Below are positions 1 to 64,000 of a stretch of DNA of 64,000 bases, in pieces (the first letter of the stretch is position 1; every line of letters starts with the position of its first letter). A program made the translations under genes and the position numbers. The notes under the pieces were generated by a model that was not told the DNA's origin, did not search any database, and saw only the letters and a list, made by a program, of their open reading frames with translations. Origin of the DNA: Elusimicrobiota bacterium (GTDB lineage: Bacteria > Elusimicrobiota > Elusimicrobia > UBA1565 > UBA9628); contig JBBQVX010000001.1 in the NCBI GenBank assembly GCA_038211115.1, positions 19,900-83,899 on the forward strand, given 5' to 3'.

Positions 1-2
1 AG

Positions 3-233
3 GAAGCGAAGACTGAGACGTTCGAGAAGTCCCTCGAGTCGCTCGAGGAGCTCGTCCGCGAGCTCGAGGCCGGAGACAAGGGGCTCGACGAGTCCCTGGC
101 GCTGTTCGAAAAGGGCGTGACGCTCTCCAAGGAGCTGTCCAAGCGTCTCGACGAGGCAAAGACGAAGATCGAGTCCTTGTCCAAGGAAGGCGGAAAGCTC
201 GTCAAAAAGCCGTTCGCGGGCGAAGAGGACTAG
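3..233 (+). CDS. xseB: Exodeoxyribonuclease VII small subunit, 5'-truncated by the window edge
   Basis: Frame-3 translation EAKTETFEKSLESLEELVRELEAGDKGLDESLALFEKGVTLSKELSKRLDEAKTKIE... ends at TAG 231-233. It fits the XseB helical pattern FE..L..LE.IV..LE.G...L.ESL..FE.G. It is absent from the ORF track because no start codon lies in the window. Confidence 0.8.
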   Translation, partial: EAKTETFEKSLESLEELVRELEAGDKGLDESLALFEKGVTLSKELSKRLDEAKTKIESLSKEGGKLVKKPFAGEED

Positions 234-1150
234 AGGGCGGCCGCGCCGTCCGTCAACGTCAGCACGGTGATCTCCGACGGGATTGCGAAACGGTGCGCGG
301 GGCCCCAGTAGCCGGTGCCGGGATTCACGTAGACGCGCATGTCCCCGTGGCGGTAGAGGCCGCGCGAGTAGCGATGGAAGAGGCGGATGAAGAGGCTCGC
401 CGGGAAGAACTGCCCGCCGTGGGTGTGGCCCGACAGCTGAAGGTCGAAGCCGGCTCGCGCCGCCGCCGGGACGCCGTCCGGCCGGTGGGCGAGCAGGAGA
501 CTGAAATCGGCTTTCGCGTCCGTAGCGATCGCCCGGCCGACGTCCGGCCGGTGGCCGGGAACGAAATGCCCGCCCGACTCGTCGGGAATCCCGCCCACGA
601 GCAGGCGGGCGCCGCCGCGCGCGACCACGCGGTTCTCGTTGATCAAAGGCGTGAAGCCGAGCTCCTTCGCCTTCTCGATCCACTCCTTGGCGTTCCAGTA
701 GTACTCGTGGTTGCCCGTGACGTAGTAGACGCCGAGCGGCGCCCGCAGGCGCGACAGCGGCTCGACGTGGCGCTTCAAGGCTTCGGTCGTGCCGTCCGCC
801 ATGTCGCCGGTGATCGCGATCAGGTCGGGCTCGAGCGCCATCACGCCCTCGACGATGCGTGCGACCTCGCGACGGCGGATCGTCGGCCCCACGTGCAGGT
901 CGCTGATTTGGACGACCCTCAGCCCGCGCAGGCCCGCGGCGAGTCCGCGCGTCGGGAGGTCGATCCTCTTCACACGCGGCCCGGCGAGTGCCTGGCCGAG
1001 CCCGAGGAGCGCGATGAGCAGCGTCGCGGCGGCGGCGGCCGCGGGAAAAGGATAGGCGATGACGTTCAGCAGGAGGAAGGTGGCCCAGACGCCCATCGCG
1101 ACGCTCGCGGCCCAGGCGAGCGCGCGCGCCCATGACGACTCCGCCGGCAA
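230..1150 (-). CDS. Membrane-anchored metallophosphoesterase (calcineurin-like, YkuE/YaeI type)
   Basis: Motifs ISDLHVG, GDMADG, GNHEYY and GHTHGGQ, with hydrophobic N-terminal helices. The true N-terminus probably extends to 1318 (see finding). Confidence 0.85.
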   Translation of the reverse strand: MPAESSWARALAWAASVAMGVWATFLLLNVIAYPFPAAAAAATLLIALLGLGQALAGPRVKRIDLPTRGLAAGLRGLRVVQISDLHVGPTIRRREVARIVEGVMALEPDLIAITGDMADGTTEALKRHVEPLSRLRAPLGVYYVTGNHEYYWNAKEWIEKAKELGFTPLINENRVVARGGARLLVGGIPDESGGHFVPGHRPDVGRAIATDAKADFSLLLAHRPDGVPAAARAGFDLQLSGHTHGGQFFPASLFIRLFHRYSRGLYRHGDMRVYVNPGTGYWGPAHRFAIPSEITVLTLTDGAAAL

Positions 1151-1314
1151 AGTCCCGCGGCGATACGAGGCCTGCCACCAGACGAAGTACGCGACGAACA
1201 GAAGCGGGACCGAGGCGCCGATGAAGGGATGCGCGGGGAGCAGCGCGGCGGCGCGGAGGCCGGTATAAAGACCGAGGAGGGACAGCAGCCCGAGAATGAC
1301 GGTGAAGCGGTTCT

Positions 1315-2631
1315 TCAGGGCTTCGCCGGCTCGCCGACTAGGTCGTACTCCTCGGCGCCGGTTATCTTGATGTCGGCAAAGTCGCCGATGCGCAGATAAT
1401 TCGCCTCGGCGGGGATCAGGACCTCGTTGTCCACTTCAGGCGAGTCCTGCTCGGTGCGCCCGACGAAATGCCGGCCTTCCTTGCGGTCGATGAGGACCTT
1501 CACGACCTTGCCGATGCGCGACGCGTTGATCGCGAGCGAAATGGGCTGCTGCGCGGCCATGATGGCTTCGGCGCGACGCTTCTTCTCCTTCGCGGACACG
1601 TCGTCGGGCAGCGTGTAGGCGTGCGTGTTCTCCTCGTGCGAGTACTGGAACACACCGAGGCGGTCGAACTTGGTCTTCTGGACCCATTCGATCATCTCCG
1701 CGTGATCCTCCTTCGTTTCGCCGGGGTAGCCCGCGATCAAAGTCGTACGCAGGGCGATCCCGGGCACCTTCTCCCGGATCCTGCCGATGAGCTCGGCGGT
1801 CTTAACCTTCGTCGTGCCGCGGCGCATGGAGGCCAGCATCCGATCGGTGATGTGCTGCAGGGGCATGTCGAGGTATTTGCAGATGTTGGGCCGCTCGGCC
1901 ATGACCTGCAGAACGTCCTCGGGGAACCCGGCCGGGAACGCGTAGTGCAGGCGAATCCAGCCGATGCCGTCGACGTCGGACAGAGCCTTCAGCAGGTCCG
2001 CCAGCCGCCGCTTGCCGTAGAGATCCAGGCCGTAGTACGTCGAATCCTGGGCGATGAGCAGCAGCTCCCTCGTTCCCGCGGCCGCGAGGCGCTTGGCCTC
2101 GGTCACGAGATCCTCGATCGGCGTCGAGACGTGCTTTCCGCGCATCAGCGGGATCGCGCAGAACGAGCACGGGCGGTCGCAGCCCTCGGAGATCTTGAAG
2201 TACGCGTAGTGCCGCGGCGTCGTGATCAGGCGCTCGCCGACGAGCTCGTGCTTATAGTCGGCGTTGAGGGCCTTGAGCAGCCTCGGCAAGTCGCGCGTGC
2301 CGAAGTACGCGTCCACCTCGGGGATGTCCTTCTCGAGATCGTCCTTGTAGCGCTCGGACAGGCAGCCGGTGACGAACAGCTTCTCGATCTCCCCGCGCTT
2401 CTTCGCGGCCGCGTAGTCGAGGATGGTGTCGATCGACTCCTGCTTCGCGTTGTCGATGAAGCCGCAGGAGTTGATGACGACGATCGCCGCGTCGGAGTCG
2501 TCGACGTCGTGGTCGACCTCCATCTTGTTGGCGCGCAACTGGCCCATCAGCACCTCGGAATCGTAGAGATTCTTCGAGCAGCCGAGCGTGATGACCGAGA
2601 CCTTGTTCTTCTTGAGGGTTTTAGTGCGCAT
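1315..2631 (-). CDS. rimO: Ribosomal protein S12 methylthiotransferase RimO (radical SAM plus TRAM)
   Basis: N-terminal VSVITLGCSKNLYDSE, radical SAM CDRPCSFC, and a C-terminal TRAM-like segment VVKVLIDRKEG..VGRT....PEVDNEV. Confidence 0.9.
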   Translation of the reverse strand: MRTKTLKKNKVSVITLGCSKNLYDSEVLMGQLRANKMEVDHDVDDSDAAIVVINSCGFIDNAKQESIDTILDYAAAKKRGEIEKLFVTGCLSERYKDDLEKDIPEVDAYFGTRDLPRLLKALNADYKHELVGERLITTPRHYAYFKISEGCDRPCSFCAIPLMRGKHVSTPIEDLVTEAKRLAAAGTRELLLIAQDSTYYGLDLYGKRRLADLLKALSDVDGIGWIRLHYAFPAGFPEDVLQVMAERPNICKYLDMPLQHITDRMLASMRRGTTKVKTAELIGRIREKVPGIALRTTLIAGYPGETKEDHAEMIEWVQKTKFDRLGVFQYSHEENTHAYTLPDDVSAKEKKRRAEAIMAAQQPISLAINASRIGKVVKVLIDRKEGRHFVGRTEQDSPEVDNEVLIPAEANYLRIGDFADIKITGAEEYDLVGEPAKP

Positions 2632-2667
2632 CAGGAGGGAGGGAAGCGGGCGCTTCCCCGACGAGAC

Positions 2668-2676
2668 ATTATACCA
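2668..2676 (-). promoter_or_regulatory. Extended -10 TGGTATAAT for rimO
   Basis: The reverse complement of 2668-2676 is TGGTATAAT. It lies in the 57-nt gap between the zinc-ribbon gene stop and the rimO ATG. Confidence 0.45.
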
Positions 2677-2688
2677 TTAGGGGCCGTC

Positions 2689-3078
2689 TCAATCGCCCGG
2701 TGCTTCGCCGTACTTGCGGCCCGTCGACGGGGACTTCACCACCGGAAGCGGGCGCAGGTTCCCGGTCTGCGGATCGCGGATCATGACGGTGGGACGCTCG
2801 CGGACCTCTTTTTTCGCCGCGAGGGCGCGCACGGCGACCGCGTGCCGGTAGTACAGACCGAGCGACACGAACCAGAAGGCCACGAAGCCGGCCGCGGCGG
2901 CGCGGGCCTTCCACGGGTTGAGGATCGGGAGAGCCGGCGCCTCCGACGCGACGAGGCCGACCTTCGCCTCGAGCGCGACGCGCTCCTTCTTCGCCATCAG
3001 CTTGGCGAAAATGACGCCGCAGCCCGCGCATTCCGTCGCGCCGGCGCTCGCCTCGATCCCGCAGTTCGCGCATTTCAT
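2689..3078 (-). CDS. Hypothetical zinc-ribbon membrane protein
   Basis: MKCANCG...ECAGCG double CxxC motif followed by a hydrophobic helix AAAAGFVAFWFVSLGLYY. A TATACT box lies 7 nt upstream of the ATG. Confidence 0.6.
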   Translation of the reverse strand: MKCANCGIEASAGATECAGCGVIFAKLMAKKERVALEAKVGLVASEAPALPILNPWKARAAAAGFVAFWFVSLGLYYRHAVAVRALAAKKEVRERPTVMIRDPQTGNLRPLPVVKSPSTGRKYGEAPGD

Positions 3079-3085
3079 CGGTATC

Positions 3086-3091
3086 AGTATA
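3086..3091 (-). promoter_or_regulatory. -10 box TATACT, 7 nt before ATG 3078
   Basis: The reverse complement of 3086-3091 is TATACT, followed by GATACCG and then the ATG. Confidence 0.4.
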
Positions 3092-3145
3092 CAAAAAGAC
3101 GTTATATCGTATACGCTTTCCCGTCTTGTGGCGCTTCGGGACAGG

Positions 3146-3154
3146 TGTTATACT
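3146..3154 (+). promoter_or_regulatory. Extended -10 TGtTATACT, 10 nt before ATG 3165
   Basis: Read directly from the sequence: tgttatact gacgttcgac atg. Confidence 0.4.
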
Positions 3155-3164
3155 GACGTTCGAC

Positions 3165-4118
3165 ATGCCCGGAACGATGACCGACAAAACCGACTGGATC
3201 GAGGTTCCTTTCCGCGTGCTCAAGGAGCACGAAGGGCTGCGCCTCGACGCCTTCCTGGCTTCGCGTCTGGGCAAGAAATATTCGCGCATGGCCGTGCAGA
3301 AGCTCATCGACGACGGCCTCGTCACACGGACCTCGCGCCCGGTCAAGGCGGCGGCGCGCGTCGGGGAAGGCGAGACCGTCCTGATCCGCTATCCGCGCGT
3401 CCAAGAGCCGCCGGTCCCGCACGAAACCATGCCGATCCTCTATCAGGACGAGCGCATCGCGGTGATCTCCAAGCCGGGCGGGACGCTCAGCCATCCGACG
3501 GACAAAGTCCTGCATAACACCGTGACGCACCTGCTCGCGAAGCAACTCGGCCGGAAGGTGTATCTCGCCCACCGCCTCGACCGAGAGACGAGCGGCACGA
3601 TGGTCCTTGCCCTCGACGTCGACGCGGCGCGCTCGCTCTACGAGCAGTTCGTCGCCCACGGCGTGCGCAAGGAGTATCTCGCGGTCGTCTTCGGCGCCGT
3701 CGCGTGGGAGCATACGGTCGTCGACGCGCCCCTCGGCGAGGAAGGCAAGGCGATCCGGGTCCGTCGCGCGGTCGGCGGCGCGAACGGACAGAACGCGATC
3801 ACGGAATTCCGGCGCCTGGCCACGGACGGGCGCCTCTCGCTCGTCGCGGCGACGCCGCGCACCGGCCGCCTCCATCAGATCCGCGCGCATCTCGCGCACC
3901 TCGGCCACCCGCTCGTCGGCGACAAGCTGTACTGCGGCGACGGCGAGGTCTACATGAAGGCCGTACGCAAGGAGGTGTCGCGCGCCGATCTCGACGCGCT
4001 CGGCGCCGACCGCCAGCTGCTGCACGCGTGGCGCCTGTCGTTCAAGCATCCGGGCGACGGCCGCGCCCTCTCATTCGAGGCGCCCGTGCCGGACGATTTC
4101 CCGCTGAGGCCCGCATGA
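3165..4118 (+). CDS. RluA-family 23S rRNA pseudouridine synthase (RluD-like, with S4 domain)
   Basis: Catalytic HRLDRETSGTMVLA, plus HQIRAHLAHLGHPLVGDKLY and an N-terminal S4-like LRLDAFLASRL. I prefer the ATG at 3165 (TGtTATACT box 10 nt upstream) over the track's TTG at 3126. Confidence 0.85.
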   Translation: MPGTMTDKTDWIEVPFRVLKEHEGLRLDAFLASRLGKKYSRMAVQKLIDDGLVTRTSRPVKAAARVGEGETVLIRYPRVQEPPVPHETMPILYQDERIAVISKPGGTLSHPTDKVLHNTVTHLLAKQLGRKVYLAHRLDRETSGTMVLALDVDAARSLYEQFVAHGVRKEYLAVVFGAVAWEHTVVDAPLGEEGKAIRVRRAVGGANGQNAITEFRRLATDGRLSLVAATPRTGRLHQIRAHLAHLGHPLVGDKLYCGDGEVYMKAVRKEVSRADLDALGADRQLLHAWRLSFKHPGDGRALSFEAPVPDDFPLRPA

Positions 4119-5236
4119 AGGGCTACAACCCCGTCATCAAAGACGGCATCGCCTACGTGCAGTTCGCGTACGACGTCGGACTCGCGATCGGCCTCGACGC
4201 CGCCGAAAAGAACGTCGCCACCAACACGGAGCGCGCGCCGATCCGCCACCAGCGCCGCGCGCCGAAGTACTTCGAGTTCCAGCCCTATCCGCTGCGCGTG
4301 ACGCAGACGAGCCCGGCGCAGACGATCGGCGACTGGAAGACTTCGCCGGCCGTCGAAACCGTGGTCTACGATTTCGGCGCGGTCAGCGTGACCTACCAGA
4401 TCCCCCTCTCCGGCCCATTCTCGGCGCTCGCGCGCCTCTCGGAACTTCTCTACGACAACGAGACCTTGCTCGCCGACAGCCGCCGCCTGGTCGAGGAGCT
4501 GGTCAAGACGATCCAACCCTCCGTGAGCCGGCCCCACATCTCCACGTTCTACGAGGACTACGCGATCTTCCAGATTCGCGCGTTCGACGACCACGGCGCG
4601 CACGCGCGGCTGCTCGCGGAGGCGCCGACTTTGGTCGCACAGGTCCTGCGCGCCGATGAGGATCTGCGCTCCGAGCAGGAGGTGCAGGATGCGCTCTCCG
4701 TGCAGGTCTCGTACGGCTCCGACGACCTCACTCTCGTCGACTGGGTCGCCGCGATCATCTTCGACGCGGCCGCCGACGACACGCGCGCGGTCCTCGAGTT
4801 CGCGACGGTCCAGCTCCTCGAATTGCGCCACCTCGACCACCAGCTCGACTCGGCGCTCGAACGCTACTACGACGCGCTGACGCGCAGCCCGAAGGGCCCG
4901 GTCAGCCTATTCACGAAGGCCGACGATGAGCTCCGCGAGATCGGCCAACTCCAGGTCGAGAGCGCGCTCCTGTTCGAGAACATCAATAACGCGATCAAGC
5001 TCCTCGGCGACCAGTATCTCGCGCGCCTCTATCAGCAGGCCGCGCGCCGATATCACCTGACCTCGTGGGACAAGAGCATCCAGCGCAAGCTCAAGACCCT
5101 CGAGAGCATCTACGACAAGATGGACTCCGCGCTGTCCTCGGCGCGCCTCGAGTTCCTCGAGTGGATCGTCATCATCCTGATCGGCCTCGAACTCGTCGTG
5201 CCGTTCCTGGTCCCCTACGTCACCGGCAAGCACTAA
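4115..5236 (+). CDS. DUF155/RMD1-like protein with a C-terminal transmembrane helix
   Basis: In-frame ATG 4115 overlaps the upstream stop (ATGA). VVYDFGAVSVTYQIPL and LLGDQYLARLYQQAARRYHL..W..SIQRKL resemble the DUF155 pattern. The C-terminal helix is WIVIILIGLELVVPFLVPY. The upstream part of track ORF 3704-5236 is an Arg/Pro-rich artefact. Confidence 0.55.
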   Translation: MKGYNPVIKDGIAYVQFAYDVGLAIGLDAAEKNVATNTERAPIRHQRRAPKYFEFQPYPLRVTQTSPAQTIGDWKTSPAVETVVYDFGAVSVTYQIPLSGPFSALARLSELLYDNETLLADSRRLVEELVKTIQPSVSRPHISTFYEDYAIFQIRAFDDHGAHARLLAEAPTLVAQVLRADEDLRSEQEVQDALSVQVSYGSDDLTLVDWVAAIIFDAAADDTRAVLEFATVQLLELRHLDHQLDSALERYYDALTRSPKGPVSLFTKADDELREIGQLQVESALLFENINNAIKLLGDQYLARLYQQAARRYHLTSWDKSIQRKLKTLESIYDKMDSALSSARLEFLEWIVIILIGLELVVPFLVPYVTGKH

Positions 5237-5240
5237 ACGG

Positions 5241-5246
5241 TATAAT
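5241..5246 (+). promoter_or_regulatory. -10 box TATAAT, 9 nt before ATG 5256
   Basis: Read directly from the sequence: ggtataat cagcccctc atg. Confidence 0.4.
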
Positions 5247-5255
5247 CAGCCCCTC

Positions 5256-5855
5256 ATGGCGATCAAGGCCGTTTTCTTCGACATCGGCAACGTGCTGCTG
5301 CGCTTCTCGAACAAGCGCATCCTGCGCAAGTTCGCGTGGGCCGTCGGCCGCCATCCGGTCAAGGTCGCGCGCCACATCTGGAAGGGGCGCATCGTCGATC
5401 GCATCGAGCGCGGCGAGGTGTCGGGAGAGGAAGTGCACGCGCTGTTCGTCAACGACCTCGGCTACAAGGGCGACTTCCAGAAGTTCAAGACGCTGTGGTG
5501 CGAGCAGTTCACGCTCGACCGCGGCTCGTTCGCGATCCTGAAGAACCTCTCGGGCCGGATGCCGACCTACCTGCTCTCGAACACGAACGCCCTGCATATC
5601 GAACACATCCGCGGGCGCTACGCGTTCCCCGGCCTCGTGAAGGGCGCCATCCTCTCCCACGAGCTCGCGCTGCGCAAGCCCCAGCGCGAGATCTACGAAG
5701 CCGCCCTCAAGATGTCCGGAACTTTGCCCGAGGAGACCGTATTCATCGACGACCTCGAGGAGAACTGCGCGGGCGCCCGCAAAGCCGGCCTGCACGCTAT
5801 CCGCTACCGCGGCGCGAAGGATCTGAAGAAGCGGCTCGCGGCGCTGGGGCTCTGA
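5256..5855 (+). CDS. HAD-superfamily hydrolase (subfamily IA)
   Basis: Motif I FFDIGNVL, motif II LLSNTN, motif IV FIDDLEEN. A TATAAT box lies at 5241-5246, 9 nt upstream. Confidence 0.85.
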   Translation: MAIKAVFFDIGNVLLRFSNKRILRKFAWAVGRHPVKVARHIWKGRIVDRIERGEVSGEEVHALFVNDLGYKGDFQKFKTLWCEQFTLDRGSFAILKNLSGRMPTYLLSNTNALHIEHIRGRYAFPGLVKGAILSHELALRKPQREIYEAALKMSGTLPEETVFIDDLEENCAGARKAGLHAIRYRGAKDLKKRLAALGL

Positions 5856-5859
5856 GACG

Positions 5860-5877
5860 ACTGTTTCCGGAAACAGT
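5860..5877. terminator. Perfect 18-nt palindrome hairpin between convergent genes
   Basis: ACTGTTTCC/GGAAACAGT lies between the HAD stop (5855) and the EamA stop (5904). A second hairpin, ACTCGC-N6-GCGAGT, is at 5886-5903. There is no U-tract, so terminator function is uncertain. Confidence 0.3.
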
Positions 5878-5903
5878 TCCCGCGGACTCGCACCGGCGCG
5901 AGT

Positions 5904-6782
5904 TCAGCTCGGCAGGATTTCTTTTTTCCGGCCCTTCAGAAGGTCGAGCTTCGACAATTCGCCCGCCATCATCGCCGCAACGATGAGGCCGCCGCCGGCG
6001 GCGCGCGCGGGCACGAAGGCCTCGCCGCCGAGCGTCCAGGCGAAGAGCGCCGCGAATACGGGCTCGAGAGAGAAGATCAGGCTGACCTTCACCGGCTGCG
6101 TGAACTTCTGCGCCCACATCTGGATGAAGAAGGCCGATAAGGTCGGGACGGCCGCGAGGAACGCGATCGTGCCCGCGGCCTTATCCCCGGTCACCGCGAG
6201 CGGGCGGCCCGAGATCAGGCAGTACCCGAGCGCCATGGCGCCGGTCATCCAGAATTGGTGGAACGCGAGCACGAGGGAGTCCGCGTCGGCGCGCACGAAC
6301 TTGTCGGTGGCGAGCAGGTGGCCCGCGTAAGTGGCGGCCGCGACGAGCGTGATGACGTCGCCGAAGTTGACGGTGGAGACGCCTCCCGTCAGCATCCACA
6401 GCCCGAGCAGCGCGAGGCCGGAGGAGATCCACTGGACGGCGGTCGGGGGCTTGCGGAAGAAGAACAGCAGGAAGACCGGGACGAAAATGACGAACAAGCC
6501 GGTGATGAACCCCGAGTTCGACGCGGAGGTATAACCGAGACCCACGGTCTGCGTCGCATACAGAAGAAACAATAAAACGGCGAGGACGAACGCTTCCTTC
6601 AAATGCTTCTTGCGGGAGGGACGGACGAGCGCCCAGGGGGCCAAAAGCAGCGCGGACAATAAAAACCGGTGCGCGACCATCGCGACCGGATCGACGCCCG
6701 CGAGGGCGTCCTTGACCATGTAGAAGGTCGCGCCCCAGACGGCGGCGCAGTAGACGAGTCCGAAATCAGCCCAGGCGGACAC
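5904..6782 (-). CDS. EamA/DMT-family transporter
   Basis: About 10 hydrophobic helices in a two-fold EamA-like arrangement. GTG start overlaps the upstream gene's 3' end. Confidence 0.8.
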   Translation of the reverse strand: MSAWADFGLVYCAAVWGATFYMVKDALAGVDPVAMVAHRFLLSALLLAPWALVRPSRKKHLKEAFVLAVLLFLLYATQTVGLGYTSASNSGFITGLFVIFVPVFLLFFFRKPPTAVQWISSGLALLGLWMLTGGVSTVNFGDVITLVAAATYAGHLLATDKFVRADADSLVLAFHQFWMTGAMALGYCLISGRPLAVTGDKAAGTIAFLAAVPTLSAFFIQMWAQKFTQPVKVSLIFSLEPVFAALFAWTLGGEAFVPARAAGGGLIVAAMMAGELSKLDLLKGRKKEILPS

Positions 6783-7644
6783 GAGAGGGGCGCAGCGGCG
6801 TGTTCTTCGCGCAGTAAACGAGGTTGACGAAAGTCATCGCCCGCGTCATCGCGCCGATGCGGTTGTCGGACGCGGTCAGGAAGGACGCGACGCCCTCGAG
6901 CGCCTTCGCGTCGACGTTGCCCTGGTAGGAAACGTCAACGACCGTCGCGCCCTGCTTGATCCAAGCGGGGTCGAGCTTGAAGGACGGATCGGGCACGGCG
7001 GTGACGACGATGTCGGCCCGGCGCACCTGATCCTCGAGGAGCGCGCGCGGGGTCTTGTCGTAGCACTTCACGACGGTGGCCCCGAGGTTCTCGAGCATCA
7101 GGCCGAGCGGCTTGCCCACGCGCATCGAGTTGTTGACGACGACGGCGAAGGCGCCCTCGATCCGGATCTCCGGATAGGCCTGCAAGGTCTTCACGACGGC
7201 CTTCGCGGTCGCGGGCACCACGCATTTGACGCCGCGCGCCTCGTCGACGAAGCGCTTGTACTTGAGCAGGTAGCCGAGGTTCGTCGAGTTGAGGCCCTCG
7301 ACGTCCTTTGCCGGCGACACGAGATCCATCACATCCTCGTCCTTGAGCGCGCACTGCAGCGGGTAGAGGAGCATGAGCCCGGAGGCCGTACGGTCGGCGT
7401 TGAGCTTGCGTACGAGGGTGAGCAGCGACTCCTCGTCCTCGGCCTCGTGTCCATCGACGGGAATGCCGAGCCGCGCGGCGTCGCGCAGCATCAGGTCGCG
7501 GTACTGGAGCGAGGCCGGATTCTGCTTCGGGCGGAAAAGGACCGTCGCCAGATGCGGCTTTTTGCGCATCGCGGCGACCTCGCGGCCGACCCAGTCGAAG
7601 TAGCGGGAGGCGGTGCCGCGGCAGTCGAGGAAGCGCGTCGTCAT
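6766..7644 (-). CDS. folD: FolD-family (methylene-THF dehydrogenase/cyclohydrolase fold) protein, divergent
   Basis: KDVEGLNSTNLG, VVPATAKAVVKTL, VVVNNSMRVGKPLGLML, ADIVVTAV, VVDVSY and IGAMTRAMTFVNLV are collinear with FolD. The start is ATG 7644 (ATGA overlap); the longer track ORF to 8229 is an overlap artefact. Confidence 0.7.
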   Translation of the reverse strand: MTTRFLDCRGTASRYFDWVGREVAAMRKKPHLATVLFRPKQNPASLQYRDLMLRDAARLGIPVDGHEAEDEESLLTLVRKLNADRTASGLMLLYPLQCALKDEDVMDLVSPAKDVEGLNSTNLGYLLKYKRFVDEARGVKCVVPATAKAVVKTLQAYPEIRIEGAFAVVVNNSMRVGKPLGLMLENLGATVVKCYDKTPRALLEDQVRRADIVVTAVPDPSFKLDPAWIKQGATVVDVSYQGNVDAKALEGVASFLTASDNRIGAMTRAMTFVNLVYCAKNTPLRPSRVRLG

Positions 7645-8858
7645 CGGGGGGGCGCCGGAGCGGGCAGGAGGCGGAAGCTGACGCCGTCGTAGGGCGTCGC
7701 GGAATTCTCGCGCGCGGCGAAGGGCATCAGGCGCGTGAGCTCGGCGGCGGCCTTCGCGGGAGAGAGATCGCGGGAGAGGATCAGGTCGAGGTACATGAAG
7801 TCGGTGATGGCGCTCGCGGCCCAGTCCACCGGCTGGGCGAAGCCCGAGACGGGGAAGCGCGCGCCCGGACCGGCCAGGCGCTGGAGCTCCGCGGGAACGG
7901 AGCCTTTCATCACGTCGCACGAGCCGAAGTGCGCGAGCATGACGTTGCCGCCGGCCTTCATCGGGGCGGCGAGAATTTCCGCGGTCGCGGGCCCCGACTC
8001 CGTCTCGAGGCCCTCCGGGGTTCCGTGGCCCGAGAAATAGAGGACGACGGGCTCGGCAAGCAGGGACGCCTCCCGCATCCATTTGACCAGGCTCGCCCGG
8101 TCGGTGTAGAAGCGCTGGCGGACCTGCACGCTCGGCGTGCGCGTGAAGAAGATCTTCAGCATCTCGCCGAACGTGTACTCGGGCTCGGCCAGGCTCAACT
8201 CCCAGCGCGACTCGAGGACGACGAGCCACTTGCGGCCGGCGACGGGCTCCACGCGCAGACCCGTCCAGTCGCTCCAGTCCTTGTCGCCGTCGGCGCGCCA
8301 GCGGCCGCGCAGCGCGCGGCCGTTCTGCGCGAGGCTGAACTCGCCTTCGCCTTCCTTCTGATCCTTATATCGGAACTTGAGCGCGCCGTTCTCGACCCGG
8401 CCCGCCAGCGTTCCGTCGGCGAACGCGTAGTAGCCGTTGAACCGCGCGCCGTCGCCCGACAGGCGCATGCGGCCGAAGTTGGTCTCCCACAGGCCGTTGA
8501 AGGCGGCCGCGGCCTCGGGCAGCTCGCGGCGGCGTCCGCGCCAAGGGATGAACGCCGACGCGCCCTTCGCGCGCCACTCGCCCTCGAAGGATTTTCCGTC
8601 GACGGAGAGCCGGAAGCGGCCCTCGCCGGACGCGTCCGGCTCGCGGTAGATGAACGTCAAGGTTCCGTTCTCGGACTTGCCGGCGAGCGCGCACACCGAG
8701 CCTTCCGTGATGTAGGTGCCGGTGACGGAGGACGACGACTCCGTCAAGGTCATGTCGCCGTAGGTCGTGGCCCAATCGCCGGAGAAGCCGGATTCCGCGG
8801 CGGCGGAAACAACGGCCGAGCACGAAAGAACGAGCGCCAGCGTCAGGAAGCGCGTCAT
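7641..8858 (-). CDS. Secreted protein: signal peptide, two N-terminal repeats and a C-terminal clan-CD (caspase/gingipain)-like His-Cys domain
   Basis: Signal peptide MTRFLTLALVLSCSAVVSAAA. Repeats FSGDWATTYGDMTL...GEWRAKG and FNGLWETNFGRMRL...GRWRADG. VVLYFSGHG and MLAHFGSC each follow a hydrophobic strand. Confidence 0.7.
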   Translation of the reverse strand: MTRFLTLALVLSCSAVVSAAAESGFSGDWATTYGDMTLTESSSSVTGTYITEGSVCALAGKSENGTLTFIYREPDASGEGRFRLSVDGKSFEGEWRAKGASAFIPWRGRRRELPEAAAAFNGLWETNFGRMRLSGDGARFNGYYAFADGTLAGRVENGALKFRYKDQKEGEGEFSLAQNGRALRGRWRADGDKDWSDWTGLRVEPVAGRKWLVVLESRWELSLAEPEYTFGEMLKIFFTRTPSVQVRQRFYTDRASLVKWMREASLLAEPVVLYFSGHGTPEGLETESGPATAEILAAPMKAGGNVMLAHFGSCDVMKGSVPAELQRLAGPGARFPVSGFAQPVDWAASAITDFMYLDLILSRDLSPAKAAAELTRLMPFAARENSATPYDGVSFRLLPAPAPPR

Positions 8859-8864
8859 CGCGCG

Positions 8865-8877
8865 ATTATCCTATCAT
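8865..8877. promoter_or_regulatory. Back-to-back -10 boxes in a 30-bp divergent intergenic region
   Basis: On the minus strand, GATAAT (8865-8870) lies 6 nt from ATG 8858. On the plus strand, TATCAT (8872-8877) lies 11 nt from ATG 8889. Confidence 0.35.
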
Positions 8878-8888
8878 ACGCGCAAGCC

Positions 8889-9629
8889 ATGGCCAAACGC
8901 GAGCGGCTGGACCTCCTGCTGGTGGAAAAAGGTTTGTTCGGCACACGCACCAAGGCCCAAGCGGCCATCATGGCCGGCTTGATTTTAATCGACGGAAAGC
9001 CGTCCGCCGGCAAAGCCGGCGAAATGATCGCCCAAGACGCCGTTTTGTCGTTGAAAGCGGATCCATGCCCGTATGTCTCGCGCGGAGGGCTGAAACTAAA
9101 GGCTGCTCTCGATTCGTTCGCCGTTAGGGCCGAAGGCCGAGTTTGTTTGGACATCGGCGCCTCCACCGGCGGCTTTACCGACTGCCTTCTCCAAGCCGGC
9201 GCGCTTCGCGTCTATGCCATCGACGTCGGCACCGCCCAGCTCGACAGCCGTTTGAAGAAAGACCCGCGCGTCGTCAGCCGCGAACAGACGCACGCGAAGC
9301 TCCTCAAGCCCGCGTGGTTCGATCCGAGGCCGTCCCTCGCCGTCATGGACGTCTCGTTCATCTCCTCGGCGATGGTATTGCCGTTCGTGCTCCCGTGCCT
9401 CGCCGCCCCGTTCGAGTTCATCGTGCTGGTCAAGCCGCAGTTCGAGGTCGGGCCGAAGTTAGCGCCCCAGGGCGTCGTCCGAGATCCCGCCGTCCGTCTC
9501 CAGGCCGTCGAGAAAATCCGGGCGGCGGCGGCGGCGCTCGGCCTCGTCGAGGAAGGGCTCCTCGAGTCGCCCGTCGTCGGCCCCAAGGGCAATCATGAGT
9601 TCCTCCTTTTGCTAAAGTCCCCCTCATGA
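8889..9629 (+). CDS. tlyA: TlyA-family rRNA 2'-O-methyltransferase (hemolysin A family)
   Basis: S4 domain RLDLLLVEKGLFGTRTKAQAAIMAG, YVSRGGLKL, and SAM motif CLDIGASTGGFTDCLLQ. In-frame ATG 8889 within track ORF 7929-9629. Confidence 0.9.
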   Translation: MAKRERLDLLLVEKGLFGTRTKAQAAIMAGLILIDGKPSAGKAGEMIAQDAVLSLKADPCPYVSRGGLKLKAALDSFAVRAEGRVCLDIGASTGGFTDCLLQAGALRVYAIDVGTAQLDSRLKKDPRVVSREQTHAKLLKPAWFDPRPSLAVMDVSFISSAMVLPFVLPCLAAPFEFIVLVKPQFEVGPKLAPQGVVRDPAVRLQAVEKIRAAAAALGLVEEGLLESPVVGPKGNHEFLLLLKSPS

Positions 9630-10171
9630 AAGTCCTCGTCGCCGAAGACGACCGCACGAGCCGCGCGCTGCTGCAGGGCTCCCTGCTCAAGCTCGGCTAC
9701 GAGGTCATCGAGTCGGTCAGCGGCGCCGAAGCCTGGGAAGCGCTGGGGCGGACCGGGGCGCGCATCATCGTCAGCGACTGGGTCATGCCCGACATCGACG
9801 GCCTCGAGCTCTGCCGCCGCGTTCGCGCGCGTAAGGACGCGCCCTACGTCTACTTCATCCTGCTGACGGGCAAGATGCTCGGCGCGGGGCACTACGCTCG
9901 GGCGATGGAGGAGGGGGTCGACGACTTCCTGACGAAGCCGCTCGACGTCGACGCCCTGCGCATCCGCCTGCGCGTGGCCGAGCGCATCGTCCAGCTGACC
10001 GAGCGCGTGCGCACGCTCGAGGGCATCCTGCCGATGTGCGCCTACTGCCGCCGCATCCGCGACGAGCGGGGCGCCTATCAGAGCCTCGAGGACTTCGTCT
10101 CAGACAAGACCCCCGCCCAGTTCTCCCACGGCGTGTGCCCGGAGTGCGCGAAAAAGCACTTCGAGGACTAG
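9626..10171 (+). CDS. Orphan response regulator (REC) with a C-terminal Cys/His motif
   Basis: VLVAEDD...DWVMPDIDGLELCRRVR...ILLTGK receiver, followed by MCAYCRRIRDERGAYQSLEDFVSDKTPAQFSHGVCPEC. Confidence 0.9.
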   Translation: MKVLVAEDDRTSRALLQGSLLKLGYEVIESVSGAEAWEALGRTGARIIVSDWVMPDIDGLELCRRVRARKDAPYVYFILLTGKMLGAGHYARAMEEGVDDFLTKPLDVDALRIRLRVAERIVQLTERVRTLEGILPMCAYCRRIRDERGAYQSLEDFVSDKTPAQFSHGVCPECAKKHFED

Positions 10172-10203
10172 CCTAAATTCGCAAACACGTAACCGAAGCG
10201 ACA

Positions 10204-10232
10204 TTGACGCCCCACGACGCCCCTGTTACAAT
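10204..10232 (+). promoter_or_regulatory. Sigma70-like promoter TTGACG-N17-(TGt)TACAAT, 7 nt before ATG 10240
   Basis: TTGACG at 10204-10209, a 17-nt spacer, TACAAT at 10227-10232 preceded by TGt. The ATG at 10240 starts MRVCLITPP. Confidence 0.55.
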
Positions 10233-10239
10233 GAAAGAG

Positions 10240-11733
10240 ATGCGGGTTTGCCTCATCACGCCCCCCTCAATTTTCCTCCTGGATGAACGGGTCTTCATGA
10301 CCTTGGGCATCCTGCGGGTGGCCGCCGCTTTGGAGGGGGCCGGCCACCAGGTCGAGATGCTCGATCTGTCCGGCATCGAGAACTACGAGGAGGTCATCCG
10401 CCTCCACGCGAAGACGAGCGAGGCCAAGGTGTTCGGCCTGACCGCGACGACCCCCCAGATGCCCGCCGCTTTCCGCGTGACGCAAGCGCTGCGCGGCGCC
10501 CGACCCGACGCGAAGATCCTCCTCGGCGGCCCCCACATCACCCTCATCAACGCGGCCTATAAAGGAGAGCTCGCCCGCAAGGCGCCCGGCCGCGCGGCCA
10601 AGGCGCTCGAGAAGATGCTCGCGACCTACGACGTCCTGGTCCCGGGCGACGGCGAGGAGGCCGTCTTCGAGGCGCTCAAGCCGGACGCGCCGAAGATCGT
10701 CGACGGCGACGACCCTAAAACCGCACTGTTCCTCACGAACCAGAAGCTCAACGAACTCCCGTTCCCGGCCCGTCATCTCGTGGACGCGAAGAGCTACCAC
10801 TATTCGATCGACAACGTGCCCGCGATGAGCCTGATCGCTCAGCTCGGCTGCCCGTTCGCGTGCGGCTTCTGCGGCGGACGCGAGTCGCCGATGCTCCGCC
10901 GCGTGCGCACGCGCAGCACCGAGAACGTGGTCCAGGAGATCGCTCACCTCGCCGACAAGTACGGCACGAAGGGCTTCATGCTGTACGACGACGAGCTCAA
11001 CGTCAACCCGAAGATGGTCGAACTCATGAACGCGATCGCCTCCGAGCAGGAGAAGCGCGGCGTCGAATGGCGCCTGCGCGGGTTCATCAAGTCCCAGCTC
11101 TTCACGGATGCGCAGGCCGAGTCGATGTACCGCGCGGGCTTCCGCTGGATCCTGACCGGCTTCGAGTCGGGCTCCCCGCGGATCCTGCAGAACATCAACA
11201 AGCGCGCGACCCGAGAAGAGAACACGCGCTGCGTCGAGATCGCCAAGCGCCACGGCCTCAAGGTGAAGGCGCTGATGTCGATCGGCCATCCCGGCGAGTC
11301 CGAGCAGACGATCATGGAGACGCGCGACTGGCTGCTCGAAAGCAAGCCCGACGATTTCGACGTCACGATCATCACGACCTATCCCGGCACGCCCTACTAC
11401 GACCGCGCGGTCCAGCACCCGACGATGAAGAACGTCTGGGTGTACACGTACCCTGAGACCGGCGACCGCCTGTACGGCTACGAGGTCGACTACACGCAGG
11501 TCGCCGACTACTATAAAGGCGACCCCGACGGCGGCTACAAGGCCTACGTCTACACCGACCATCTGAGCGCCGCGAAGCTCGTGAGCCTGCGCGACCAAGT
11601 CGAGCGCGAGGTGCGCAAGACGCTGAATATCCCGTTCAACGCGGGACGCCCGGCCCAGCGCTTCGAGCACTCGATGGGCCAACTGCCCGCGACGATCCTC
11701 CGCGCCTCCGCGGCCGCGGCCGCGCGGAGCTGA
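10240..11733 (+). CDS. B12-binding-domain radical SAM protein
   Basis: N-terminal Rossmann-like MRVCLITPPS...LGILRVAAALEGAGHQVEMLDL and CxxxCxxC (CPFACGFC). I prefer the start at ATG 10240 because the track's TTG 10204 coincides with a -35 box. Confidence 0.85.
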   Translation: MRVCLITPPSIFLLDERVFMTLGILRVAAALEGAGHQVEMLDLSGIENYEEVIRLHAKTSEAKVFGLTATTPQMPAAFRVTQALRGARPDAKILLGGPHITLINAAYKGELARKAPGRAAKALEKMLATYDVLVPGDGEEAVFEALKPDAPKIVDGDDPKTALFLTNQKLNELPFPARHLVDAKSYHYSIDNVPAMSLIAQLGCPFACGFCGGRESPMLRRVRTRSTENVVQEIAHLADKYGTKGFMLYDDELNVNPKMVELMNAIASEQEKRGVEWRLRGFIKSQLFTDAQAESMYRAGFRWILTGFESGSPRILQNINKRATREENTRCVEIAKRHGLKVKALMSIGHPGESEQTIMETRDWLLESKPDDFDVTIITTYPGTPYYDRAVQHPTMKNVWVYTYPETGDRLYGYEVDYTQVADYYKGDPDGGYKAYVYTDHLSAAKLVSLRDQVEREVRKTLNIPFNAGRPAQRFEHSMGQLPATILRASAAAAARS

Positions 11734-11735
11734 CC

Positions 11736-12755
11736 GTGCGCCTGCTCCTGATTCCCGACCCGACCTCTCCCAACGGCGAGGACGCTTTCTGCCGCGAGAT
11801 CGTCAAGCGCTCGCCCGCGCGCGGCCATTCGGCGAAGATGCAGATGGCGCCCAACGGGCCGGCCGAGGCCGCGGCGGAGCTGCTGATCTCCCAGGGCTTC
11901 GCGAGCGACTCCGACGTCGTCGTCATCAACAGCCTCCAGCCGGCGGCCCTCCTCGCGGCGAAGAACGCCGGGAAGGCGACCGTCCTGCGCCTGATCGAAT
12001 CCTACGCCGGCGCTTCTCCGGATTCGCTCTCCGAGGTCAAGCGGCTCGCGTCGGCGGCGAACCTGCTCCTGTTGCCGAGCCGGCACATGGCGGGCATCGT
12101 CGCGGGCTGGGGCGTCCCGGAAAGCCGCATGCGGGTGATCCCGTACGCGTACGACCAAATCTTCGCCCAGCAGATCGCGCTCGTGACCGTGCGCTCGTCG
12201 CGCGCGCGCGGCTTCACGGTCGTGACCGCCGGCGTCGTCGACGCGGCGTCGCTTCCCGGCTTCGAGACGGTGCTTTCGGCCGTCGCGCGCCTGCGCATGG
12301 ACGTCCACGTGACCGTAATCGGCGACGGGCCCGCGCTGCCCGCGCTCAAGGAGCGCGCGCAAGCGCTCATGCTCGGCGAGCGCGTGACCTTCCTCGGCGA
12401 GCTGCCGCACGCGAAGAAGATGGAGTACTTCCGCTCCGCGAAAGCGTTCGTCGAGCCGACGGGCCGGCACGGCTTCCCCTCGCTCGCGTTGCACGCGCTG
12501 TCGGAGGGTTGCCCCGTGCTCGGCGTGCGCGCCGGCGCGCTGCCTGAGTTCATCCGCGACGGCGAGAACGGACTGCTCTTCGCTCCGGGCGACGCGGCCG
12601 GCCTCGCAGAGCACATCATCACCTTGAACACGACGCCCGGCCTGTCGCTGCGCCTGATCGCCGAGGGCGTGCGCACCGTCGAGCGCCATTCGTGGAACGC
12701 CACCGTCGCGGCCGCGCTCGACGCCGTCGAGACGCTCGAGGTGAAGGCGAAATGA
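11736..12755 (+). CDS. Glycosyltransferase family 4 (GT-B)
   Basis: C-terminal FVEPTGRHGFPSLALHALSEGCPVLGVRAGALPEFIRDGENGLLF (the E-x7-E region). GTG start. Confidence 0.85.
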   Translation: MRLLLIPDPTSPNGEDAFCREIVKRSPARGHSAKMQMAPNGPAEAAAELLISQGFASDSDVVVINSLQPAALLAAKNAGKATVLRLIESYAGASPDSLSEVKRLASAANLLLLPSRHMAGIVAGWGVPESRMRVIPYAYDQIFAQQIALVTVRSSRARGFTVVTAGVVDAASLPGFETVLSAVARLRMDVHVTVIGDGPALPALKERAQALMLGERVTFLGELPHAKKMEYFRSAKAFVEPTGRHGFPSLALHALSEGCPVLGVRAGALPEFIRDGENGLLFAPGDAAGLAEHIITLNTTPGLSLRLIAEGVRTVERHSWNATVAAALDAVETLEVKAK

Positions 12756-13513
12756 TCTGCGCGCTTCTCGTCGATCCCGACGACAGCATCGACTTCCCCG
12801 GCAACGGCGCCGAGGTCATGGGCCGGCCGCTCGCCGCCTACCCGCTGCTCGCGTCCAAGGCCTCCGATCACGCCCGGCGCATGTACGCGCAGACGAACTC
12901 CGAGCCCGTGCGCCGCACCGCCGTCCAGCTCGGAGCCATCGTGCTCGATCCGCCGCCCGCTCGCACCGACGGCACCAAGCCGACGGACGCGACGCGCGTG
13001 CGCATCGGCTACCGGCAGATCGTCGAGGACCTGAAGGCCGAAAAGGGCGAGCTCGAGCTGCTCGTGCTCCTGTTCGCGAACACCGGCGCGGTGAGCACAC
13101 CGCTGATCGACGCGGGCGTGACGGCCCTACTCGACGACCCGAAGCTCGACTCCGCCGCGACGGTTTCCCCCTACCATCGCTGGAACCCGCGGCGCGCGTT
13201 CCGCGAGGGCAAGGACGGCCGGCTGGTCCCCTACGCCGAATGCCTGCCGGAGGCCGGGTCGCCGTGGTTCCCCGACTGGGGCGCGGCGATCCTGCGGCCG
13301 CGCGTCCTCGAGACGATGAACGCCGACTCGCCGGACCTCGCGTGGCTCGGCGAGAAGATCCTGCCCCTCAAGCAGGCCGGCGGCGGGCCCGTCGATTATC
13401 AGTGGCAGGTGCCGAAGATGGAATACTGGCTTAAGAAGCAGGGCGTGCGCGACTCGCCGCGCCCCGAGCCGATGCCGAAGCTCGCCCCCGCGCCGAAGCC
13501 CGACCGGAGATGA
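12752..13513 (+). CDS. Cytidylyltransferase-family (CMP-NulO synthetase-like) protein with a degenerate N-terminal signature
   Basis: Fold-like collinearity (GRPLAAYPLL, LLVLLFANTGAVS, ATVSPYHRWNP). The usual ARGGSK-type loop reads DPDDSIDFPGNG. ATGA overlap with the upstream gene. Confidence 0.6.
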   Translation: MICALLVDPDDSIDFPGNGAEVMGRPLAAYPLLASKASDHARRMYAQTNSEPVRRTAVQLGAIVLDPPPARTDGTKPTDATRVRIGYRQIVEDLKAEKGELELLVLLFANTGAVSTPLIDAGVTALLDDPKLDSAATVSPYHRWNPRRAFREGKDGRLVPYAECLPEAGSPWFPDWGAAILRPRVLETMNADSPDLAWLGEKILPLKQAGGGPVDYQWQVPKMEYWLKKQGVRDSPRPEPMPKLAPAPKPDRR

Positions 13514-15144
13514 TCCCCCGACTCCTCGCGTTCAGCCTGGCGCTCGGCGGGCTGCGCGACGCGCGCCTGTTCGCCGCCGCGGGCGCGGCCGCCTGGGCCG
13601 CCGTTTGGCTCGAGCGCCCGCCGCTGGGCCCCGCGACGCAGTGGTTGCCGTGGCTCGGCTGGGCGCTGCTCTCCACGCTGGTCTGCGCCCAGCCGCTCGC
13701 GGGCCTGCCGGTCCTCGCGAGATGGTCCGCGGTCCTCGCGTGCGCGTCGCTCGCGGCCGCGTGGACGACGCGCGAGCGCGAGGACTGGCTCCGGTCTTTC
13801 CTCGTCGTCGCCGCGGGCGTCGCGGCGGCGGCCCTCGCGACGGGCGCCCGCTACGATTTCCGCAACGAGATGACGGGACTCATCCCGCCTTATTACAACT
13901 ACACGGCCTTCGTGCTGGCCGCCGCCGCCGCCGCCGCCGCCGCCTGGGCGCTGCACCCAAAAGGCGCGCGCGGCACGGATCGCAAAGCCGCCGGCTTCAT
14001 GACCGCGCTGGCGCTACTGTGCCTTTTCCTCTCCCGCTCGCGCGGAGCGTGGCTGGGGCTCGGAGCCGCCGCGGCCGTCTGGTCGGCGCGGCGCTTCGGC
14101 GCGCGCGCGCTGGCCGGAGCGGCCCTCGCTTCAGCGCTGTTCGGGGGCGCGCTCGCCGCGGGTCTGCTGCCGCCCTCCGTCGAAGACATTTTCTTTAAGA
14201 AGTACCGCCTTCACGCCGAGGCGCGACCGCGCCTCTGGCGCGCCGCCGCGGCCGTCGCGTCGGACCATCCCTGGCTCGGCGAGGGCCCGGGAAGCTTCGC
14301 CGTCGGCTTCCGGCGCCACCCCGTGCCGCTCGAGGACGGCGCGACGCGCTGGTCGCTGAGCACGAGCTACGCGCACAGTGAGCCGCTCCAGGCCGCGGCC
14401 GAGACCGGCTGGGCGGGCCTGGCGCTGTGGCTGCTCGGCGCGGGCGCGGCGTTGCGCGCGTTGTTGCGACGCGCGGATCACGATCCCGTCCGAGAGGCCG
14501 CGGCCGCGGCCGCCGCCGCGATGACGGCGCAGCTCGCGATCGACAACATGCTGCAGATTCCCGCGCTCGCCGCGCTCTGGCTCTCCGCGCTGGCCGTCGC
14601 GGGCGCAGCGCCCGGCGTTCGACGCTGGCCGCGCGCGGCCGTCCTCGCCGGCGGGCTCCTCGCCTCGGTCGCGTGGATTCCCGGCACTCTGGCCGGCGTC
14701 TCGCCCGCGTACGCCGCCGCGGTCTTCCCCGCCGAGCCCGGACCCCGGGAGGACCTGGCCTACGCGGCCAAGACGCCCGCCGACGCGGCGGCCCGCTGGA
14801 CGCAAGCGCGCGAGCGCGAGCCGTTCAACGCGATCCATCCCTGGCGCCTGGCGCAGCTCGCGTGCGCGTCCCGTCGATGGGCCGAATGCGAGAGCCTGGC
14901 CGAAAGCGCGCTCGAGCTCGAGCCGGGCTTCATGAACGCGCGGCTCACGCGGGCCGAGGCCCTGGCCCGCCTCGGCCGTCTCAAGGACGCGCGCGAGGCG
15001 CTCGACGAATTCCGGGAAACGCGTGCCACGAGAAGCGACGCGGCGCGGAACTCCGGCTACGAAAAAGCCGTCGTGACCTTCGACCGCCGCGACTACGACC
15101 GGGTCGCCGCTCTCGCTGGCCGCCCGCCGCTGGAGCCGCGATGA
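13510..15144 (+). CDS. O-antigen ligase/polymerase-like (Wzy_C) membrane protein with a C-terminal TPR region
   Basis: Polytopic, with the Wzy_C-type segment FLSRSRGAWLGLGAAAAVWS and TPR-like helices near the C-terminus (ALELEPGFMNARLTRAEALARLGRLKDAREAL). Confidence 0.8.
   Translation: MIPRLLAFSLALGGLRDARLFAAAGAAAWAAVWLERPPLGPATQWLPWLGWALLSTLVCAQPLAGLPVLARWSAVLACASLAAAWTTREREDWLRSFLVVAAGVAAAALATGARYDFRNEMTGLIPPYYNYTAFVLAAAAAAAAAWALHPKGARGTDRKAAGFMTALALLCLFLSRSRGAWLGLGAAAAVWSARRFGARALAGAALASALFGGALAAGLLPPSVEDIFFKKYRLHAEARPRLWRAAAAVASDHPWLGEGPGSFAVGFRRHPVPLEDGATRWSLSTSYAHSEPLQAAAETGWAGLALWLLGAGAALRALLRRADHDPVREAAAAAAAAMTAQLAIDNMLQIPALAALWLSALAVAGAAPGVRRWPRAAVLAGGLLASVAWIPGTLAGVSPAYAAAVFPAEPGPREDLAYAAKTPADAAARWTQAREREPFNAIHPWRLAQLACASRRWAECESLAESALELEPGFMNARLTRAEALARLGRLKDAREALDEFRETRATRSDAARNSGYEKAVVTFDRRDYDRVAALAGRPPLEPR
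13918..13944 (+). repeat. (GCC)9 trinucleotide repeat encoding poly-Ala inside the O-antigen-ligase-like gene
   Basis: Nine consecutive in-frame GCC codons (VLAAAAAAAAAWAL). Confidence 0.9.
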
Positions 15145-15845
15145 AGCCCATCATGCGCGTCTGCCCCGACAAGGCGGCCCTCGACCGCGCGGCCGCGCGG
15201 CTGATCGTGAAGTTCCTGACCGAAGCGCACGCGGCGAGACGCGCGCCCGTCGCCTTGGCGCTCGCCGGCGGCGGCACGCCCCGCGGCGTCTACGAGCTGC
15301 TGGCGTCGCCCGAGTTCTCGGCGCTCGTCCCCTGGTCCGAGGTCGACGTCTATTGGACGGACGAGCGCTGCGTGCCGCCGGAGCATCCGGACAGCAACTA
15401 CGGCATGGCGGAGCGCGCGCTGCTGTCGAAAGTCCCCGTCTCCCCGGCGCGCGTCCACCGCATCCAAGGCGAGCTCGGCCCGGAGAAGGCGGCCCTGCTG
15501 TACGACGCCGAGCTGCGGCGGCTGGGCCGGGGGTGCGACGCGGCCGTCCTCGGCGTCGGCGCGGACGGGCACACGGCCTCGCTCTTCCCGGGAGACGCGG
15601 CGCTCGAGGAGCGGACCGCCTGGGCGGCGGCGGCCTCCTCCCCCGGCGGGCCGAGAGTGACCATGACCTTTCCGTACCTGAATCTCGCCGAGCGCGTCCT
15701 GGTCCTGGCAAGCGGAGCGGAAAAAGCGAAGCCGGTCGACGCCGCGACGCGCGGCGCCTTCGGCGCCTACCCCGTGCTGCGGCTGATCCCCAAGACGCCA
15801 GCACTCTGGCTCGTGGATCAAGAAGCGGCCGACCTTTCTCGGTGA
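15141..15845 (+). CDS. pgl: 6-phosphogluconolactonase / NagB-family sugar-phosphate enzyme
   Basis: LALAGGGTPRGVYELL, WSEVDVYWTDERCVPPEHPDSNYG and GVGADGHTASLFPG. Confidence 0.8.
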   Translation: MKPIMRVCPDKAALDRAAARLIVKFLTEAHAARRAPVALALAGGGTPRGVYELLASPEFSALVPWSEVDVYWTDERCVPPEHPDSNYGMAERALLSKVPVSPARVHRIQGELGPEKAALLYDAELRRLGRGCDAAVLGVGADGHTASLFPGDAALEERTAWAAAASSPGGPRVTMTFPYLNLAERVLVLASGAEKAKPVDAATRGAFGAYPVLRLIPKTPALWLVDQEAADLSR

Positions 15846-15847
15846 AA

Positions 15848-15856
15848 TGCTAGAAT
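15848..15856 (+). promoter_or_regulatory. Extended -10 TGcTAGAAT, 7 nt before ATG 15864 (rfbF)
   Basis: Read directly from the sequence: tgctagaat ttccctc atg, in the 18-nt gap after pgl. Confidence 0.45.
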
Positions 15857-15863
15857 TTCCCTC

Positions 15864-16643
15864 ATGAAAGTCGTCATTTTGGCCGGCGGAAAAGGCACGC
15901 GCTTCGCCGAGGAAACGGACAGGCGCCCGAAGCCCATGATCGAGATCGGCGACCGGCCGATCCTCTGGCACATCATGCAGCGCTACTCCGCCTTCGGCCT
16001 GAGGGACTTCGTCGTCTGCCTCGGCTACAAGGGGTACACGATCAAGGAGTACTTCGCGAACTACCTGCTCCACTCCTCCGACGTGACCATCGACCTGCGC
16101 CGCGGCACGACCTTGATCCATCACCGTAACGCCGAGCCCTGGAAGGTCACCCTCGTCGACACCGGCGAGGAGAGCATGACCGGCGGCCGCCTCAAGCGCG
16201 TGAAGAACTACATCGGCCGCGGGACTTTCCACATGACTTACGGCGACGGCGTCTCCGACGTCGACCTGCGCGCGCTGACCGCCTTTCACAAGAAGTCGGG
16301 CCGCGCGGCGACGGTCACCGCGGTGCGCCCCCCCGGCCGCTTCGGCGCGCTCAAGCTCGCCGGCGGCCGCGTCGCGCGCTTCCAGGAGAAGCCCGGCGGC
16401 GATGGCGGCTGGATCAACGGCGGCTTTTTCGTGCTGGAGCCCTCGGTCATCGACCTCGTCGACGGAGACGCCACGTCCTGGGAAGGCAAGCCGATGGAGC
16501 GTCTCGCCGCCGGCGGCCAGCTCGGCGCGTACGAGCACGCCGGCTTCTGGCACCCGATGGACACTTTGCGCGACAAGAATTATCTGGAGGAGCTGTGGAC
16601 GAGCGGCAAAGCGCCGTGGCTGGCCCGCGGCCGCAAGCCCTGA
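15864..16643 (+). CDS. rfbF: Glucose-1-phosphate cytidylyltransferase
   Basis: MKVVILAGGKGTRFAEETDRRPKPMIEIGDRPILWHIM and WINGGFFVLEP...LAAGGQLGAYEHAGFWHPMDTLRDK. Confidence 0.9.
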   Translation: MKVVILAGGKGTRFAEETDRRPKPMIEIGDRPILWHIMQRYSAFGLRDFVVCLGYKGYTIKEYFANYLLHSSDVTIDLRRGTTLIHHRNAEPWKVTLVDTGEESMTGGRLKRVKNYIGRGTFHMTYGDGVSDVDLRALTAFHKKSGRAATVTAVRPPGRFGALKLAGGRVARFQEKPGGDGGWINGGFFVLEPSVIDLVDGDATSWEGKPMERLAAGGQLGAYEHAGFWHPMDTLRDKNYLEELWTSGKAPWLARGRKP

Positions 16644-17875
16644 GCTCCGGACACGCCTGCCGCTTCTGCGGCGCGGCGCTGACGCGCACCTTCGCCGATC
16701 TCGGCCTTACGCCGCCGTCCAACTCGTTCGTGCGCCCCGAGGCCGCCGACCTCGGAGAGACCTTCCTGCCGTTGCACGCGTTCGTCTGCGGCGGCTGCTT
16801 CCTCGTGCAGATCGGCGAGTACCGGAGCCCGAAGGCGATCTTCGAGGAATACGCGTATTTTTCCTCGTTCTCCGACAGCTGGCTCGCGCACGCGAAGCGC
16901 TACACGGAGACGATCGGCGAGCGCCTGGGCCTTGGCCCCGAGAGCCTCGTCGTCGAGCTCGCGAGCAACGACGGCTATCTGCTCAAGAATTTCAAGGAGC
17001 GCGGGATTCCTTGCCTCGGCGTCGAGCCCGCGAAGAACGTCGCGAAGGCCGCCGTGGAAAAGGGCGTTCCGACGATCAGCGAGTTCTTCGGGACCGCGCT
17101 GGCTAAGCGCTTCGTCTCGGAAGGCAAGCGCGCGAATCTGCTGCTCGGCAACAACGTGCTCGCCCACGTTCCCGACCTCAACGACTTCGTCGCCGGGATG
17201 AAGCTCCTGCTGGCGCCGGGCGGGACGATCACGATGGAGTTCCCGCACCTGCAGCGCCTCGTCGAGCAGAACCAGTTCGACACGATCTACCACGAGCACT
17301 TCTCCTACTTCTCGTTCGTCGCCGTTGAGCGCGTGTTCGCGAAGGCCGGCCTGACCTTGTTCGACGTCGAGGAGCTCCCCACGCACGGCGGCTCGTTGCG
17401 AATCTACGCGCGGCACGCCGAAGGAGATCCCCGCCCCGTCGCGGAGGCCGCGCGCGCCCTCGCCGCGCGCGAGCGCATGCTCGGCTACGAGCGGCTCGAG
17501 ACCTATGACGCGTTCGCCGAGCGCGTGCGCGCGACGAAGCGGGATCTGCTGACTTTGCTCATCGGACTGAAGCGCGGCGGCAAGCGCATCGCGGGCTACG
17601 GCGCGCCCGCCAAGGGCAACACCTTGCTGAACTACTGCGGCATCGGACCGGACTTCATCGACTTCACCGTCGACCGCAGCCCGCACAAGCAGGGCACGCT
17701 CCTCCCCGGCACGCGCATTCCCGTCCTGGCCCCCGAAGCCCTGAGCGCGGCGAAGCCCGACTACGTGCTGATCCTTCCCTGGAACCTGCGCGACGAGATC
17801 GTCTCCCAAACCTCCTACATCCGCGAGTGGGGCGGCAAGCACGTCGTGCCGATCCCCGAGCCCGCAGTCCTCTGA
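16595..17875 (+). CDS. NDP-hexose C-methyltransferase (zinc-ribbon plus class I SAM MTase plus C-methyltransferase C-domain)
   Basis: CRFCGA...DLGLTPPSNSF, VVELASNDGYLL and the C-terminal HKQGTLLPGTRIPV. The start is uncertain: GTG 16595, GTG 16616 or CTG 16640 (see finding). Confidence 0.8.
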   Translation: MDERQSAVAGPRPQALSSGHACRFCGAALTRTFADLGLTPPSNSFVRPEAADLGETFLPLHAFVCGGCFLVQIGEYRSPKAIFEEYAYFSSFSDSWLAHAKRYTETIGERLGLGPESLVVELASNDGYLLKNFKERGIPCLGVEPAKNVAKAAVEKGVPTISEFFGTALAKRFVSEGKRANLLLGNNVLAHVPDLNDFVAGMKLLLAPGGTITMEFPHLQRLVEQNQFDTIYHEHFSYFSFVAVERVFAKAGLTLFDVEELPTHGGSLRIYARHAEGDPRPVAEAARALAARERMLGYERLETYDAFAERVRATKRDLLTLLIGLKRGGKRIAGYGAPAKGNTLLNYCGIGPDFIDFTVDRSPHKQGTLLPGTRIPVLAPEALSAAKPDYVLILPWNLRDEIVSQTSYIREWGGKHVVPIPEPAVL

Positions 17876-17876
17876 C

Positions 17877-18761
17877 ATGAAGGGCCGAGTCCTCGTCACC
17901 GGCGCCTCCGGCTTCATCGGCCGCCAAGCCGCGACCGCCCTGCGCGAAGCGGGCTTCGAGGTCCTGGCGCCGTCGCGGCTCGACGCCGACCTCCTCGATC
18001 CGGAAGAGGCGCGGCGCCTGGTGCTCGCGGAGCGGCCGTCGCACCTTCTTCACCTCGCCTGGAACGTGACGCCCGGCGTCTACTGGGAGTCCCCGGAAAA
18101 CCACCGCTGGGTCGAGACGACCCGCGCGCTCGCGCGTGCGTTCGGCGAGGCCGGCGGACGCCGCTTCGTCGGCGCCGGTACATGCGCCGAGTACGACTGG
18201 ACCGCCGGCGACGGCCTGTGCGTCGCGGGGACCACCGCGCTCAAGCCCGCGACCTTGTACGGGACCTGTAAGAACGCCGCGCGCGAAGCCCTCGAGAAGG
18301 AGGCCGTCACGGCGGGCTTCTCCGCCGCGTGGGGCCGCATCTTCCACGTGTACGGCCCGCACGAGCACCCGTCGCGCTTCGTGCCGTCCGTCGCGTCCGC
18401 GCTGCTCGAGGGCCGACCCGCGCGGACGTCGCACGGCGCGCAGGTCCGGGACTTCCTGCATGTCGCCGACGCCGGCCGCGCCTTCGCCGCGCTCGTCGAG
18501 TCCGACGCCGCCGGCGCGTTCGACATCGGCTCCGGGCGCGAGACGACGATGGCCTTCGTCGCGCGCACCTTGGCCCGCCTGGCCGGCGAGCCCGGCCTGC
18601 TCGAGCTCGGGGCGCTTCCGTCCGCCGCGTCGGAGCCGCCGCGTCTCGTCCCGGAAATCTCGGCATTGCGCGCGCTCGGGTTCGCCCCGCGCTTCGGGCT
18701 CGAGGACGGGCTGGCCGACGCGCTCGCTTGGCGGCGGGAGCAAAAGGCGGAGGCGCGATGA
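17877..18761 (+). CDS. NAD-dependent sugar epimerase/reductase (SDR)
   Basis: VLVTGASGFIGRQ and YGTCK (the YxxxK motif). Confidence 0.8.
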   Translation: MKGRVLVTGASGFIGRQAATALREAGFEVLAPSRLDADLLDPEEARRLVLAERPSHLLHLAWNVTPGVYWESPENHRWVETTRALARAFGEAGGRRFVGAGTCAEYDWTAGDGLCVAGTTALKPATLYGTCKNAAREALEKEAVTAGFSAAWGRIFHVYGPHEHPSRFVPSVASALLEGRPARTSHGAQVRDFLHVADAGRAFAALVESDAAGAFDIGSGRETTMAFVARTLARLAGEPGLLELGALPSAASEPPRLVPEISALRALGFAPRFGLEDGLADALAWRREQKAEAR

Positions 18762-19858
18762 AGAAGGCCAGCTTCGGCGGATTTTACGCGGGACGCCGGG
18801 TCCTCGTGACCGGCCATACCGGCTTCAAGGGCTCGTGGCTGACCCTCTGGCTCCGCGCCCTCGGTGCGAACGTCACCGGCCTCTCGCTGCCGCCGGAACG
18901 CGGGGCGACGCCGTTTCGCAGCCTCGGCCTCGACGGGCAGGTCGACTCGCGCTGGGTCGACGTCTGCGACGCCGCGAGCGTGCGCCGCGCCGTCGCGGCC
19001 GCGCGGCCCGAGATCGTCTTCCACTTGGCGGCGCAGTCGCTCGTGCGCCGCTCGTATCGCGAGCCCGAGCTGACCTTCGAGACCAACGTCATGGGCACGC
19101 TCCACGTCGCGCGCGCATCCGCCGCGGCCGGCGCGCGCGTCGTCCTCTGTGCGACCACCGACAAGTGCTACGACCGCCCGGAGTCCGGCCGCGCGTTCGT
19201 CGAGACGGATCCGCTCGGCGGGCACGACCCGTACAGCGCGAGCAAGGCGTGCTCCGAGATCGTCGCCGCGAGCGTCCGCGACTCCTTCCTGCGCGGGACG
19301 AAGACCACTCTCTCGACGCTGCGCGCCGGCAACGTGATCGGCGGAGCGGACTGGGCCGAGGACCGCCTCGTCCCGGACTGCGTCCGCGCCTTCAAGACGG
19401 GCCGCCCCGCGGTGATCCGCAACCCGCGCTCGATCCGGCCGTGGCAGCACGTGCTCGACCCGCTGTCGGGCTACCTGTGGCTGGCCGCGCGCCAGCGAAA
19501 GGACCCCGCGCTCGCGGGCGCGTGGAACTTCGGTCCCGATCCGCGAGCCGGCGACCTCACCGCGCTCGACGTGGCACGCCGCGCCGCGGCCCGCTGGGGC
19601 GTAGACGCCGCCGTCGTCGTGCGGCCGCCGAAGACCGCTCCGTCCGAGGCTCCGGTCCTGCGCCTCAATCCCGGCAAGGCGCGCCGACTCCTCGGCTGGC
19701 GCCCGCTGCATCCGGCCGTCGAGGCCGTGGACCTGTCCGTCGATTGGTACCGCGCCGCGCCGCGCGGCGGCCGGGAGGGTGCTGCGGCCGCCCTCCTCCA
19801 GATCGACGCGCACATCTCCCGCGCTCTCGAGCGGCGCGCGCCGTGGGCGGGAGCATGA
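18758..19858 (+). CDS. rfbG: CDP-glucose 4,6-dehydratase
   Basis: RRVLVTGHTGFKGSWLTLWL, DPYSASKACSE and IRPWQHVLDPLSGYL. ATGA overlap. Confidence 0.9.
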   Translation: MKKASFGGFYAGRRVLVTGHTGFKGSWLTLWLRALGANVTGLSLPPERGATPFRSLGLDGQVDSRWVDVCDAASVRRAVAAARPEIVFHLAAQSLVRRSYREPELTFETNVMGTLHVARASAAAGARVVLCATTDKCYDRPESGRAFVETDPLGGHDPYSASKACSEIVAASVRDSFLRGTKTTLSTLRAGNVIGGADWAEDRLVPDCVRAFKTGRPAVIRNPRSIRPWQHVLDPLSGYLWLAARQRKDPALAGAWNFGPDPRAGDLTALDVARRAAARWGVDAAVVVRPPKTAPSEAPVLRLNPGKARRLLGWRPLHPAVEAVDLSVDWYRAAPRGGREGAAAALLQIDAHISRALERRAPWAGA

Positions 19859-20625
19859 CCGCCGTCGCGCGCACGATCCGCGTGATCCCGCGCTTCGACA
19901 TCAAGGGGCCGAACCTCGTTAAGGGGATCCGGCTCGAGGGGCTGCGCAAGCTGGGCCCGCCCGGCCCGTTCGCGGCGAAGTACTACGCGCAGGGCGCCGA
20001 CGAGCTGATCTACATCGACATCGTCGCGAGCCTCTACGGCCGGAACAACCTGACCGAGATCGTCCGGCAGACGGCGGGCGAGATCTTCGTGCCCCTGACG
20101 GTCGGCGGCGGCGTACGCTCCGTCGACGACTTCAAAATATTGCTCCGTGCGGGCGCCGACAAGGTCGCCGTGAACACCGCCGCGATCCGCGACCCCAAGA
20201 TCCTGACCGACGCCGCGCGCGCGTTCGGCGCGCAGTGCGTGGTCCTCTCGATCGAGGCGATGAAGCAGCCCGACGGCCGCTGGGAGGCGTTCACCGACAA
20301 CGGACGGGAGCGCACGGGCGTCGACGCGGTCGCGTGGGCCAAGGGCGCGGAGGCGCTCGGCGCCGGCGAGATCCTGCTGACCTCCGTCGATCGCGAGGGC
20401 ACGAAGAAGGGCTACGACCTCGAGCTGCTCCGCGCCGTCTCGGACGCGGTCTCCATCCCCGTGATCGCGAGCGGCGGCGCCGGCGCGCCCGAGCACTTCC
20501 GCGACGCGGTCGTGACCGGCCGCGCCGACGCGGTCGCGGCCGCGCACGTCCTGCACTACGGCGAGATGACGGTCGGAGACATCAAAGCGGCGCTCGCCGG
20601 CCCCGGCGTCGAGGTGCGCGCTTGA
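19855..20625 (+). CDS. hisF: HisF-like cyclase subunit (imidazole glycerol phosphate synthase paralogue, glycan type), set 1
   Basis: RVIPRFDIKGPNLVKGIRLEG, ADELIYIDIVASLYG, PLTVGGGVRS and VIASGGAG. Confidence 0.85.
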   Translation: MTAVARTIRVIPRFDIKGPNLVKGIRLEGLRKLGPPGPFAAKYYAQGADELIYIDIVASLYGRNNLTEIVRQTAGEIFVPLTVGGGVRSVDDFKILLRAGADKVAVNTAAIRDPKILTDAARAFGAQCVVLSIEAMKQPDGRWEAFTDNGRERTGVDAVAWAKGAEALGAGEILLTSVDREGTKKGYDLELLRAVSDAVSIPVIASGGAGAPEHFRDAVVTGRADAVAAAHVLHYGEMTVGDIKAALAGPGVEVRA

Positions 20626-21257
20626 GCCGCCCCGTCGTCGTCGTCGACTACGGCCGCGGCAATCTGTTCAGCATCTCCCGCGCGCTCGCGCACCTCGGCG
20701 CGGACGCGCGCGTGACGTCCGATCCCGCGGAGATCGCGAAAGCCGACCGTCTGATCCTGCCCGGCGTCGGCGCGTTCGGCGACGGCATGGAGAACCTGCG
20801 GTCGCGCGGCCTCGTGGAACCGCTGAAGGCCTACGCGGCGACCGGACGGCCTCTGCTCGGCATCTGCCTCGGCATGCAGCTCCTGATGGACGAGAGTTCG
20901 GAGTTCGGCGTCCACGCCGGCCTTGGCCTCGTTCCCGGCAAGGTGCGGCGCTTCCCCGACTCGCCAGAACGGCTGTGGCGGGTCCCGCACGTCGGCTGGA
21001 GCGCCCTCGAGAAGGGCGGCGCGGATTGGAGCGGCACCTCGCTTTCGGGCGTGCCTGGCGGCGAGCGCATGTATTTCGTACATTCGTACTTCGTCGAGAC
21101 CGCGAAGCCGGAGCACCGGCTCGCCGTCACGCCCTACGCGGGGCTCGAGTTCTGCTCGGTCCTGCGCGCGGGCGCCATCGAAGGCTGTCAATTTCATCCT
21201 GAAAAGAGCGGAGAGAGCGGCTTATGCCTCCTGAAGACTTGGCTGACGAAAAACTAG
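20622..21257 (+). CDS. hisH: HisH-like glutamine amidotransferase subunit, set 1
   Basis: VVVDYGRGNLFSISRAL, LPGVGAFG, GICLGMQLL and the C-terminal GCQFHPEKS. TTG start in a TTGA overlap. Confidence 0.85.
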   Translation: MSRPVVVVDYGRGNLFSISRALAHLGADARVTSDPAEIAKADRLILPGVGAFGDGMENLRSRGLVEPLKAYAATGRPLLGICLGMQLLMDESSEFGVHAGLGLVPGKVRRFPDSPERLWRVPHVGWSALEKGGADWSGTSLSGVPGGERMYFVHSYFVETAKPEHRLAVTPYAGLEFCSVLRAGAIEGCQFHPEKSGESGLCLLKTWLTKN

Positions 21258-22501
21258 AGACGAAATTCGGCCTTCCGGCCAAGGTCGCCTTCTGCAAGGT
21301 CTGCGTGATCTCGAACCAGCGGCCGAACTCCGCCGTCGAATATCAGCACACGAAGGACACGAAGAAGGCCACGATCGGCTTCGACGCCGAGGGCGTGTGC
21401 GACGCGTGCCGCCACACCGAAAAGAAGAACCGGGAGATCGACTGGACTCTACGGGACAAGGAGTTGCGCGATCTCTGCGACCGCTTCCGGCGCGACGATG
21501 GACGCTACGACTGCCTCATCCCCGGCTCCGGCGGCAAGGACAGCTTCTACGCCGCGCACAAGCTCAAGGCCGAGTACGGCATGCACCCGCTGACGCTGAC
21601 GTGGGCGCCCCACATCTACACCGACTGGGGCTGGCGCAACCTCCAGTACTGGATTCACGCGGGCTTCGACAACCATCTCCACACGCCGAACGGCCGCGTG
21701 CACCGCCTGCTGACGCGCCTGGCGCTCGAGCGCCTGTTCCACCCGTTCCAGCCGTTCATCATCGGCCAGAAGGCGATCGCGCCGAAAGCGGCCGCGGCGC
21801 TCGACATCCCGCTCATCTTCTACGGGGAGAACGAGGCCGAGTACGGCAACCCGCTGCTCGACAACGCGACCGCCAAGCGCGACCACGCGTACTTCGCGTC
21901 GGCCGACCAGTCGAAGATCTTCCTGAGCGGCACCTCGATCAAGGAGCTCAAGGAGGATTTCGGCCTGGTCGCCAACGACCTCGAGCCGTACATGCCCGCG
22001 CATCCGGACGCGCTCGCGAAGGTCGGAGCCGAGGTCCACTATCTCGGCTACTACCTCAAGTGGCACCCGCAGAGCTGCTACTACTACGCCGTCGAGCACG
22101 GCGGCTTCGAGGCCTCGCCCGAGCGCGTCCCCGGCACCTACAGCAAGTACAACAGCCTCGACGACAAGATGGACGATTTTCACTGGTGGACCACCTTCCT
22201 CAAGTTCGGCATCGGCCACGCGACGTTCGACGCGTCGCAGGAGATCCGCTCCGGCGACATCGACCGCGAGGAGGGCGTCGCGCTGGTCAAGCGCTTCGAC
22301 GGCGAGTTCCCGGAGCGCTTCCTCAAGGACCTGTTCGAGTATCTGTCGATCGATCCGAAGACCTTCCCGGCCGCGTCGGCGCGCTTCAAGGATTGGAAGA
22401 TGACGCGAGAGAGCTTCATGGCGCTCGCCGAGCAGTTCCGCTCGCCGCACCTGTGGAAGAAGGAAGGCGGCCAATGGAAGCTCCGCCACCAGGTCCGCTG
22501 A
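21224..22501 (+). CDS. N-acetyl sugar amidotransferase (WbpG-like, PP-loop ATPase), set 1
   Basis: Zinc ribbon CKVCVISNQRPN...GVCDACR and PP-loop IPGSGGKDS. Confidence 0.85.
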   Translation: MPPEDLADEKLETKFGLPAKVAFCKVCVISNQRPNSAVEYQHTKDTKKATIGFDAEGVCDACRHTEKKNREIDWTLRDKELRDLCDRFRRDDGRYDCLIPGSGGKDSFYAAHKLKAEYGMHPLTLTWAPHIYTDWGWRNLQYWIHAGFDNHLHTPNGRVHRLLTRLALERLFHPFQPFIIGQKAIAPKAAAALDIPLIFYGENEAEYGNPLLDNATAKRDHAYFASADQSKIFLSGTSIKELKEDFGLVANDLEPYMPAHPDALAKVGAEVHYLGYYLKWHPQSCYYYAVEHGGFEASPERVPGTYSKYNSLDDKMDDFHWWTTFLKFGIGHATFDASQEIRSGDIDREEGVALVKRFDGEFPERFLKDLFEYLSIDPKTFPAASARFKDWKMTRESFMALAEQFRSPHLWKKEGGQWKLRHQVR

Positions 22502-24369
22502 AGCGCCGCGTCGTCTGGGTCGAGCGGCTCACCGCGCCGACGGCGGCGCGCCTTTGGGTCGAGGGATTACTCTCCCCCGCCGAAATCCGTTTCGACCCGC
22601 GCGACGCCTCGCGCGGCGGGCTTCTTCTTGCCGGGCTCGCCCCGGTGTTCACGCAGCGAACCATCACTTGCGCGCGGCGCGCCGCCTCGGGCGAGGCGCT
22701 GTACTCTCGCCGCGAGGACGAGCTCCAGTCGGCCCTCGGAGGCTTCGCGGATTCCGCCCTCTCCGACCGCCCCGCCGCCGAGCGGCGGGCGCTCGTCTGC
22801 TTCCTGGCGAATTGGCTCGCCGAACGGGAGACCTTCCTGCTGATGGCGGAGGAGGAGGCCCGCAGCGAGCCCGACGCCGCGCACTCGTTCATGATCGTGC
22901 GCCAGCCCGCCGGCTTCCTCCTCGCGCGTCCCGGACGGACGCTGCGCCAGGACTGGTCGCCGCGCGGGACGATCCGCGCGTTTGCAGCACCTCTGGCGGT
23001 GTGGGCGCGCACGCTCGCGGCCTCGCTGCTGAAGCGCTCCGCCGCGAGCGGCGGGCTTCATGGACGAGACGCCGTCTGGGTCGAGTACTACACCGATGAC
23101 GTCGGCGGCTACATCTCGCGCGCCTTCTGGAAGGACAGCGTCGATCCCGCGCGCTTCGACCGCGTGTTCTACGGCGACGACCCGGGCGCGCCGATCGCGG
23201 CCGACGGCGCGAAGATCGAGGCGTACGGCTTCGGCTGGCTCGACGCGCGCCGCCCTTGGACCATCGCCCCGGTCGCGCTCGGGACGCTCGCGGGCCTGCT
23301 CGGAGGGGCGCTCGCATCGGCGCGGCGGCCGTGGTGGCTGCGGATGTTCGAGCTCGAGCTGGCGCTCTGGACCGCGATCTGGGAGGCGGCGTTCAAGCTC
23401 CACCGCGTCCGCGCGCTGTACCAGTATCAGGACTTCTCCTGGCGCCAGGAAGCGCAGGCGAAAGCCCTCGAGAAGACGGGCGGAACGATGATCGGCCTGC
23501 ATTGGGCCGAGGCGCCGTTCCTCACGGAGCCCGAGCACCTGACGCCCTTCGACGTCTATTTCGCCTGGGGCGTCAACCAAAGCCGGCGTCTCGCGGGCAA
23601 AGGTCACGACTGCCGCGAGATCCTCCCGTGCGGCGCATGGATCCTGCCGGACGAGAAGGCGACGACGGACGTGCGGGCCGCGCTCGGGGCCAAGGAATTC
23701 GCGATCGCGCTGTTCGACACCTCGTACTCGGACCGGATCTTCGTTGACGCACGGATGCTGTCGGAGTTCATGCTCGGCGCGTTGACCTTGATCGCCTCGA
23801 AGCCCGGTTGGAAGGTGGTCCTCAAACCGAAGGGGAACGCCTCCTACGCCGCCTTGCCGGACGGCGCGCGCATCGACGCGCTGATCGCGCGGCTGCGCGC
23901 CGAAGGCCGGGCCGTCCTCGTCGACCGCCGCGTCTCGCCGGTCAGCGTCGGCCTCGCCTGCGACCTCTCGGTCGGCATCGGCTTGAACAGCGCGGCACTC
24001 CTCGCCGGGGCTTTCGGCGGCCGCTGCGTGCATTGGGACTGCGCGGGCTGGAAGCGGCACCCGCTGGTCCGCGACGGCTCCGGGACGGTCGTCTTCGACG
24101 ACGTCGCGTCGACGCTCGCCGCCGTCGCGGCGGCGCCGGCGGACGCCCGGATCGGTGATTTTTCCCGGTGGGCGAAGCTCGTCAACCATTTCGGCGATCG
24201 TGGCGCCGCGGGCCGGGTCGGCGGTTGGATGGCCGACTACATGAACGCGGTCGGAAATGGAGCCTCCGCAGTCGACGCGCGGAGAACGGCCGGCGAGGCC
24301 TATCGCCTCCGCAACGAAGTCCCCGGCGGCTTCGCCGAACGCGGGGCGTGGTGGGAGAAGGCCGCCTAA
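22474..24369 (+). CDS. Hypothetical 631-aa protein, possible GT-B-like transferase
   Basis: Long uninterrupted ORF with ordinary amino-acid composition. The C-terminal third (WKVVLKPKG...RAVLVDRRVSPVSVGLACDLSVGIGLNSAALLAGAFG) looks Rossmann/GT-B-like. The start is uncertain: ATG 22474, CTG 22498 or GTG 22645. Confidence 0.6.
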   Translation: MEAPPPGPLKRRVVWVERLTAPTAARLWVEGLLSPAEIRFDPRDASRGGLLLAGLAPVFTQRTITCARRAASGEALYSRREDELQSALGGFADSALSDRPAAERRALVCFLANWLAERETFLLMAEEEARSEPDAAHSFMIVRQPAGFLLARPGRTLRQDWSPRGTIRAFAAPLAVWARTLAASLLKRSAASGGLHGRDAVWVEYYTDDVGGYISRAFWKDSVDPARFDRVFYGDDPGAPIAADGAKIEAYGFGWLDARRPWTIAPVALGTLAGLLGGALASARRPWWLRMFELELALWTAIWEAAFKLHRVRALYQYQDFSWRQEAQAKALEKTGGTMIGLHWAEAPFLTEPEHLTPFDVYFAWGVNQSRRLAGKGHDCREILPCGAWILPDEKATTDVRAALGAKEFAIALFDTSYSDRIFVDARMLSEFMLGALTLIASKPGWKVVLKPKGNASYAALPDGARIDALIARLRAEGRAVLVDRRVSPVSVGLACDLSVGIGLNSAALLAGAFGGRCVHWDCAGWKRHPLVRDGSGTVVFDDVASTLAAVAAAPADARIGDFSRWAKLVNHFGDRGAAGRVGGWMADYMNAVGNGASAVDARRTAGEAYRLRNEVPGGFAERGAWWEKAA

Positions 24370-25325
24370 GGAGCCTTGGGCTCCGGAAGGTCCCACAGCC
24401 GGACCGTCTTGTCCCAGCTCGCCGTGAGCGCTCTCTTGCCGTCGGCCGACACGGCCAGCCCCTCGATGATATCCCCGTGGCCGGTCAGCTCGTATTGAGG
24501 CTCGCGGGGAGACGCCGCCCATAAACGCCCCGCTTTGTCGCGGCCCGTCGTGAGAATCCGCCCATCGGGGAGGAATTCTGCCGCGGTGATGACCGCGCCG
24601 CCGGGCTTCCAGGATTGGAGCTCCTTGCCGGTCGCGGCGTCCCACAGCCGCGCCGTGCCGTCGTAGGCCGCCGTGACGACGCGCTTGCCGTCGCGGGAGA
24701 CGGACACCCAACGCACCGAGTCCGCGTGGCCGCGCCACACGCCCATCGAAGCACCGTCCGGCAGCGACCAGACGCGCACGGTCTTGTCGCTGCCGCAGCT
24801 GTAGAGGCGCTCGCCGTCCGGCGAAAACGCGACGGACAGCACCATCTCCTCGTGGCCCTTGAACACGCCGAGGGGCTTGAAGGACGCCGCGTCCCAGAGC
24901 CTCACGGTTTTATCCACCCCGGCGCTCGCGAGGCGACGGCCGTCGCGGGAATAGGCGACGAACACAACGGCCCCTTCGTGGCCGGCCAGCGTCGCGAGCT
25001 TCTTGCCGGATTCGGCGTCCCAGACGAAAAGTCCGTCGCGCGCGGCCGAGACGACGCGCTTGCCGTCCGGCGAGACGGCCACCACGTTGACCTGAGCGGT
25101 CTTATCGAAGCGCTTGAGCTCATGGGCCTTCGCGAGGTCCCAAATCCGGACCAGGCCGTCCCAGCTGCCGGTCACGACGCGTTTTCCATCGGGAAAGAAC
25201 GCGGCGGTGTGGGCGATGTCGCCGTGGCCCTTCAGCGCGGCGGCCGGCTGGAGGGTCTTCCCCCCCGCGAACGCGCGGCACACGGCGACGGCGGAGACGG
25301 CGAGGGCGGCGATGAGAATTTTCAT
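24366..25325 (-). CDS. Secreted WD40-repeat beta-propeller protein
   Basis: Signal peptide MKILIAALAVSAVAVCRAFA and about seven repeats ending in ...VR[IL]WD. GGAGG lies 5 nt upstream of ATG 25325, so I prefer it to the track's GTG 25337. Confidence 0.85.
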   Translation of the reverse strand: MKILIAALAVSAVAVCRAFAGGKTLQPAAALKGHGDIAHTAAFFPDGKRVVTGSWDGLVRIWDLAKAHELKRFDKTAQVNVVAVSPDGKRVVSAARDGLFVWDAESGKKLATLAGHEGAVVFVAYSRDGRRLASAGVDKTVRLWDAASFKPLGVFKGHEEMVLSVAFSPDGERLYSCGSDKTVRVWSLPDGASMGVWRGHADSVRWVSVSRDGKRVVTAAYDGTARLWDAATGKELQSWKPGGAVITAAEFLPDGRILTTGRDKAGRLWAASPREPQYELTGHGDIIEGLAVSADGKRALTASWDKTVRLWDLPEPKAP

Positions 25326-25392
25326 GGAGACCTCCACGACTTCCTCCAGACTCGATTATTTTTCCGTCGGCGCCGCCATGACGAGCGGGCGA

Positions 25393-26283
25393 CTATTTCG
25401 CGTCGAGCGGGATCACCTGCACGCGCGCGTTATCGGTGTCGGCGATCAGCAGCGCGCCGTCCGTCGTCTTCACGTCGTACGGATGGTTGAAGCCGCCGGG
25501 CGCCGCGCTCGGGACCGCGGCCGCGGCGTCGGTCCGCCAACCGGCGGGAGGCGCGCCGAGCCAGCCTACGAGGCGGCCGTCCGACGTGAAGCGCTGCACG
25601 CGCGCGTTGTTGAACTCGGACACGACGAATCCGCCGGGAACCAACGCCAGCGAAACCGGGGCGTCGAACGAGCCGGGCGCTCGTCCCGCCTCGGGCCCGC
25701 CGATCGCGCCGGCCGCGTCGCCGCGCTCGTCGAACCAGCGCAGGCGGTGATTCCAAGTGTCGGCGACGAGCATGCGCCCGTCCGGCAGGACGACGGCGGC
25801 GTGGACCCGGTCGAAGCCGTCGCGGGAAGCCGCGCCGGACGGCGCGCCCGAGGTCTTCCACCCGGACGTCCCGTCGTGCCACGACAGGAGGCGGCCGTCA
25901 GGCGAGAACCGCAGGAGGCAGTGCGAGCCGTAATCCGCGACGACGATCGAGCCGTCGGGAAAGATTTCCAATCCAGCCGGACCCGCCAACAACCACGGCC
26001 GCGCGGCGTCGGCCGCCGCGAAGACCCCGGCGTCGGAGCCGTCGGGACGGAAGCGACGCACGCTCCGGCCGTAGAAGTCGGTGACGAGAACGGAGGCGTC
26101 CGGCAGGACAGCGACGGAATGGGCGCCCTTCATCGCGGGCGAACCGACGGTGCGCCAGGCCTGAACGAAATCCGGGCCCACCCGGGTCAGCTCGCCGGTC
26201 TTGAGGTCGGCCGCGTAGAAGCCGCCGCCGGGTGCTGCGCGCACCCCGAACGGGCGCGTAAATCCCGGAATCGCGCGGATCAT
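25393..26283 (-). CDS. NHL-repeat beta-propeller protein
   Basis: Six repeats of the type P.GVAV.PDG...VAD..N.R[VL]..F..DG (for example HSVAVLPDASVLVTDFYGRSVRRFRPDG and HAAVVLPDGRMLVADTWNHRLRWFDERG). Confidence 0.8.
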   Translation of the reverse strand: MIRAIPGFTRPFGVRAAPGGGFYAADLKTGELTRVGPDFVQAWRTVGSPAMKGAHSVAVLPDASVLVTDFYGRSVRRFRPDGSDAGVFAAADAARPWLLAGPAGLEIFPDGSIVVADYGSHCLLRFSPDGRLLSWHDGTSGWKTSGAPSGAASRDGFDRVHAAVVLPDGRMLVADTWNHRLRWFDERGDAAGAIGGPEAGRAPGSFDAPVSLALVPGGFVVSEFNNARVQRFTSDGRLVGWLGAPPAGWRTDAAAAVPSAAPGGFNHPYDVKTTDGALLIADTDNARVQVIPLDAK

Positions 26284-26287
26284 AGGC

Positions 26288-26294
26288 TATAATC
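26288..26294. promoter_or_regulatory. Shared -10 element in a 20-bp divergent intergenic region
   Basis: On the plus strand, TATAAT (26288-26293) lies 10 nt from ATG 26304. On the minus strand, GATTAT (26289-26294) lies 5 nt from ATG 26283. Confidence 0.45.
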
Positions 26295-26303
26295 GACGTT
26301 CAG

Positions 26304-28969
<2,666 letters not shown>

Positions 28970-28973
<4 letters not shown>

Positions 28974-30022
28974 GCCTCGCGATCGCCGGCCGCAAGATCG
29001 GCCCGGGGCACCCGATGTTCGTCATCGCGGAGATGTCCTGCAACCACCACGGCAAGTTCGCGGAAGCGGTCCGTCTCGTGCGCGCCGCCAAGGATGCGGG
29101 CGCCGACGCGATCAAGCTCCAGACCTACACGCCCGACACGATGACGCTCGACGCCGAGCAGCCGTGGTTCAAGATCAAGGGCACGATCTGGAACGGCCGC
29201 GGCTTCTATGGCCTCTACAAGGAGGCGATGACGCCGTGGGAGTGGCACGCGCCGCTCAAGAAGCTCGCGAACTCCCTGGGACTGATCCTGTTCTCCTCGC
29301 CGTTCGACGCGAGCGCCGTCGACTATCTCGAGAAATTGGGCATGCCCGCCTACAAGATCGCCTCGTTCGAGAACGGCGACCTCCCGCTCATCCGCAAGGC
29401 CGCGAAGACCAAAAAGCCCATGATCCTCTCGACCGGGACCGCGACGACCGCCGAGGTCGACGAGGCCGTCAAGACGCTTAAGGCCGCCAAGGCCAACTTC
29501 GCTTTGCTCAAGTGCGTCAGCGCCTACCCGGCGTCCGAGTCCGAGATGAACCTGCGCGCGATCCCGGTCCTAGCACGGCGCCACGGCGTGCCGGTCGGCC
29601 TGTCCGACCACACGCTCGGCTCCACCGTCGCCATCGCGGCCGCGGCACTCGGCGCCTGCGTCCTCGAGAAGCACATGATCCTGAAGCGCTCCGCCGGGGG
29701 GCCCGACGCCCAGTTCTCCATGGAGCCCGCCGAGTTCAAGGACATGATCCGCGCGATCCGCTCCACGGAAGCGGCCATGGGCGACGGCCGCCTCGGCCCC
29801 GCGCCGAGCGAGACGCCGTCCCGCGCGTTCCGCCGCTCGCTGTTCATCGTGAAGGACGTGGCCGCCGGCGACAAGCTGACGGCCGACAATCTGCGCGCGA
29901 TCCGTCCGGGCAACGGCCTGCCCCCGCGCGAGTTCGACGCGGCGCTCGGCCGCCGCGCCAAGAAAGCCATCAAACGAGGCACTCCCCTGAGCTGGAGCCT
30001 CGTCACCAGGAGCAAGTCATGA
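28970..30022 (+). CDS. pseI: Pseudaminic acid synthase
   Basis: VIAEMSCNHHGKFAEAVRLVRAAKDAGADAIKLQTYTPDTMTLD, YKEAMTPWEWH, FSSPFDASAVDYLEKLGMPAYKIASFE, and an SAF domain at the C-terminus. GTGA overlap. Confidence 0.9.
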
Positions 30023-31215
30023 CCACCCCCGCCCGCTATATCCGCTACTGCACGCGCTGCGTGATGCCCGAGACGAAGCCCGATCTCAAGATCGACGCCG
30101 ACGGCGTCTGCTCCGCCTGCCGCTACTTCGAGAACCGCAAGGAAGTGGACTGGGATCAGCGCAAGAAGGAACTGATGGCGCTCGTCGAGAAGTACCGCTC
30201 GAAGAACCACACGAACTGGGACTGCATCGTGCCCGTCAGCGGCGGCAAGGACTCGACCTTCCAGGTCGCGAAGATGCTCGAGCTGGGCCTCAATCCCTTG
30301 TGCGTGACGGCGTCGACCTGCCGGCTCACCGAGATCGGCCGCCGCAACCTCGCCAACATCAAGGAGCTCGGCGTGGACTCCTACGAGGTCACGACGAACC
30401 CCGTGATCCGCCGCAAGATCAACCGTCTGGCGCTGCGCGAGATCGGCGACATTTCCTGGCCCGAGCACCTCACGATCTTCACCGTCCCCGCGCGCGTCGC
30501 CGTCCAGCTCGGCGTTCCCCTCCTCGTGTGGGGCGAGAACTCCCAGCACGAGTACGGCGGCCCCGCCGGGGACGCGCACAGCAACGTGCTGACCCGCCGC
30601 TGGCTCGAGGAGTTCGGCGGCCTGCTCGGCCTGCGCGTGACCGACCTGCCCGGCCAGGACGGCATCGAGGCCAAGCACATGATCCCGTACACCTATCCCA
30701 CCGACGCCGAGATGGCGAAGGTCGGCGTGACCGGCCTGTTCCTCGGCTACTACATCCCCTGGGACGGCTTCACCAACGCGCTCGTGGCCCAGTCCCACGG
30801 CTTCGAGACCTACAACAAGTTCGTCGAGGGCTCCGCCGTCAACTACGAGAACCTCGACAACGCGCACATGGGCATCCACGACTACTTCAAGTTCATCAAG
30901 TACGGCTTCGGCCGCGCGACGGACCTCGTCTGCATGCAGATGCGCCGCGGCCGCCTCGGCCGCCACGACGCGATCCAGATGGTCAAGACGCACGACGGGA
31001 AGTACCCGTGGTCCTACCTCGGCCACAGCCTCGAGGCTATGCTCGGCGATATCGGCATGACGGTCGAAGAGTTCGACAAGATCTGCGACCGCTTCACGAA
31101 CAAGCGCCTGTTCCTCTGCGACGCGCGCGGCGAGCTCGTCCGCGACTCGAAGAAGAACCTCACCAAGATCAACTACGACAACAAGACGGCGGGAGAAACG
31201 GCCTCCGTCGCGTGA
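30019..31215 (+). CDS. N-acetyl sugar amidotransferase (PseA-like, PP-loop), set 2
   Basis: YCTRCVMPETKP...GVCSACRY and VPVSGGKDST. ATGA overlap. Confidence 0.85.
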   Translation: MTTPARYIRYCTRCVMPETKPDLKIDADGVCSACRYFENRKEVDWDQRKKELMALVEKYRSKNHTNWDCIVPVSGGKDSTFQVAKMLELGLNPLCVTASTCRLTEIGRRNLANIKELGVDSYEVTTNPVIRRKINRLALREIGDISWPEHLTIFTVPARVAVQLGVPLLVWGENSQHEYGGPAGDAHSNVLTRRWLEEFGGLLGLRVTDLPGQDGIEAKHMIPYTYPTDAEMAKVGVTGLFLGYYIPWDGFTNALVAQSHGFETYNKFVEGSAVNYENLDNAHMGIHDYFKFIKYGFGRATDLVCMQMRRGRLGRHDAIQMVKTHDGKYPWSYLGHSLEAMLGDIGMTVEEFDKICDRFTNKRLFLCDARGELVRDSKKNLTKINYDNKTAGETASVA

Positions 31216-31829
31216 GGACCGTCGCCCTCGTCGACTACGGCATCGGCAACGTCGACTCGGTGCGGCGCGCCCTGCAGGAATGCGGCGCCGAGGTCGTCCT
31301 GGCCGGCAAGCACGCGGAATTCGAGCGCTGCTCCGCGATCGTGCTGCCCGGCGTCGGCGCCGTCGGCGACGGCATGAAGCACCTGCGCGAGCGAGGCTTA
31401 GTCGAGCTCCTAAACGAGCAGGTCCTCGAGAAGAAGATTCCGTTCCTCGGCGTCTGCCTCGGCATGCAGATGCTCGCCAAGAAAGGCTTCGAGAACGAGA
31501 CGAGCGACGGCCTCGGCTGGATCGACGCCGACTGCGTCCGGCTCGAGCCGAAGACCGCCGCCGACCGGATTCCGCACATCGGCTGGAACGGAGCCGAGCA
31601 CGACGGGAAGTCGCCGCTGTTCAAGGAACTCCCCTCGGGCAAGGACTTCTACTTCGTGCACAGCTACGCGCTGAAGTGCCGGAAGCCCTCGGAGATCGTC
31701 GCGACGACGCCGTACGCGGGCGGCTTCGCCTCCGCCGTGGGCCGGGACCACATTTGGGGCGTGCAGTTTCATCCCGAGAAGAGCCAGAAGCCCGGCTTCC
31801 AGCTCCTGCGGAATTTCTTGGCACTTTGA
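31212..31829 (+). CDS. hisH: HisH-like glutamine amidotransferase subunit, set 2
   Basis: ALVDYGIGNVDSVRRAL, LPGVGAVG, GVCLGMQML and GVQFHPEKS. GTGA overlap. Confidence 0.85.
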   Translation: MRTVALVDYGIGNVDSVRRALQECGAEVVLAGKHAEFERCSAIVLPGVGAVGDGMKHLRERGLVELLNEQVLEKKIPFLGVCLGMQMLAKKGFENETSDGLGWIDADCVRLEPKTAADRIPHIGWNGAEHDGKSPLFKELPSGKDFYFVHSYALKCRKPSEIVATTPYAGGFASAVGRDHIWGVQFHPEKSQKPGFQLLRNFLAL

Positions 31830-32572
31830 TGCTCAAGATCCGGGTCATGCCGACGATGCTCTACAAGGACTACAGCCTCGTGAAGGGCAAAGGCTTCGAC
31901 TCGTGGCGCCGCACCGGCAGCCTGATGCAGACGGTCAAGGTCTACAACATGCGCGAGGTCGACGAGCTCGTGTTCGTCGACATCGCCGCCACGAAGGAGA
32001 ACCGCGAGCCCGACTACGCGCTGATCGACGATTTCGCGGACGACTGCTTCATGCCGCTGACCGTCGGCGGCGGCGTGCGCACGCTCGACCAGGTCGGCCG
32101 CCTGCTCGCCGTGGGTGCCGACAAGGTCGCGATCAACAGCGCGGCCGTCGCGACGCCCGGACTGATCGGCGAGATCGCGCAGCGCTACGGCGCGCAATGC
32201 TGCGTCGTCTCGATCGACTTCCGGGGCACGGAGGTCGTGACCGAGTCGGGGAGCAAGCCGACCGGCCGAAACGTCGTCGCGTTCGCGAAGGAGTGCGCCG
32301 ACCGCGGCGCGGGCGAGATCCTGCTCACCTCGATCGAGCGCGACGGGAACTTCGAAGGCTACGACGTCGAGACGACGCGCGCGGTGTCCGAGGCCGTCGG
32401 CATTCCCGTGATCGCGTCGGGCGGCTGCGGAAGCTACGAGCACATGGAGCGGGTCCTGCGCGACGGCAAGGCCTCGGCCGTCGCCGCGGCCTCGATCTTC
32501 CACTTCACCGAGAAGACGCCGCTCGAGGCGAAGAAGTACCTGCACTCGAAGGGCCTGGCGGTGCGGCTGTGA
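31829..32572 (+). CDS. hisF: HisF-like cyclase subunit, set 2
   Basis: RVMPTMLYKDYSLVKGKGF, VDELVFVDIAAT, PLTVGGGVRT and VIASGGCG. Confidence 0.85.
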   Translation: MLKIRVMPTMLYKDYSLVKGKGFDSWRRTGSLMQTVKVYNMREVDELVFVDIAATKENREPDYALIDDFADDCFMPLTVGGGVRTLDQVGRLLAVGADKVAINSAAVATPGLIGEIAQRYGAQCCVVSIDFRGTEVVTESGSKPTGRNVVAFAKECADRGAGEILLTSIERDGNFEGYDVETTRAVSEAVGIPVIASGGCGSYEHMERVLRDGKASAVAAASIFHFTEKTPLEAKKYLHSKGLAVRL

Positions 32573-33291
32573 GGACGGTCTTCATCGTGCAGGCGCGCAT
32601 GACCTCGACGCGGCTGCCCGGCAAGGTCCTGATGGACCTCGACGGCGCGCCGCTGCTCAAGCGCCAGCTCGAGCGCCTGCGCCTGTGCCGGACCGCCGAC
32701 GACGTCGTCGTGGCCTGCACGGACTTGGCCGCCGACGCGCCGCTGGCCAAGCTCGCGGCCGATTGGGGCATGACCGTGTTCCGCGGCTCCGAGAACGACG
32801 TGCTGGCGCGCTATCTCGGCGCCGCGCGCGCGGCGAAGGCGGAGATCATCGTGCGCGTCACCTCGGACTGCCCGCTGATCTGCCCCGAGGTGTGCGACAT
32901 GGTCGTCGAGTCCATGGGCGACGCCGACTACGCGTCGAACACGCTCAAACGCACTTATCCGCGCGGCCTCGACTGCGAGGCCTTCACGATTGCAGCGCTC
33001 GAGCGCACCGCCGCCGAGGCGACGAGCGCTCCGGCGCGCGAGCACGTGACATGGCGCATCCACTCCGAGGCGCGCGAGTCCTACGCGGTGCGCTCCGTCG
33101 AGGATTCGGCCGACAACTCGGACCTGCGCTGGACCGTGGACGAGCCCGCGGACCTCGAGGCGGTGCGCCGCCTCTGGACGGGACTCGGCCTGTCGAAGAA
33201 GACGCTCGGCTACCGCGACATCCTCGCCTACGCGCGCGCGCACCCCGAGATCGGCGCGCTCAACGCGTCCGTCGAGCAGAAAAAGAGCTAG
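32569..33291 (+). CDS. SpsF-type cytidylyltransferase (CMP-NulO synthetase family)
   Basis: FIVQARMTSTRLPGKVLMDLDGAPLLKRQLERL and RVTSDCPLI. GTGA overlap. Confidence 0.8.
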   Translation: MRTVFIVQARMTSTRLPGKVLMDLDGAPLLKRQLERLRLCRTADDVVVACTDLAADAPLAKLAADWGMTVFRGSENDVLARYLGAARAAKAEIIVRVTSDCPLICPEVCDMVVESMGDADYASNTLKRTYPRGLDCEAFTIAALERTAAEATSAPAREHVTWRIHSEARESYAVRSVEDSADNSDLRWTVDEPADLEAVRRLWTGLGLSKKTLGYRDILAYARAHPEIGALNASVEQKKS

Positions 33292-33292
33292 C

Positions 33293-33321
33293 CCGGCGAC
33301 TTCGGCCGGCCGATCTTTCGT
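33293..33321 (+). terminator. Weak intrinsic terminator candidate after the SpsF-type gene
   Basis: A CCGGC-N7-GCCGG stem followed by CCGATCTTTCGT. Confidence 0.25.
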
Positions 33322-33448
33322 ACTGGGGCAACGACTTCAGGGAGCGCGCCCATTTTTACTGCCACTTTGGCAGGTCGAGAGAACTTTTCCGGATTTTCGC
33401 GAAGCAGCGCCCCGGCGCCGCGGGCGTCAGTGCGTTCGGATGCCGGGA

Positions 33449-34810
33449 TTAGCGGTTCTTCGCCGCGACGGGCGCAGGCCGGTAGCGCGCGACCTTCGCG
33501 GGCGCGGCCCCGAGCTGGGCGCGGTTCTCCCAGACCTTGAAGAAGGCCGCGACGATATCGTCGAGATCGCGCCGCGTCATGGGCGGCCGCATCATCTCGT
33601 GCACGAACACCTCGTTGTCGTGCAACCGCTCCGTCACGGGGCAGGTGCCCTTGCGGTAGCGCTCGGCCATCCCGCCCGGGACGGCGGAAAAAGGCCAGCC
33701 CCTGGAGCCGAAGGCGATCTGCTTCTGATATAAAGGCATCAGGTACAACGGCTTGACGTAGCCGACGCTCAGGAGCGCGCCACCCTCGCCCTCGCGCAGC
33801 TCGGTCGGAGGCAGCTCGGCCCGGACGGCGTCGATGAAGCGGTTGCGCGACACTCCGGCGACGACCGCGTCGAACTTGAACGGGTGGACGTAATAGGCGT
33901 GCGTGCTGCCCGGGCGCACCTTCGGCGGAGTGATCGCGGGAATTTCGCCCAGGCGCTTGGCCAAGTACGCGCAGTTCGCCTGCCGCTCGCGCAGCAGCCC
34001 CCTGAGCTTCTTGAGCTGGCAGCGCGTGATCGCGGCTTCCACCTCCGGCATGCGGAAGTTGAAGCCGAGCATGTTCGTCAGGTCCTCGGTCTTCTTCTCC
34101 TCGACGACGGCCTCGGCATGGTTGCGGATCAAGCGGACCCGCTCGGCCAGCTTATCGTCGTTCGTGACGACGACGCCGCCCTCGCCGCAATGAATGTGCT
34201 TGTGATAGTTCAGGGAGTACACGCCGAGGTCGCCCAGCGTCCCCGCGTACTTGCCGTTATAGGTGGCGCCGGGAGCCTGCGCGACGTCCTCGATCACCTT
34301 CAGGTTATGCTTGCGGGCGATCTTCCGGATCGCATTCGCGTCGTAAGGCAGGCCGAAGATGTCCACGGCTACGATCGCGCGGGTGCGCGGCGTGATCCTC
34401 GCCTCGACCGACTTCGGATCGAGGCAGTAGTAGTCCTCTTCGATGTCCGCGAAGACGGGGATCGCGTTCCAGACGAGCGCGGCCGTCGCGGAAGCCGACA
34501 TCGTCCAGGGCGTGCAGATGACCTCGTCGCCCGGCTCGATGCCGATCGCGCCCATGGCGGCGTAGAGGCCGGACGTGGCGGAGTTCACGGCCATCGCGTG
34601 CTTGACCCCGAAATACTTGGCCCACTCCTTCTCCAGGGCCTGGACCTGCGGGCCGCCGTAGAAATCCTCGTGCCAGCAGCCGAGGTAGCGGGACAGGATG
34701 TTGGAATCGAGCGTCTTCAAGACGGCGGCCTTTTCCTCGCGGCCGATGACGCGATAGCCCGGGAACGGGCGGGTGCGGTGGGGTTTTCCCCCGTGGATCG
34801 CCAGCTTCAT
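33449..34810 (-). CDS. DegT/DnrJ/EryC1/StrS-family PLP-dependent sugar aminotransferase (long form)
   Basis: AVNSATSGLYAAM, GDEVICTPWT, VIEDVAQAPGA and SLNYHKHIHCGEGG (the PLP lysine region). Confidence 0.85.
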   Translation of the reverse strand: MKLAIHGGKPHRTRPFPGYRVIGREEKAAVLKTLDSNILSRYLGCWHEDFYGGPQVQALEKEWAKYFGVKHAMAVNSATSGLYAAMGAIGIEPGDEVICTPWTMSASATAALVWNAIPVFADIEEDYYCLDPKSVEARITPRTRAIVAVDIFGLPYDANAIRKIARKHNLKVIEDVAQAPGATYNGKYAGTLGDLGVYSLNYHKHIHCGEGGVVVTNDDKLAERVRLIRNHAEAVVEEKKTEDLTNMLGFNFRMPEVEAAITRCQLKKLRGLLRERQANCAYLAKRLGEIPAITPPKVRPGSTHAYYVHPFKFDAVVAGVSRNRFIDAVRAELPPTELREGEGGALLSVGYVKPLYLMPLYQKQIAFGSRGWPFSAVPGGMAERYRKGTCPVTERLHDNEVFVHEMMRPPMTRRDLDDIVAAFFKVWENRAQLGAAPAKVARYRPAPVAAKNR

Positions 34811-35748
34811 AACGCCTCCTGTGCGGCCGTGAAGACTTGATCGTACCCGCTAAGCCGCTTGATCTCGCGGTGCGGCAGGGAAATGTCGTAATGCTTGCCG
34901 GTGACGACGCTGTAGACGTCCTTGCCCATGATCACGCCGATCACGAGCCCCATGCTCTCGACGCCGACCACCACGTCGTGGCGGCGCAGGTCGGCGAGCA
35001 GGTCCGGCTCGCGCGAGACGGTCACGGAAAATCCTTCCGGCGCGCTCGCGGCGAGGCGCTCGTACTTCGCGGCGTCCTCCCGCGGGTGCGGCCGCAAGGT
35101 CGCGCTAAAACCTCGTCCCGCGAGGCGCGCGGCGCTATCGAGGAACTTGCGGACGTTCGTCAGCTCGTCGTCGTACTCCGAGGCGGCGGCGCCGAAGGTC
35201 GCGGCCAGCTTCACCAGAACGGGCTCGCAGATGTAGAGGATGGAGCGTCCATGCGGGCGGGCTTCGCCCGTCCGCACGGCTTCGCCCGCACGAATCCATT
35301 CGAAGTACGGATTCGGCACGAGGCGCAGCGGTTCCGGCGGGAAGCCCGAGCGCAACGCGTACTGACGGGCGTACTCGTCGCCGACCCACAGCTCGTCCGG
35401 CAGGCCGGATCGCCAGCTCTCCGCATTCCCGAAACGCTCGCGATAGAGATCCCAGTGATCGAGGAAGCTCACGCACCGCACGCCGTGGCGCTTCGCTCGG
35501 GCGATGGCCGAACGTTCGAGCCCCGACTCGAGGCTCGTCGCGGTCAGGACCCAGGAGCCCGGCCCGAGGCGGTCGATCACGTCGAGGCCGGAGAGAGACA
35601 GCTCGCCGCACTGCCGGGCGAAGACGCGCAGCGCGGGGCCTTCGAGCACGTATTTGAAATCATAGCGGCCCTCGTTCTGGCGCCGCCACGCCGCGAGGAC
35701 CTCGGCGCCGCCCGCGTCGTGGGAGACCAGCAGGACGGTCGGCTTCAC
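34807..35748 (-). CDS. Hypothetical 313-aa protein, possible small GT-B/PseG-like fold
   Basis: GTG 35748 lies in a GTGA overlap with the upstream gene. VKPTVLLVSHDAGGAEVLAAW... and VVVGVESMGLVIGVIMG are Rossmann-like. The track's longer N-terminus (to 36039) overlaps the upstream gene and is Arg/Pro-rich. Confidence 0.6.
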   Translation of the reverse strand: MKPTVLLVSHDAGGAEVLAAWRRQNEGRYDFKYVLEGPALRVFARQCGELSLSGLDVIDRLGPGSWVLTATSLESGLERSAIARAKRHGVRCVSFLDHWDLYRERFGNAESWRSGLPDELWVGDEYARQYALRSGFPPEPLRLVPNPYFEWIRAGEAVRTGEARPHGRSILYICEPVLVKLAATFGAAASEYDDELTNVRKFLDSAARLAGRGFSATLRPHPREDAAKYERLAASAPEGFSVTVSREPDLLADLRRHDVVVGVESMGLVIGVIMGKDVYSVVTGKHYDISLPHREIKRLSGYDQVFTAAQEAL

Positions 35749-36701
35749 CGCGAGCTCCTCGCCGCCCGGTCGCAAAGCCGGAGCGTGGCGAGGCCCGACT
35801 CGAGCGTGGACGGCAGCGCCGTCCCGTGCTCGAGGAACGCGTGGAGGCGGGCCACGACGTTGAGCTGATAGCGCTTCATGTCGGTCCGCACGTCCGCGGC
35901 GGGCTTCAAGCGGAAATGGCCCCGGTACAGCGGATCGGCCTTGGCCTCGAACGCGCGGATCGTCTCGCAGCAATCCGTCAGGCGGACGCGGCCCTTCGCG
36001 AACAGCAGGTCGATCTCGCCCATGTCGTAGCGCCGCCAATCGACCGGCGTGAAGGAGACGCGCGCGCCGCCCCAGCCGAGCGCGAACGCGGGCTGGGGAT
36101 CCTTTCCGTAAGGAGCGAGGCCCCGGCGCGCCGAGAGGGCCTTCCCGGGCCCGAACAGGAACTCGAGCAGGTCGACGTAGTGCGAGGCGCCGTTCAGCAG
36201 CCCTTTGCTGTAGAAGGCGTGGCCCGCCTGCAGCGCGCCGAATTTTTTCCGCGCGAGCAGCGCCGCCAGCTTGGCCATCCCGGGATCGGCGCGGCGCATG
36301 TAGTTGACGTAGCAGGGGATTTTCCGGCGCGCGAGCAGCGCCTTGATCTTCAGGGCGTCGCGAAGATTCCCGGCCACGGGCTTCTCGAGGACGATCAGGC
36401 GCGGCTTCAGGCGGACGGCCTCGCGCACGGCGTCCAGGTGGAACGCGGTGGGCACGGCGACGACGACGACGTCGCAGCGCTCAAGACCGGCGTCTCGCAG
36501 GCGCGCGAACGCCGGGAGGCCCGTCGCCTTCGAAAACGCCTTGCGAGCCGGCGCGGACGGGTCGACGCCGGCGACGAGACGGAAGCCGGGATGGCGTGAG
36601 AACGCGCGCGCGTGCGTGAGCACGCGGTCCGCGGGAGCGCCGGCATCGTAGCCGAAGCCGATGTTGCCGAGGCCGACGATGACCGCCGAATATTTCTTCA
36701 T
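35745..36701 (-). CDS. Gfo/Idh/MocA-family NAD(P)-dependent oxidoreductase
   Basis: MKKYSAVIVGLGNIGFGY and LEKPVAGN. Confidence 0.85.
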   Translation of the reverse strand: MKKYSAVIVGLGNIGFGYDAGAPADRVLTHARAFSRHPGFRLVAGVDPSAPARKAFSKATGLPAFARLRDAGLERCDVVVVAVPTAFHLDAVREAVRLKPRLIVLEKPVAGNLRDALKIKALLARRKIPCYVNYMRRADPGMAKLAALLARKKFGALQAGHAFYSKGLLNGASHYVDLLEFLFGPGKALSARRGLAPYGKDPQPAFALGWGGARVSFTPVDWRRYDMGEIDLLFAKGRVRLTDCCETIRAFEAKADPLYRGHFRLKPAADVRTDMKRYQLNVVARLHAFLEHGTALPSTLESGLATLRLCDRAARSSR

Positions 36702-37450
36702 GAAGGAAGCTCGGGATCGCGATGGAGCACGTGCCGGTTCAGCCCGGTCAAGCGCGGATTCTTCTTCAGATAGCCGATCATGTCCAGGCAGGAAAAATCC
36801 CGCCGCGCGCGCCGGAAGGCCGTGAAGAGCTTGTCGATCAGCCGGAAGTCGTCCATCTCGTCCAAGGTCAGGCGCAGATCAGGCCAGAGCTGATCGGGCG
36901 GAGCGATGAGCGTCAACAGCCGGAACTTCTTCGGGTTCCGGACGAAGTACCAGCTGACGTGCTCGCGATCTTCGGGAAGACGGCCCTCGCGGTCGGCGCG
37001 CGCGAGCAGCGCGGTCGAGAACACCTGCGTGTCCATGCCGATCGGGTAGGAGCGGACATGGCAGTTCGAGGCGTAGTCGCACTCGTTGTTTAGATAAAGC
37101 TCCAAGACCTGGGAGATGACGCCCGGATCGATGAGCGGGCAGTCGCCCGTGATCTCGACGATGAGGTCGGCCTTGGCCGAGCGGGCGGCCAGGAGCACGC
37201 GCTTGAGCACGTCGTCCTCGCTTCCGCGGAAGCAGCCCACCTTCAAGCGCTTCGCCAGCTCCTCGATGCAGTCGTCCTGCGGGTTCGTCGTCGTGGCCAG
37301 CACGATCCCGTCGAGCTTCGGCACGAGGCGAAGCCGCTCGACCAAGTGCTCGAGCATCGTCTTGCCCGCCGACTTCATCAGGACCTTGCCGGGAAGGCGC
37401 GACGAGGTCATCCGGCACTCGACGGTAGCGACGATTTTCCGGCGTTTCAT
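36698..37450 (-). CDS. SpsF-type cytidylyltransferase (CMP-NulO synthetase family), second copy
   Basis: VECRMTSSRLPGKVLMKSAGKTMLEHLVERL and EITGDCPLID. Confidence 0.8.
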   Translation of the reverse strand: MKRRKIVATVECRMTSSRLPGKVLMKSAGKTMLEHLVERLRLVPKLDGIVLATTTNPQDDCIEELAKRLKVGCFRGSEDDVLKRVLLAARSAKADLIVEITGDCPLIDPGVISQVLELYLNNECDYASNCHVRSYPIGMDTQVFSTALLARADREGRLPEDREHVSWYFVRNPKKFRLLTLIAPPDQLWPDLRLTLDEMDDFRLIDKLFTAFRRARRDFSCLDMIGYLKKNPRLTGLNRHVLHRDPELPS

Positions 37451-39201
37451 CGGCAGGTCTCCTGAAGGGCGCTCTCGATGACCTCGAAGGCGTCGGCGCG
37501 CGCGGCCGGAACCGTTTTCCGGTAGCGCGAGTGATCGCCCCTGAGGAACTCGCCGATTTGCCGGGTCGCCTGTTCCGTCGTGGAAAAAGTCTTCAGGACG
37601 GGGCCCAACAGATCCGCCGCCGACGGGCGAGCGATCATGCTCTCGTGGTAAACGCAGAAGCTCGGCAGCCCCGCGAGCAAAGTCTCGAACAGCGGGGTGG
37701 ACGGATAATCGTGAAGGGCCAGCGAAGAGCGCACGATATGGTCACGCATCTTGCCGCCGGCGAACTCGATGTTCGCCCCCTTGGCCGCGGCGATGGCACG
37801 GCCGATCGGGTCGGCGATCTTCTCCGGACCTTTGTCCCCTTTCCAGATAAAATGGAAATCCTTTTCCTTCAGGAAGTAGTCGAGAAGGGCGAGCTGATGG
37901 CGGAAATACCAGTCCTCGGAATAGTTGGCCGCCTGGAGCCGCAGCCACCGGCCGCTGCAGAGCGTCGGCAGGTAGATGACCACGGGCCGCCCGTCCACGG
38001 GCCGGATCGAAACTCCTTCGTAATTCTTCGTCCAGAGGGCGGCCGTCTTCACGACTGTCGCGGTGCCCTTGAAGACCTTGTCGGAAAAATACGCGCCGAA
38101 CTCCTCGTCCGTGGCCACGTACAGGTTGCACGGACGCTCGCTCATCTCCCAGGTCGCGTCCTCCAAAATGGACCAGCCATGGAGAACCTGAACCGCCAAA
38201 GTGGTATCGGAGGCCGCGGCGGCGGCCATCAACGTGAAGTCCTCGAGCTCCCACTTGTAGGGCGCGGCCACGAAGCGGATCTTACGCTTCTTCAAGAGCT
38301 CGAGGCTTCCTTGGAAGCCGGCCTCGAGCCTCGGGCAAACCTCCTCGACGAAATAGCGGATGCGGGCCGCAATGAACTCCGACAGGTCGAAGCCCGCGAA
38401 CTCGGAGAACACCTCCGTCCCGCCGGAAATCTTGGCCGAGAGTCCCGGACGCTTGACCGAAAGGACCGGAGCGCCGAGGCTGCGCAGGATGCGATAGCCC
38501 CGGCCGGCGGCCGACGCCTCGACGCCCGCCAAGCCGCCGGAGGCCCCGTGGATGATCAGCGCCACCGGCGCGTCCGCGGCGCCCGACGAGCGCAGGCCGC
38601 GAGCGGTGTCCCTCAGCCGCCGGGCCGCCGCCTTGAGCCCGCCGATGACCGGCCCGGCCCAGCGCCGGGCGGCCGACGCGCCGCCTTTCCCCGCAAGCGC
38701 GTTTTCCCGGAACGCGATCCCCCGTTTCGCGCAAACCGCCGGCAGCACGCGGGCGAACAGGCTCGGCCCGTTGAACGCCAGTTGAAAGTCGATCGCCGGC
38801 TCGTCGACGCGACGCGTGTGGAAAACGACCGTCTCGGGCTTGAGCGCGTCGAGAATGGCCTGGACGCGCAGGGCGGTGATGACGGGGCCGTCGGTCACGA
38901 AGCGCAGGTAGTAGCCGTACAGCCGGGCAGGGCCCATCCCCGCGGCGGCCAAGGCCGGGAACTCGGGTTTCAGCCGGTCGTCGAAGGCGTCCACCCACCG
39001 CGCGAAAAGCCGGGAATACTCCCGCTCGCGCGCGTGGAGCTTCGCCATGGGGTAAAAGTCCTCGGGGATGGAGTAGGCGATCCCTTTCTGAGTGAGCGCC
39101 CAGGACACGTCCGGGTTCAGGGAGACGACGGCCCCTTCCAGGTCCAGGACCGACTCGTCGAGGTCCTCGACGAGGTTGAGAACCCCGCTTTGCGCCTTCA
39201 T
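37447..39201 (-). CDS. Hypothetical 584-aa protein, candidate novel (NulO?) transferase
   Basis: Long ORF with ordinary composition. The C-terminal part (VVIYLPT...FHFIWKGDKG...NIEFAGGKMRDHIVRSSLALHDYPSTPLFETLLAGLP) is GT-B-like. I prefer ATG 39201 (TGaTAAATT box 8 nt upstream) over the track's TTG 39219. Confidence 0.6.
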   Translation of the reverse strand: MKAQSGVLNLVEDLDESVLDLEGAVVSLNPDVSWALTQKGIAYSIPEDFYPMAKLHAREREYSRLFARWVDAFDDRLKPEFPALAAAGMGPARLYGYYLRFVTDGPVITALRVQAILDALKPETVVFHTRRVDEPAIDFQLAFNGPSLFARVLPAVCAKRGIAFRENALAGKGGASAARRWAGPVIGGLKAAARRLRDTARGLRSSGAADAPVALIIHGASGGLAGVEASAAGRGYRILRSLGAPVLSVKRPGLSAKISGGTEVFSEFAGFDLSEFIAARIRYFVEEVCPRLEAGFQGSLELLKKRKIRFVAAPYKWELEDFTLMAAAAASDTTLAVQVLHGWSILEDATWEMSERPCNLYVATDEEFGAYFSDKVFKGTATVVKTAALWTKNYEGVSIRPVDGRPVVIYLPTLCSGRWLRLQAANYSEDWYFRHQLALLDYFLKEKDFHFIWKGDKGPEKIADPIGRAIAAAKGANIEFAGGKMRDHIVRSSLALHDYPSTPLFETLLAGLPSFCVYHESMIARPSAADLLGPVLKTFSTTEQATRQIGEFLRGDHSRYRKTVPAARADAFEVIESALQETCR

Positions 39202-39209
39202 AATACGCG

Positions 39210-39218
39210 AATTTATCA
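39210..39218 (-). promoter_or_regulatory. Extended -10 TGaTAAATT, 8 nt before ATG 39201
   Basis: The reverse complement of 39210-39218 is TGATAAATT. It overlaps the inverted repeat AATTT-ATC-AAATT. Confidence 0.45.
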
Positions 39219-39289
39219 AATTTTCAGGCCTCCCGTTAAGGCTCGTCCCCCGCCCCGAGCGTTAAAGGCTAGCGACCGGCATGGGGATG

Positions 39290-39298
39290 TGATAAAAT
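39290..39298 (+). promoter_or_regulatory. Extended -10 TGaTAAAAT, 21 nt before ATG 39320
   Basis: Read directly from the sequence: tgataaaat. It overlaps the palindrome AATTTAAATT (39296-39305). Confidence 0.4.
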
Positions 39299-39319
39299 TT
39301 AAATTAGCTCGACAGATTC

Positions 39320-40174
39320 ATGCTAAAACCGATCCGGCTGGACGAACTTCCGCGCTACTCCCCGTGGCCCCAGAGACTCCTTGGGCTCGCGGCCTGCCCG
39401 GTCCGGCCCAAGACCGAAAAAGAGGTCATTCGCGAGTTCGAGCGTGAAAAATGGGGCCCGTTGCTCAAAGGCCTCCGATTGATGCGCTCGCCTTCGGTGG
39501 ACAAGGCCATGGGCCTCGAGGTGGATCTCGACGCCAAGGAGCCTTTCTTTGAATCGGGCCGGTTCGCGCTCGCGAGCAACCGCGAGATCCAGCGCCGATA
39601 TGTGCGCCTCCTGTCGGCGGCTTTGCGGCCCTACCTGAAGGGCGCCGCGGGGCTCGTCGAGCTGGGCGCGGGCTACGGCGCCCAGATTCTCTCCCTGTCG
39701 GATGAAAAAGGATTCAAGAACCTTCCCCTGTACGCCGGCGAGTTCACCCCCAGCGGGCAGGAGGCCATCCGTCTCGTCGCGGCAGGGCTGAAAAAGAAAA
39801 TCGAGGTCGGCTGGTGCGATTTCCGGGGCCTGGCCTCCGAGGGCCTCGCCATCCCCGAGAACAGCGTCCTCTTCACCTCTTATTCCGCGCATTACGTGCC
39901 CGAGCACTCGGCCGGCCTCGTCCGCTTCATCAAGAAATGGAAGCCGAAGGCGGTGGTCCACTTCGAGCCGATCTACGAACACCAGTCGGACGCGACCTTG
40001 CACGAGCTCCTGTGCCGCCGCTATATCGAGGTCAACGACTACTCGCGCAACCTCGCCACAGTCATCGAGACCGCGTGCCGGAAGAAAGAGGCCCGCCTCC
40101 TCAAAGTCGAGAAGAACGTCTTCGGCGGCAACCCGCTGCTGCCGCTGTCGATCATGGCGTGGACGCCGCTGTGA
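39320..40174 (+). CDS. Class I SAM-dependent methyltransferase-like protein
   Basis: Motif I-like LVELGAGYGAQIL and an acidic post-I YAGEF. Confidence 0.55.
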   Translation: MLKPIRLDELPRYSPWPQRLLGLAACPVRPKTEKEVIREFEREKWGPLLKGLRLMRSPSVDKAMGLEVDLDAKEPFFESGRFALASNREIQRRYVRLLSAALRPYLKGAAGLVELGAGYGAQILSLSDEKGFKNLPLYAGEFTPSGQEAIRLVAAGLKKKIEVGWCDFRGLASEGLAIPENSVLFTSYSAHYVPEHSAGLVRFIKKWKPKAVVHFEPIYEHQSDATLHELLCRRYIEVNDYSRNLATVIETACRKKEARLLKVEKNVFGGNPLLPLSIMAWTPL

Positions 40175-40214
40175 GGCTCGCCGTTCCGGTCCTTCCGTTG
40201 CATGGGTCCCATCC

Positions 40215-41324
40215 ATGAAACAATACGACCGCATTTGCGTCGGCACCAGCATGATCCAAGTCTTGGAGGCGGTTTATCGCAGCCGGCTCGGCGAACGCGT
40301 CCTCATGATCGACCGGCAGTCCGAGATGGGCGGGGCCTGGACCTCGCTGCGGCTCTTCGGCCTGACGGACATCGAGAACGCGATCCACTACCTTCTGCCG
40401 GACGCCAAGTCCTTCGGCTTCATGAAGGACGTCCTGGGCTGGGACGTCATCGAGGTCGGCGACAAGCACCGCGTCCTCTCCTTCCCGCGGATCGGCTACG
40501 TCACCGTGATGTTCGACAATCCTTTCGGCCGCTGGCACACGCGGGCTCACGAGGCCGGCGGCTTTTCGGCGGTGCTCGGGTGCACCTGGGAGGCCTTGAA
40601 GGAGACGGTCGCTCCGGTCCGTCGGCGCTCGGCCTACGTCCGCGGCGGCACGCCCGAGATGCTGCGTAAGGTGAAGGCATTCCTGGATTCCTCCGAAGTC
40701 GAGGTCAAGTATTCGACGGAGATCACGGGCCTCTCGTTCGACACGGCGGCGGGCGCGGTGACGGTTTCGACTTCAGCCGGCGTCTTCACCGGAAAGACCC
40801 TCCAGATCAGCCACGGCTCCAGGATAGCCGCGCTGGTTAATAGAACGCACCCCGAGCTCGGGCTCGTCGAGAAGGTCTACCCGCGCCCGGCGGCGCACCT
40901 GCTGGTCAAGGACCCGGCGGCCCCGGGCATCTCCGAATGGATCTTCAGCGCGGACGACCTGATCAAGTACGCGCACGACGTGTCGAAGTACGTCGCCGAT
41001 CCGGCCAAGCTCGAAGGCCGGCGCCTGATCGTGCTGGCGCTGCTCCCGGCGCACGCCGCCGACGAAGCCGCGTGCCGGGAGGCGTTCAAGCGGCTGCAGC
41101 GCGCGGGCATGCTGAGCCCGTCCGCCGTGCTCGAGCAGTTCGACGGGAGGCAGACGTTCCTGCCGCCCCTCGAGAACCCCGATTTCGCGGCGCTCAAGAC
41201 GGCCTTCGGGCCCCTCGTGTCCACCTTGAGCACGGAGAATTTTTCGGAAGGGGTCGGCCTGCGGGCCGACGACTGGGCGCGGAAGCTGAGCCCCGCGGGA
41301 AGAAAGAAAGGAGTGTTGAAATGA
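40215..41324 (+). CDS. FAD/NAD(P)-binding oxidoreductase-like protein
   Basis: N-terminal YDRICVGTSMIQVLEA...VLMIDRQSEMGGAW resembles a dinucleotide-binding beta-alpha-beta fold with the GG.W motif. The glycine motif is degenerate. Confidence 0.55.
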   Translation: MKQYDRICVGTSMIQVLEAVYRSRLGERVLMIDRQSEMGGAWTSLRLFGLTDIENAIHYLLPDAKSFGFMKDVLGWDVIEVGDKHRVLSFPRIGYVTVMFDNPFGRWHTRAHEAGGFSAVLGCTWEALKETVAPVRRRSAYVRGGTPEMLRKVKAFLDSSEVEVKYSTEITGLSFDTAAGAVTVSTSAGVFTGKTLQISHGSRIAALVNRTHPELGLVEKVYPRPAAHLLVKDPAAPGISEWIFSADDLIKYAHDVSKYVADPAKLEGRRLIVLALLPAHAADEAACREAFKRLQRAGMLSPSAVLEQFDGRQTFLPPLENPDFAALKTAFGPLVSTLSTENFSEGVGLRADDWARKLSPAGRKKGVLK

Positions 41325-42325
41325 AAGCGAATTCGTACGTGCCGGTCGTCGTGTCCGACTATTATCCCGTCGTCGTCCGGCGGCTCTTCGACCGGATCTC
41401 GCGCGAGGGCTATAAGAAGATCGCGCTGTACGGCTTCGGCGAGAACATGAAGTGGCTCCACCGCCTCCTCGCCGAGCGCGGCATGACCGCGACCCTGTGC
41501 GACTGGCGCAAGGAATTCATCGGCTACGACTGCGGCGGGAAGGACGTCGTGTCCGTCGATTCGCTGAAGGACAACCCGTCCGTTTTGGGCGTGATCTGCG
41601 TCGAGGAAATCCACGACCAGAAGGCGGCCATGCGCTATCTCTTCGAGAAGGGCTATAAAAAGATGCCCTTCATCTACGACCGGGCCGAGCCGCACAAGCC
41701 CTACGCGCAGGAGCAGCCGTACAAAGGCATCCTCGAGCGCGCGAAGGCGCGCGCGAAGTCGATGATCTACGACGAGCAGCTCTTCGATCTGATCCAGTTC
41801 ATCAAGATGACCGCGGACGTTCCCGGCGACGTCGTCGAGTACGGATCGTACATGGGCGGCTCGGGCGCGGTCCTCGTCGAGGCCGTCAAGCACTACACCG
41901 GCGGCAAGAAGAAGGTCCTGCTGTTCGACACCTTCGCCGGCATCCCCAAGTCGAAGTACGGCCTCGACCACCACTGGAACAGCAGCTTCGCCAACAACTC
42001 CTACAAGGAGGTCAAGAAGGCCGTCGCCGACTGCTCGAACGTGACCGTCATCCAGGGCAACATCATGCAGACCCATGTGAAGGCGTCGGGTGCAATCTCC
42101 TTCGGCTACCTCGCGAGCGACACGCTCGAGTCCGGAGAGGTCCTCCTCAATCACATGTGGCCGAAGCTCTCCCCCGGCGGGATCATCTGCATCTGCGACT
42201 ACGGCTCCTACCCGAACTGCGTCCCGCTGACGATGTACACGGACAAATGGCTCGAGGGGCGCAAGGACGCCGTCGTCTTCATGCCCGACAAATGCGGCAT
42301 CTTCATCATGAAGCGCGGCCGCTGA
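41321..42325 (+). CDS. TylF/MycF-family (macrocin-type) O-methyltransferase with an extra N-terminal domain
   Basis: GDVVEYGSYMGGSGAVLVEA, LLFDTFAGIPK and PGGIICICDYG. ATGA overlap. Confidence 0.75.
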   Translation: MKANSYVPVVVSDYYPVVVRRLFDRISREGYKKIALYGFGENMKWLHRLLAERGMTATLCDWRKEFIGYDCGGKDVVSVDSLKDNPSVLGVICVEEIHDQKAAMRYLFEKGYKKMPFIYDRAEPHKPYAQEQPYKGILERAKARAKSMIYDEQLFDLIQFIKMTADVPGDVVEYGSYMGGSGAVLVEAVKHYTGGKKKVLLFDTFAGIPKSKYGLDHHWNSSFANNSYKEVKKAVADCSNVTVIQGNIMQTHVKASGAISFGYLASDTLESGEVLLNHMWPKLSPGGIICICDYGSYPNCVPLTMYTDKWLEGRKDAVVFMPDKCGIFIMKRGR

Positions 42326-42339
42326 GGCAAATTGATAGC

Positions 42340-43341
42340 ATGTCGCCCATGAACTGGAAGAACGTCCGCGTGGCGGTCACCGGAGCGGGAGGCTTCATCG
42401 GCAGCCACCTGGCCGAGGAGCTCGCGCGCAAAGGGGCCAAGGTGCGCGCGATGGTCCGCTATAACGGAAGCGGCGACCAGGGATTCCTCGAAGAGACCCC
42501 GGCCGCGCTGCGCCGCCGCCTCGAGGTCCGCGCGGGCGACGTGCGCGACCCGCACTTCGTCGAGGATTTCTGCGCCGGGCAGGAGGTCGTCTTCCACCTC
42601 GCCGCGCTGATCGCGATCCCGTACTCGTACGAGGCCCCGTCGAGCTACGCGCAGACGAACGTCCAGGGCACCTTGAACGTCCTACAGGCCTGCCGCCGCG
42701 GACGCGTCAAGCGCTTGGTCCATACGTCGACCTCGGAAGTGTACGGGACCGCGCTCTACACCCCGATCGACGAGAAGCACCCGCTCCAAGCCCAGTCGCC
42801 CTACTCGGCCTCGAAGATCGGCGCCGACGCGCTCGCCGAAAGCTTCTATCGCTCCTTCGGCCTGCCGGTGACGATCGCGCGCCCGTTCAACACGTTCGGC
42901 CCGCGCCAGTCCGCCCGCGCCGTGATCCCGACGATCGCCTCCCAACTCCTCTCCGGCGCCGCCGAGCTCAAGATCGGCGCGCTCGGTCCCGTGCGCGACT
43001 TCAACCACGTCGCCGACACCGTCGACGGCTTCCTCGCGGTCGCGGCCTCCAAGCGCTGCCTCGGCGAGACCGTCAACCTCGGCTCCGGCCGCGGCGTGAC
43101 GATCGGCGAGACGATCAAGCTGCTCATGCGCCTGTCCGGACGCAAGGCCGCGATCCGCGTGGATGCGGCCCGCCTGCGCCCCGAGCGCAGCGAGGTCCAC
43201 AAGCTGATCTGCGGCAACGCGAAGGCCCGCCGCCTCGCGGGCTGGAAGCCGCGCCGCACGCTCGAGCAGGGCCTGCGCGAGGTCCTCGACTACGTCGGCG
43301 CCCATCCCGAGCGCTACAAGCCCGGGCTCTACAACGTCTAG
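42340..43341 (+). CDS. legB: NAD-dependent NDP-HexNAc 4,6-dehydratase, LegB type
   Basis: VAVTGAGGFIGSHLAEEL, VRAMVRYNGSG..GFLEE, VFHLAALIAIPYSY and YSASK. Confidence 0.75.
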   Translation: MSPMNWKNVRVAVTGAGGFIGSHLAEELARKGAKVRAMVRYNGSGDQGFLEETPAALRRRLEVRAGDVRDPHFVEDFCAGQEVVFHLAALIAIPYSYEAPSSYAQTNVQGTLNVLQACRRGRVKRLVHTSTSEVYGTALYTPIDEKHPLQAQSPYSASKIGADALAESFYRSFGLPVTIARPFNTFGPRQSARAVIPTIASQLLSGAAELKIGALGPVRDFNHVADTVDGFLAVAASKRCLGETVNLGSGRGVTIGETIKLLMRLSGRKAAIRVDAARLRPERSEVHKLICGNAKARRLAGWKPRRTLEQGLREVLDYVGAHPERYKPGLYNV

Positions 43342-43342
43342 C

Positions 43343-44017
43343 ATGACCGTCCTCGCGATCATCACCGCTCGCGGCGGCTCGAAGCGCCTGCCGGGCAAGA
43401 ACCTCCGCCCGCTCGGCGGCGTCCCGCTCATCGGCTGGACGATCGCCGCGGCCAAGCGCGCGAAGACCTTGAGCGCCTGCTGGGTCAGCACCGACGACCC
43501 CGCGATCGCGGAGGCCGCTCGCTCTCTCGGGGCCGAGGCGCCGTTCCTGCGGCCCGCGTCGCTGTCCGGCGACGCCGCGACGAGCGCCGACGCCGCGCGT
43601 CACGCGCTCGCCGAGTTCGAGCGCGGCGGGAGGAAGGCCGACGTCGTCGTCCTCCTCCAGCCCACGACGCCCCTGCTGGGCTCCGGCGCGATCGACGCGG
43701 CTGCGGGATTCGTGACGGGCGGTGCGGACTCCGCCCAGACCGTCACGCTGGATTCGGCGCACCCGCTTCACAAGTTCCGCCTGCGCGCGGACCGATTGGT
43801 GGACGTTTATAAAGAAACCGCCGAAGGCGGGCCGGTCTACCGCCCGAACGGCGGCGCCTACGCGGTGCGCGCGGACCTGCTGCGAGACAAAGGCCTGCTG
43901 CGCGGCGACGACCATCGCGGCGTCGTCGTCGACCTCGAATCTTCGACGGACATCGACACGCTCTGGGACTTCCGCCTCGCCGAGGCGATCGTCGCCGAGA
44001 CCGGGAGGCGCCCATGA
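43343..44017 (+). CDS. Acylneuraminate cytidylyltransferase-family CMP-NulO synthetase (NeuA/LegF type)
   Basis: AIITARGGSKRLPGKNLRPLGGVPLIGWTI, WVSTDD and LLQPTTPL. Confidence 0.85.
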   Translation: MTVLAIITARGGSKRLPGKNLRPLGGVPLIGWTIAAAKRAKTLSACWVSTDDPAIAEAARSLGAEAPFLRPASLSGDAATSADAARHALAEFERGGRKADVVVLLQPTTPLLGSGAIDAAAGFVTGGADSAQTVTLDSAHPLHKFRLRADRLVDVYKETAEGGPVYRPNGGAYAVRADLLRDKGLLRGDDHRGVVVDLESSTDIDTLWDFRLAEAIVAETGRRP

Positions 44018-45150
44018 AGAAAATCCCTTACGGCCGCCAGATCATCGACGCCGCCGACCGCGCCGCCGTCGACAAGGTCCTTCGATCCGACTGGCTGACC
44101 CAGGGCCCGAACATCCCCGCGTTCGAGGCCGCCGTCGCGCGCGTCTGCGGCGCGCGCCACGCGGTCGCCTGCGCGAACGGGACCGCCGCCCTCCACCTCG
44201 CGTGCCTCGCCGCGGGCCTCAAGCCCGGCGACGAGGCCGTCGTCCCCCCGATCACCTTCGCCGCGACGGCGAACGCGGTCACGTACTGCGGCGCGCGCGC
44301 CGTCTTCGCCGACGTGAAGGCCGACACGCTCACGCTCGACCCCGCAGCGCTTCAGGCCGCCCTGACGCCGAGGACGAAGGCCGTCCTGCCCGTCCACTTC
44401 GCCGGGCTTCCGGCCGACATGGCCGAAATCGGGAAGATCGCGCGCGCGCGCAGACTCATCGTCATCGAGGACGCCGCCCACGCGCTCGGAGCGACCTACG
44501 GCGGACGCCCGGTCGGCGCGTGCGAATATTCGGACATGGCCATTCTGAGCTTCCACCCCGTCAAGCACATCGCGACCGGCGAGGGCGGCATGGTCCTCAC
44601 CAACGATGACGACCTCGCCAACCGCCTGCGCCTGTTCCGCAGCCACGGCATCACGCGCGACCCCGCCCTGCTCGAGAACAAGGACGAAGGCGGCTGGTAC
44701 TACGAGATGCAGGAGCTCGGCTTCAACTACCGCATCCCCGACATCCTGTGCGCGCTCGGCTTGTCCCAGCTCAAGAAGCTCCCGAAGTTCCTCGCGCGCC
44801 GCCGCGCGCTCGCGAAGGCGTACCGCAAGGCGTTCGCCTCGGTGCCCGGCGTGACGCTTCAAGCGCTGCCCGCCGGCCGCGAGCACGCGTGGCACCTGTT
44901 CACCATCCAGGTGCCGGCCGCCAAACGCCGCGCGCTGTACGACTTCCTGCACGCGCGCGGCATCCTGGCGAACGTGCACTACATTCCCGTGCACACCTTG
45001 CCGTACTACCGCCGCGCGGGCTGGAAGGACGCGAGCTTCCCGCACGCCGAGACGTTCTACGCAGGCTCGCTGTCCCTGCCGATGCACGCGGGACTGACCG
45101 ACGCCGACCAACGCCGCGTGGTCGCGGCCGTGCGCGAGGGCCTCGCGTGA
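44014..45150 (+). CDS. pseC: PseC-type UDP-4-amino-4,6-dideoxy-HexNAc transaminase (DegT family)
   Basis: IPYGRQIIDAADRAAVDKVLRSDWLTQGP, SFHPVKHIATGEGG and GGWYYEMQELGFNYRIPDILCALGLSQLKKL match the PseC pattern as I remember it. A LegC-like role cannot be excluded. Confidence 0.8.
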   Translation: MKKIPYGRQIIDAADRAAVDKVLRSDWLTQGPNIPAFEAAVARVCGARHAVACANGTAALHLACLAAGLKPGDEAVVPPITFAATANAVTYCGARAVFADVKADTLTLDPAALQAALTPRTKAVLPVHFAGLPADMAEIGKIARARRLIVIEDAAHALGATYGGRPVGACEYSDMAILSFHPVKHIATGEGGMVLTNDDDLANRLRLFRSHGITRDPALLENKDEGGWYYEMQELGFNYRIPDILCALGLSQLKKLPKFLARRRALAKAYRKAFASVPGVTLQALPAGREHAWHLFTIQVPAAKRRALYDFLHARGILANVHYIPVHTLPYYRRAGWKDASFPHAETFYAGSLSLPMHAGLTDADQRRVVAAVREGLA

Positions 45151-46169
45151 GGATTTCGCGCCGTCCGTTCGTCATCGCCGAGGCCGGCGTCAACCACAAC
45201 GGCAGCGACGCGCTCGCCGTCCGCCTCGTCGACGCCGCCGCGGACGCCGGCGCCGACGCGGTCAAGTTCCAGACGTTCCGCGCGGAGGGCCTCGCCACAG
45301 CCGGAGCGCCGAAGGCCGCCTATCAGAAGGTTCGCGGCGCGAAGCGCCGCGAATCCCAGCTCGACATGCTCAAGCGCCTCGAGCTCTCCGAGAAGGGCCA
45401 CCGCCGCGCCCTCGCGCGCGCGAAAGCCCGCGGCATCCTCTTCCTGTCGACGCCGTTCGACGAGGAGAGCGCGGATTTTCTGGCGCGGCTCGGCGTGCCC
45501 CTGTTCAAGCTCCCGTCCGGCGAGATCACGAACCACCCGCTTCTGCGCCACGTCGCGCGCAAGCGTCGTCCCATCATCCTATCCACCGGCATGAGCACTT
45601 TGGCCGAGGTTCGCGAGGCCGTCTCCGTCCTGCGCCGCGCGGGCTGCAAGGACCTCACTTTGCTTCACTGCGTGTCGAGCTATCCCGCCGACCCGAAGGA
45701 CGCGAATCTCCGCGCGATGAGCACGATGGAACGCGCGTTCCGCCTCCCCGTCGGCTGGTCCGACCACACCATCGGCGCGGCGACCTCCATCGCCGCCGTG
45801 GCGCTCGGCGCCTCCATCATCGAGAAGCACTTTACACTCGACACCTCGCTCCCGGGGCCCGACCACGCGATGTCTCTCGATCCCCGCGAGCTGCGGACCT
45901 TCGTCGCCGCGCTGCGCGAGGCGGCCTCGTCGCTCGGCGACGGCGTCAAGCGCCCGCGCCCGTGCGAGGAGCCCATCCGCCGCGTCGCGCGCCGCAGCCT
46001 CGTCTTGCGCGAGGCGCGCCCCAAGGGCGCGCGGCTGACCGCCGCCGATCTCACGTCCAAGCGCCCCGGCACCGGCCTGCCGCCGTCGAGGCTTCTCTCC
46101 GTCGTCGGCCGCCGCCTGCGCCGCGCCGTGCCCGCCGACCGGCCGCTGCGCGCGGAGGACCTCGCGTGA
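45147..46169 (+). CDS. neuB: NeuB/LegI-type nonulosonic acid synthase
   Basis: FVIAEAGVNHNGSDALAVRLVDAAADAGADAVKFQTF, STPFDEESADFL, FKLPSGEITN, GWSDHT and a C-terminal SAF domain. GTGA overlap. Confidence 0.85.
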   Translation: MRISRRPFVIAEAGVNHNGSDALAVRLVDAAADAGADAVKFQTFRAEGLATAGAPKAAYQKVRGAKRRESQLDMLKRLELSEKGHRRALARAKARGILFLSTPFDEESADFLARLGVPLFKLPSGEITNHPLLRHVARKRRPIILSTGMSTLAEVREAVSVLRRAGCKDLTLLHCVSSYPADPKDANLRAMSTMERAFRLPVGWSDHTIGAATSIAAVALGASIIEKHFTLDTSLPGPDHAMSLDPRELRTFVAALREAASSLGDGVKRPRPCEEPIRRVARRSLVLREARPKGARLTAADLTSKRPGTGLPPSRLLSVVGRRLRRAVPADRPLRAEDLA

Positions 46170-47323
46170 AGACACGCCGCGTCCTCCTCGTCACCGGCAC
46201 CCGCGCCGAGTACGGCCTGCTCGAGCCGCTGATGTCCGCGCTGAAGCGCGACCGCGCGTTCCGACCCGCCTTCCTCGTCACCGGCGCGCATCTCGACCGC
46301 CTCCGCGGCCTGACCGTCCGCGAGATCGAGGCCGACGGCCACCCGATCGCCGCGCGCGTGCCGCTGAATCAGCGCGGCGACGACGCCGCGGCCGTGGCCG
46401 AAGCGATGGCTTCGGGCGTGCGCGGCTTCTCGCGCGCGTACGCGAAGCTGAAGCCCGATCTCGTCGTCGTGCTCGGCGACCGCTTCGAGATCCTCGCCGC
46501 CGCGGCGGCCGCCCTGCCGCACCGGATCCCGGTCGCGCACCTGCACGGCGGCGAGTCGAGCGAGGGCGCGTGGGACGAGTCCATCCGCCACGCCGTGACC
46601 AAGCTCTCGCACCTGCATTTCGTCTCGCACGCCGACTACGCGCGCCGCCTGAAGCTCATGGGAGAGGACCCGCGCCGCGTCGTCGTCGCGGGCGCGACCG
46701 CCGAGGATCGCCTGCGCTCCCTCCCGCGCTTAAGCCGCGGCGAGCTGTCCCGCTCGCTCCGGCTCGCGCTCGGCCGCCCGCTCATCGTCGCGACCTATCA
46801 TCCGGCGACCTTGTCCGCCGATCGCGGCCTCTCGGAATGCCGCGCCATGCTCGCGACGCTCGACCGCGCCCGCGGCACCGTCGTCCTCACCGCGCCCAAC
46901 GCCGACGCGGGCGGCCAGGCGGTCCGACGCGAGCTCGAGGCCTACGTCCGCCGCCACCCCGTGACCGCGAAGCTCTACGACTCCCTCGGCCAGAAGCGCT
47001 ACTACTCCCTGCTCGCCTACGCGGACGCGATGATCGGAAACTCCTCGAGCGGCCTGCTCGAGGCCCCGTACTTCGCCCTGCCCGTCGTGAACCTCGGCGA
47101 CCGGCAGAAGGGGCGCCGCCGGGACAAGAACGTGCTCGACGTCCCCCGCCCGTCCGCGACCGCCGTCTCCCGGGCGCTGAAGCGGGCGCTCTCGCCCGCG
47201 TTCCGCCGCTCCCTGCGCTCGCGCAAGGCCGTGGCCAGCCCCTCGGCCCGCATCGTCGCGGCGCTCAAAAAGCTAGAATGGGGCGACGCCCTCCTCATCA
47301 AGCGGTTCCATGAAATCCCGTAA
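46166..47323 (+). CDS. neuC: Hydrolysing UDP/GDP-HexNAc 2-epimerase (NeuC/LegG type)
   Basis: VLLVTGTRAEYGLLEPLM, VTGAHL, VVVLGDRFE and VAHLHGGE. Confidence 0.85.
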   Translation: MKTRRVLLVTGTRAEYGLLEPLMSALKRDRAFRPAFLVTGAHLDRLRGLTVREIEADGHPIAARVPLNQRGDDAAAVAEAMASGVRGFSRAYAKLKPDLVVVLGDRFEILAAAAAALPHRIPVAHLHGGESSEGAWDESIRHAVTKLSHLHFVSHADYARRLKLMGEDPRRVVVAGATAEDRLRSLPRLSRGELSRSLRLALGRPLIVATYHPATLSADRGLSECRAMLATLDRARGTVVLTAPNADAGGQAVRRELEAYVRRHPVTAKLYDSLGQKRYYSLLAYADAMIGNSSSGLLEAPYFALPVVNLGDRQKGRRRDKNVLDVPRPSATAVSRALKRALSPAFRRSLRSRKAVASPSARIVAALKKLEWGDALLIKRFHEIP

Positions 47324-47963
47324 AAAGTCCCCTCTCGTCCTGGTCGGCGCCGGCGGGCACGCCAAGGTCCTGGCCGACCTCGCCGCCGCGGGCGGCCGCG
47401 CCGTCCTGGGCGCCGTCGACCCCGCCCCGAACGGCCGCGCGGCCCGCTCCTCCGGCCTCAAGATCCTCGGCGGCGACGACGCCCTGCCCCGCCTGGTCAA
47501 GTCGGGTGCTGCGGCCGTCGTGGCCGTCGGTTCGGCCGGCGACACGTCCCGCCGGGCCCGCCTGCGCCGCCGCCTCCTCGACCTCGGCTTCGAGACCCCC
47601 GCCCTCGTGCATCCGACCGCGATCGTCTCCTCGTCGGCGACCATCGGCCGCGGCGCTCAGGTCATGGCCGGCGTCGTGATCAACGCCGGCGCGTCGATCG
47701 GCGCGGGCGCGGTCGTGAACACCGGCGCCGTGATCGAGCACGACTGCGCGCTGGGCGAGGACTGCTTCATCGGCCCCGGCGCCGTGCTCGGCGGCGACGT
47801 CGTCGTCGGCGCAGGCGCGTTCGTCGGCCTGGGCGCGAGCGTGCGCCAGGGCGTCGTGATCGGCGCGCGCGCGCTCGTCGGCGTCGGCGCCGCCGTCGTC
47901 AAGGACGTGCGCGCGGGCGCCACCGTCGTCGGCGTCCCCGCACGTGAGGTCCGCCGCTCATGA
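47310..47963 (+). CDS. NeuD/PglD/LegH-family sugar N-acetyltransferase (left-handed beta-helix)
   Basis: LVLVGAGGHAKVLADL followed by hexapeptide repeats (IGRGAQVMAGVVINAGASIGAGAVVNTGAVIEHD...). Confidence 0.8.
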   Translation: MKSRKKSPLVLVGAGGHAKVLADLAAAGGRAVLGAVDPAPNGRAARSSGLKILGGDDALPRLVKSGAAAVVAVGSAGDTSRRARLRRRLLDLGFETPALVHPTAIVSSSATIGRGAQVMAGVVINAGASIGAGAVVNTGAVIEHDCALGEDCFIGPGAVLGGDVVVGAGAFVGLGASVRQGVVIGARALVGVGAAVVKDVRAGATVVGVPAREVRRS

Positions 47964-49030
47964 GCGTCCGCTACGACGTCGATTTCCGCCGCCTGGTCCT
48001 AGCCCCGGCCGCCACGGTCAAGCGCGCGATCGAGGTGATGTCGGGTCCCCACGGCGCGGGCATCGTGCTCGTCGCCAAAGCGGGCGGCGTGCTGCTCGGC
48101 GTCGTCGTCGACTCCGACATCCGCAAGTCGATCCTGCGCGGCGTCGGTCTCGACGCGCCGCTGTCGAAGGTCATGAACCCGAAGCCGGTGACCTTATCCG
48201 ACGCCCTGTCGCGCGAGGAGATCGCCCACTTCTTCCGCAAGGACCCCCGCGCGAGCATCCCTCTCGTCGACGCGAAGGGCCGAGTGAAAGGCCTCGCCCA
48301 GCTCTCCCAATACCTCGTCCCCGCGGGCGAACGGCCCAACCGCGTCGTCATGCTCGTCGGAGGCGAGGGTCGCCGGCTGATGCCGCTGACCGCGAACACC
48401 CCGAAGCCGCTCCTCAAGATCGGCGACAAGCCGATCCTCGAGACCATCGTGGAGCAATTCGCCGCCGCGGGCCTGCGCACCTTCACCTTCGCCGTCAACC
48501 ACCAGGCCGAGATGATCCGCCGCCACTTCGGCGACGGCTCGCGCTTCGGCGTCTCGATCGACTACGTCGAGGAGCGCAAGCGCCTCGGCACGGCGGGGCC
48601 GCTGTCCCTCCTGCCGAAGGGGCTCGAGCATCCGGTCATCGTCATGAACGGCGACCTCCTCACGAAGGTCGACTTCGGCGCGCTGCTGCGCTTCCACGAG
48701 GCCGAAGGCTGCCTCGCGACGGTCTGCGTACGCGAGTACGACTTCCAGGTCCCGTTCGGCGTCGTCAGCATGAAGGGCCACCGCCTCGAGGCCATCGTCG
48801 AGAAGCCGACGCACCACTTCTTCGTCAACGCGGGCATCTACGTCGTGAACCCGAAGGCGCTGTCCTTGCTCAAGCGCGGCCAGAACTGCGGCATGCCGGA
48901 CTTCCTCGAGCGCGTCCGCCGCGGCCGTCCCGGCTCGGTCGGCTGCTTCCCGGTGCGCGAGTACTGGATCGACATCGGCCGCGTCGACGAATACAAGCGC
49001 GCCCAGGACGAGTTCTCCACGTTCTTCTGA
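47960..49030 (+). CDS. CBS-domain sugar-1-phosphate nucleotidyltransferase (PtmE-like)
   Basis: An N-terminal CBS pair, then VVMLVGGEGRRLMPLTANTPKPLLKIGDKPILE. Confidence 0.8.
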   Translation: MSVRYDVDFRRLVLAPAATVKRAIEVMSGPHGAGIVLVAKAGGVLLGVVVDSDIRKSILRGVGLDAPLSKVMNPKPVTLSDALSREEIAHFFRKDPRASIPLVDAKGRVKGLAQLSQYLVPAGERPNRVVMLVGGEGRRLMPLTANTPKPLLKIGDKPILETIVEQFAAAGLRTFTFAVNHQAEMIRRHFGDGSRFGVSIDYVEERKRLGTAGPLSLLPKGLEHPVIVMNGDLLTKVDFGALLRFHEAEGCLATVCVREYDFQVPFGVVSMKGHRLEAIVEKPTHHFFVNAGIYVVNPKALSLLKRGQNCGMPDFLERVRRGRPGSVGCFPVREYWIDIGRVDEYKRAQDEFSTFF

Positions 49031-49036
49031 TCCCCG

Positions 49037-50806
49037 ATGAGGCTTAAGCGCTTCGCCGCCGACATCTGGAAGAGCCACCCTGGCGCGTTGGCCGGCGACG
49101 CGCTCCTGATGCTGCTGACGAGCCTCCTCGAGGCGGCCACCATCTTCCTGATCGCTCCAGTCGTCGACACCTTGCTCGCCGCACCCGGACGCGCGCCGAG
49201 CGTCGTCACGCTCCGCTTCGTCGCCGCGGCGCAGGCCGTCGGATTGGGCGGAGGCCTGGCGACCGCGCTCGGCGCCTTCCTCTTGTTCAGCGTGCTCCGC
49301 GCGTGCCTGCAGACGTTCGCCTGGAACATGATCCTGCGCACGAAGTACCGCGTTATGACGGACCTCACCGTCGGCACCTTCGAGGACTTCCTGAACGCGA
49401 GCTGGCGCTTCTTCAGTTCAAGCTCGCAAGGAACGCTCGTCAATGCGTTCACGCGCGAGACAAACAACGCCGGGCAGGGCTTCGTCTACCTCGCGAGCCT
49501 GATTTCGGTCTTCCTGCAGCTCGCCGTCCTGACGTCGGTGCCGCTGTACATCTCGTGGAAGGTGACTTTAGCGAGCGTCGGCGTCGCGGCGGCCTTCGCG
49601 CTGCCGTTCATGCGCCTCGGCCGCCACAACTACACGCTCGCGCAGACGATCACGCGCACCTCCGCCGAGATGACGGCCGTGATCCAGGAGCACCTGAGCC
49701 TCGCCAAGATCATCCTGAGCTTCGGCGAGCAGAAGCGCAGCGTCAACGACCTCACGCGTTCCTACGAGGCGCTCGCGCAGCCGATCGTCCGTTGCGAGAC
49801 CCTGCTCATCGCGCTGCCCCTGCTCTACCAGCCGTTTGGCATCCTGATCGTGTCCGTATCGATGCTCATCGCGCGCCGGCTCAACGTCCCGCTCTCCGAG
49901 ACCGCCGTCCTGTTCTACTCGCTGTTCAAGCTGATCCCGCTCATCGGACAGATCACCGAGAAGAAGACGGCGCTCGACGCGATGTTGCCGAGCTATGAGA
50001 ACATCTGCGAGCTGCGCGAGAAGGCCCGCTCCCTGCGCCAGCCGACTGGCACGCGGCCTTTCCGAGGCCTGACCGACGACATCCGTCTCGAGAACGTCGT
50101 CTTCGCGCACCCCGGCAACCCTCCCGCGCTCGACGGCGTCACCTTGACCATCCGCAAGGGGCGCATGACCGCGCTCGTCGGCGAGTCCGGCGCGGGCAAG
50201 TCCACGATCGCGGACCTCGTCCTCGGCCACTACGCCGCGCAGTCCGGCAAACTCCTCCTCGACGGGACGCCGTTTTCCGAGATCGACGTGGACTCGTTCC
50301 GCCGCCGCATCGGCTACGTCTCGCAGGAGAGCCTCCTCTTCAACATGAGCGTGCGCGACAACATGCTCTGGGCCAAGGAGGACGCGACGCAGGCGGAGCT
50401 CGACGCAGCCTATCGCCAGGCGAACGCCGACGAGTTCATCTCCCGCTTGAGCCAGGGCGACCTCACGGTGATCGGCGACCGCGGCGTGCGCCTCTCCGGC
50501 GGCCAGCTCCAGCGCCTCGCGCTCGCGCGCGCGGTGTTGCGCAAGCCCGACCTCCTGATCCTCGACGAGGCGACGAGCGCGCTCGATACTCAGTCGGAGC
50601 GGCTCATTCAAGAGGCGATCGAACGCATCGGCCGCGAGACGACCGTCCTCGCCATCGCGCATCGCCTCTCGACGATCAGCCGCGCCGACGCGATCTACGT
50701 CCTCGAGCGCGGCCGCGTCGTCGAGCAGGGCACCTACGACGAGCTCGTCGCGCGCGGCGGAAAATTCACCGCGATGGCGCGACTGCAGAGCACGGAGAAG
50801 GCATGA
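49037..50806 (+). CDS. ABC exporter, fused permease/ATPase (MsbA/PglK-like)
   Basis: Six N-terminal TM helices, Walker A GESGAGKST, signature LSGGQLQRLALARA and Walker B LLILDEATSALD. Confidence 0.9.
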   Translation: MRLKRFAADIWKSHPGALAGDALLMLLTSLLEAATIFLIAPVVDTLLAAPGRAPSVVTLRFVAAAQAVGLGGGLATALGAFLLFSVLRACLQTFAWNMILRTKYRVMTDLTVGTFEDFLNASWRFFSSSSQGTLVNAFTRETNNAGQGFVYLASLISVFLQLAVLTSVPLYISWKVTLASVGVAAAFALPFMRLGRHNYTLAQTITRTSAEMTAVIQEHLSLAKIILSFGEQKRSVNDLTRSYEALAQPIVRCETLLIALPLLYQPFGILIVSVSMLIARRLNVPLSETAVLFYSLFKLIPLIGQITEKKTALDAMLPSYENICELREKARSLRQPTGTRPFRGLTDDIRLENVVFAHPGNPPALDGVTLTIRKGRMTALVGESGAGKSTIADLVLGHYAAQSGKLLLDGTPFSEIDVDSFRRRIGYVSQESLLFNMSVRDNMLWAKEDATQAELDAAYRQANADEFISRLSQGDLTVIGDRGVRLSGGQLQRLALARAVLRKPDLLILDEATSALDTQSERLIQEAIERIGRETTVLAIAHRLSTISRADAIYVLERGRVVEQGTYDELVARGGKFTAMARLQSTEKA

Positions 50807-51849
50807 GCCTCGACGCCAAGCTGACGGTCATCCTCCCGGTCTACGGCCGCGTCGACTACACCTTGCGCTGGCTGCGCTGGATCGAGGCCTCGGGGCTGAA
50901 GTGCCGCGTGATCGTCGCCGACGGCTCGGAGCCCGCCGTCGCCACGACGGTCGCGCGCGCAGTCGAGGCCGGCGCCGCGAAGGGCCTGCCTTGGTCGCAC
51001 CGCGTCCCGGCGCCCGCGCGCGCCAGCATCTTCGCCCGCGTGTCCGACGCGGCCGCGGACGTAAAGACCCCGTACGCGGTGCTCGCGGCCAACGACGATT
51101 TCCCGATCGCCTCCGGCCTCGCCGCCTGCGTCGCCGCCCTCGACGCCGACCCCCGCGCGTCCGCGTGCGGCGGCCCCGCGACGGCCTTCACGCTCTCCGC
51201 CGATGAGCCGGTCTGGTCCGCGCGCGGCCGCGCGCGCGTTCCCGTCCCGCGCGCGCCGCTGCGGGGCGAGACCCCGGCGGCCCGCGTCGAGGCCCTGCTC
51301 GACGCGTACGACCCGCTCTGGTACGACGTCCAGCGCGCCTCCGTCATGCGGGACGCGTTCCACCGCCTCGAGCGCGCGGGCGTACGCGACTTCAACCTCT
51401 GCGAGCTCCTGCACGCCGTCGGCGTCGCCGCGGCCGGGCCCGCCCTGCGCGTGGCCCAGACGCACCTCGCCCGCCAGGAGGACGCCGTCGACTCCGCCTC
51501 CGGCGAGATCGCGGACCGGGGCGACCTGCTGACGGAGATCCTCTCCGAGGGCTGGGGCGTCCAGTTCGACGCGTTCATCGCCGCCTCGGCCGAGGCCGCG
51601 GGCGGAGAGTCCGCGCGCGCGACCGTGCGCTCCTCCTATATCGGCTACGCCCGCGCGACGCTGGCCCGCACGCCCGGCTTCGCGGGCCCGCTCCCGCTGC
51701 GCCGACGCGCGGCCGCCGCCGTGAAGTCCGCGCTCGGGGGCAAGGCGGTCGCGGCGCTGCGCCGCCTCCGCTCGAGCGCCCCGGCGCCCGTGCCGGCCTC
51801 CGCCGAGCTCAAGGCGGTGCTCGCGTTCCTGGCGGCGGGGCCGAAGTGA
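50803..51849 (+). CDS. GT2-like glycosyltransferase-domain protein
   Basis: LTVILPVYGRVDYTLRWL...VIVADGS and LAANDDF (DxD-like). Confidence 0.55.
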   Translation: MSLDAKLTVILPVYGRVDYTLRWLRWIEASGLKCRVIVADGSEPAVATTVARAVEAGAAKGLPWSHRVPAPARASIFARVSDAAADVKTPYAVLAANDDFPIASGLAACVAALDADPRASACGGPATAFTLSADEPVWSARGRARVPVPRAPLRGETPAARVEALLDAYDPLWYDVQRASVMRDAFHRLERAGVRDFNLCELLHAVGVAAAGPALRVAQTHLARQEDAVDSASGEIADRGDLLTEILSEGWGVQFDAFIAASAEAAGGESARATVRSSYIGYARATLARTPGFAGPLPLRRRAAAAVKSALGGKAVAALRRLRSSAPAPVPASAELKAVLAFLAAGPK

Positions 51850-52370
51850 AGTTCGCCGAGACGAGCCTGCCCGGCGTGTGGCGCGTGGCGCTCGAGCTCC
51901 GCGAGGACGAGCGCGGCTTCTTCGCGCGGGCGTTCGATCCCGCCGCGTTCGCCGCGCACGGCCTCGACGCGAAACTCTCCCAGCTCAACGTCTCGCACAA
52001 CGCCAAGAAGGGCACCTTGCGCGGCCTGCACTACCAGGCGGCGCCGCACGAGGAGTCCAAGCTCGTGCGCTGCGTGCGCGGCGCGATCTGCGAGGTCGCC
52101 GTCGACGTACGCGAAGGTTCTCCGACGCGCGGCCGCTGGGTTTCCGCCGAGCTGAACGCGAAGTCGCGGGAGGCCCTGTTCATCCCGAAGGGCTTCGCGC
52201 ACGGCTTCCTGACGCTCGAGGATCAGACCGAAGTCCACTACCTGATGACCGACGACTACGCGCCCGCCTCCGCGCGCGGCGTGCGCTGGGATGACCCGGC
52301 GCTCAAGGACGCGTGGCCCTCGGCCCCGAAGCACCTCGCGCCGAAGGACCTCGACTGGCCCGCTCTATGA
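51846..52370 (+). CDS. rfbC: dTDP/NDP-4-dehydro-6-deoxyhexose 3,5-epimerase (RmlC cupin)
   Basis: LPGVWRV....REDERGFFARAF, NVSHNAKKGTLRGLHYQ, KLVRCVRGAICEVAVDVR and PKGFAHGF. GTGA overlap. Confidence 0.85.
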   Translation: MKFAETSLPGVWRVALELREDERGFFARAFDPAAFAAHGLDAKLSQLNVSHNAKKGTLRGLHYQAAPHEESKLVRCVRGAICEVAVDVREGSPTRGRWVSAELNAKSREALFIPKGFAHGFLTLEDQTEVHYLMTDDYAPASARGVRWDDPALKDAWPSAPKHLAPKDLDWPAL

Positions 52371-53419
52371 AGGCCGTCGCGATCCGCCCGCGCGTGCCGG
52401 GAACCGCACGCGTCGTCGAGCTCCCGCGCCCCGAGCCGAAGAAGGGCGAGGTGCTCGTGTCGGTCGTCGAGGTCGGCATCTGTGGCACCGACGCCGAGAT
52501 CAACGGCGGCCTGTACGGCGAGGCGCCCCCCGGCGAGGAAGTGCTCGTGCTCGGCCACGAGGTGCTGGGACGCCTCGACAACGGCGACCTCGTCGTGCCG
52601 ATGGTGCGACGTCCCTGCGCCCAGTGCGGACACTGCAAGGCGGGCTCCCAGGACATGTGCGACTCCGGAGGATTCACGGAGCGCGGGATCAAGGCGGTCC
52701 ACGGCGGCCTCTGCGAGTTCCTCGCCGAGTCCTCATCGATGCTCATCCCTGTCCCGGCGGCCGCGCGGGCTTACGCGGTCCTGCTCGAGCCGATGAGCGT
52801 TGTCGCCAAGGGCCTGCGCCACGCCCTCGTGATCCAGAAGCGCCTCGACTGGCGCCCTAAGCGCGCGCTCGTCGTGGGCGCCGGTCCGATCGGGCTTCTC
52901 GCGACGTTGACGTTGCGTATGCTCGGCTGGGAAGTCGTCACCGCGGCGCGCAAAGCGCAGGGATCGCCCAAGGCCCTCATCGCCGGATCCTGCGGCGCGA
53001 AATACCAGAGCGTGGCCGAGGTTCCGCTCCTGGAGTCGGCCCGCCTCGGCGAGCGCTTCGACCTCGTCTTCGAGGCCTCGGGTAGCGCGCAGGCCGCCTT
53101 CGACAGCATCCACGTCCTGGCGACCAACGGCGTCCTCTGCCTGACGAGCGTGACCGGCGGGACCACGGAGAAATCGGTGCCGATCGACAAGATCAACTGC
53201 GACCTCGTCCTCGGCAACAAGCTGATCTTCGGCACCGTCAACGCCGGGAAAACGGACTTCATTGACGGCCTCGCCTACCTCGAGCGCATCGACAAGGCCT
53301 TTCCCGGAGCCTTGTGCCGCCTGCTGAGCGACCGAATCTCCTTCGCGGACGTCGGGCGGATGTTCGAGGTCCAGGGCGCCGGCATCAAGACGGTCTTCGA
53401 AGTCTCGTCCGCGTCCTAG
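52367..53419 (+). CDS. Zinc-type medium-chain dehydrogenase, glucose-1-dehydrogenase-like
   Basis: MKAVAIRP...GEVLVSVVEVGICGTDAEINGG, LVLGHEVLG and VVGAGPIGLL. Confidence 0.8.
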   Translation: MKAVAIRPRVPGTARVVELPRPEPKKGEVLVSVVEVGICGTDAEINGGLYGEAPPGEEVLVLGHEVLGRLDNGDLVVPMVRRPCAQCGHCKAGSQDMCDSGGFTERGIKAVHGGLCEFLAESSSMLIPVPAAARAYAVLLEPMSVVAKGLRHALVIQKRLDWRPKRALVVGAGPIGLLATLTLRMLGWEVVTAARKAQGSPKALIAGSCGAKYQSVAEVPLLESARLGERFDLVFEASGSAQAAFDSIHVLATNGVLCLTSVTGGTTEKSVPIDKINCDLVLGNKLIFGTVNAGKTDFIDGLAYLERIDKAFPGALCRLLSDRISFADVGRMFEVQGAGIKTVFEVSSAS

Positions 53420-53428
53420 ACCACGCCA

Positions 53429-53457
53429 TTGACAGGGTGAGATCTCGGGGGTAAGCT
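53429..53457 (+). promoter_or_regulatory. Candidate promoter TTGACA-N17-TAAGCT, 10 nt before ATG 53468
   Basis: A perfect -35 at 53429-53434, a 17-nt spacer, and a weak -10 at 53452-53457. Confidence 0.4.
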
Positions 53458-53467
53458 TCGCGCATAG

Positions 53468-54166
53468 ATGCGCCCGCATCGCGTGCTGGTCGTCGATGAT
53501 GATTACTCGCAACGCCGCCTCTATTGCCGCTTCTTGGAATCTCGGGGCTATGAACCCATCCCCGCGGAATCCGCGGCGCAAGCGATCGCGCTGATCCAAA
53601 ACGAACATCCACAGCTGATCGTGGCGGACATTGCCATGCCGGGCATGGACGGGATTCAGCTCTACAGAGCGCTGCGGCTAGATCGCCGTAGCTCGAAGAT
53701 TCCCGTGCTTCTGATGACTGGACTGGCGGTGCCTGCTTCGCTGCTGAAAGAAGCCTGCGTGGGCCTATCCGCGGACGAAATATATATAAAAGGCGGCGAC
53801 CTAACCCATTTCGCCTGGCTCGCCTCCAAACTTCTCGATATACCGGCGACATCCCCCGATTCCGCAACGGCGACGGAGGGAAATAAAAGTCGGCGCGTGC
53901 GCATCGATATCGTGCATCGACGGATTTGGGTCGATGGAACCGAGCTACCGCGCCTGCCCGCCAAACGCTATGACTTGCTCGTGCAACTGCTGAAGAACAA
54001 CGAGCCGCAGAATCCCAATAACCTTTTGCGGAGCGTATGGCCGGAAAGCGAAAACATCAAGATCGTCGGGGTCAGCATTCTGCGTCTGCGTCGGGATTTG
54101 TGCGAATTTCCGATCGTGCGCATCGAAACGACCGCCCGCGGCTACGCCGCGCACCTCACCGAATAA
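53468..54166 (+). CDS. Orphan OmpR/PhoB-type response regulator (REC plus winged helix), lower GC
   Basis: VLVVDDD...IVADIAMPGMDGIQLYRAL...VLLMTG. The C-terminus has RIWVDGTELPRLPAKRYDLLVQLL...VSILRLRRDL...IETTARGY. Confidence 0.85.
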   Translation: MRPHRVLVVDDDYSQRRLYCRFLESRGYEPIPAESAAQAIALIQNEHPQLIVADIAMPGMDGIQLYRALRLDRRSSKIPVLLMTGLAVPASLLKEACVGLSADEIYIKGGDLTHFAWLASKLLDIPATSPDSATATEGNKSRRVRIDIVHRRIWVDGTELPRLPAKRYDLLVQLLKNNEPQNPNNLLRSVWPESENIKIVGVSILRLRRDLCEFPIVRIETTARGYAAHLTE

Positions 54167-54186
54167 AGCGCGGCTACAAGTTGTAA

Positions 54187-54215
54187 TTGATTGTTCGGCG
54201 CGCGCGCTCTATAGT
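54187..54215 (+). promoter_or_regulatory. Candidate promoter TTGATT-N17-TATAGT upstream of the small secreted protein gene
   Basis: TTGATT at 54187-54192, a 17-nt spacer, TATAGT at 54210-54215. This gene has a leader of about 40 nt with a GAGAGG Shine-Dalgarno site. Confidence 0.45.
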
Positions 54216-54255
54216 TCGTCAGTCGGATCGACCGACCATGCGTTGAGAGGATTCC

Positions 54256-54600
54256 ATGCGATTCACGTTCTTGTTTCTGTGCGCTGTTCTCGCCGGGGTT
54301 GCGGGCGCCGCACCGCAAAAGACGACTCTCTCGAATTCCGACGACGCGAAACGTTCCGCCGAGCGGGACAAAATAATGAGCGCTTCCCGGAAGACCGTGC
54401 GCGCGCATGAAAAATCATTGAGGCAGCGCGAGCAAGAAGAGATTCGTTCGCTCAACAACGACTCGAAACGATCTGATGCGGGGAAAAAGGCCCTCACCGA
54501 AGAAATCACGAAAAAATACAGCCTCAAGCGCATGGAGCTTCGTCGCCGCATGAATGCGGACCTTCGCGCACGGCTGCTGACAAATTCCCAAGAGGAGTAG
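54256..54600 (+). CDS. Small secreted, highly charged helical protein (hypothetical)
   Basis: Signal peptide MRFTFLFLCAVLAGVAGAAP and a K/R/E-rich remainder. GAGAGG lies 5 nt upstream of the ATG. Confidence 0.6.
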   Translation: MRFTFLFLCAVLAGVAGAAPQKTTLSNSDDAKRSAERDKIMSASRKTVRAHEKSLRQREQEEIRSLNNDSKRSDAGKKALTEEITKKYSLKRMELRRRMNADLRARLLTNSQEE

Positions 54601-54612
54601 CGAGGACCTCCG

Positions 54613-56331
54613 ATGACAAACAAGCGCGACGGCCAGGTCTCGGCCTGGATTCACTCGAATGTGATTCCAATGGCTGTTTTCATGATCATATGTACTCTCA
54701 TTCCTCACAAGTCGAGTGCCTCGACGACAAACACTTTCGACGTCTTGGTCGCGACTGGGAGCTTAACCGTCTCGGGGCCGGCTACGTTTAATGGCGACTC
54801 GATGAGCGTCGGCGCCTCGACCCTCGTCGTCAGTCATGGATGGGTCGGAATCGGCACGACGACGCCGCTGGGCATAGTCCATGTCGTGCAGAACAACCCC
54901 GGAACACACCACAATATAGAGTTATTGATGTGGCATCGAAACGTGGAATCGAGTCTGTTATTCGGACTGCGTCAGTTTGATTACTGGGATTTCTACAACG
55001 TGGGAGACCGGTCAGTAGCCCTGGGCGGCGTAGGAAGTCTGATCCGCGGCTCGGACTCCGGCATTATCGGCGGCCAGTTCAACTTCAATTACGGAAACTC
55101 TTCTTTTATCGGTGGCGGCTTCAACCACACTATCGATAGCCCGACCTTTTCGGCGAGCGGCACCGCGATTGTCGGGGGCGGCGACGGCCTGGCCACCGGC
55201 GACGGGTCTTTCATCGGCGGAGGGTCATTCAACACGGTCGATCGCACGGGCTCGGCGGTCATCGGCGGTGAGAACAATATCGCGATAGGGACGGGGTCGG
55301 TGGTGGTCGGTGGCTTGAATAATTTCGCCTCGGGCCACTATTCCACGATTCTGGGTGGGATTGGGAATATCGCAGCCGGCAATTACTCCCTTGCGGGCGG
55401 GAATTTCGCTCATGCTGCCGGCAGAGGTTCTTTCGTATGGGCGGATTCGCAAACCACCGAATTCCTCTCCAGCATAAACGATGAGTTCAAGATTCGAGCA
55501 CAAGGTGGATTCGTTCTCTATAGCGCAAACAGCTCGCCGACGGTCATTGTTTCTAGCGGCGCAATCATGATTTCCACGAGCGCGACCGGCGCGTCCGCAA
55601 TGCCCAATTTATTTATCTCATCCAGCAACGGCAATGTCGGTTTGGGAACGAAGTTTCCGGCGACCATTTTGGACGTAAACGGCTCTGCGCAGTTCGGCGC
55701 CGGAGCTACGAAAAGCAGCTTCACGACGACGGGCAGTCTTGCTCTGGCCAGCGGCGCTTCGATTACGGGCGCCAGCGCGACATTCTCCGCTTCCGGTTCG
55801 AACGTCTACAGTCTGACCTCCTCCAGCGGAATTCACATTTTGGCGGGCGGGCTGACGTGGCCCGATGGAACCACCAGCGTGACCGCCGCAGGAGGAGGCG
55901 GGACCGTCGTCCAATCCACTACGGTCTATATAGATACGGACAAAAGCATAAATAGCGATATCTGGAACCCCTGTTTCACGAACAGCACTGCGACGTTAAC
56001 CGGCGTTACATCCTCGTGCGTCTTAATCCTCGCCAGCGGCTCATGGATTCTCGACTCTGCGGGTTATAACTACGGCCTCGCTCTCATTGTTAACGGCGCG
56101 CTGGTGGCGGGGACCGATGCGAGCAAACGTTCCCACGGTCAAGTGTGGGCATGCCCTCCCGGCGGCGGATACAGTTGGCCGTTCAACATCGCGGAACGAG
56201 TCTGCGGCCTGAACTCCAGCACCGTAACCGTCTGCCTGGCCGGCTCGGCCGAAAACAGCGCCAAGCTGGCGGGCACCATCGGTTCGCACACGGCGCGCAA
56301 CCCGACGCTTTCGATTATTGAGATAAAATAA
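54613..56331 (+). CDS. Surface protein with tail-fibre/YadA-head-like Gly-rich repeats, Ser/Thr-rich, low GC
   Basis: N-terminal signal anchor VIPMAVFMIICTLI. Two G.VG[IL]GT..P motifs (GWVGIGTTTP, GNVGLGTKFP). About ten repeats of roughly 14 residues of the type GG.N.A.G..S.V.GG. Confidence 0.75.
   Translation: MTNKRDGQVSAWIHSNVIPMAVFMIICTLIPHKSSASTTNTFDVLVATGSLTVSGPATFNGDSMSVGASTLVVSHGWVGIGTTTPLGIVHVVQNNPGTHHNIELLMWHRNVESSLLFGLRQFDYWDFYNVGDRSVALGGVGSLIRGSDSGIIGGQFNFNYGNSSFIGGGFNHTIDSPTFSASGTAIVGGGDGLATGDGSFIGGGSFNTVDRTGSAVIGGENNIAIGTGSVVVGGLNNFASGHYSTILGGIGNIAAGNYSLAGGNFAHAAGRGSFVWADSQTTEFLSSINDEFKIRAQGGFVLYSANSSPTVIVSSGAIMISTSATGASAMPNLFISSSNGNVGLGTKFPATILDVNGSAQFGAGATKSSFTTTGSLALASGASITGASATFSASGSNVYSLTSSSGIHILAGGLTWPDGTTSVTAAGGGGTVVQSTTVYIDTDKSINSDIWNPCFTNSTATLTGVTSSCVLILASGSWILDSAGYNYGLALIVNGALVAGTDASKRSHGQVWACPPGGGYSWPFNIAERVCGLNSSTVTVCLAGSAENSAKLAGTIGSHTARNPTLSIIEIK
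55010..55445 (+). repeat. Coding tandem array of ~14-residue Gly-rich repeats (about ten copies)
   Basis: SVALGGVGSLIRGSDSGIIGGQFNFNYGNSSFIGGGFN...AVIGGENNIAIGTGSVVVGGLNNFASGHYSTILGGIGNIAAGNYSLAGGNFAHAAGRGS. Confidence 0.7.
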
Positions 56332-56377
56332 GAGGGGTCAGTCCGGTTTAGAGCCGTTTTCTCGTCGAGAGTCGCCA

Positions 56378-56406
56378 TTGCGCCCATCTCGGACGAATGG
56401 TATAAT
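56378..56406 (+). promoter_or_regulatory. Sigma70-like promoter TTGCGC-N17-(TGg)TATAAT, 7 nt before ATG 56414
   Basis: TTGCGC at 56378-56383, a 17-nt spacer, TGgTATAAT ending at 56406, and the ATG at 56414. Confidence 0.55.
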
Positions 56407-56413
56407 CAGGGTA

Positions 56414-57331
56414 ATGAGCGCCACCATTTACCCGTCGCACCTCCAGATCGAGACCGTCAACGGCCTCTGCGACGCCCGTTGCACAATGTGCGTCATCTTC
56501 GACGACGGCCGCCCGAAGGAGATCATGTCCTTCGACCTCTTCAAGAAGGTCGGCGACCGCTTCGCCCCCTACGTCAAGCACTTCAAGTTCGTCACGCTCC
56601 ACGGCTGCGGCGAGCCCCTGCTCGACAAGACCATCTTCGAGAAGGTGAAGTACATGAAGGACCTCGGCTTCAAAGGGGTCGGCTTTTCCTCCAACTGCCA
56701 GAAGCTCTCCGAGGATAAGTCCGTCAAGCTCCTCGACGCCGGCATGGACACCCTGATCGCCTCGATCGACGGCGCCACGAAGGCGACCCACGAGGGCATC
56801 CGCAAGCGGACCAATTTCGAGACCGTCGTCGGCAACGTCGAGAACTACATCCGCCTGCGCAACGAGCGCGGCGCGAAGGGCCGCGTCATCGTGCGCTTCA
56901 TCCGCCAGACGGTCAACGCGCACGAGTGGCCCGCCTACAAGGCCTTCTGGGAAGCCCGCATCGACAAGAGCAAGGGCGACGCCGTCGTGAAGTTCGACGT
57001 GCACAACTGCGGCTCGCGCATCCGCGAGTACGAGAACATGAAGATCGCGGACGCGGAAGTCGTGGAGCCCTGCATCGACATGTGGGAGCGGATCATCGTG
57101 TTCTGCTCGGGCGCCTACGCGTTCTGCTCCGCCGACCAGAGCGGCTACTTCGACCTCGGCAACGCGGTCGACAAGGACCCCGTCGAGGTCTTCAACAACG
57201 AGACGTTCACGCGCTACCGCGAGCGCATGCTCGCCAACGACTGGCAGGCGCTCGACCATTGCCGCACCTGCACCATCCCCCTGTCCCGCATGAATAAGGA
57301 CAAGGTGCAGGACGCCCCCGTCGCCGCGTAG
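56414..57331 (+). CDS. Radical SAM protein with a SPASM/twitch-like Cys-rich C-terminus
   Basis: CDARCTMC (Cx3Cx2C), GCGEPLL, and C-terminal cysteines CIDMW..IVFCSGAYAFCSAD...HCRTC. I prefer ATG 56414 because the track's TTG 56378 coincides with a -35 box. Confidence 0.8.
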   Translation: MSATIYPSHLQIETVNGLCDARCTMCVIFDDGRPKEIMSFDLFKKVGDRFAPYVKHFKFVTLHGCGEPLLDKTIFEKVKYMKDLGFKGVGFSSNCQKLSEDKSVKLLDAGMDTLIASIDGATKATHEGIRKRTNFETVVGNVENYIRLRNERGAKGRVIVRFIRQTVNAHEWPAYKAFWEARIDKSKGDAVVKFDVHNCGSRIREYENMKIADAEVVEPCIDMWERIIVFCSGAYAFCSADQSGYFDLGNAVDKDPVEVFNNETFTRYRERMLANDWQALDHCRTCTIPLSRMNKDKVQDAPVAA

Positions 57332-57338
57332 ACGGGAC

Positions 57339-58658
57339 GTGCCCAGCGACAAGCGCGTTCTCCATTTAACTCCCCACCTGGGAGGCGGCGTGGGTCAGGT
57401 CCTCGGCGGAATCGCCCGCGCCTCGGCCGGGACCGGCTGGCGCCACGAGTTCATCCTTCTCGATGAGCCCGGCGAGGAGTCCCGCCGGAACATCGCGGCG
57501 TTCGGCCTCGAGGTCCACGCGCTAAACGCCTTGGCGGAACGCGCCGCGGGCGCCGACGTCGTCCAGCTCGAGTGGTGGAACCATCCGCTGCTCGGACGCT
57601 TTCTCGGGGAAACACCGCTTCCGCCGTGCCGGCTGCTCGTCTACTCCCACATCTCGGGCTTTCACCACCCGAACATCATCCCGAGGAGCATCGTCGATTA
57701 CGCGGACAAGTTCGTCGCGTCGACGGCGTACACGCTGCGGGAGCTGCCGGTGCTCAAGGAGGTCGACGCGAGCAAGCTGGCCGCGGTGCACTCGTGCGCC
57801 GGCCTCGCGCGCGTTTCGGGCGTGAAGAAGGAGGCCCACGAGGGCTTCGTCGTCGGCTACGTGGGCGCCCTGGATTTCGGCAAGCTGCACCCGGACTTCG
57901 TCGCGATGACGGCCGCCGCGAAGATCACAGGCGTCCGCTTCGACGTCTACGGCGCCGGCGAGGACGCCGGAAAGCTCGCGGAGCAGGTCGGGAAAGCGGG
58001 CGTCTCCGATCGTGTCCGGTTGCGCGGCTACGCCGCGGACGTCGCCCCGGTCTACGCGGGGATGGACGTCCTCGGCTATCCGTTAAACCCGCGGCACTAT
58101 GGCACGGGCGAGCAGGTGCTCATCGAGGCGATGGGCGCGGGCGTGCCGGCCGTCGTGCTCGACAACGGGCCCGAGCGTGAGCTCGTCCGCGACGGCGTCA
58201 ACGGCCTGGTCGCCAAGACTCCGCGCGAGTACACAGCCGCGCTCGAGCGCCTGGCCGAAGACCCCGCCTTGCGCGAGAGGCTCGGGCGCGGCGCCAAGGA
58301 GCGCGCGAAGGCCGACTTCTCGATTGAGACGATCGTGGGCCGGTTCGAGGGCCTGTACGCGGAGCTCCTGCGCGAGCCGAAGCGCGAACGGCCGCTGGCC
58401 GGGCGCCGGTACCCCGCCTCGCCGGGCCTGGCCGCCTTCCTGAACTCGCTCGGCGACGGCGCCGGGCACTACCTAGACAGCGCCTTCTCGAACGACGCCG
58501 CGGCCGTCCAGGCGGCGGACCGCCGTATCGCCCGGGAAAACGTAAACTATACCGGCGGCGCGAAGGGGACCGTGTTCCAGTACCGGAAGTACTTCCCCGA
58601 AGACCCGGTGCTGGCCCGCTGGTGCGACATGATCCTGCGGGAAAAGAGCGTCATCTAG
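57339..58658 (+). CDS. Glycosyltransferase family 4 with a C-terminal extension
   Basis: YGTGEQVLIEAMGAGVPAVVLDNGPERELVRDGVNGLV (the E-x7-E region). GTG start. Confidence 0.8.
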   Translation: MPSDKRVLHLTPHLGGGVGQVLGGIARASAGTGWRHEFILLDEPGEESRRNIAAFGLEVHALNALAERAAGADVVQLEWWNHPLLGRFLGETPLPPCRLLVYSHISGFHHPNIIPRSIVDYADKFVASTAYTLRELPVLKEVDASKLAAVHSCAGLARVSGVKKEAHEGFVVGYVGALDFGKLHPDFVAMTAAAKITGVRFDVYGAGEDAGKLAEQVGKAGVSDRVRLRGYAADVAPVYAGMDVLGYPLNPRHYGTGEQVLIEAMGAGVPAVVLDNGPERELVRDGVNGLVAKTPREYTAALERLAEDPALRERLGRGAKERAKADFSIETIVGRFEGLYAELLREPKRERPLAGRRYPASPGLAAFLNSLGDGAGHYLDSAFSNDAAAVQAADRRIARENVNYTGGAKGTVFQYRKYFPEDPVLARWCDMILREKSVI

Positions 58659-58672
58659 TTTTGGGAGACAGC

Positions 58673-59389
58673 ATGGACGAGAAACGCAACGACCAATTCA
58701 TCGAGACGATGGGCAAGGACGCGGAGCTCAAGGACCTGTCCCACAAGTGGATCAACAAGACGGCCGTCCACGAGTACGGCTACCACTTCCGGTGGATGGG
58801 GCGCCCGATCATCCAGCTCCCGCAGGACATCATCGCGATGCAGGAGCTCATCTGGGAGATCAAGCCCGACCTCATCATCGAGACCGGCATCGCCCATGGC
58901 GGCTCGCTGATCTTCTCCGCCTCCATGCTCGAGCTGATCGGCGGCGAGGGCATGGTCCTTGGCCTCGACATCGAGATCCGCAAGCACAACCTCGACGAGA
59001 TCCTGAAGCACCCGATGGCGAAAAGGATCACGATGCTCGAGGGCTCGAGCATCGACCCGAAGATCGCCGACCAGGTGCGGGCGCACGCGAAGGGCAAGAA
59101 GCGCGTGCTCGTCTGCCTCGACTCGAACCACACGCACGACCACGTGCTACGAGAGCTCGAGCTGTACGCCCCGCTCGTCACGAAAGGCAGCTACTGCGTC
59201 GTCTTCGACACGATCGTCGAGGACGCGCCCGCGGGCAACCGCGAGCGGCCGTGGGGCAAGGGCAACAACCCGAAGACCGCCGTGCACGCGTATCTGAAGA
59301 CCACGGATCTCTTCGAGATCGACAAGCGCATCGAGAACAAGCTCGTGCTCACCGTCTGCCCGGACGGCTACCTCAAGCGAGTCAAATGA
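58673..59389 (+). CDS. CmcI/cephalosporin-hydroxylase-family (sugar O-)methyltransferase
   Basis: YHFRWMGRPIIQLPQDIIAMQELIWEIKPDLIIETGIAHGGSLIF. GGGAGA lies 4 nt upstream of the ATG. Confidence 0.8.
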   Translation: MDEKRNDQFIETMGKDAELKDLSHKWINKTAVHEYGYHFRWMGRPIIQLPQDIIAMQELIWEIKPDLIIETGIAHGGSLIFSASMLELIGGEGMVLGLDIEIRKHNLDEILKHPMAKRITMLEGSSIDPKIADQVRAHAKGKKRVLVCLDSNHTHDHVLRELELYAPLVTKGSYCVVFDTIVEDAPAGNRERPWGKGNNPKTAVHAYLKTTDLFEIDKRIENKLVLTVCPDGYLKRVK

Positions 59390-60324
59390 GCGAGATCGTC
59401 CCTCACGGGGTGATGTTTCATCATTTCCACGGCGGGGCGCATCCTGCCGGGCAGGGCTCGATGTCCGCCCAGGATCTGGAGGCCATGATCGAGCACATGG
59501 GCCGGAAGAACATCATCCCCGCGCGCGAGTGGATGGAGCGCGCGATGCTCGGCCGCCTGCGCCCCGGCGAACTGTGCCTGACCTTCGACGACGGCCTGCG
59601 GTGCCAGTGGGACGTCGCGTATCCGGTCATGAAGGCGCTGGGGCTCGACGCGTTCTGGTTCGTCTACACCTCCCCGCTCGAAGGAAAGATCGAGAGCCTC
59701 GAGCTTTACCGTTACTTCCGCACGGTGAAGTATCCCGACGTCGGGGACTTCTACCGCGCCTTCGACGCCGCGGCGGCCGCAGGCCCGCACGCCAAAGCCG
59801 TCGCGGAGGCGCTCGCGGGCTTCGACCCCGCGGCCTATCTCAAGGATTTCTCGTTTTATACCGACGCGGACCGGCGCTTCCGCTTCACCCGGGACCAGAC
59901 GCTCGGCCCCGCGCGCTACAACGAGGTCATGGACGCGATGATCACCGCCGCGGGCTTCTCGACCAAGGGCCTCGCCGCGAAGCTGTGGATCGACGACAAG
60001 GTCGTCAAGCGCCTGCACGCCGAGGGCCATGTGATCGGCCTGCACTCGCACACGCATCCGACCCAGCTGTGCGCGCTGCCCCCCGCCGAGCAGGAGCGCG
60101 AGTACCGTCTCAATTCGATCCACCTCGCGCGCGTCATCGGCAAGGCGCCGACGGCGATGTCGCACCCGTGCAACTCCTACGACGCCGGCACGCTCGACTT
60201 CCTGAAGGGCTTCGGCCTCGACTTCGGCTTCCGCGCGAATATGGCGATGGCCGACGCGCACGGGCCGCTCGAGCACCCGCGCGAGGACCACGCCAACGTC
60301 CTGAAGGCGATGAGGCCCTCGTGA
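59386..60324 (+). CDS. Polysaccharide deacetylase (NodB homology) family protein
   Basis: LTFDDGLRCQWD and GLHSHTHP. Confidence 0.8.
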   Translation: MSEIVPHGVMFHHFHGGAHPAGQGSMSAQDLEAMIEHMGRKNIIPAREWMERAMLGRLRPGELCLTFDDGLRCQWDVAYPVMKALGLDAFWFVYTSPLEGKIESLELYRYFRTVKYPDVGDFYRAFDAAAAAGPHAKAVAEALAGFDPAAYLKDFSFYTDADRRFRFTRDQTLGPARYNEVMDAMITAAGFSTKGLAAKLWIDDKVVKRLHAEGHVIGLHSHTHPTQLCALPPAEQEREYRLNSIHLARVIGKAPTAMSHPCNSYDAGTLDFLKGFGLDFGFRANMAMADAHGPLEHPREDHANVLKAMRPS

Positions 60325-61121
60325 AGATCGCGGTGTTCACGAGCAACCAGCCCCGCCACTTGGCGCTGATCGAGCGTCTGGCCAAAGTCGCCGAGGTCGT
60401 CGCGACCGTCGAGAGCAACACCGTCTTCCCGGGCGAGGTTCCCGACTTCTACGGCAAGTCCGAGGTCATGAAGGCCTATTTCACGCGCGTGATCGCGGCC
60501 GAGACGAAGGTCTTCGGCCGCCCCCGCTACCTGCCGTCGGGCGCCAAGATCATGCCGCTCAAGATGGGCGACCTCAACCGCCTCGAGCCCGCGGCGCTGG
60601 CGCCCGCGCTCGACGCGGACGCGTTCGTCGTGTTCGGCGCGAGCTACATCAAGGGCGCGCTGTGCGACGCCCTCGTTTCGCGCGGCGCCTACAACATCCA
60701 CATGGGGCTTTCGCCGTACTACCGCGGCAGCGGCTGCAACTTCTGGGCGCTGTCGGACGGGAGGCCCGACCTCGTGGGCGCGACGGTCCATCTGCTGACC
60801 AAGGGCCTCGACTCCGGCCCCATGATCTTTCACGCTGTGCCCGCGGCCGTCCAAATGGACGGCTTCGAGCTCGGGATGCGCGCGGTCGAGGCCGCTCATC
60901 AGGGCCTCGCGGCGCGCCTCGCCGACGGCAGCCTGAAGGCGGCGAAGCCCGCCGTCCAGGACAAGGCCCTCGAGAAGCGCTCGTCGCGCTACGCCGATTT
61001 TACCGACGAGGCCGCCGCGGACTACCTCAAGCGCGAGATTCCCCCGGCCGAGATCGCCCGCGCGCTGAAAGCGCGCGACGAGAAGGCCCTGCTGCGCCCG
61101 TTCATCGGGAAGGAGAACTAA
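60321..61121 (+). CDS. Formyltransferase-fold protein, second copy
   Basis: YNIHMGLSPYYRGSGCNFWAL and GATVHLLTKGLDSGPMIF (Asn-His...Asp). GTGA overlap. Confidence 0.7.
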   Translation: MKIAVFTSNQPRHLALIERLAKVAEVVATVESNTVFPGEVPDFYGKSEVMKAYFTRVIAAETKVFGRPRYLPSGAKIMPLKMGDLNRLEPAALAPALDADAFVVFGASYIKGALCDALVSRGAYNIHMGLSPYYRGSGCNFWALSDGRPDLVGATVHLLTKGLDSGPMIFHAVPAAVQMDGFELGMRAVEAAHQGLAARLADGSLKAAKPAVQDKALEKRSSRYADFTDEAAADYLKREIPPAEIARALKARDEKALLRPFIGKEN

Positions 61122-62011
61122 TGGCTACGGAAGTCGCGATCGGCTGGAAGGATTTTTTCGACGTCAGCGTCTGCGCCGGCCTGCGCTATAAGCTGGACCT
61201 GATCATCGGCCGCGTCGTGCGCCAGGCCCTCGGCGTCTACGACCTGCTGCAGGAAGGCGTGCGCACCGCCCACGTCGGCGCGCTCTCCCCCGAGGCGGTC
61301 GAGAAGTACCGGCTGCTCTGCGAGAACAAGCCCGACGACTACATCGACGCCCGCCAGGTGCCGTTCACCGCTGACGAGATCGCGAACCCGACCGAATGGC
61401 AGAGCTACGGCGCCCAGCTGCTGCTCGAGACCCTCGAGGACAAGTCGCTCGGCATCCGCTCGGCGCTGAACGTCGGCGGCTACAACGACAAGCACTTCAG
61501 CTACATGGCCCGGAAGTTCCCGGAGATGAAGTTCTGCTCCGTCGACTTCATGAGCGAGGCCAAGATGACGGTCTTCAACCGCCTGCTCCCGCAGAGCCCC
61601 AACTGGACGCTCAAGAGCGGCTACGCGCTCGACCTGCTGAAGAAGGGCGAGACGGACGCAGACCTCGTGTTCTTCGCGTCGACGTCGCTCCTGTTCAACA
61701 ACGAGGAGCTCGACCTCTACATCGCCGAGATGGCCAAGCGCTCGAAGGTCGTCGTGATCAACGAGGGCTGGGGCGTCGTCTCGACGGGCAACCGGCTCGG
61801 CTCTCTGCCGCTGCTGCCGAAGGTGATCCGCCCCGAGGACATCCCCGAGAACGAGCCCGTGGTGCGGTCGATGGCGGGGGTGTACTTCTTCTACGCGCAC
61901 AACTACCCCGCGAAGTTCGAGAAGCACGGCTTTACGGTGCGGCTGTCGCGCATCCGGCCGAGCGGCAACCCGGGCCTGTACCTCTACCAGCTCGTCGCGG
62001 TCAAGAAGTAG
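61121..62011 (+). CDS. Hypothetical protein, possibly a methyltransferase-like fold
   Basis: ALNVGGYNDKHF...CSVDF resembles a degenerate SAM motif I/II. The ATG overlaps the upstream TAA by 1 nt. Confidence 0.5.
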   Translation: MATEVAIGWKDFFDVSVCAGLRYKLDLIIGRVVRQALGVYDLLQEGVRTAHVGALSPEAVEKYRLLCENKPDDYIDARQVPFTADEIANPTEWQSYGAQLLLETLEDKSLGIRSALNVGGYNDKHFSYMARKFPEMKFCSVDFMSEAKMTVFNRLLPQSPNWTLKSGYALDLLKKGETDADLVFFASTSLLFNNEELDLYIAEMAKRSKVVVINEGWGVVSTGNRLGSLPLLPKVIRPEDIPENEPVVRSMAGVYFFYAHNYPAKFEKHGFTVRLSRIRPSGNPGLYLYQLVAVKK

Positions 62012-62014
62012 GCG

Positions 62015-62959
62015 TCAGGACGGGTCGTAGATCTCGGCGATGAGCTTCATCGTCTCGACGGACTGATCGAGCGTGACCGACGGCGACGGGCGGCCCTGCG
62101 CCGCCGCGACGGCCGCCTCCGCCTGGGCGAGGAAGCCCGGCTTGAAGTCCTTGTCGCACGCGTGAATCTCGACGGCGACGGCCGGAGAGCCGAGCTCCTG
62201 GCGCGTCAGTTGCTCGAGCGGGCGCATCTCCCAGCGCTTGGCGCCCGCGGAGACCGCGCACGTCCACGGACCGGGCGCGCGCCACACGGCCTCGTAGAGG
62301 CCTTCGTCGCCGGAGTCGAACTCGAGGCGCGCGAGCACGAACTCGGGACGCGCGGGATCGTACTTCGCGAGGCGCTCGACGCGGACGACCTTGCCGCGTG
62401 CAAACAGGCGGAAGTAGTCGATCAGGTGGAGGGAGTTCGCATACATCCAGTTCTCGGCGATCGGCTTCGCGACGCCGGCCGCGAGGACCCTGTCCATGTT
62501 CTGCTGGTCCTGGACGCGGACGAAGCGCCGTCCCTCGGTCGCGCCGAGCTCGGCGGCGGCGGACGCGGTCGACGAGTAGAACGAGCGGTTGTGCGCGACG
62601 AGGGCGCGACGGCCGGCCTTCGCGGCCGCGGCCTGGAGCGCCCTCGACTCCTTGAGGTCGAGGCCGGCGGGCTTCTCGAACAGCACGGTCCACGGATGAC
62701 GAAAGCACGCGAGGCCGATCTCGAGCATCGAGGTCTCGTTGACCGTGACGACGACGAGGTCCGCCTTCGTCTTCGCGTACAGCTCGTCCACTGAATCGCA
62801 AATGAGGGGAATCCCGCGCTCGGCCGCGAGCGCCTCGGCGCGGGAGCGCGTGCGGCTGAAGATGCCGGAGAGCTTGACGCCGGAAATCGCGGCGAAAGCC
62901 TTCGCGTGCTCCTTGGCGGTGTAGCCCGCGCCGATCAGCGCGACGGAGCAGCCGCTCAT
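62015..62959 (-). CDS. Gfo/Idh/MocA-family oxidoreductase
   Basis: VALIGAGYTAKEH and LFEKPAG. Confidence 0.85.
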   Translation of the reverse strand: MSGCSVALIGAGYTAKEHAKAFAAISGVKLSGIFSRTRSRAEALAAERGIPLICDSVDELYAKTKADLVVVTVNETSMLEIGLACFRHPWTVLFEKPAGLDLKESRALQAAAAKAGRRALVAHNRSFYSSTASAAAELGATEGRRFVRVQDQQNMDRVLAAGVAKPIAENWMYANSLHLIDYFRLFARGKVVRVERLAKYDPARPEFVLARLEFDSGDEGLYEAVWRAPGPWTCAVSAGAKRWEMRPLEQLTRQELGSPAVAVEIHACDKDFKPGFLAQAEAAVAAAQGRPSPSVTLDQSVETMKLIAEIYDPS

Positions 62960-63969
62960 GCGAAGGTAAAGCGGCGCTCGAGCGACGCGGCCTCGTCGGA
63001 CACGGCGACGGTCGCATGGCCGTTCTCGTGAGAGCGGTACGCGGCCGCGACGACGGCGACCGCGGAGCGGCCATCCTCGCCGGTCGGGACCTCACGGCCG
63101 GAGATCAGCGCCTCGAGCACGGAGCGCGACGGCGCGAGCGCGTCGGCCGGCGCGACGGGGACGACGCGCGTCGCGGACGGCATGCCGTAGCGCGTCGTGG
63201 GCAGCGCGCGGTGCTCGGCAACGCGGCCGAGGACCTCGATGCGGCCCGCGAGCTCGTCGGCGACGAGCACGCCGTGGCGGCCCGCGTAGATCACGCGCAC
63301 GCCGTGGCCCTGGTCGGAGCCCATCTCCATGTACAGGCGGCGGCCCGACGGGTTCTCGACGCGGATCTGGCCCGCGCCGTCGTCGAACTGGGGCCCGCGC
63401 GGGTTCGGAACGCGGTCCTTCGAGAGCCACGCGGCGACGGTCGCCGGCTTCTCGCCGGTCAGCCAGCGGAACATCTCGAAGTAATGGGAGCCGTTCATCG
63501 CGAGGCCGAAGTTCCCGGAGACGACCGTGACGCTCGCGAGCGCGCCGATCTCGTCGGCGGCGATGAGCTCCTTGACCTTGACGTACTGCTCCATGTAGCG
63601 CATCTGGTGGTTGACGGCCAGGCGCGTCCCGCTCGCCGCGCACGCGGCGATCATCGCGTCGCACTCGGTCAGCGAGGCCGCGAGCGGCTTCTCGCACAGG
63701 ACGGCCTTCGCGCCGGCCTCGGCGGCGAGGATGGTCAGGGGGCCGTGGCCCGGGGCCGTCGTCGCGACGATCACGCACTCGGGGCGGGCGGCCTTGAGCA
63801 TCGCGGCGGGATCGGTGAAGCGGAGCTCCGGGGCGGCCCCGAGCTCGCCGGCCTTGGCCAGGGCCTCGGGGCGGGCGTCGCACACGCCGGCCAAGGGAAG
63901 GCCGAGCGTCTTCACGTTCTGGAGGTGGCGCAGACCCATCGCGCCGAGGCCGATCACCGCTGTCCGCAT
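62956..63969 (-). CDS. Gfo/Idh/MocA-family oxidoreductase
   Basis: MRTAVIGLGAMGLRHL and LCEKPLA. Confidence 0.85.
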   Translation of the reverse strand: MRTAVIGLGAMGLRHLQNVKTLGLPLAGVCDARPEALAKAGELGAAPELRFTDPAAMLKAARPECVIVATTAPGHGPLTILAAEAGAKAVLCEKPLAASLTECDAMIAACAASGTRLAVNHQMRYMEQYVKVKELIAADEIGALASVTVVSGNFGLAMNGSHYFEMFRWLTGEKPATVAAWLSKDRVPNPRGPQFDDGAGQIRVENPSGRRLYMEMGSDQGHGVRVIYAGRHGVLVADELAGRIEVLGRVAEHRALPTTRYGMPSATRVVPVAPADALAPSRSVLEALISGREVPTGEDGRSAVAVVAAAYRSHENGHATVAVSDEAASLERRFTFA

Positions 63970-63974
63970 GGCTT

Positions 63975-63980
63975 ATTGTA
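63975..63980 (-). promoter_or_regulatory. -10 box TACAAT, 5 nt before ATG 63969
   Basis: The reverse complement of 63975-63980 is TACAAT. An overlapping TGGTATTCT (63980-63988) is an alternative. Confidence 0.35.
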
Positions 63981-64000
63981 GAATACCAATTCCCCGACGA

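Follow-up and report, generated by a model that had tools for sequence, protein, structure and literature searches.

Modules for tailoring that combine a cytidylyltransferase of their own with an oxidoreductase are not without precedent, ElaABC (PMC13656337) and EpaA/EpaB (PMC12053666) being examples. In B. subtilis, SpsE is an enzyme of the legionaminic acid pathway, and the activity of SpsF-type cytidylyltransferases on nonulosonic acids (NulOs) has genetic support alone, and in this species only (PMC7439481). Here, we describe a region of an uncultured high-GC Elusimicrobiota bacterium, represented by a metagenome-assembled genome (MAG), in which two NulO operons lie on either side of a four-gene cassette (g36-g39) that is probably a widely conserved and undescribed NulO-tailoring step.

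The window, the whole 64,000-nucleotide stretch analysed, contains 65 genes (gene calling with a codon-usage model), about 53 of them in the ~54 kb from 10.2 kb to its edge. Profile searches (NCBIfam, scores in bits given against curated cutoffs, and Pfam) relate the majority of these to glycans, in agreement with the original prediction of a glycan supercluster; nine genes are without any annotation. The operons are tight, with many genes joined by 4-bp overlaps. The description "one locus" holds in that two NulO pathways share the region, but the latter consists of seven transcription units, interspersed with unrelated genes, and is not a single operon. RimO is 76-82% identical to that of Elusimicrobiota MAGs, and relatives have the locus at the same position. 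The left-hand part of the region, up to the propeller genes, is as follows.

10204..10232, plus: sigma-70-like promoter match, TTGACG-17-TACAAT with extended TG, ATG 10240 lying 8 nt downstream
10231..11733, plus: g13, B12-binding radical SAM enzyme, class B, methyltransferase-like (Pfam B12-binding and Radical_SAM; NCBIfam matches sub-threshold)
11736..12755, plus: g14, GT4 glycosyltransferase (GT4-family NCBIfam matches under cutoff)
12752..13513, plus: g15, divergent protein with predicted cytidylyltransferase fold
13510..15144, plus: g16, Wzy_C membrane protein (O-antigen ligase/O-oligosaccharyltransferase type) with C-terminal TPR (Pfam 65 > 31.7)
15141..15845, plus: g17, 6-phosphogluconolactonase/NagB-family (TIGR01198 173 > 124; Pfam Glucosamine_iso)
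15864..16643, plus: g18, RfbF, glucose-1-phosphate cytidylyltransferase (TIGR02623 429 > 300)
16595..17875, plus: g19, NDP-hexose C-methyltransferase (Pfam Methyltransf_14 217, Methyltransf_13 74)
17877..18761, plus: g20, SDR epimerase/reductase (Pfam Epimerase 127)
18758..19858, plus: g21, RfbG, CDP-glucose 4,6-dehydratase (TIGR02622 397 > 278)
19843..22501, plus: g22-g24, first amidotransferase triad, HisF/WbuZ (HisF 303 > 295), HisH (195 > 105) and WbuX, N-acetyl sugar amidotransferase (368 > 203)
22645..24369, plus: g25, 574-aa protein of no assigned function (sole match PFTS, 25 bits; none in Pfam and PHROGs profile searches)
24366..26283, minus: g26 WD40 (Pfam 213) and g27 NHL (weak NHL/ScyF match) beta-propeller proteins, not glycan enzymes, as predicted

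The promoter foreseen at 10204 is a consensus match only (10/12 positions plus the extended TG; four such sites observed versus 0.6 in shuffles), and the real start of g13 may be ATG 10240. Searches of Pfam, NCBIfam and PDB sequences gave no match to g15, whose family has 261 homologues, chiefly in Elusimicrobia. Its motif is degenerate, an invariant Asp replacing the basic CTP-binding residues, and its hhalign probability is 26%, yet the alignment is in register; the model (pLDDT 82) has a predicted CMP-sugar-synthetase fold, with CMP-Neu5Ac/Kdo/Pse synthetases as best Foldseek matches (E ~1e-11).

The pseudaminic-type operon (26.3-33.3 kb) follows.

26304..26897, plus: g28, short formyltransferase (Pfam Formyl_trans_N 71; N-x-H...D motif read in the sequence), first gene
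26921..27946, plus: g29, PseB, UDP-GlcNAc 4,6-dehydratase, inverting (TIGR03589 534 > 408)
27936..28973, plus: g30, PseG, UDP-sugar hydrolase (TIGR03590 187 > 154)
28970..30022, plus: g31, PseI, pseudaminic acid synthase (TIGR03586 455 > 340; NeuB model just 305 < 400; top PDB match 8H2C PseI, 290 bits versus ~170 for others)
30019..32572, plus: g32-g34, second amidotransferase triad, PseA-like WbuX (323 > 203), HisH (223 > 105) and HisF/WbuZ (WbuZ 268 < 300)
32569..33291, plus: g35, SpsF-like CTP_transf_3 cytidylyltransferase (PF02348 90; PDB 6OEW best at 1.5e-35, KdsB just ~1e-9), final gene

Both amidotransferase/HisH/HisF triads that had been proposed are thus present, each with a WbuX above cutoff. 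A PseH model found no match in the region. Homologues of g28 (43-53%) sit between PseG/PseC and PseI in four other loci (L088, L102, L106, L110), and this short formyltransferase is a candidate replacement for the absent enzyme. Because PseH is lacking and a sole PseC/LegC-class aminotransferase (g46, below) is available for two 4,6-dehydratases, the region does not encode both the Pse and the Leg pathway in full.

The legionaminic-type operon (39.3-53.4 kb) comprises:

39320..42325, plus: g41 SAM-motif protein and g42 Rossmann-like (no profile match for either), g43 TylF-type O-methyltransferase (Pfam TylF 56)
42340..43341, plus: g44, LegB-like NAD-dependent 4,6-dehydratase (TIGR04180 440, slightly below the 475 cutoff)
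43343..44017, plus: g45, NeuA/PseF-like CMP-NulO synthetase (PF02348 84; PseF model 125 < 206)
44014..45150, plus: g46, PseC-class aminotransferase (TIGR03588 497 > 423; LegC model 260 < 420)
45147..46169, plus: g47, NeuB/LegI-type NulO synthase (TIGR03569 430 > 400; PseI model just 302 < 340)
46166..47323, plus: g48, NeuC/LegG-type hydrolysing 2-epimerase (TIGR03568 391 > 236)
47310..47963, plus: g49, NeuD/PglD-type N-acetyltransferase (TIGR03570 209 > 161)
47960..49030, plus: g50, CBS plus sugar-1-phosphate nucleotidyltransferase (Pfam NTP_transferase 125, CBS 35), the PtmE-like architecture predicted
49037..50806, plus: g51, MsbA/PglK-type ABC exporter (NCBIfam HepA/MsbA/PglK matches under cutoff)
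50803..53419, plus: g52 TIGR04440 glycosyltransferase (126 > 70), g53 RmlC-type 3,5-epimerase (172 > 156), g54 Zn-dependent dehydrogenase (Pfam Glu_dehyd_C)

The aminotransferase g46 is PseC-type by HMM although it is located in a Leg-type operon. As predicted, PseB, PseG, the PseC-type aminotransferase, NeuC and NeuD all score above their cutoffs; the proposed LegB-type dehydratase has LegB as its top model but, falling below the cutoff, is better termed LegB-like. The two synthases, predicted to differ in type, separate cleanly, each under the other model's cutoff, and no cytidylyltransferase reaches a KdsB cutoff (63 bits versus 155-255); these results therefore support the view that the region combines two NulO pathways of different kinds. 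As LegI and true NeuB are not told apart by the NeuB model, the "Leg" assignment is based on operon context. Four cytidylyltransferases of the CMP-NulO-synthetase family had been claimed: those starting at 32569, 36698 and 43343 match PF02348 (84-97 bits), whereas for the one at 12752 the assignment is supported by fold prediction only. The three true CTP_transf_3 proteins are one NeuA/PseF-like (g45) and two SpsF-like (g35, g39).

Between these operons lies a minus-strand operon containing the cassette (33449-37450).

33449..34810, minus: g36, long DegT-family aminotransferase, cassette member
34807..35775, minus: g37, GT-B-fold protein (predicted structure), cassette member, from a large family that Pfam does not assign
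35745..36701, minus: g38, Gfo/Idh/MocA oxidoreductase (Pfam 54), cassette member
36698..37450, minus: g39, SpsF-family cytidylyltransferase (PF02348 97), cassette member
37447..39201, minus: g40, 584-aa near-orphan (4 matches among 5.8 billion proteins) that opens the operon

The aminotransferase g36 is not a PseC orthologue: the PseC model scores 209 < 423 and, among PDB entries, H. pylori PseC only 121 bits, against 221 bits for 8GYH. Its homologues (57-71%) occur in 80 metagenome loci. A Gfo/Idh/MocA gene stands directly upstream of the long DegT gene in 41 of the 43 such loci with at least 2.3 kb upstream, and a NeuB-family synthase is near the cassette in 29 of the 33 with at least 6 kb; in many the cassette comes straight after PseI. 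A cytidylyltransferase is dedicated to it in 17 of 39 loci. The cassette order is conserved inside the NulO clusters of L002 and L086-L090, g40 was not found in L086-L090, and g41 is 33% identical over 290 aa to a gene located after the cassette in L090. The g37 family has 2664 representatives and g39 has 6084 homologues, JGI calling many of them SpsF; no sequence similarity between g38 and ElaA is detectable. In our interpretation, the cassette would tailor a finished NulO, first by CMP activation through an SpsF-like cytidylyltransferase of the g39 type, then by oxidising a hydroxyl, which gives a ketone, and lastly by transamination of that ketone, and it probably attaches an additional amino group to NulO sugars. 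Against this model, the proteins most similar to g37 in fold are 2-epimerases, for which it does not account. Both g35 and g39, moreover, are SpsF-type, not NeuA-type, and for SpsF-type enzymes the support for activity on NulOs is the genetic one from B. subtilis.

The right-hand part of the region contains:

53483..56331, plus: low-GC island, not glycan enzymes, g55 OmpR-type response regulator, g56 small secreted protein, g57 572-aa Gly/Ser/Thr-rich secreted protein
56414..62011, plus: g58 radical SAM/SPASM, g59 GT4, g60 CmcI-type methyltransferase, g61 polysaccharide deacetylase, g62 formyltransferase-like, g63 no assigned function (Pfam, NCBIfam)
62015..63957, minus: g64 and g65, two additional Gfo/Idh/MocA oxidoreductases (Pfam 68 and 69)

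The island at 53.4-56.4 kb, already recognised in the original prediction, has a GC content of 55-58% versus ~68%. The enzyme counts given there agree with two Formyl_trans_N, two radical SAM and one Polysacc_deac_1 match in Pfam and, for three or four glycosyltransferases, with two GT4 proteins and the TIGR04440 one; of at least five methyltransferase-like genes, three are profile-confirmed (C-methyltransferase, TylF, CmcI) and one is a B12-radical-SAM enzyme, but the other two have motifs only. The window holds no initiating phosphoglycosyltransferase, Wzx, flagellin or Maf gene, and the locus may extend beyond its edge.

We consider it probable that this is a chromosomal surface-glycan region encoding two NulO pathways, a cassette tailoring the finished NulO, and assembly machinery. 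PseB, PseG, PseI, the PseA-like amidotransferase with HisH/HisF and the SpsF-like cytidylyltransferase would make one product, with the short formyltransferase in the place of PseH; the other would arise from the LegB-like, NeuA-like, aminotransferase, NeuB/LegI, NeuC/LegG, NeuD/LegH and CBS-nucleotidyltransferase enzymes, followed by the ABC exporter and glycosyltransferase. A CDP-glucose-derived C-methyl-6-deoxyhexose branch, the additional amidotransferase triad, the Wzy_C ligase, methyl-, formyl- and deacetyl-modifying enzymes and GT4 transferases would also serve assembly. What the analysis establishes is to which families the enzymes belong, how the operons are laid out, the taxonomy, and that the cassette recurs beside NulO synthases; we infer the products, their stereochemistry and formyl substitution, the cassette chemistry, and the acceptor, which may be LPS or protein.

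A joining of pieces from different organisms by assembly or binning is very improbable: the source is a MAG and the island is lower in GC, but GC and codon usage are otherwise uniform, synteny with other Elusimicrobiota MAGs is kept from g01 into g13-g15, the relative L002 shares the convergent g35/g36 junction, and an independent assembly, a Logan contig, matches 10,871 bp (32054-42924) with 100% identity across the Pse operon/cassette/Leg operon junctions. It is a more serious, if still the less probable, proposition that several independent glycan loci (e.g., LPS O-antigen, protein O-glycosylation, a capsule-like polymer) stand side by side, each NulO going to a different acceptor. The seven units with their strand switches, the intervening WD40/NHL genes and regulatory/secreted-protein island, the conservation of the first operon alone in relatives (with variation, L009 lacking g13) and the different arrangements of the same gene sets in metagenomes fit such a view. 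However, pathway steps are divided among units, the sole PseC-class aminotransferase being in the Leg-type operon, and the CDP-hexose genes (g18-g21, g53, g60), spread here over three units, are contiguous and adjoin the cassette in L103, L111 and L153; moreover, this alternative is mostly compatible with our main explanation.

The NeuB-type operon could instead yield true sialic acid, Neu5Ac, via NeuC/NeuB/NeuA with NeuD, all three of the NeuB, NeuC and NeuD models being passed and CMP-Neu5Ac synthetases being the closest PDB entries to g45 (2e-26). This is distinctly unlikely, since a LegB-like dehydratase (next model 150 bits) and an aminotransferase, neither of which plays a part in making Neu5Ac, lie in the same overlapping operon, as does the PtmE-like protein, and g47 has SpsE as its top PDB match (188 bits). 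Somewhat less unlikely is that g36-g39 make a separate diamino sugar, one that simply shares a glycan with the NulO, by 3-oxidation of UDP-GlcNAc(A), transamination and 2-epimerisation (WbpB/WbpE/WbpI or GnnA/GnnB logic). WlbA, a UDP-sugar 3-dehydrogenase, is among the weak PDB matches of g38; the best Foldseek matches of g37 (pLDDT 94, TM 0.6-0.66) are nucleotide-sugar 2-epimerases, including the WbpI-type UDP-ManNAc3NAcA 2-epimerase; and the cassette has GNAT genes at its flanks in L002, L088 and L090. This scheme leaves unexplained the dedicated cytidylyltransferases, the position after PseI and, in L086, a CTP_transf_3-Aminotran_3 fusion beside a Gfo/Idh/MocA gene and a PseI-like synthase; nor is a UDP-GlcNAc 6-dehydrogenase associated with the cassette.

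Two NulOs agree with two pathways having different synthases, but the three or four once thought possible could arise only via tailoring, because just two synthases exist. To call the region unusually dense was an overstatement: in a sample of five distant loci, three (L086, L088, L090) have a pair of NeuB-family genes within 20 kb, L086 and L088 having three or four CTP_transf_3 genes each, and the combination of two synthases with three or four cytidylyltransferases is seen repeatedly in loci of Desulfobacterota and metagenomes. The region is thus a rich yet recognisable kind of locus. The new result is the recurrence, beside NulO synthases, of the cassette, which is small, uncharacterised and widely conserved, and is the most interesting part of the region.

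The window, 64 kb at a GC content of about 68%, was divided by a codon-usage caller into 65 genes, many of which are joined by 4-bp overlaps. Its left 10 kb is of a housekeeping nature: RimO (469 bits against a curated cutoff of 357), TlyA (228 against 186), a FolD-like protein, an RluD-type pseudouridine synthase, a HAD hydrolase, an EamA transporter and a response regulator. For the remainder of the window, starting at 10.2 kb, the original prediction had listed a succession of glycan genes, and NCBIfam and Pfam show that list to be largely correct. PseB, PseG, PseC, NeuC, NeuD and both WbuX proteins exceed the curated NCBIfam cutoffs, as do RfbF, RfbG and RmlC. Pfam backs the CBS-nucleotidyltransferase, the two formyltransferase-fold genes, the two radical SAM genes and the deacetylase, and it identifies in addition a Wzy_C ligase and three further Gfo/Idh/MocA genes. 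At least five methyltransferase-like genes had been announced, of which Pfam supports three methyltransferase types. No Rfam family and no tRNA was found across the window. Gaps and strand switches delimit seven transcription units, with an island of low GC content among them:

Unit 1, 10.2-24.4 kb, plus strand: genes g13-g25
Unit 2, minus strand: the beta-propeller genes g27-g26
Unit 3, 26.3-33.3 kb, plus strand: g28-g35, the pseudaminic acid (Pse)-type operon
Unit 4, 33.4-39.2 kb, minus strand: g40-g36
Unit 5, 39.3-53.4 kb, plus strand: g41-g54, the legionaminic acid (Leg)-type operon
Low-GC island, plus strand: g55-g57
Unit 6, 56.4-62.0 kb, plus strand: g58-g63
Unit 7, minus strand, extending to the window edge: g65-g64

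RimO shares 76-82% identity with its counterparts in four Elusimicrobiota MAGs, compared with about 70% for those of Bacteroidota. The order of g01-g12 is common to the four MAGs, and since these relatives continue from it into g13 (L006) or g14-g15 (L009), the locus lies at an ancestral position. Positions 32054-42924 are matched at 100% identity and without gaps by a Logan contig derived from a public run. This contig reaches from the last part of the Pse operon through the minus-strand operon into the first part of the Leg-type operon; a chimeric assembly is unlikely. The promoter-like site proposed at 10204-10232 was confirmed, with 10 of 12 consensus positions and an extended TG, 8 nt ahead of the ATG at 10240. 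Because its -10 element ends 7 nt before that ATG, the g13 mRNA may be leaderless or nearly so; g13 itself may start at ATG 10240 (MRVCLITPP...), which would make the call at 10231 three codons too long. Just to the left lies g12 (9626-10171), a response regulator with a C-terminal C-x2-C ... C-x2-C arrangement instead of a standard DNA-binding domain. It is kept at the same position in L006 and L009 (73-80% identity) and may regulate the locus. The nearby g10 (7641-8858) encodes 405 aa with a signal peptide and an N-terminal half composed of two repeats, each about 100 aa long and similar to one another; it had no match in Pfam or PHROGs.

The two nonulosonic acid (NulO) synthases are of different type, as had been predicted: NCBIfam assigns them to separate subfamilies and the PDB matches concur. 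The first, g31 (28970-30022), falls in the PseI equivalog (455 bits, cutoff 340; NeuB model 305, below 400), and its closest solved relative is PseI with 290 bits, the others reaching about 170. The second, g47 (45147-46169), falls in the NeuB equivalog (430, cutoff 400; PseI model 302, below 340) and is closest to SpsE of Bacillus subtilis. The identity between them is 41%. Around g31, the Pse operon comprises a short formyltransferase (g28), the inverting 4,6-dehydratase PseB (g29; TIGR03589, 534 against 408), PseG (g30; 187 against 154), a WbuX/HisH/HisF triad and an SpsF-like cytidylyltransferase (g35). PseC is absent from the operon itself. The PseH model matched none of 53 proteins at E <= 1e-5 and the window contains no GNAT; absence of PseH is frequent elsewhere (PMC5109656). 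In L088, L102, L106 and L110, homologues of g28 (43-53% identity) have PseI on one side and PseG or PseC on the other, and by this position in homologous clusters g28 is a candidate PseH substitute. Gene position, the one line of evidence here, supports a product in which a formyl group would replace the 7-N-acetyl.

The Leg-type operon opens with three genes, two of them without assignment and one encoding a TylF-type methyltransferase. There follow genes for a LegB-like dehydratase (g44), a NeuA-like protein (g45), an aminotransferase (g46), NeuB, NeuC (g48), NeuD (g49) and a CBS-nucleotidyltransferase (g50), which we take to be PtmE-like from its domain architecture, and the operon ends with an ABC exporter, a glycosyltransferase, an RmlC-like protein and a dehydrogenase. 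With the LegB model TIGR04180, g44 scores 440, just short of the cutoff of 475, and the next-best model reaches 150. Scores above cutoff were obtained for LegH/NeuD (g49; 209 against 161), LegG/NeuC (g48; 391 against 236) and LegI/NeuB (g47), three models that cannot tell Leg from Neu enzymes. Since the HMMs do not separate LegI from NeuB, the Leg-type call is one of context: the presence of a dehydratase and an aminotransferase among the operon's overlapping genes speaks for a 5,7-diamino product of Leg type and against Neu5Ac.

The aminotransferase of this operon is the PseC-type transaminase of the original prediction (TIGR03588, 497 against 423), and it misses the LegC model (TIGR04181, 260 against 420). 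It lies 16 kb from pseB, and its homologues (41-49% identity) come after PseB in metagenomic Pse clusters; in L090, which carries the closest g44 homologue, the DegT protein behind that homologue shares only 27% identity with g46. Since g46 scores as PseC-type, resembles enzymes of Pse clusters and is so distant from that DegT protein, one aminotransferase is unaccounted for. We considered the long DegT protein g36 of unit 4 as the missing PseC and rejected it: H. pylori PseC gives 121 bits against 221 for 8GYH, the PseC model gives 209 against a cutoff of 423, and PseC coexists with a g36-type enzyme in other loci.

Four cytidylyltransferases had been predicted, and three of them, g35, g39 and g45, are borne out by PF02348 (90, 97 and 84 bits; gathering cutoff 22.6) and by retention of the N-terminal R..S.RLPGK motif. 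None reaches a KdsB cutoff, their best scores with those models being 61-63 bits against 155-255. The nearest relatives of g45 are CMP-Neu5Ac synthetases (2e-26), and with the PseF model it scores 125, below 206; g35 has no PseF match. g35 and g39 are 38% identical, and the best solved relative of both is 6OEW, an unnamed cytidylyltransferase. More than 6000 close homologues of g39 were found, many carrying the label SpsF, and in B. subtilis spsF is needed for the transfer of legionaminic acid onto the spore (PMC7439481). The fourth, g15 (12752-13513), agrees with the prediction in fold and departs from it in profile and motif. It had no match in Pfam, NCBIfam or the PDB sequences and belongs to a family of 261 proteins, mostly from Elusimicrobia, whose profile aligns with g35/g39/g45 weakly (probability 26%), yet in register. 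In this family the basic CTP-binding motif R..S.RLPGK is changed to an invariant D..D..DFPGN. The 40 best structural matches of the g15 AlphaFold model (pLDDT 82) are synthetases for CMP-Neu5Ac, CMP-Kdo and CMP-Pse (Foldseek E about 1e-11, TM 0.6-0.7), and since all of these are CMP-sugar synthetases, the fold had been rightly recognized. Canonical cytidylyltransferase activity is nonetheless doubtful, and the protein could represent either a pseudoenzyme or a nucleotidyltransferase acting on another substrate. The family alignment also contains a GGGPxD...WQVP block conserved close to the C-terminus, and the position of g15 behind a GT4 gene is retained in relatives (L009).

The minus-strand operon of unit 4 holds what we consider the most interesting element of the locus. 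Its order is g40, then g39 (SpsF-like), g38 (Gfo/Idh/MocA), g37 (GT-B) and g36 (long DegT), the last four forming a cassette at 33449-37450. The genes g39 and g38 overlap by 4 bp, and a cytidylyltransferase-Gfo/Idh/MocA pair is found again in the distant contigs L086-L090. The whole order g39-g38-g37-g36 is present in one relative at 57-81% identity, beside a g35 homologue, and at 35-69% identity in Fundidesulfovibrio magnetotacticus and four other distant contigs (L086-L090), where each copy is located within a NulO cluster. A metagenome scan with g36 gave 80 loci, counted wherever enough upstream flank was available. A Gfo/Idh/MocA gene lies directly upstream of the g36 homologue in 41 of the 43 loci with at least 2.3 kb of upstream sequence, and a g37-like gene is detectable in 26 of these 43. 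A g39-like cytidylyltransferase occurs in 17/39 loci (at least 3.3 kb), and a NeuB-family synthase in 29/33 (at least 6 kb), 20 being PseI-like and 10 NeuB/LegI-like by best match. The core of the cassette is the constant pair g38 and g36, with g37 usually and g39 often present. A frequent order in the metagenome loci is PseB, PseC, PseG, formyltransferase, PseI, cassette, WbuX-like. The contig L086 (F. magnetotacticus BLTE01000012.1) further encodes, at 2189-4237, a 682-aa fusion of CTP_transf_3 and a class-III aminotransferase, directly behind a Gfo/Idh/MocA gene and a PseI-like synthase. Judged from its domains, this fusion is a second, fused form of the cassette's three activities in one locus, and it ties CMP activation to transamination. 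A literature search found no description of the cassette and no publication on 8GYH or 6OEW.

The protein g37 belongs to a family with 2664 representatives and no Pfam model; its own model (pLDDT 94) has a GT-B fold closest to nucleotide-sugar 2-epimerases, and the family keeps invariant D-x-G-G and H-P motifs. Two of 48 members match PF07388 weakly, and the family profile found no match among PDB sequences. These motifs and weak matches had suggested that g37 may be a sialyltransferase-like NulO transferase, an idea to which the fold ranking lends no support (the top 36 matches are 2-epimerases). In the PDB, g36 is followed beyond 8GYH (221 bits) by perosamine synthetases, inosose aminotransferases and the Kdo8N transaminase KdnA. 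The gene g40, which overlaps g39 by 4 bp yet stands outside the conserved cassette, spans 37447-39201; like g25 (22645-24369) it encodes about 580 aa without family assignment, and it had 4 matches among 5.8 billion proteins, an identical copy included. In L089 and L090 the cassette is soon followed by a gene for a protein of some 530 aa that matches Capsule_synth (KpsC/KpsS-like) weakly; BLAST gave no significant match between this protein and either g40 or g25.

What might such a cassette do? A C-OH would be turned into a C-NH2 by an oxidoreductase acting together with a PLP aminotransferase. While the Pse and Leg intermediates are still hexoses, their sole free hydroxyl is on C3, which would become C6, a ring position, of the NulO; productive amination is therefore expected after condensation, at C8 or C4. 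We tentatively propose a NulO-tailoring route that would be new to science. Finished pseudaminic or legionaminic acid would first be activated with CMP, its hydroxyl at C8 would be oxidized as proposed for ElaA, and transamination would follow to give a 5,7,8-triamino NulO, whose new amine could be acylated or amidinated by adjacent GNAT, WbuX-like or formyl enzymes. ElaA, the Gfo/Idh/MocA protein of ElaABC in Acinetobacter baumannii KL49, has been proposed from structural models and docking to oxidize the C8-OH of CMP-Leg5,7Ac2 (PMC13656337), and EpaA of the A. baumannii prophage pair EpaA/EpaB is a CTP_transf_3-reductase fusion (PMC12053666). These C8-epimerization modules each have their own cytidylyltransferase (PMC13656337, PMC12053666). 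Lying in a NulO cluster, the cassette likewise couples an NAD(P) oxidoreductase to a CTP_transf_3 cytidylyltransferase of its own. Its third enzyme, however, is a PLP aminotransferase and not an SDR or aldo-keto reductase (no SDR was found in g36-g39), and amination is predicted instead of epimerization for this reason. Unlike Ela, it includes a GT-B protein as a constant member, and g38 and g39 have no detectable match to the solved Ela proteins; direct homology of g38 and g39 to ElaA/ElaB was rejected because the Ela proteins are absent from their PDB sequence matches.

The fold of g37 and a weak WlbA match of g38 would also suit a WbpB/WbpE/WbpI-like route to a diamino-hexose, in which g37 would find its place as a 2-epimerase-like enzyme. 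Such a route leaves the cytidylyltransferase unexplained, and we consider it less likely. Tailoring at C8 is favored by the Ela and Epa precedents, the L086 fusion, the hydroxyl argument and the existence of an 8-amino NulO. The last is an 8-amino-3,5,7,8,9-pentadeoxy NulO of manno (Pse-like) configuration from the O-antigen of Flexibacter (Tenacibaculum) maritimus (PMC3210612), and so the proposed product would be of a type already known chemically. We hypothesize that this sugar represents the product type of the cassette; no genes were found assigned to it, the O-antigen paper giving generic gene classes only.

Other sugar modules accompany the NulO genes. RfbF, RfbG, a C-methyltransferase and an SDR are predicted to yield a CDP-linked C-methyl-6-deoxyhexose. 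Genes like those for RfbF, RfbG, the C-methyltransferase, RmlC and CmcI stand directly behind the cassette in L103, L111, L113, L153, L158, L168 and L169, whereas their counterparts in the window (g18-g21, g53, g60) are scattered over three units, which points to a common glycan recipe in rearranged form. The g18 and g19 calls overlap by 49 nt (16595-16643), and the C-methyltransferase (g19) probably starts downstream of GTG 16595. A Wzy_C/TPR protein and an MsbA/PglK-like exporter suggest, from their families, a lipid-linked (undecaprenyl) glycan that would be transferred outside the cytoplasm.

The island at 53483-56331 has a GC content of 55-58% against about 68% and contains three genes. 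One encodes an OmpR-type response regulator, its receiver domain sharing 33% identity with that of g12; the others encode two secreted proteins, a small charged one and one of 572 aa that is Gly/Ser/Thr-rich and has repeated G-x-N-x-A-x-G-like segments. The two secreted proteins had no Pfam, NCBIfam or PHROGs match. The larger may be exposed at the surface and a possible target of glycosylation; alternatively, it could have been acquired recently. A phage origin of the island or the orphan genes was discarded, there being no PHROGs matches.

Among described systems, the flagellar glycosylation locus of C. jejuni comes closest; such a Campylobacter locus comprises about 50 genes. In C. jejuni and C. 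coli it combines the Pse and Leg pathways with PseA and PtmG, amidotransferases of the WbuX type that give acetamidino derivatives (PMC13130089), and several NulO variants arise from one locus by virtue of both pathways and these amidotransferases. The window resembles it in uniting both pathways and WbuX-type amidotransferases in a single chromosomal region. It differs in its Wzy_C ligase and ABC exporter, its two SpsF-type cytidylyltransferases, a formyltransferase as candidate stand-in for PseH, the additional CDP-hexose and cassette modules, and in belonging to an uncultured organism of another phylum. Maf and flagellin families had no match in the 64-kb window (NCBIfam, Pfam), where the unannotated proteins are without any Pfam match; lacking Maf and flagellin genes, the locus is regarded as working like the C. 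jejuni system and not as a member of it. Both predicted amidotransferase triads proved complete (WbuX, HisH, HisF-like), with WbuX above the TIGR03573 cutoff. They resemble WbuX/WbuY/WbuZ of E. coli O145 and the PseA-type N-acetyl-sugar amidotransferase systems but, unlike these, one lies inside the Pse operon and the other behind the CDP-hexose set. The B. subtilis sps genes (SpsM, C, D, G, E, F) share with the window an SpsF-type cytidylyltransferase and an SpsE-like synthase (PMC7439481); they constitute, however, a single Leg pathway for the spore crust, without Gfo/Idh/MocA, amidotransferase triad or second synthase.

The locus had been thought unusually dense in this chemistry, a view that proved overstated on comparison: L086, L088 and L090 each carry two NeuB-family genes within 20 kb, and L086 and L088 three or four cytidylyltransferases within the same distance. 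Among 18 metagenome loci with full flanks, only 1 had two synthases. Such density is not unique, and the cassette is the part most worth attention.

NulOs are surface sugars that shape host, phage and immune recognition, and nearly all of their biochemistry comes from a few pathogens. Here Elusimicrobiota, an uncultured environmental phylum, prove to encode the two major NulO pathways of bacteria together with extensive tailoring; a literature search found no paper connecting Elusimicrobia with NulOs. The recurrent putative replacement of PseH by a formyltransferase and the family of degenerate cytidylyltransferase fold are defined targets for enzymology. The four-gene cassette, found beside NulO synthases across phyla, has no described function. 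If the proposed route is true, the cassette would yield a third NulO species in its host bacterium; should it add a third amino group, the genetic basis that triamino NulOs have lacked would be in hand, and glycoengineers would gain a new route of CMP-sugar tailoring.
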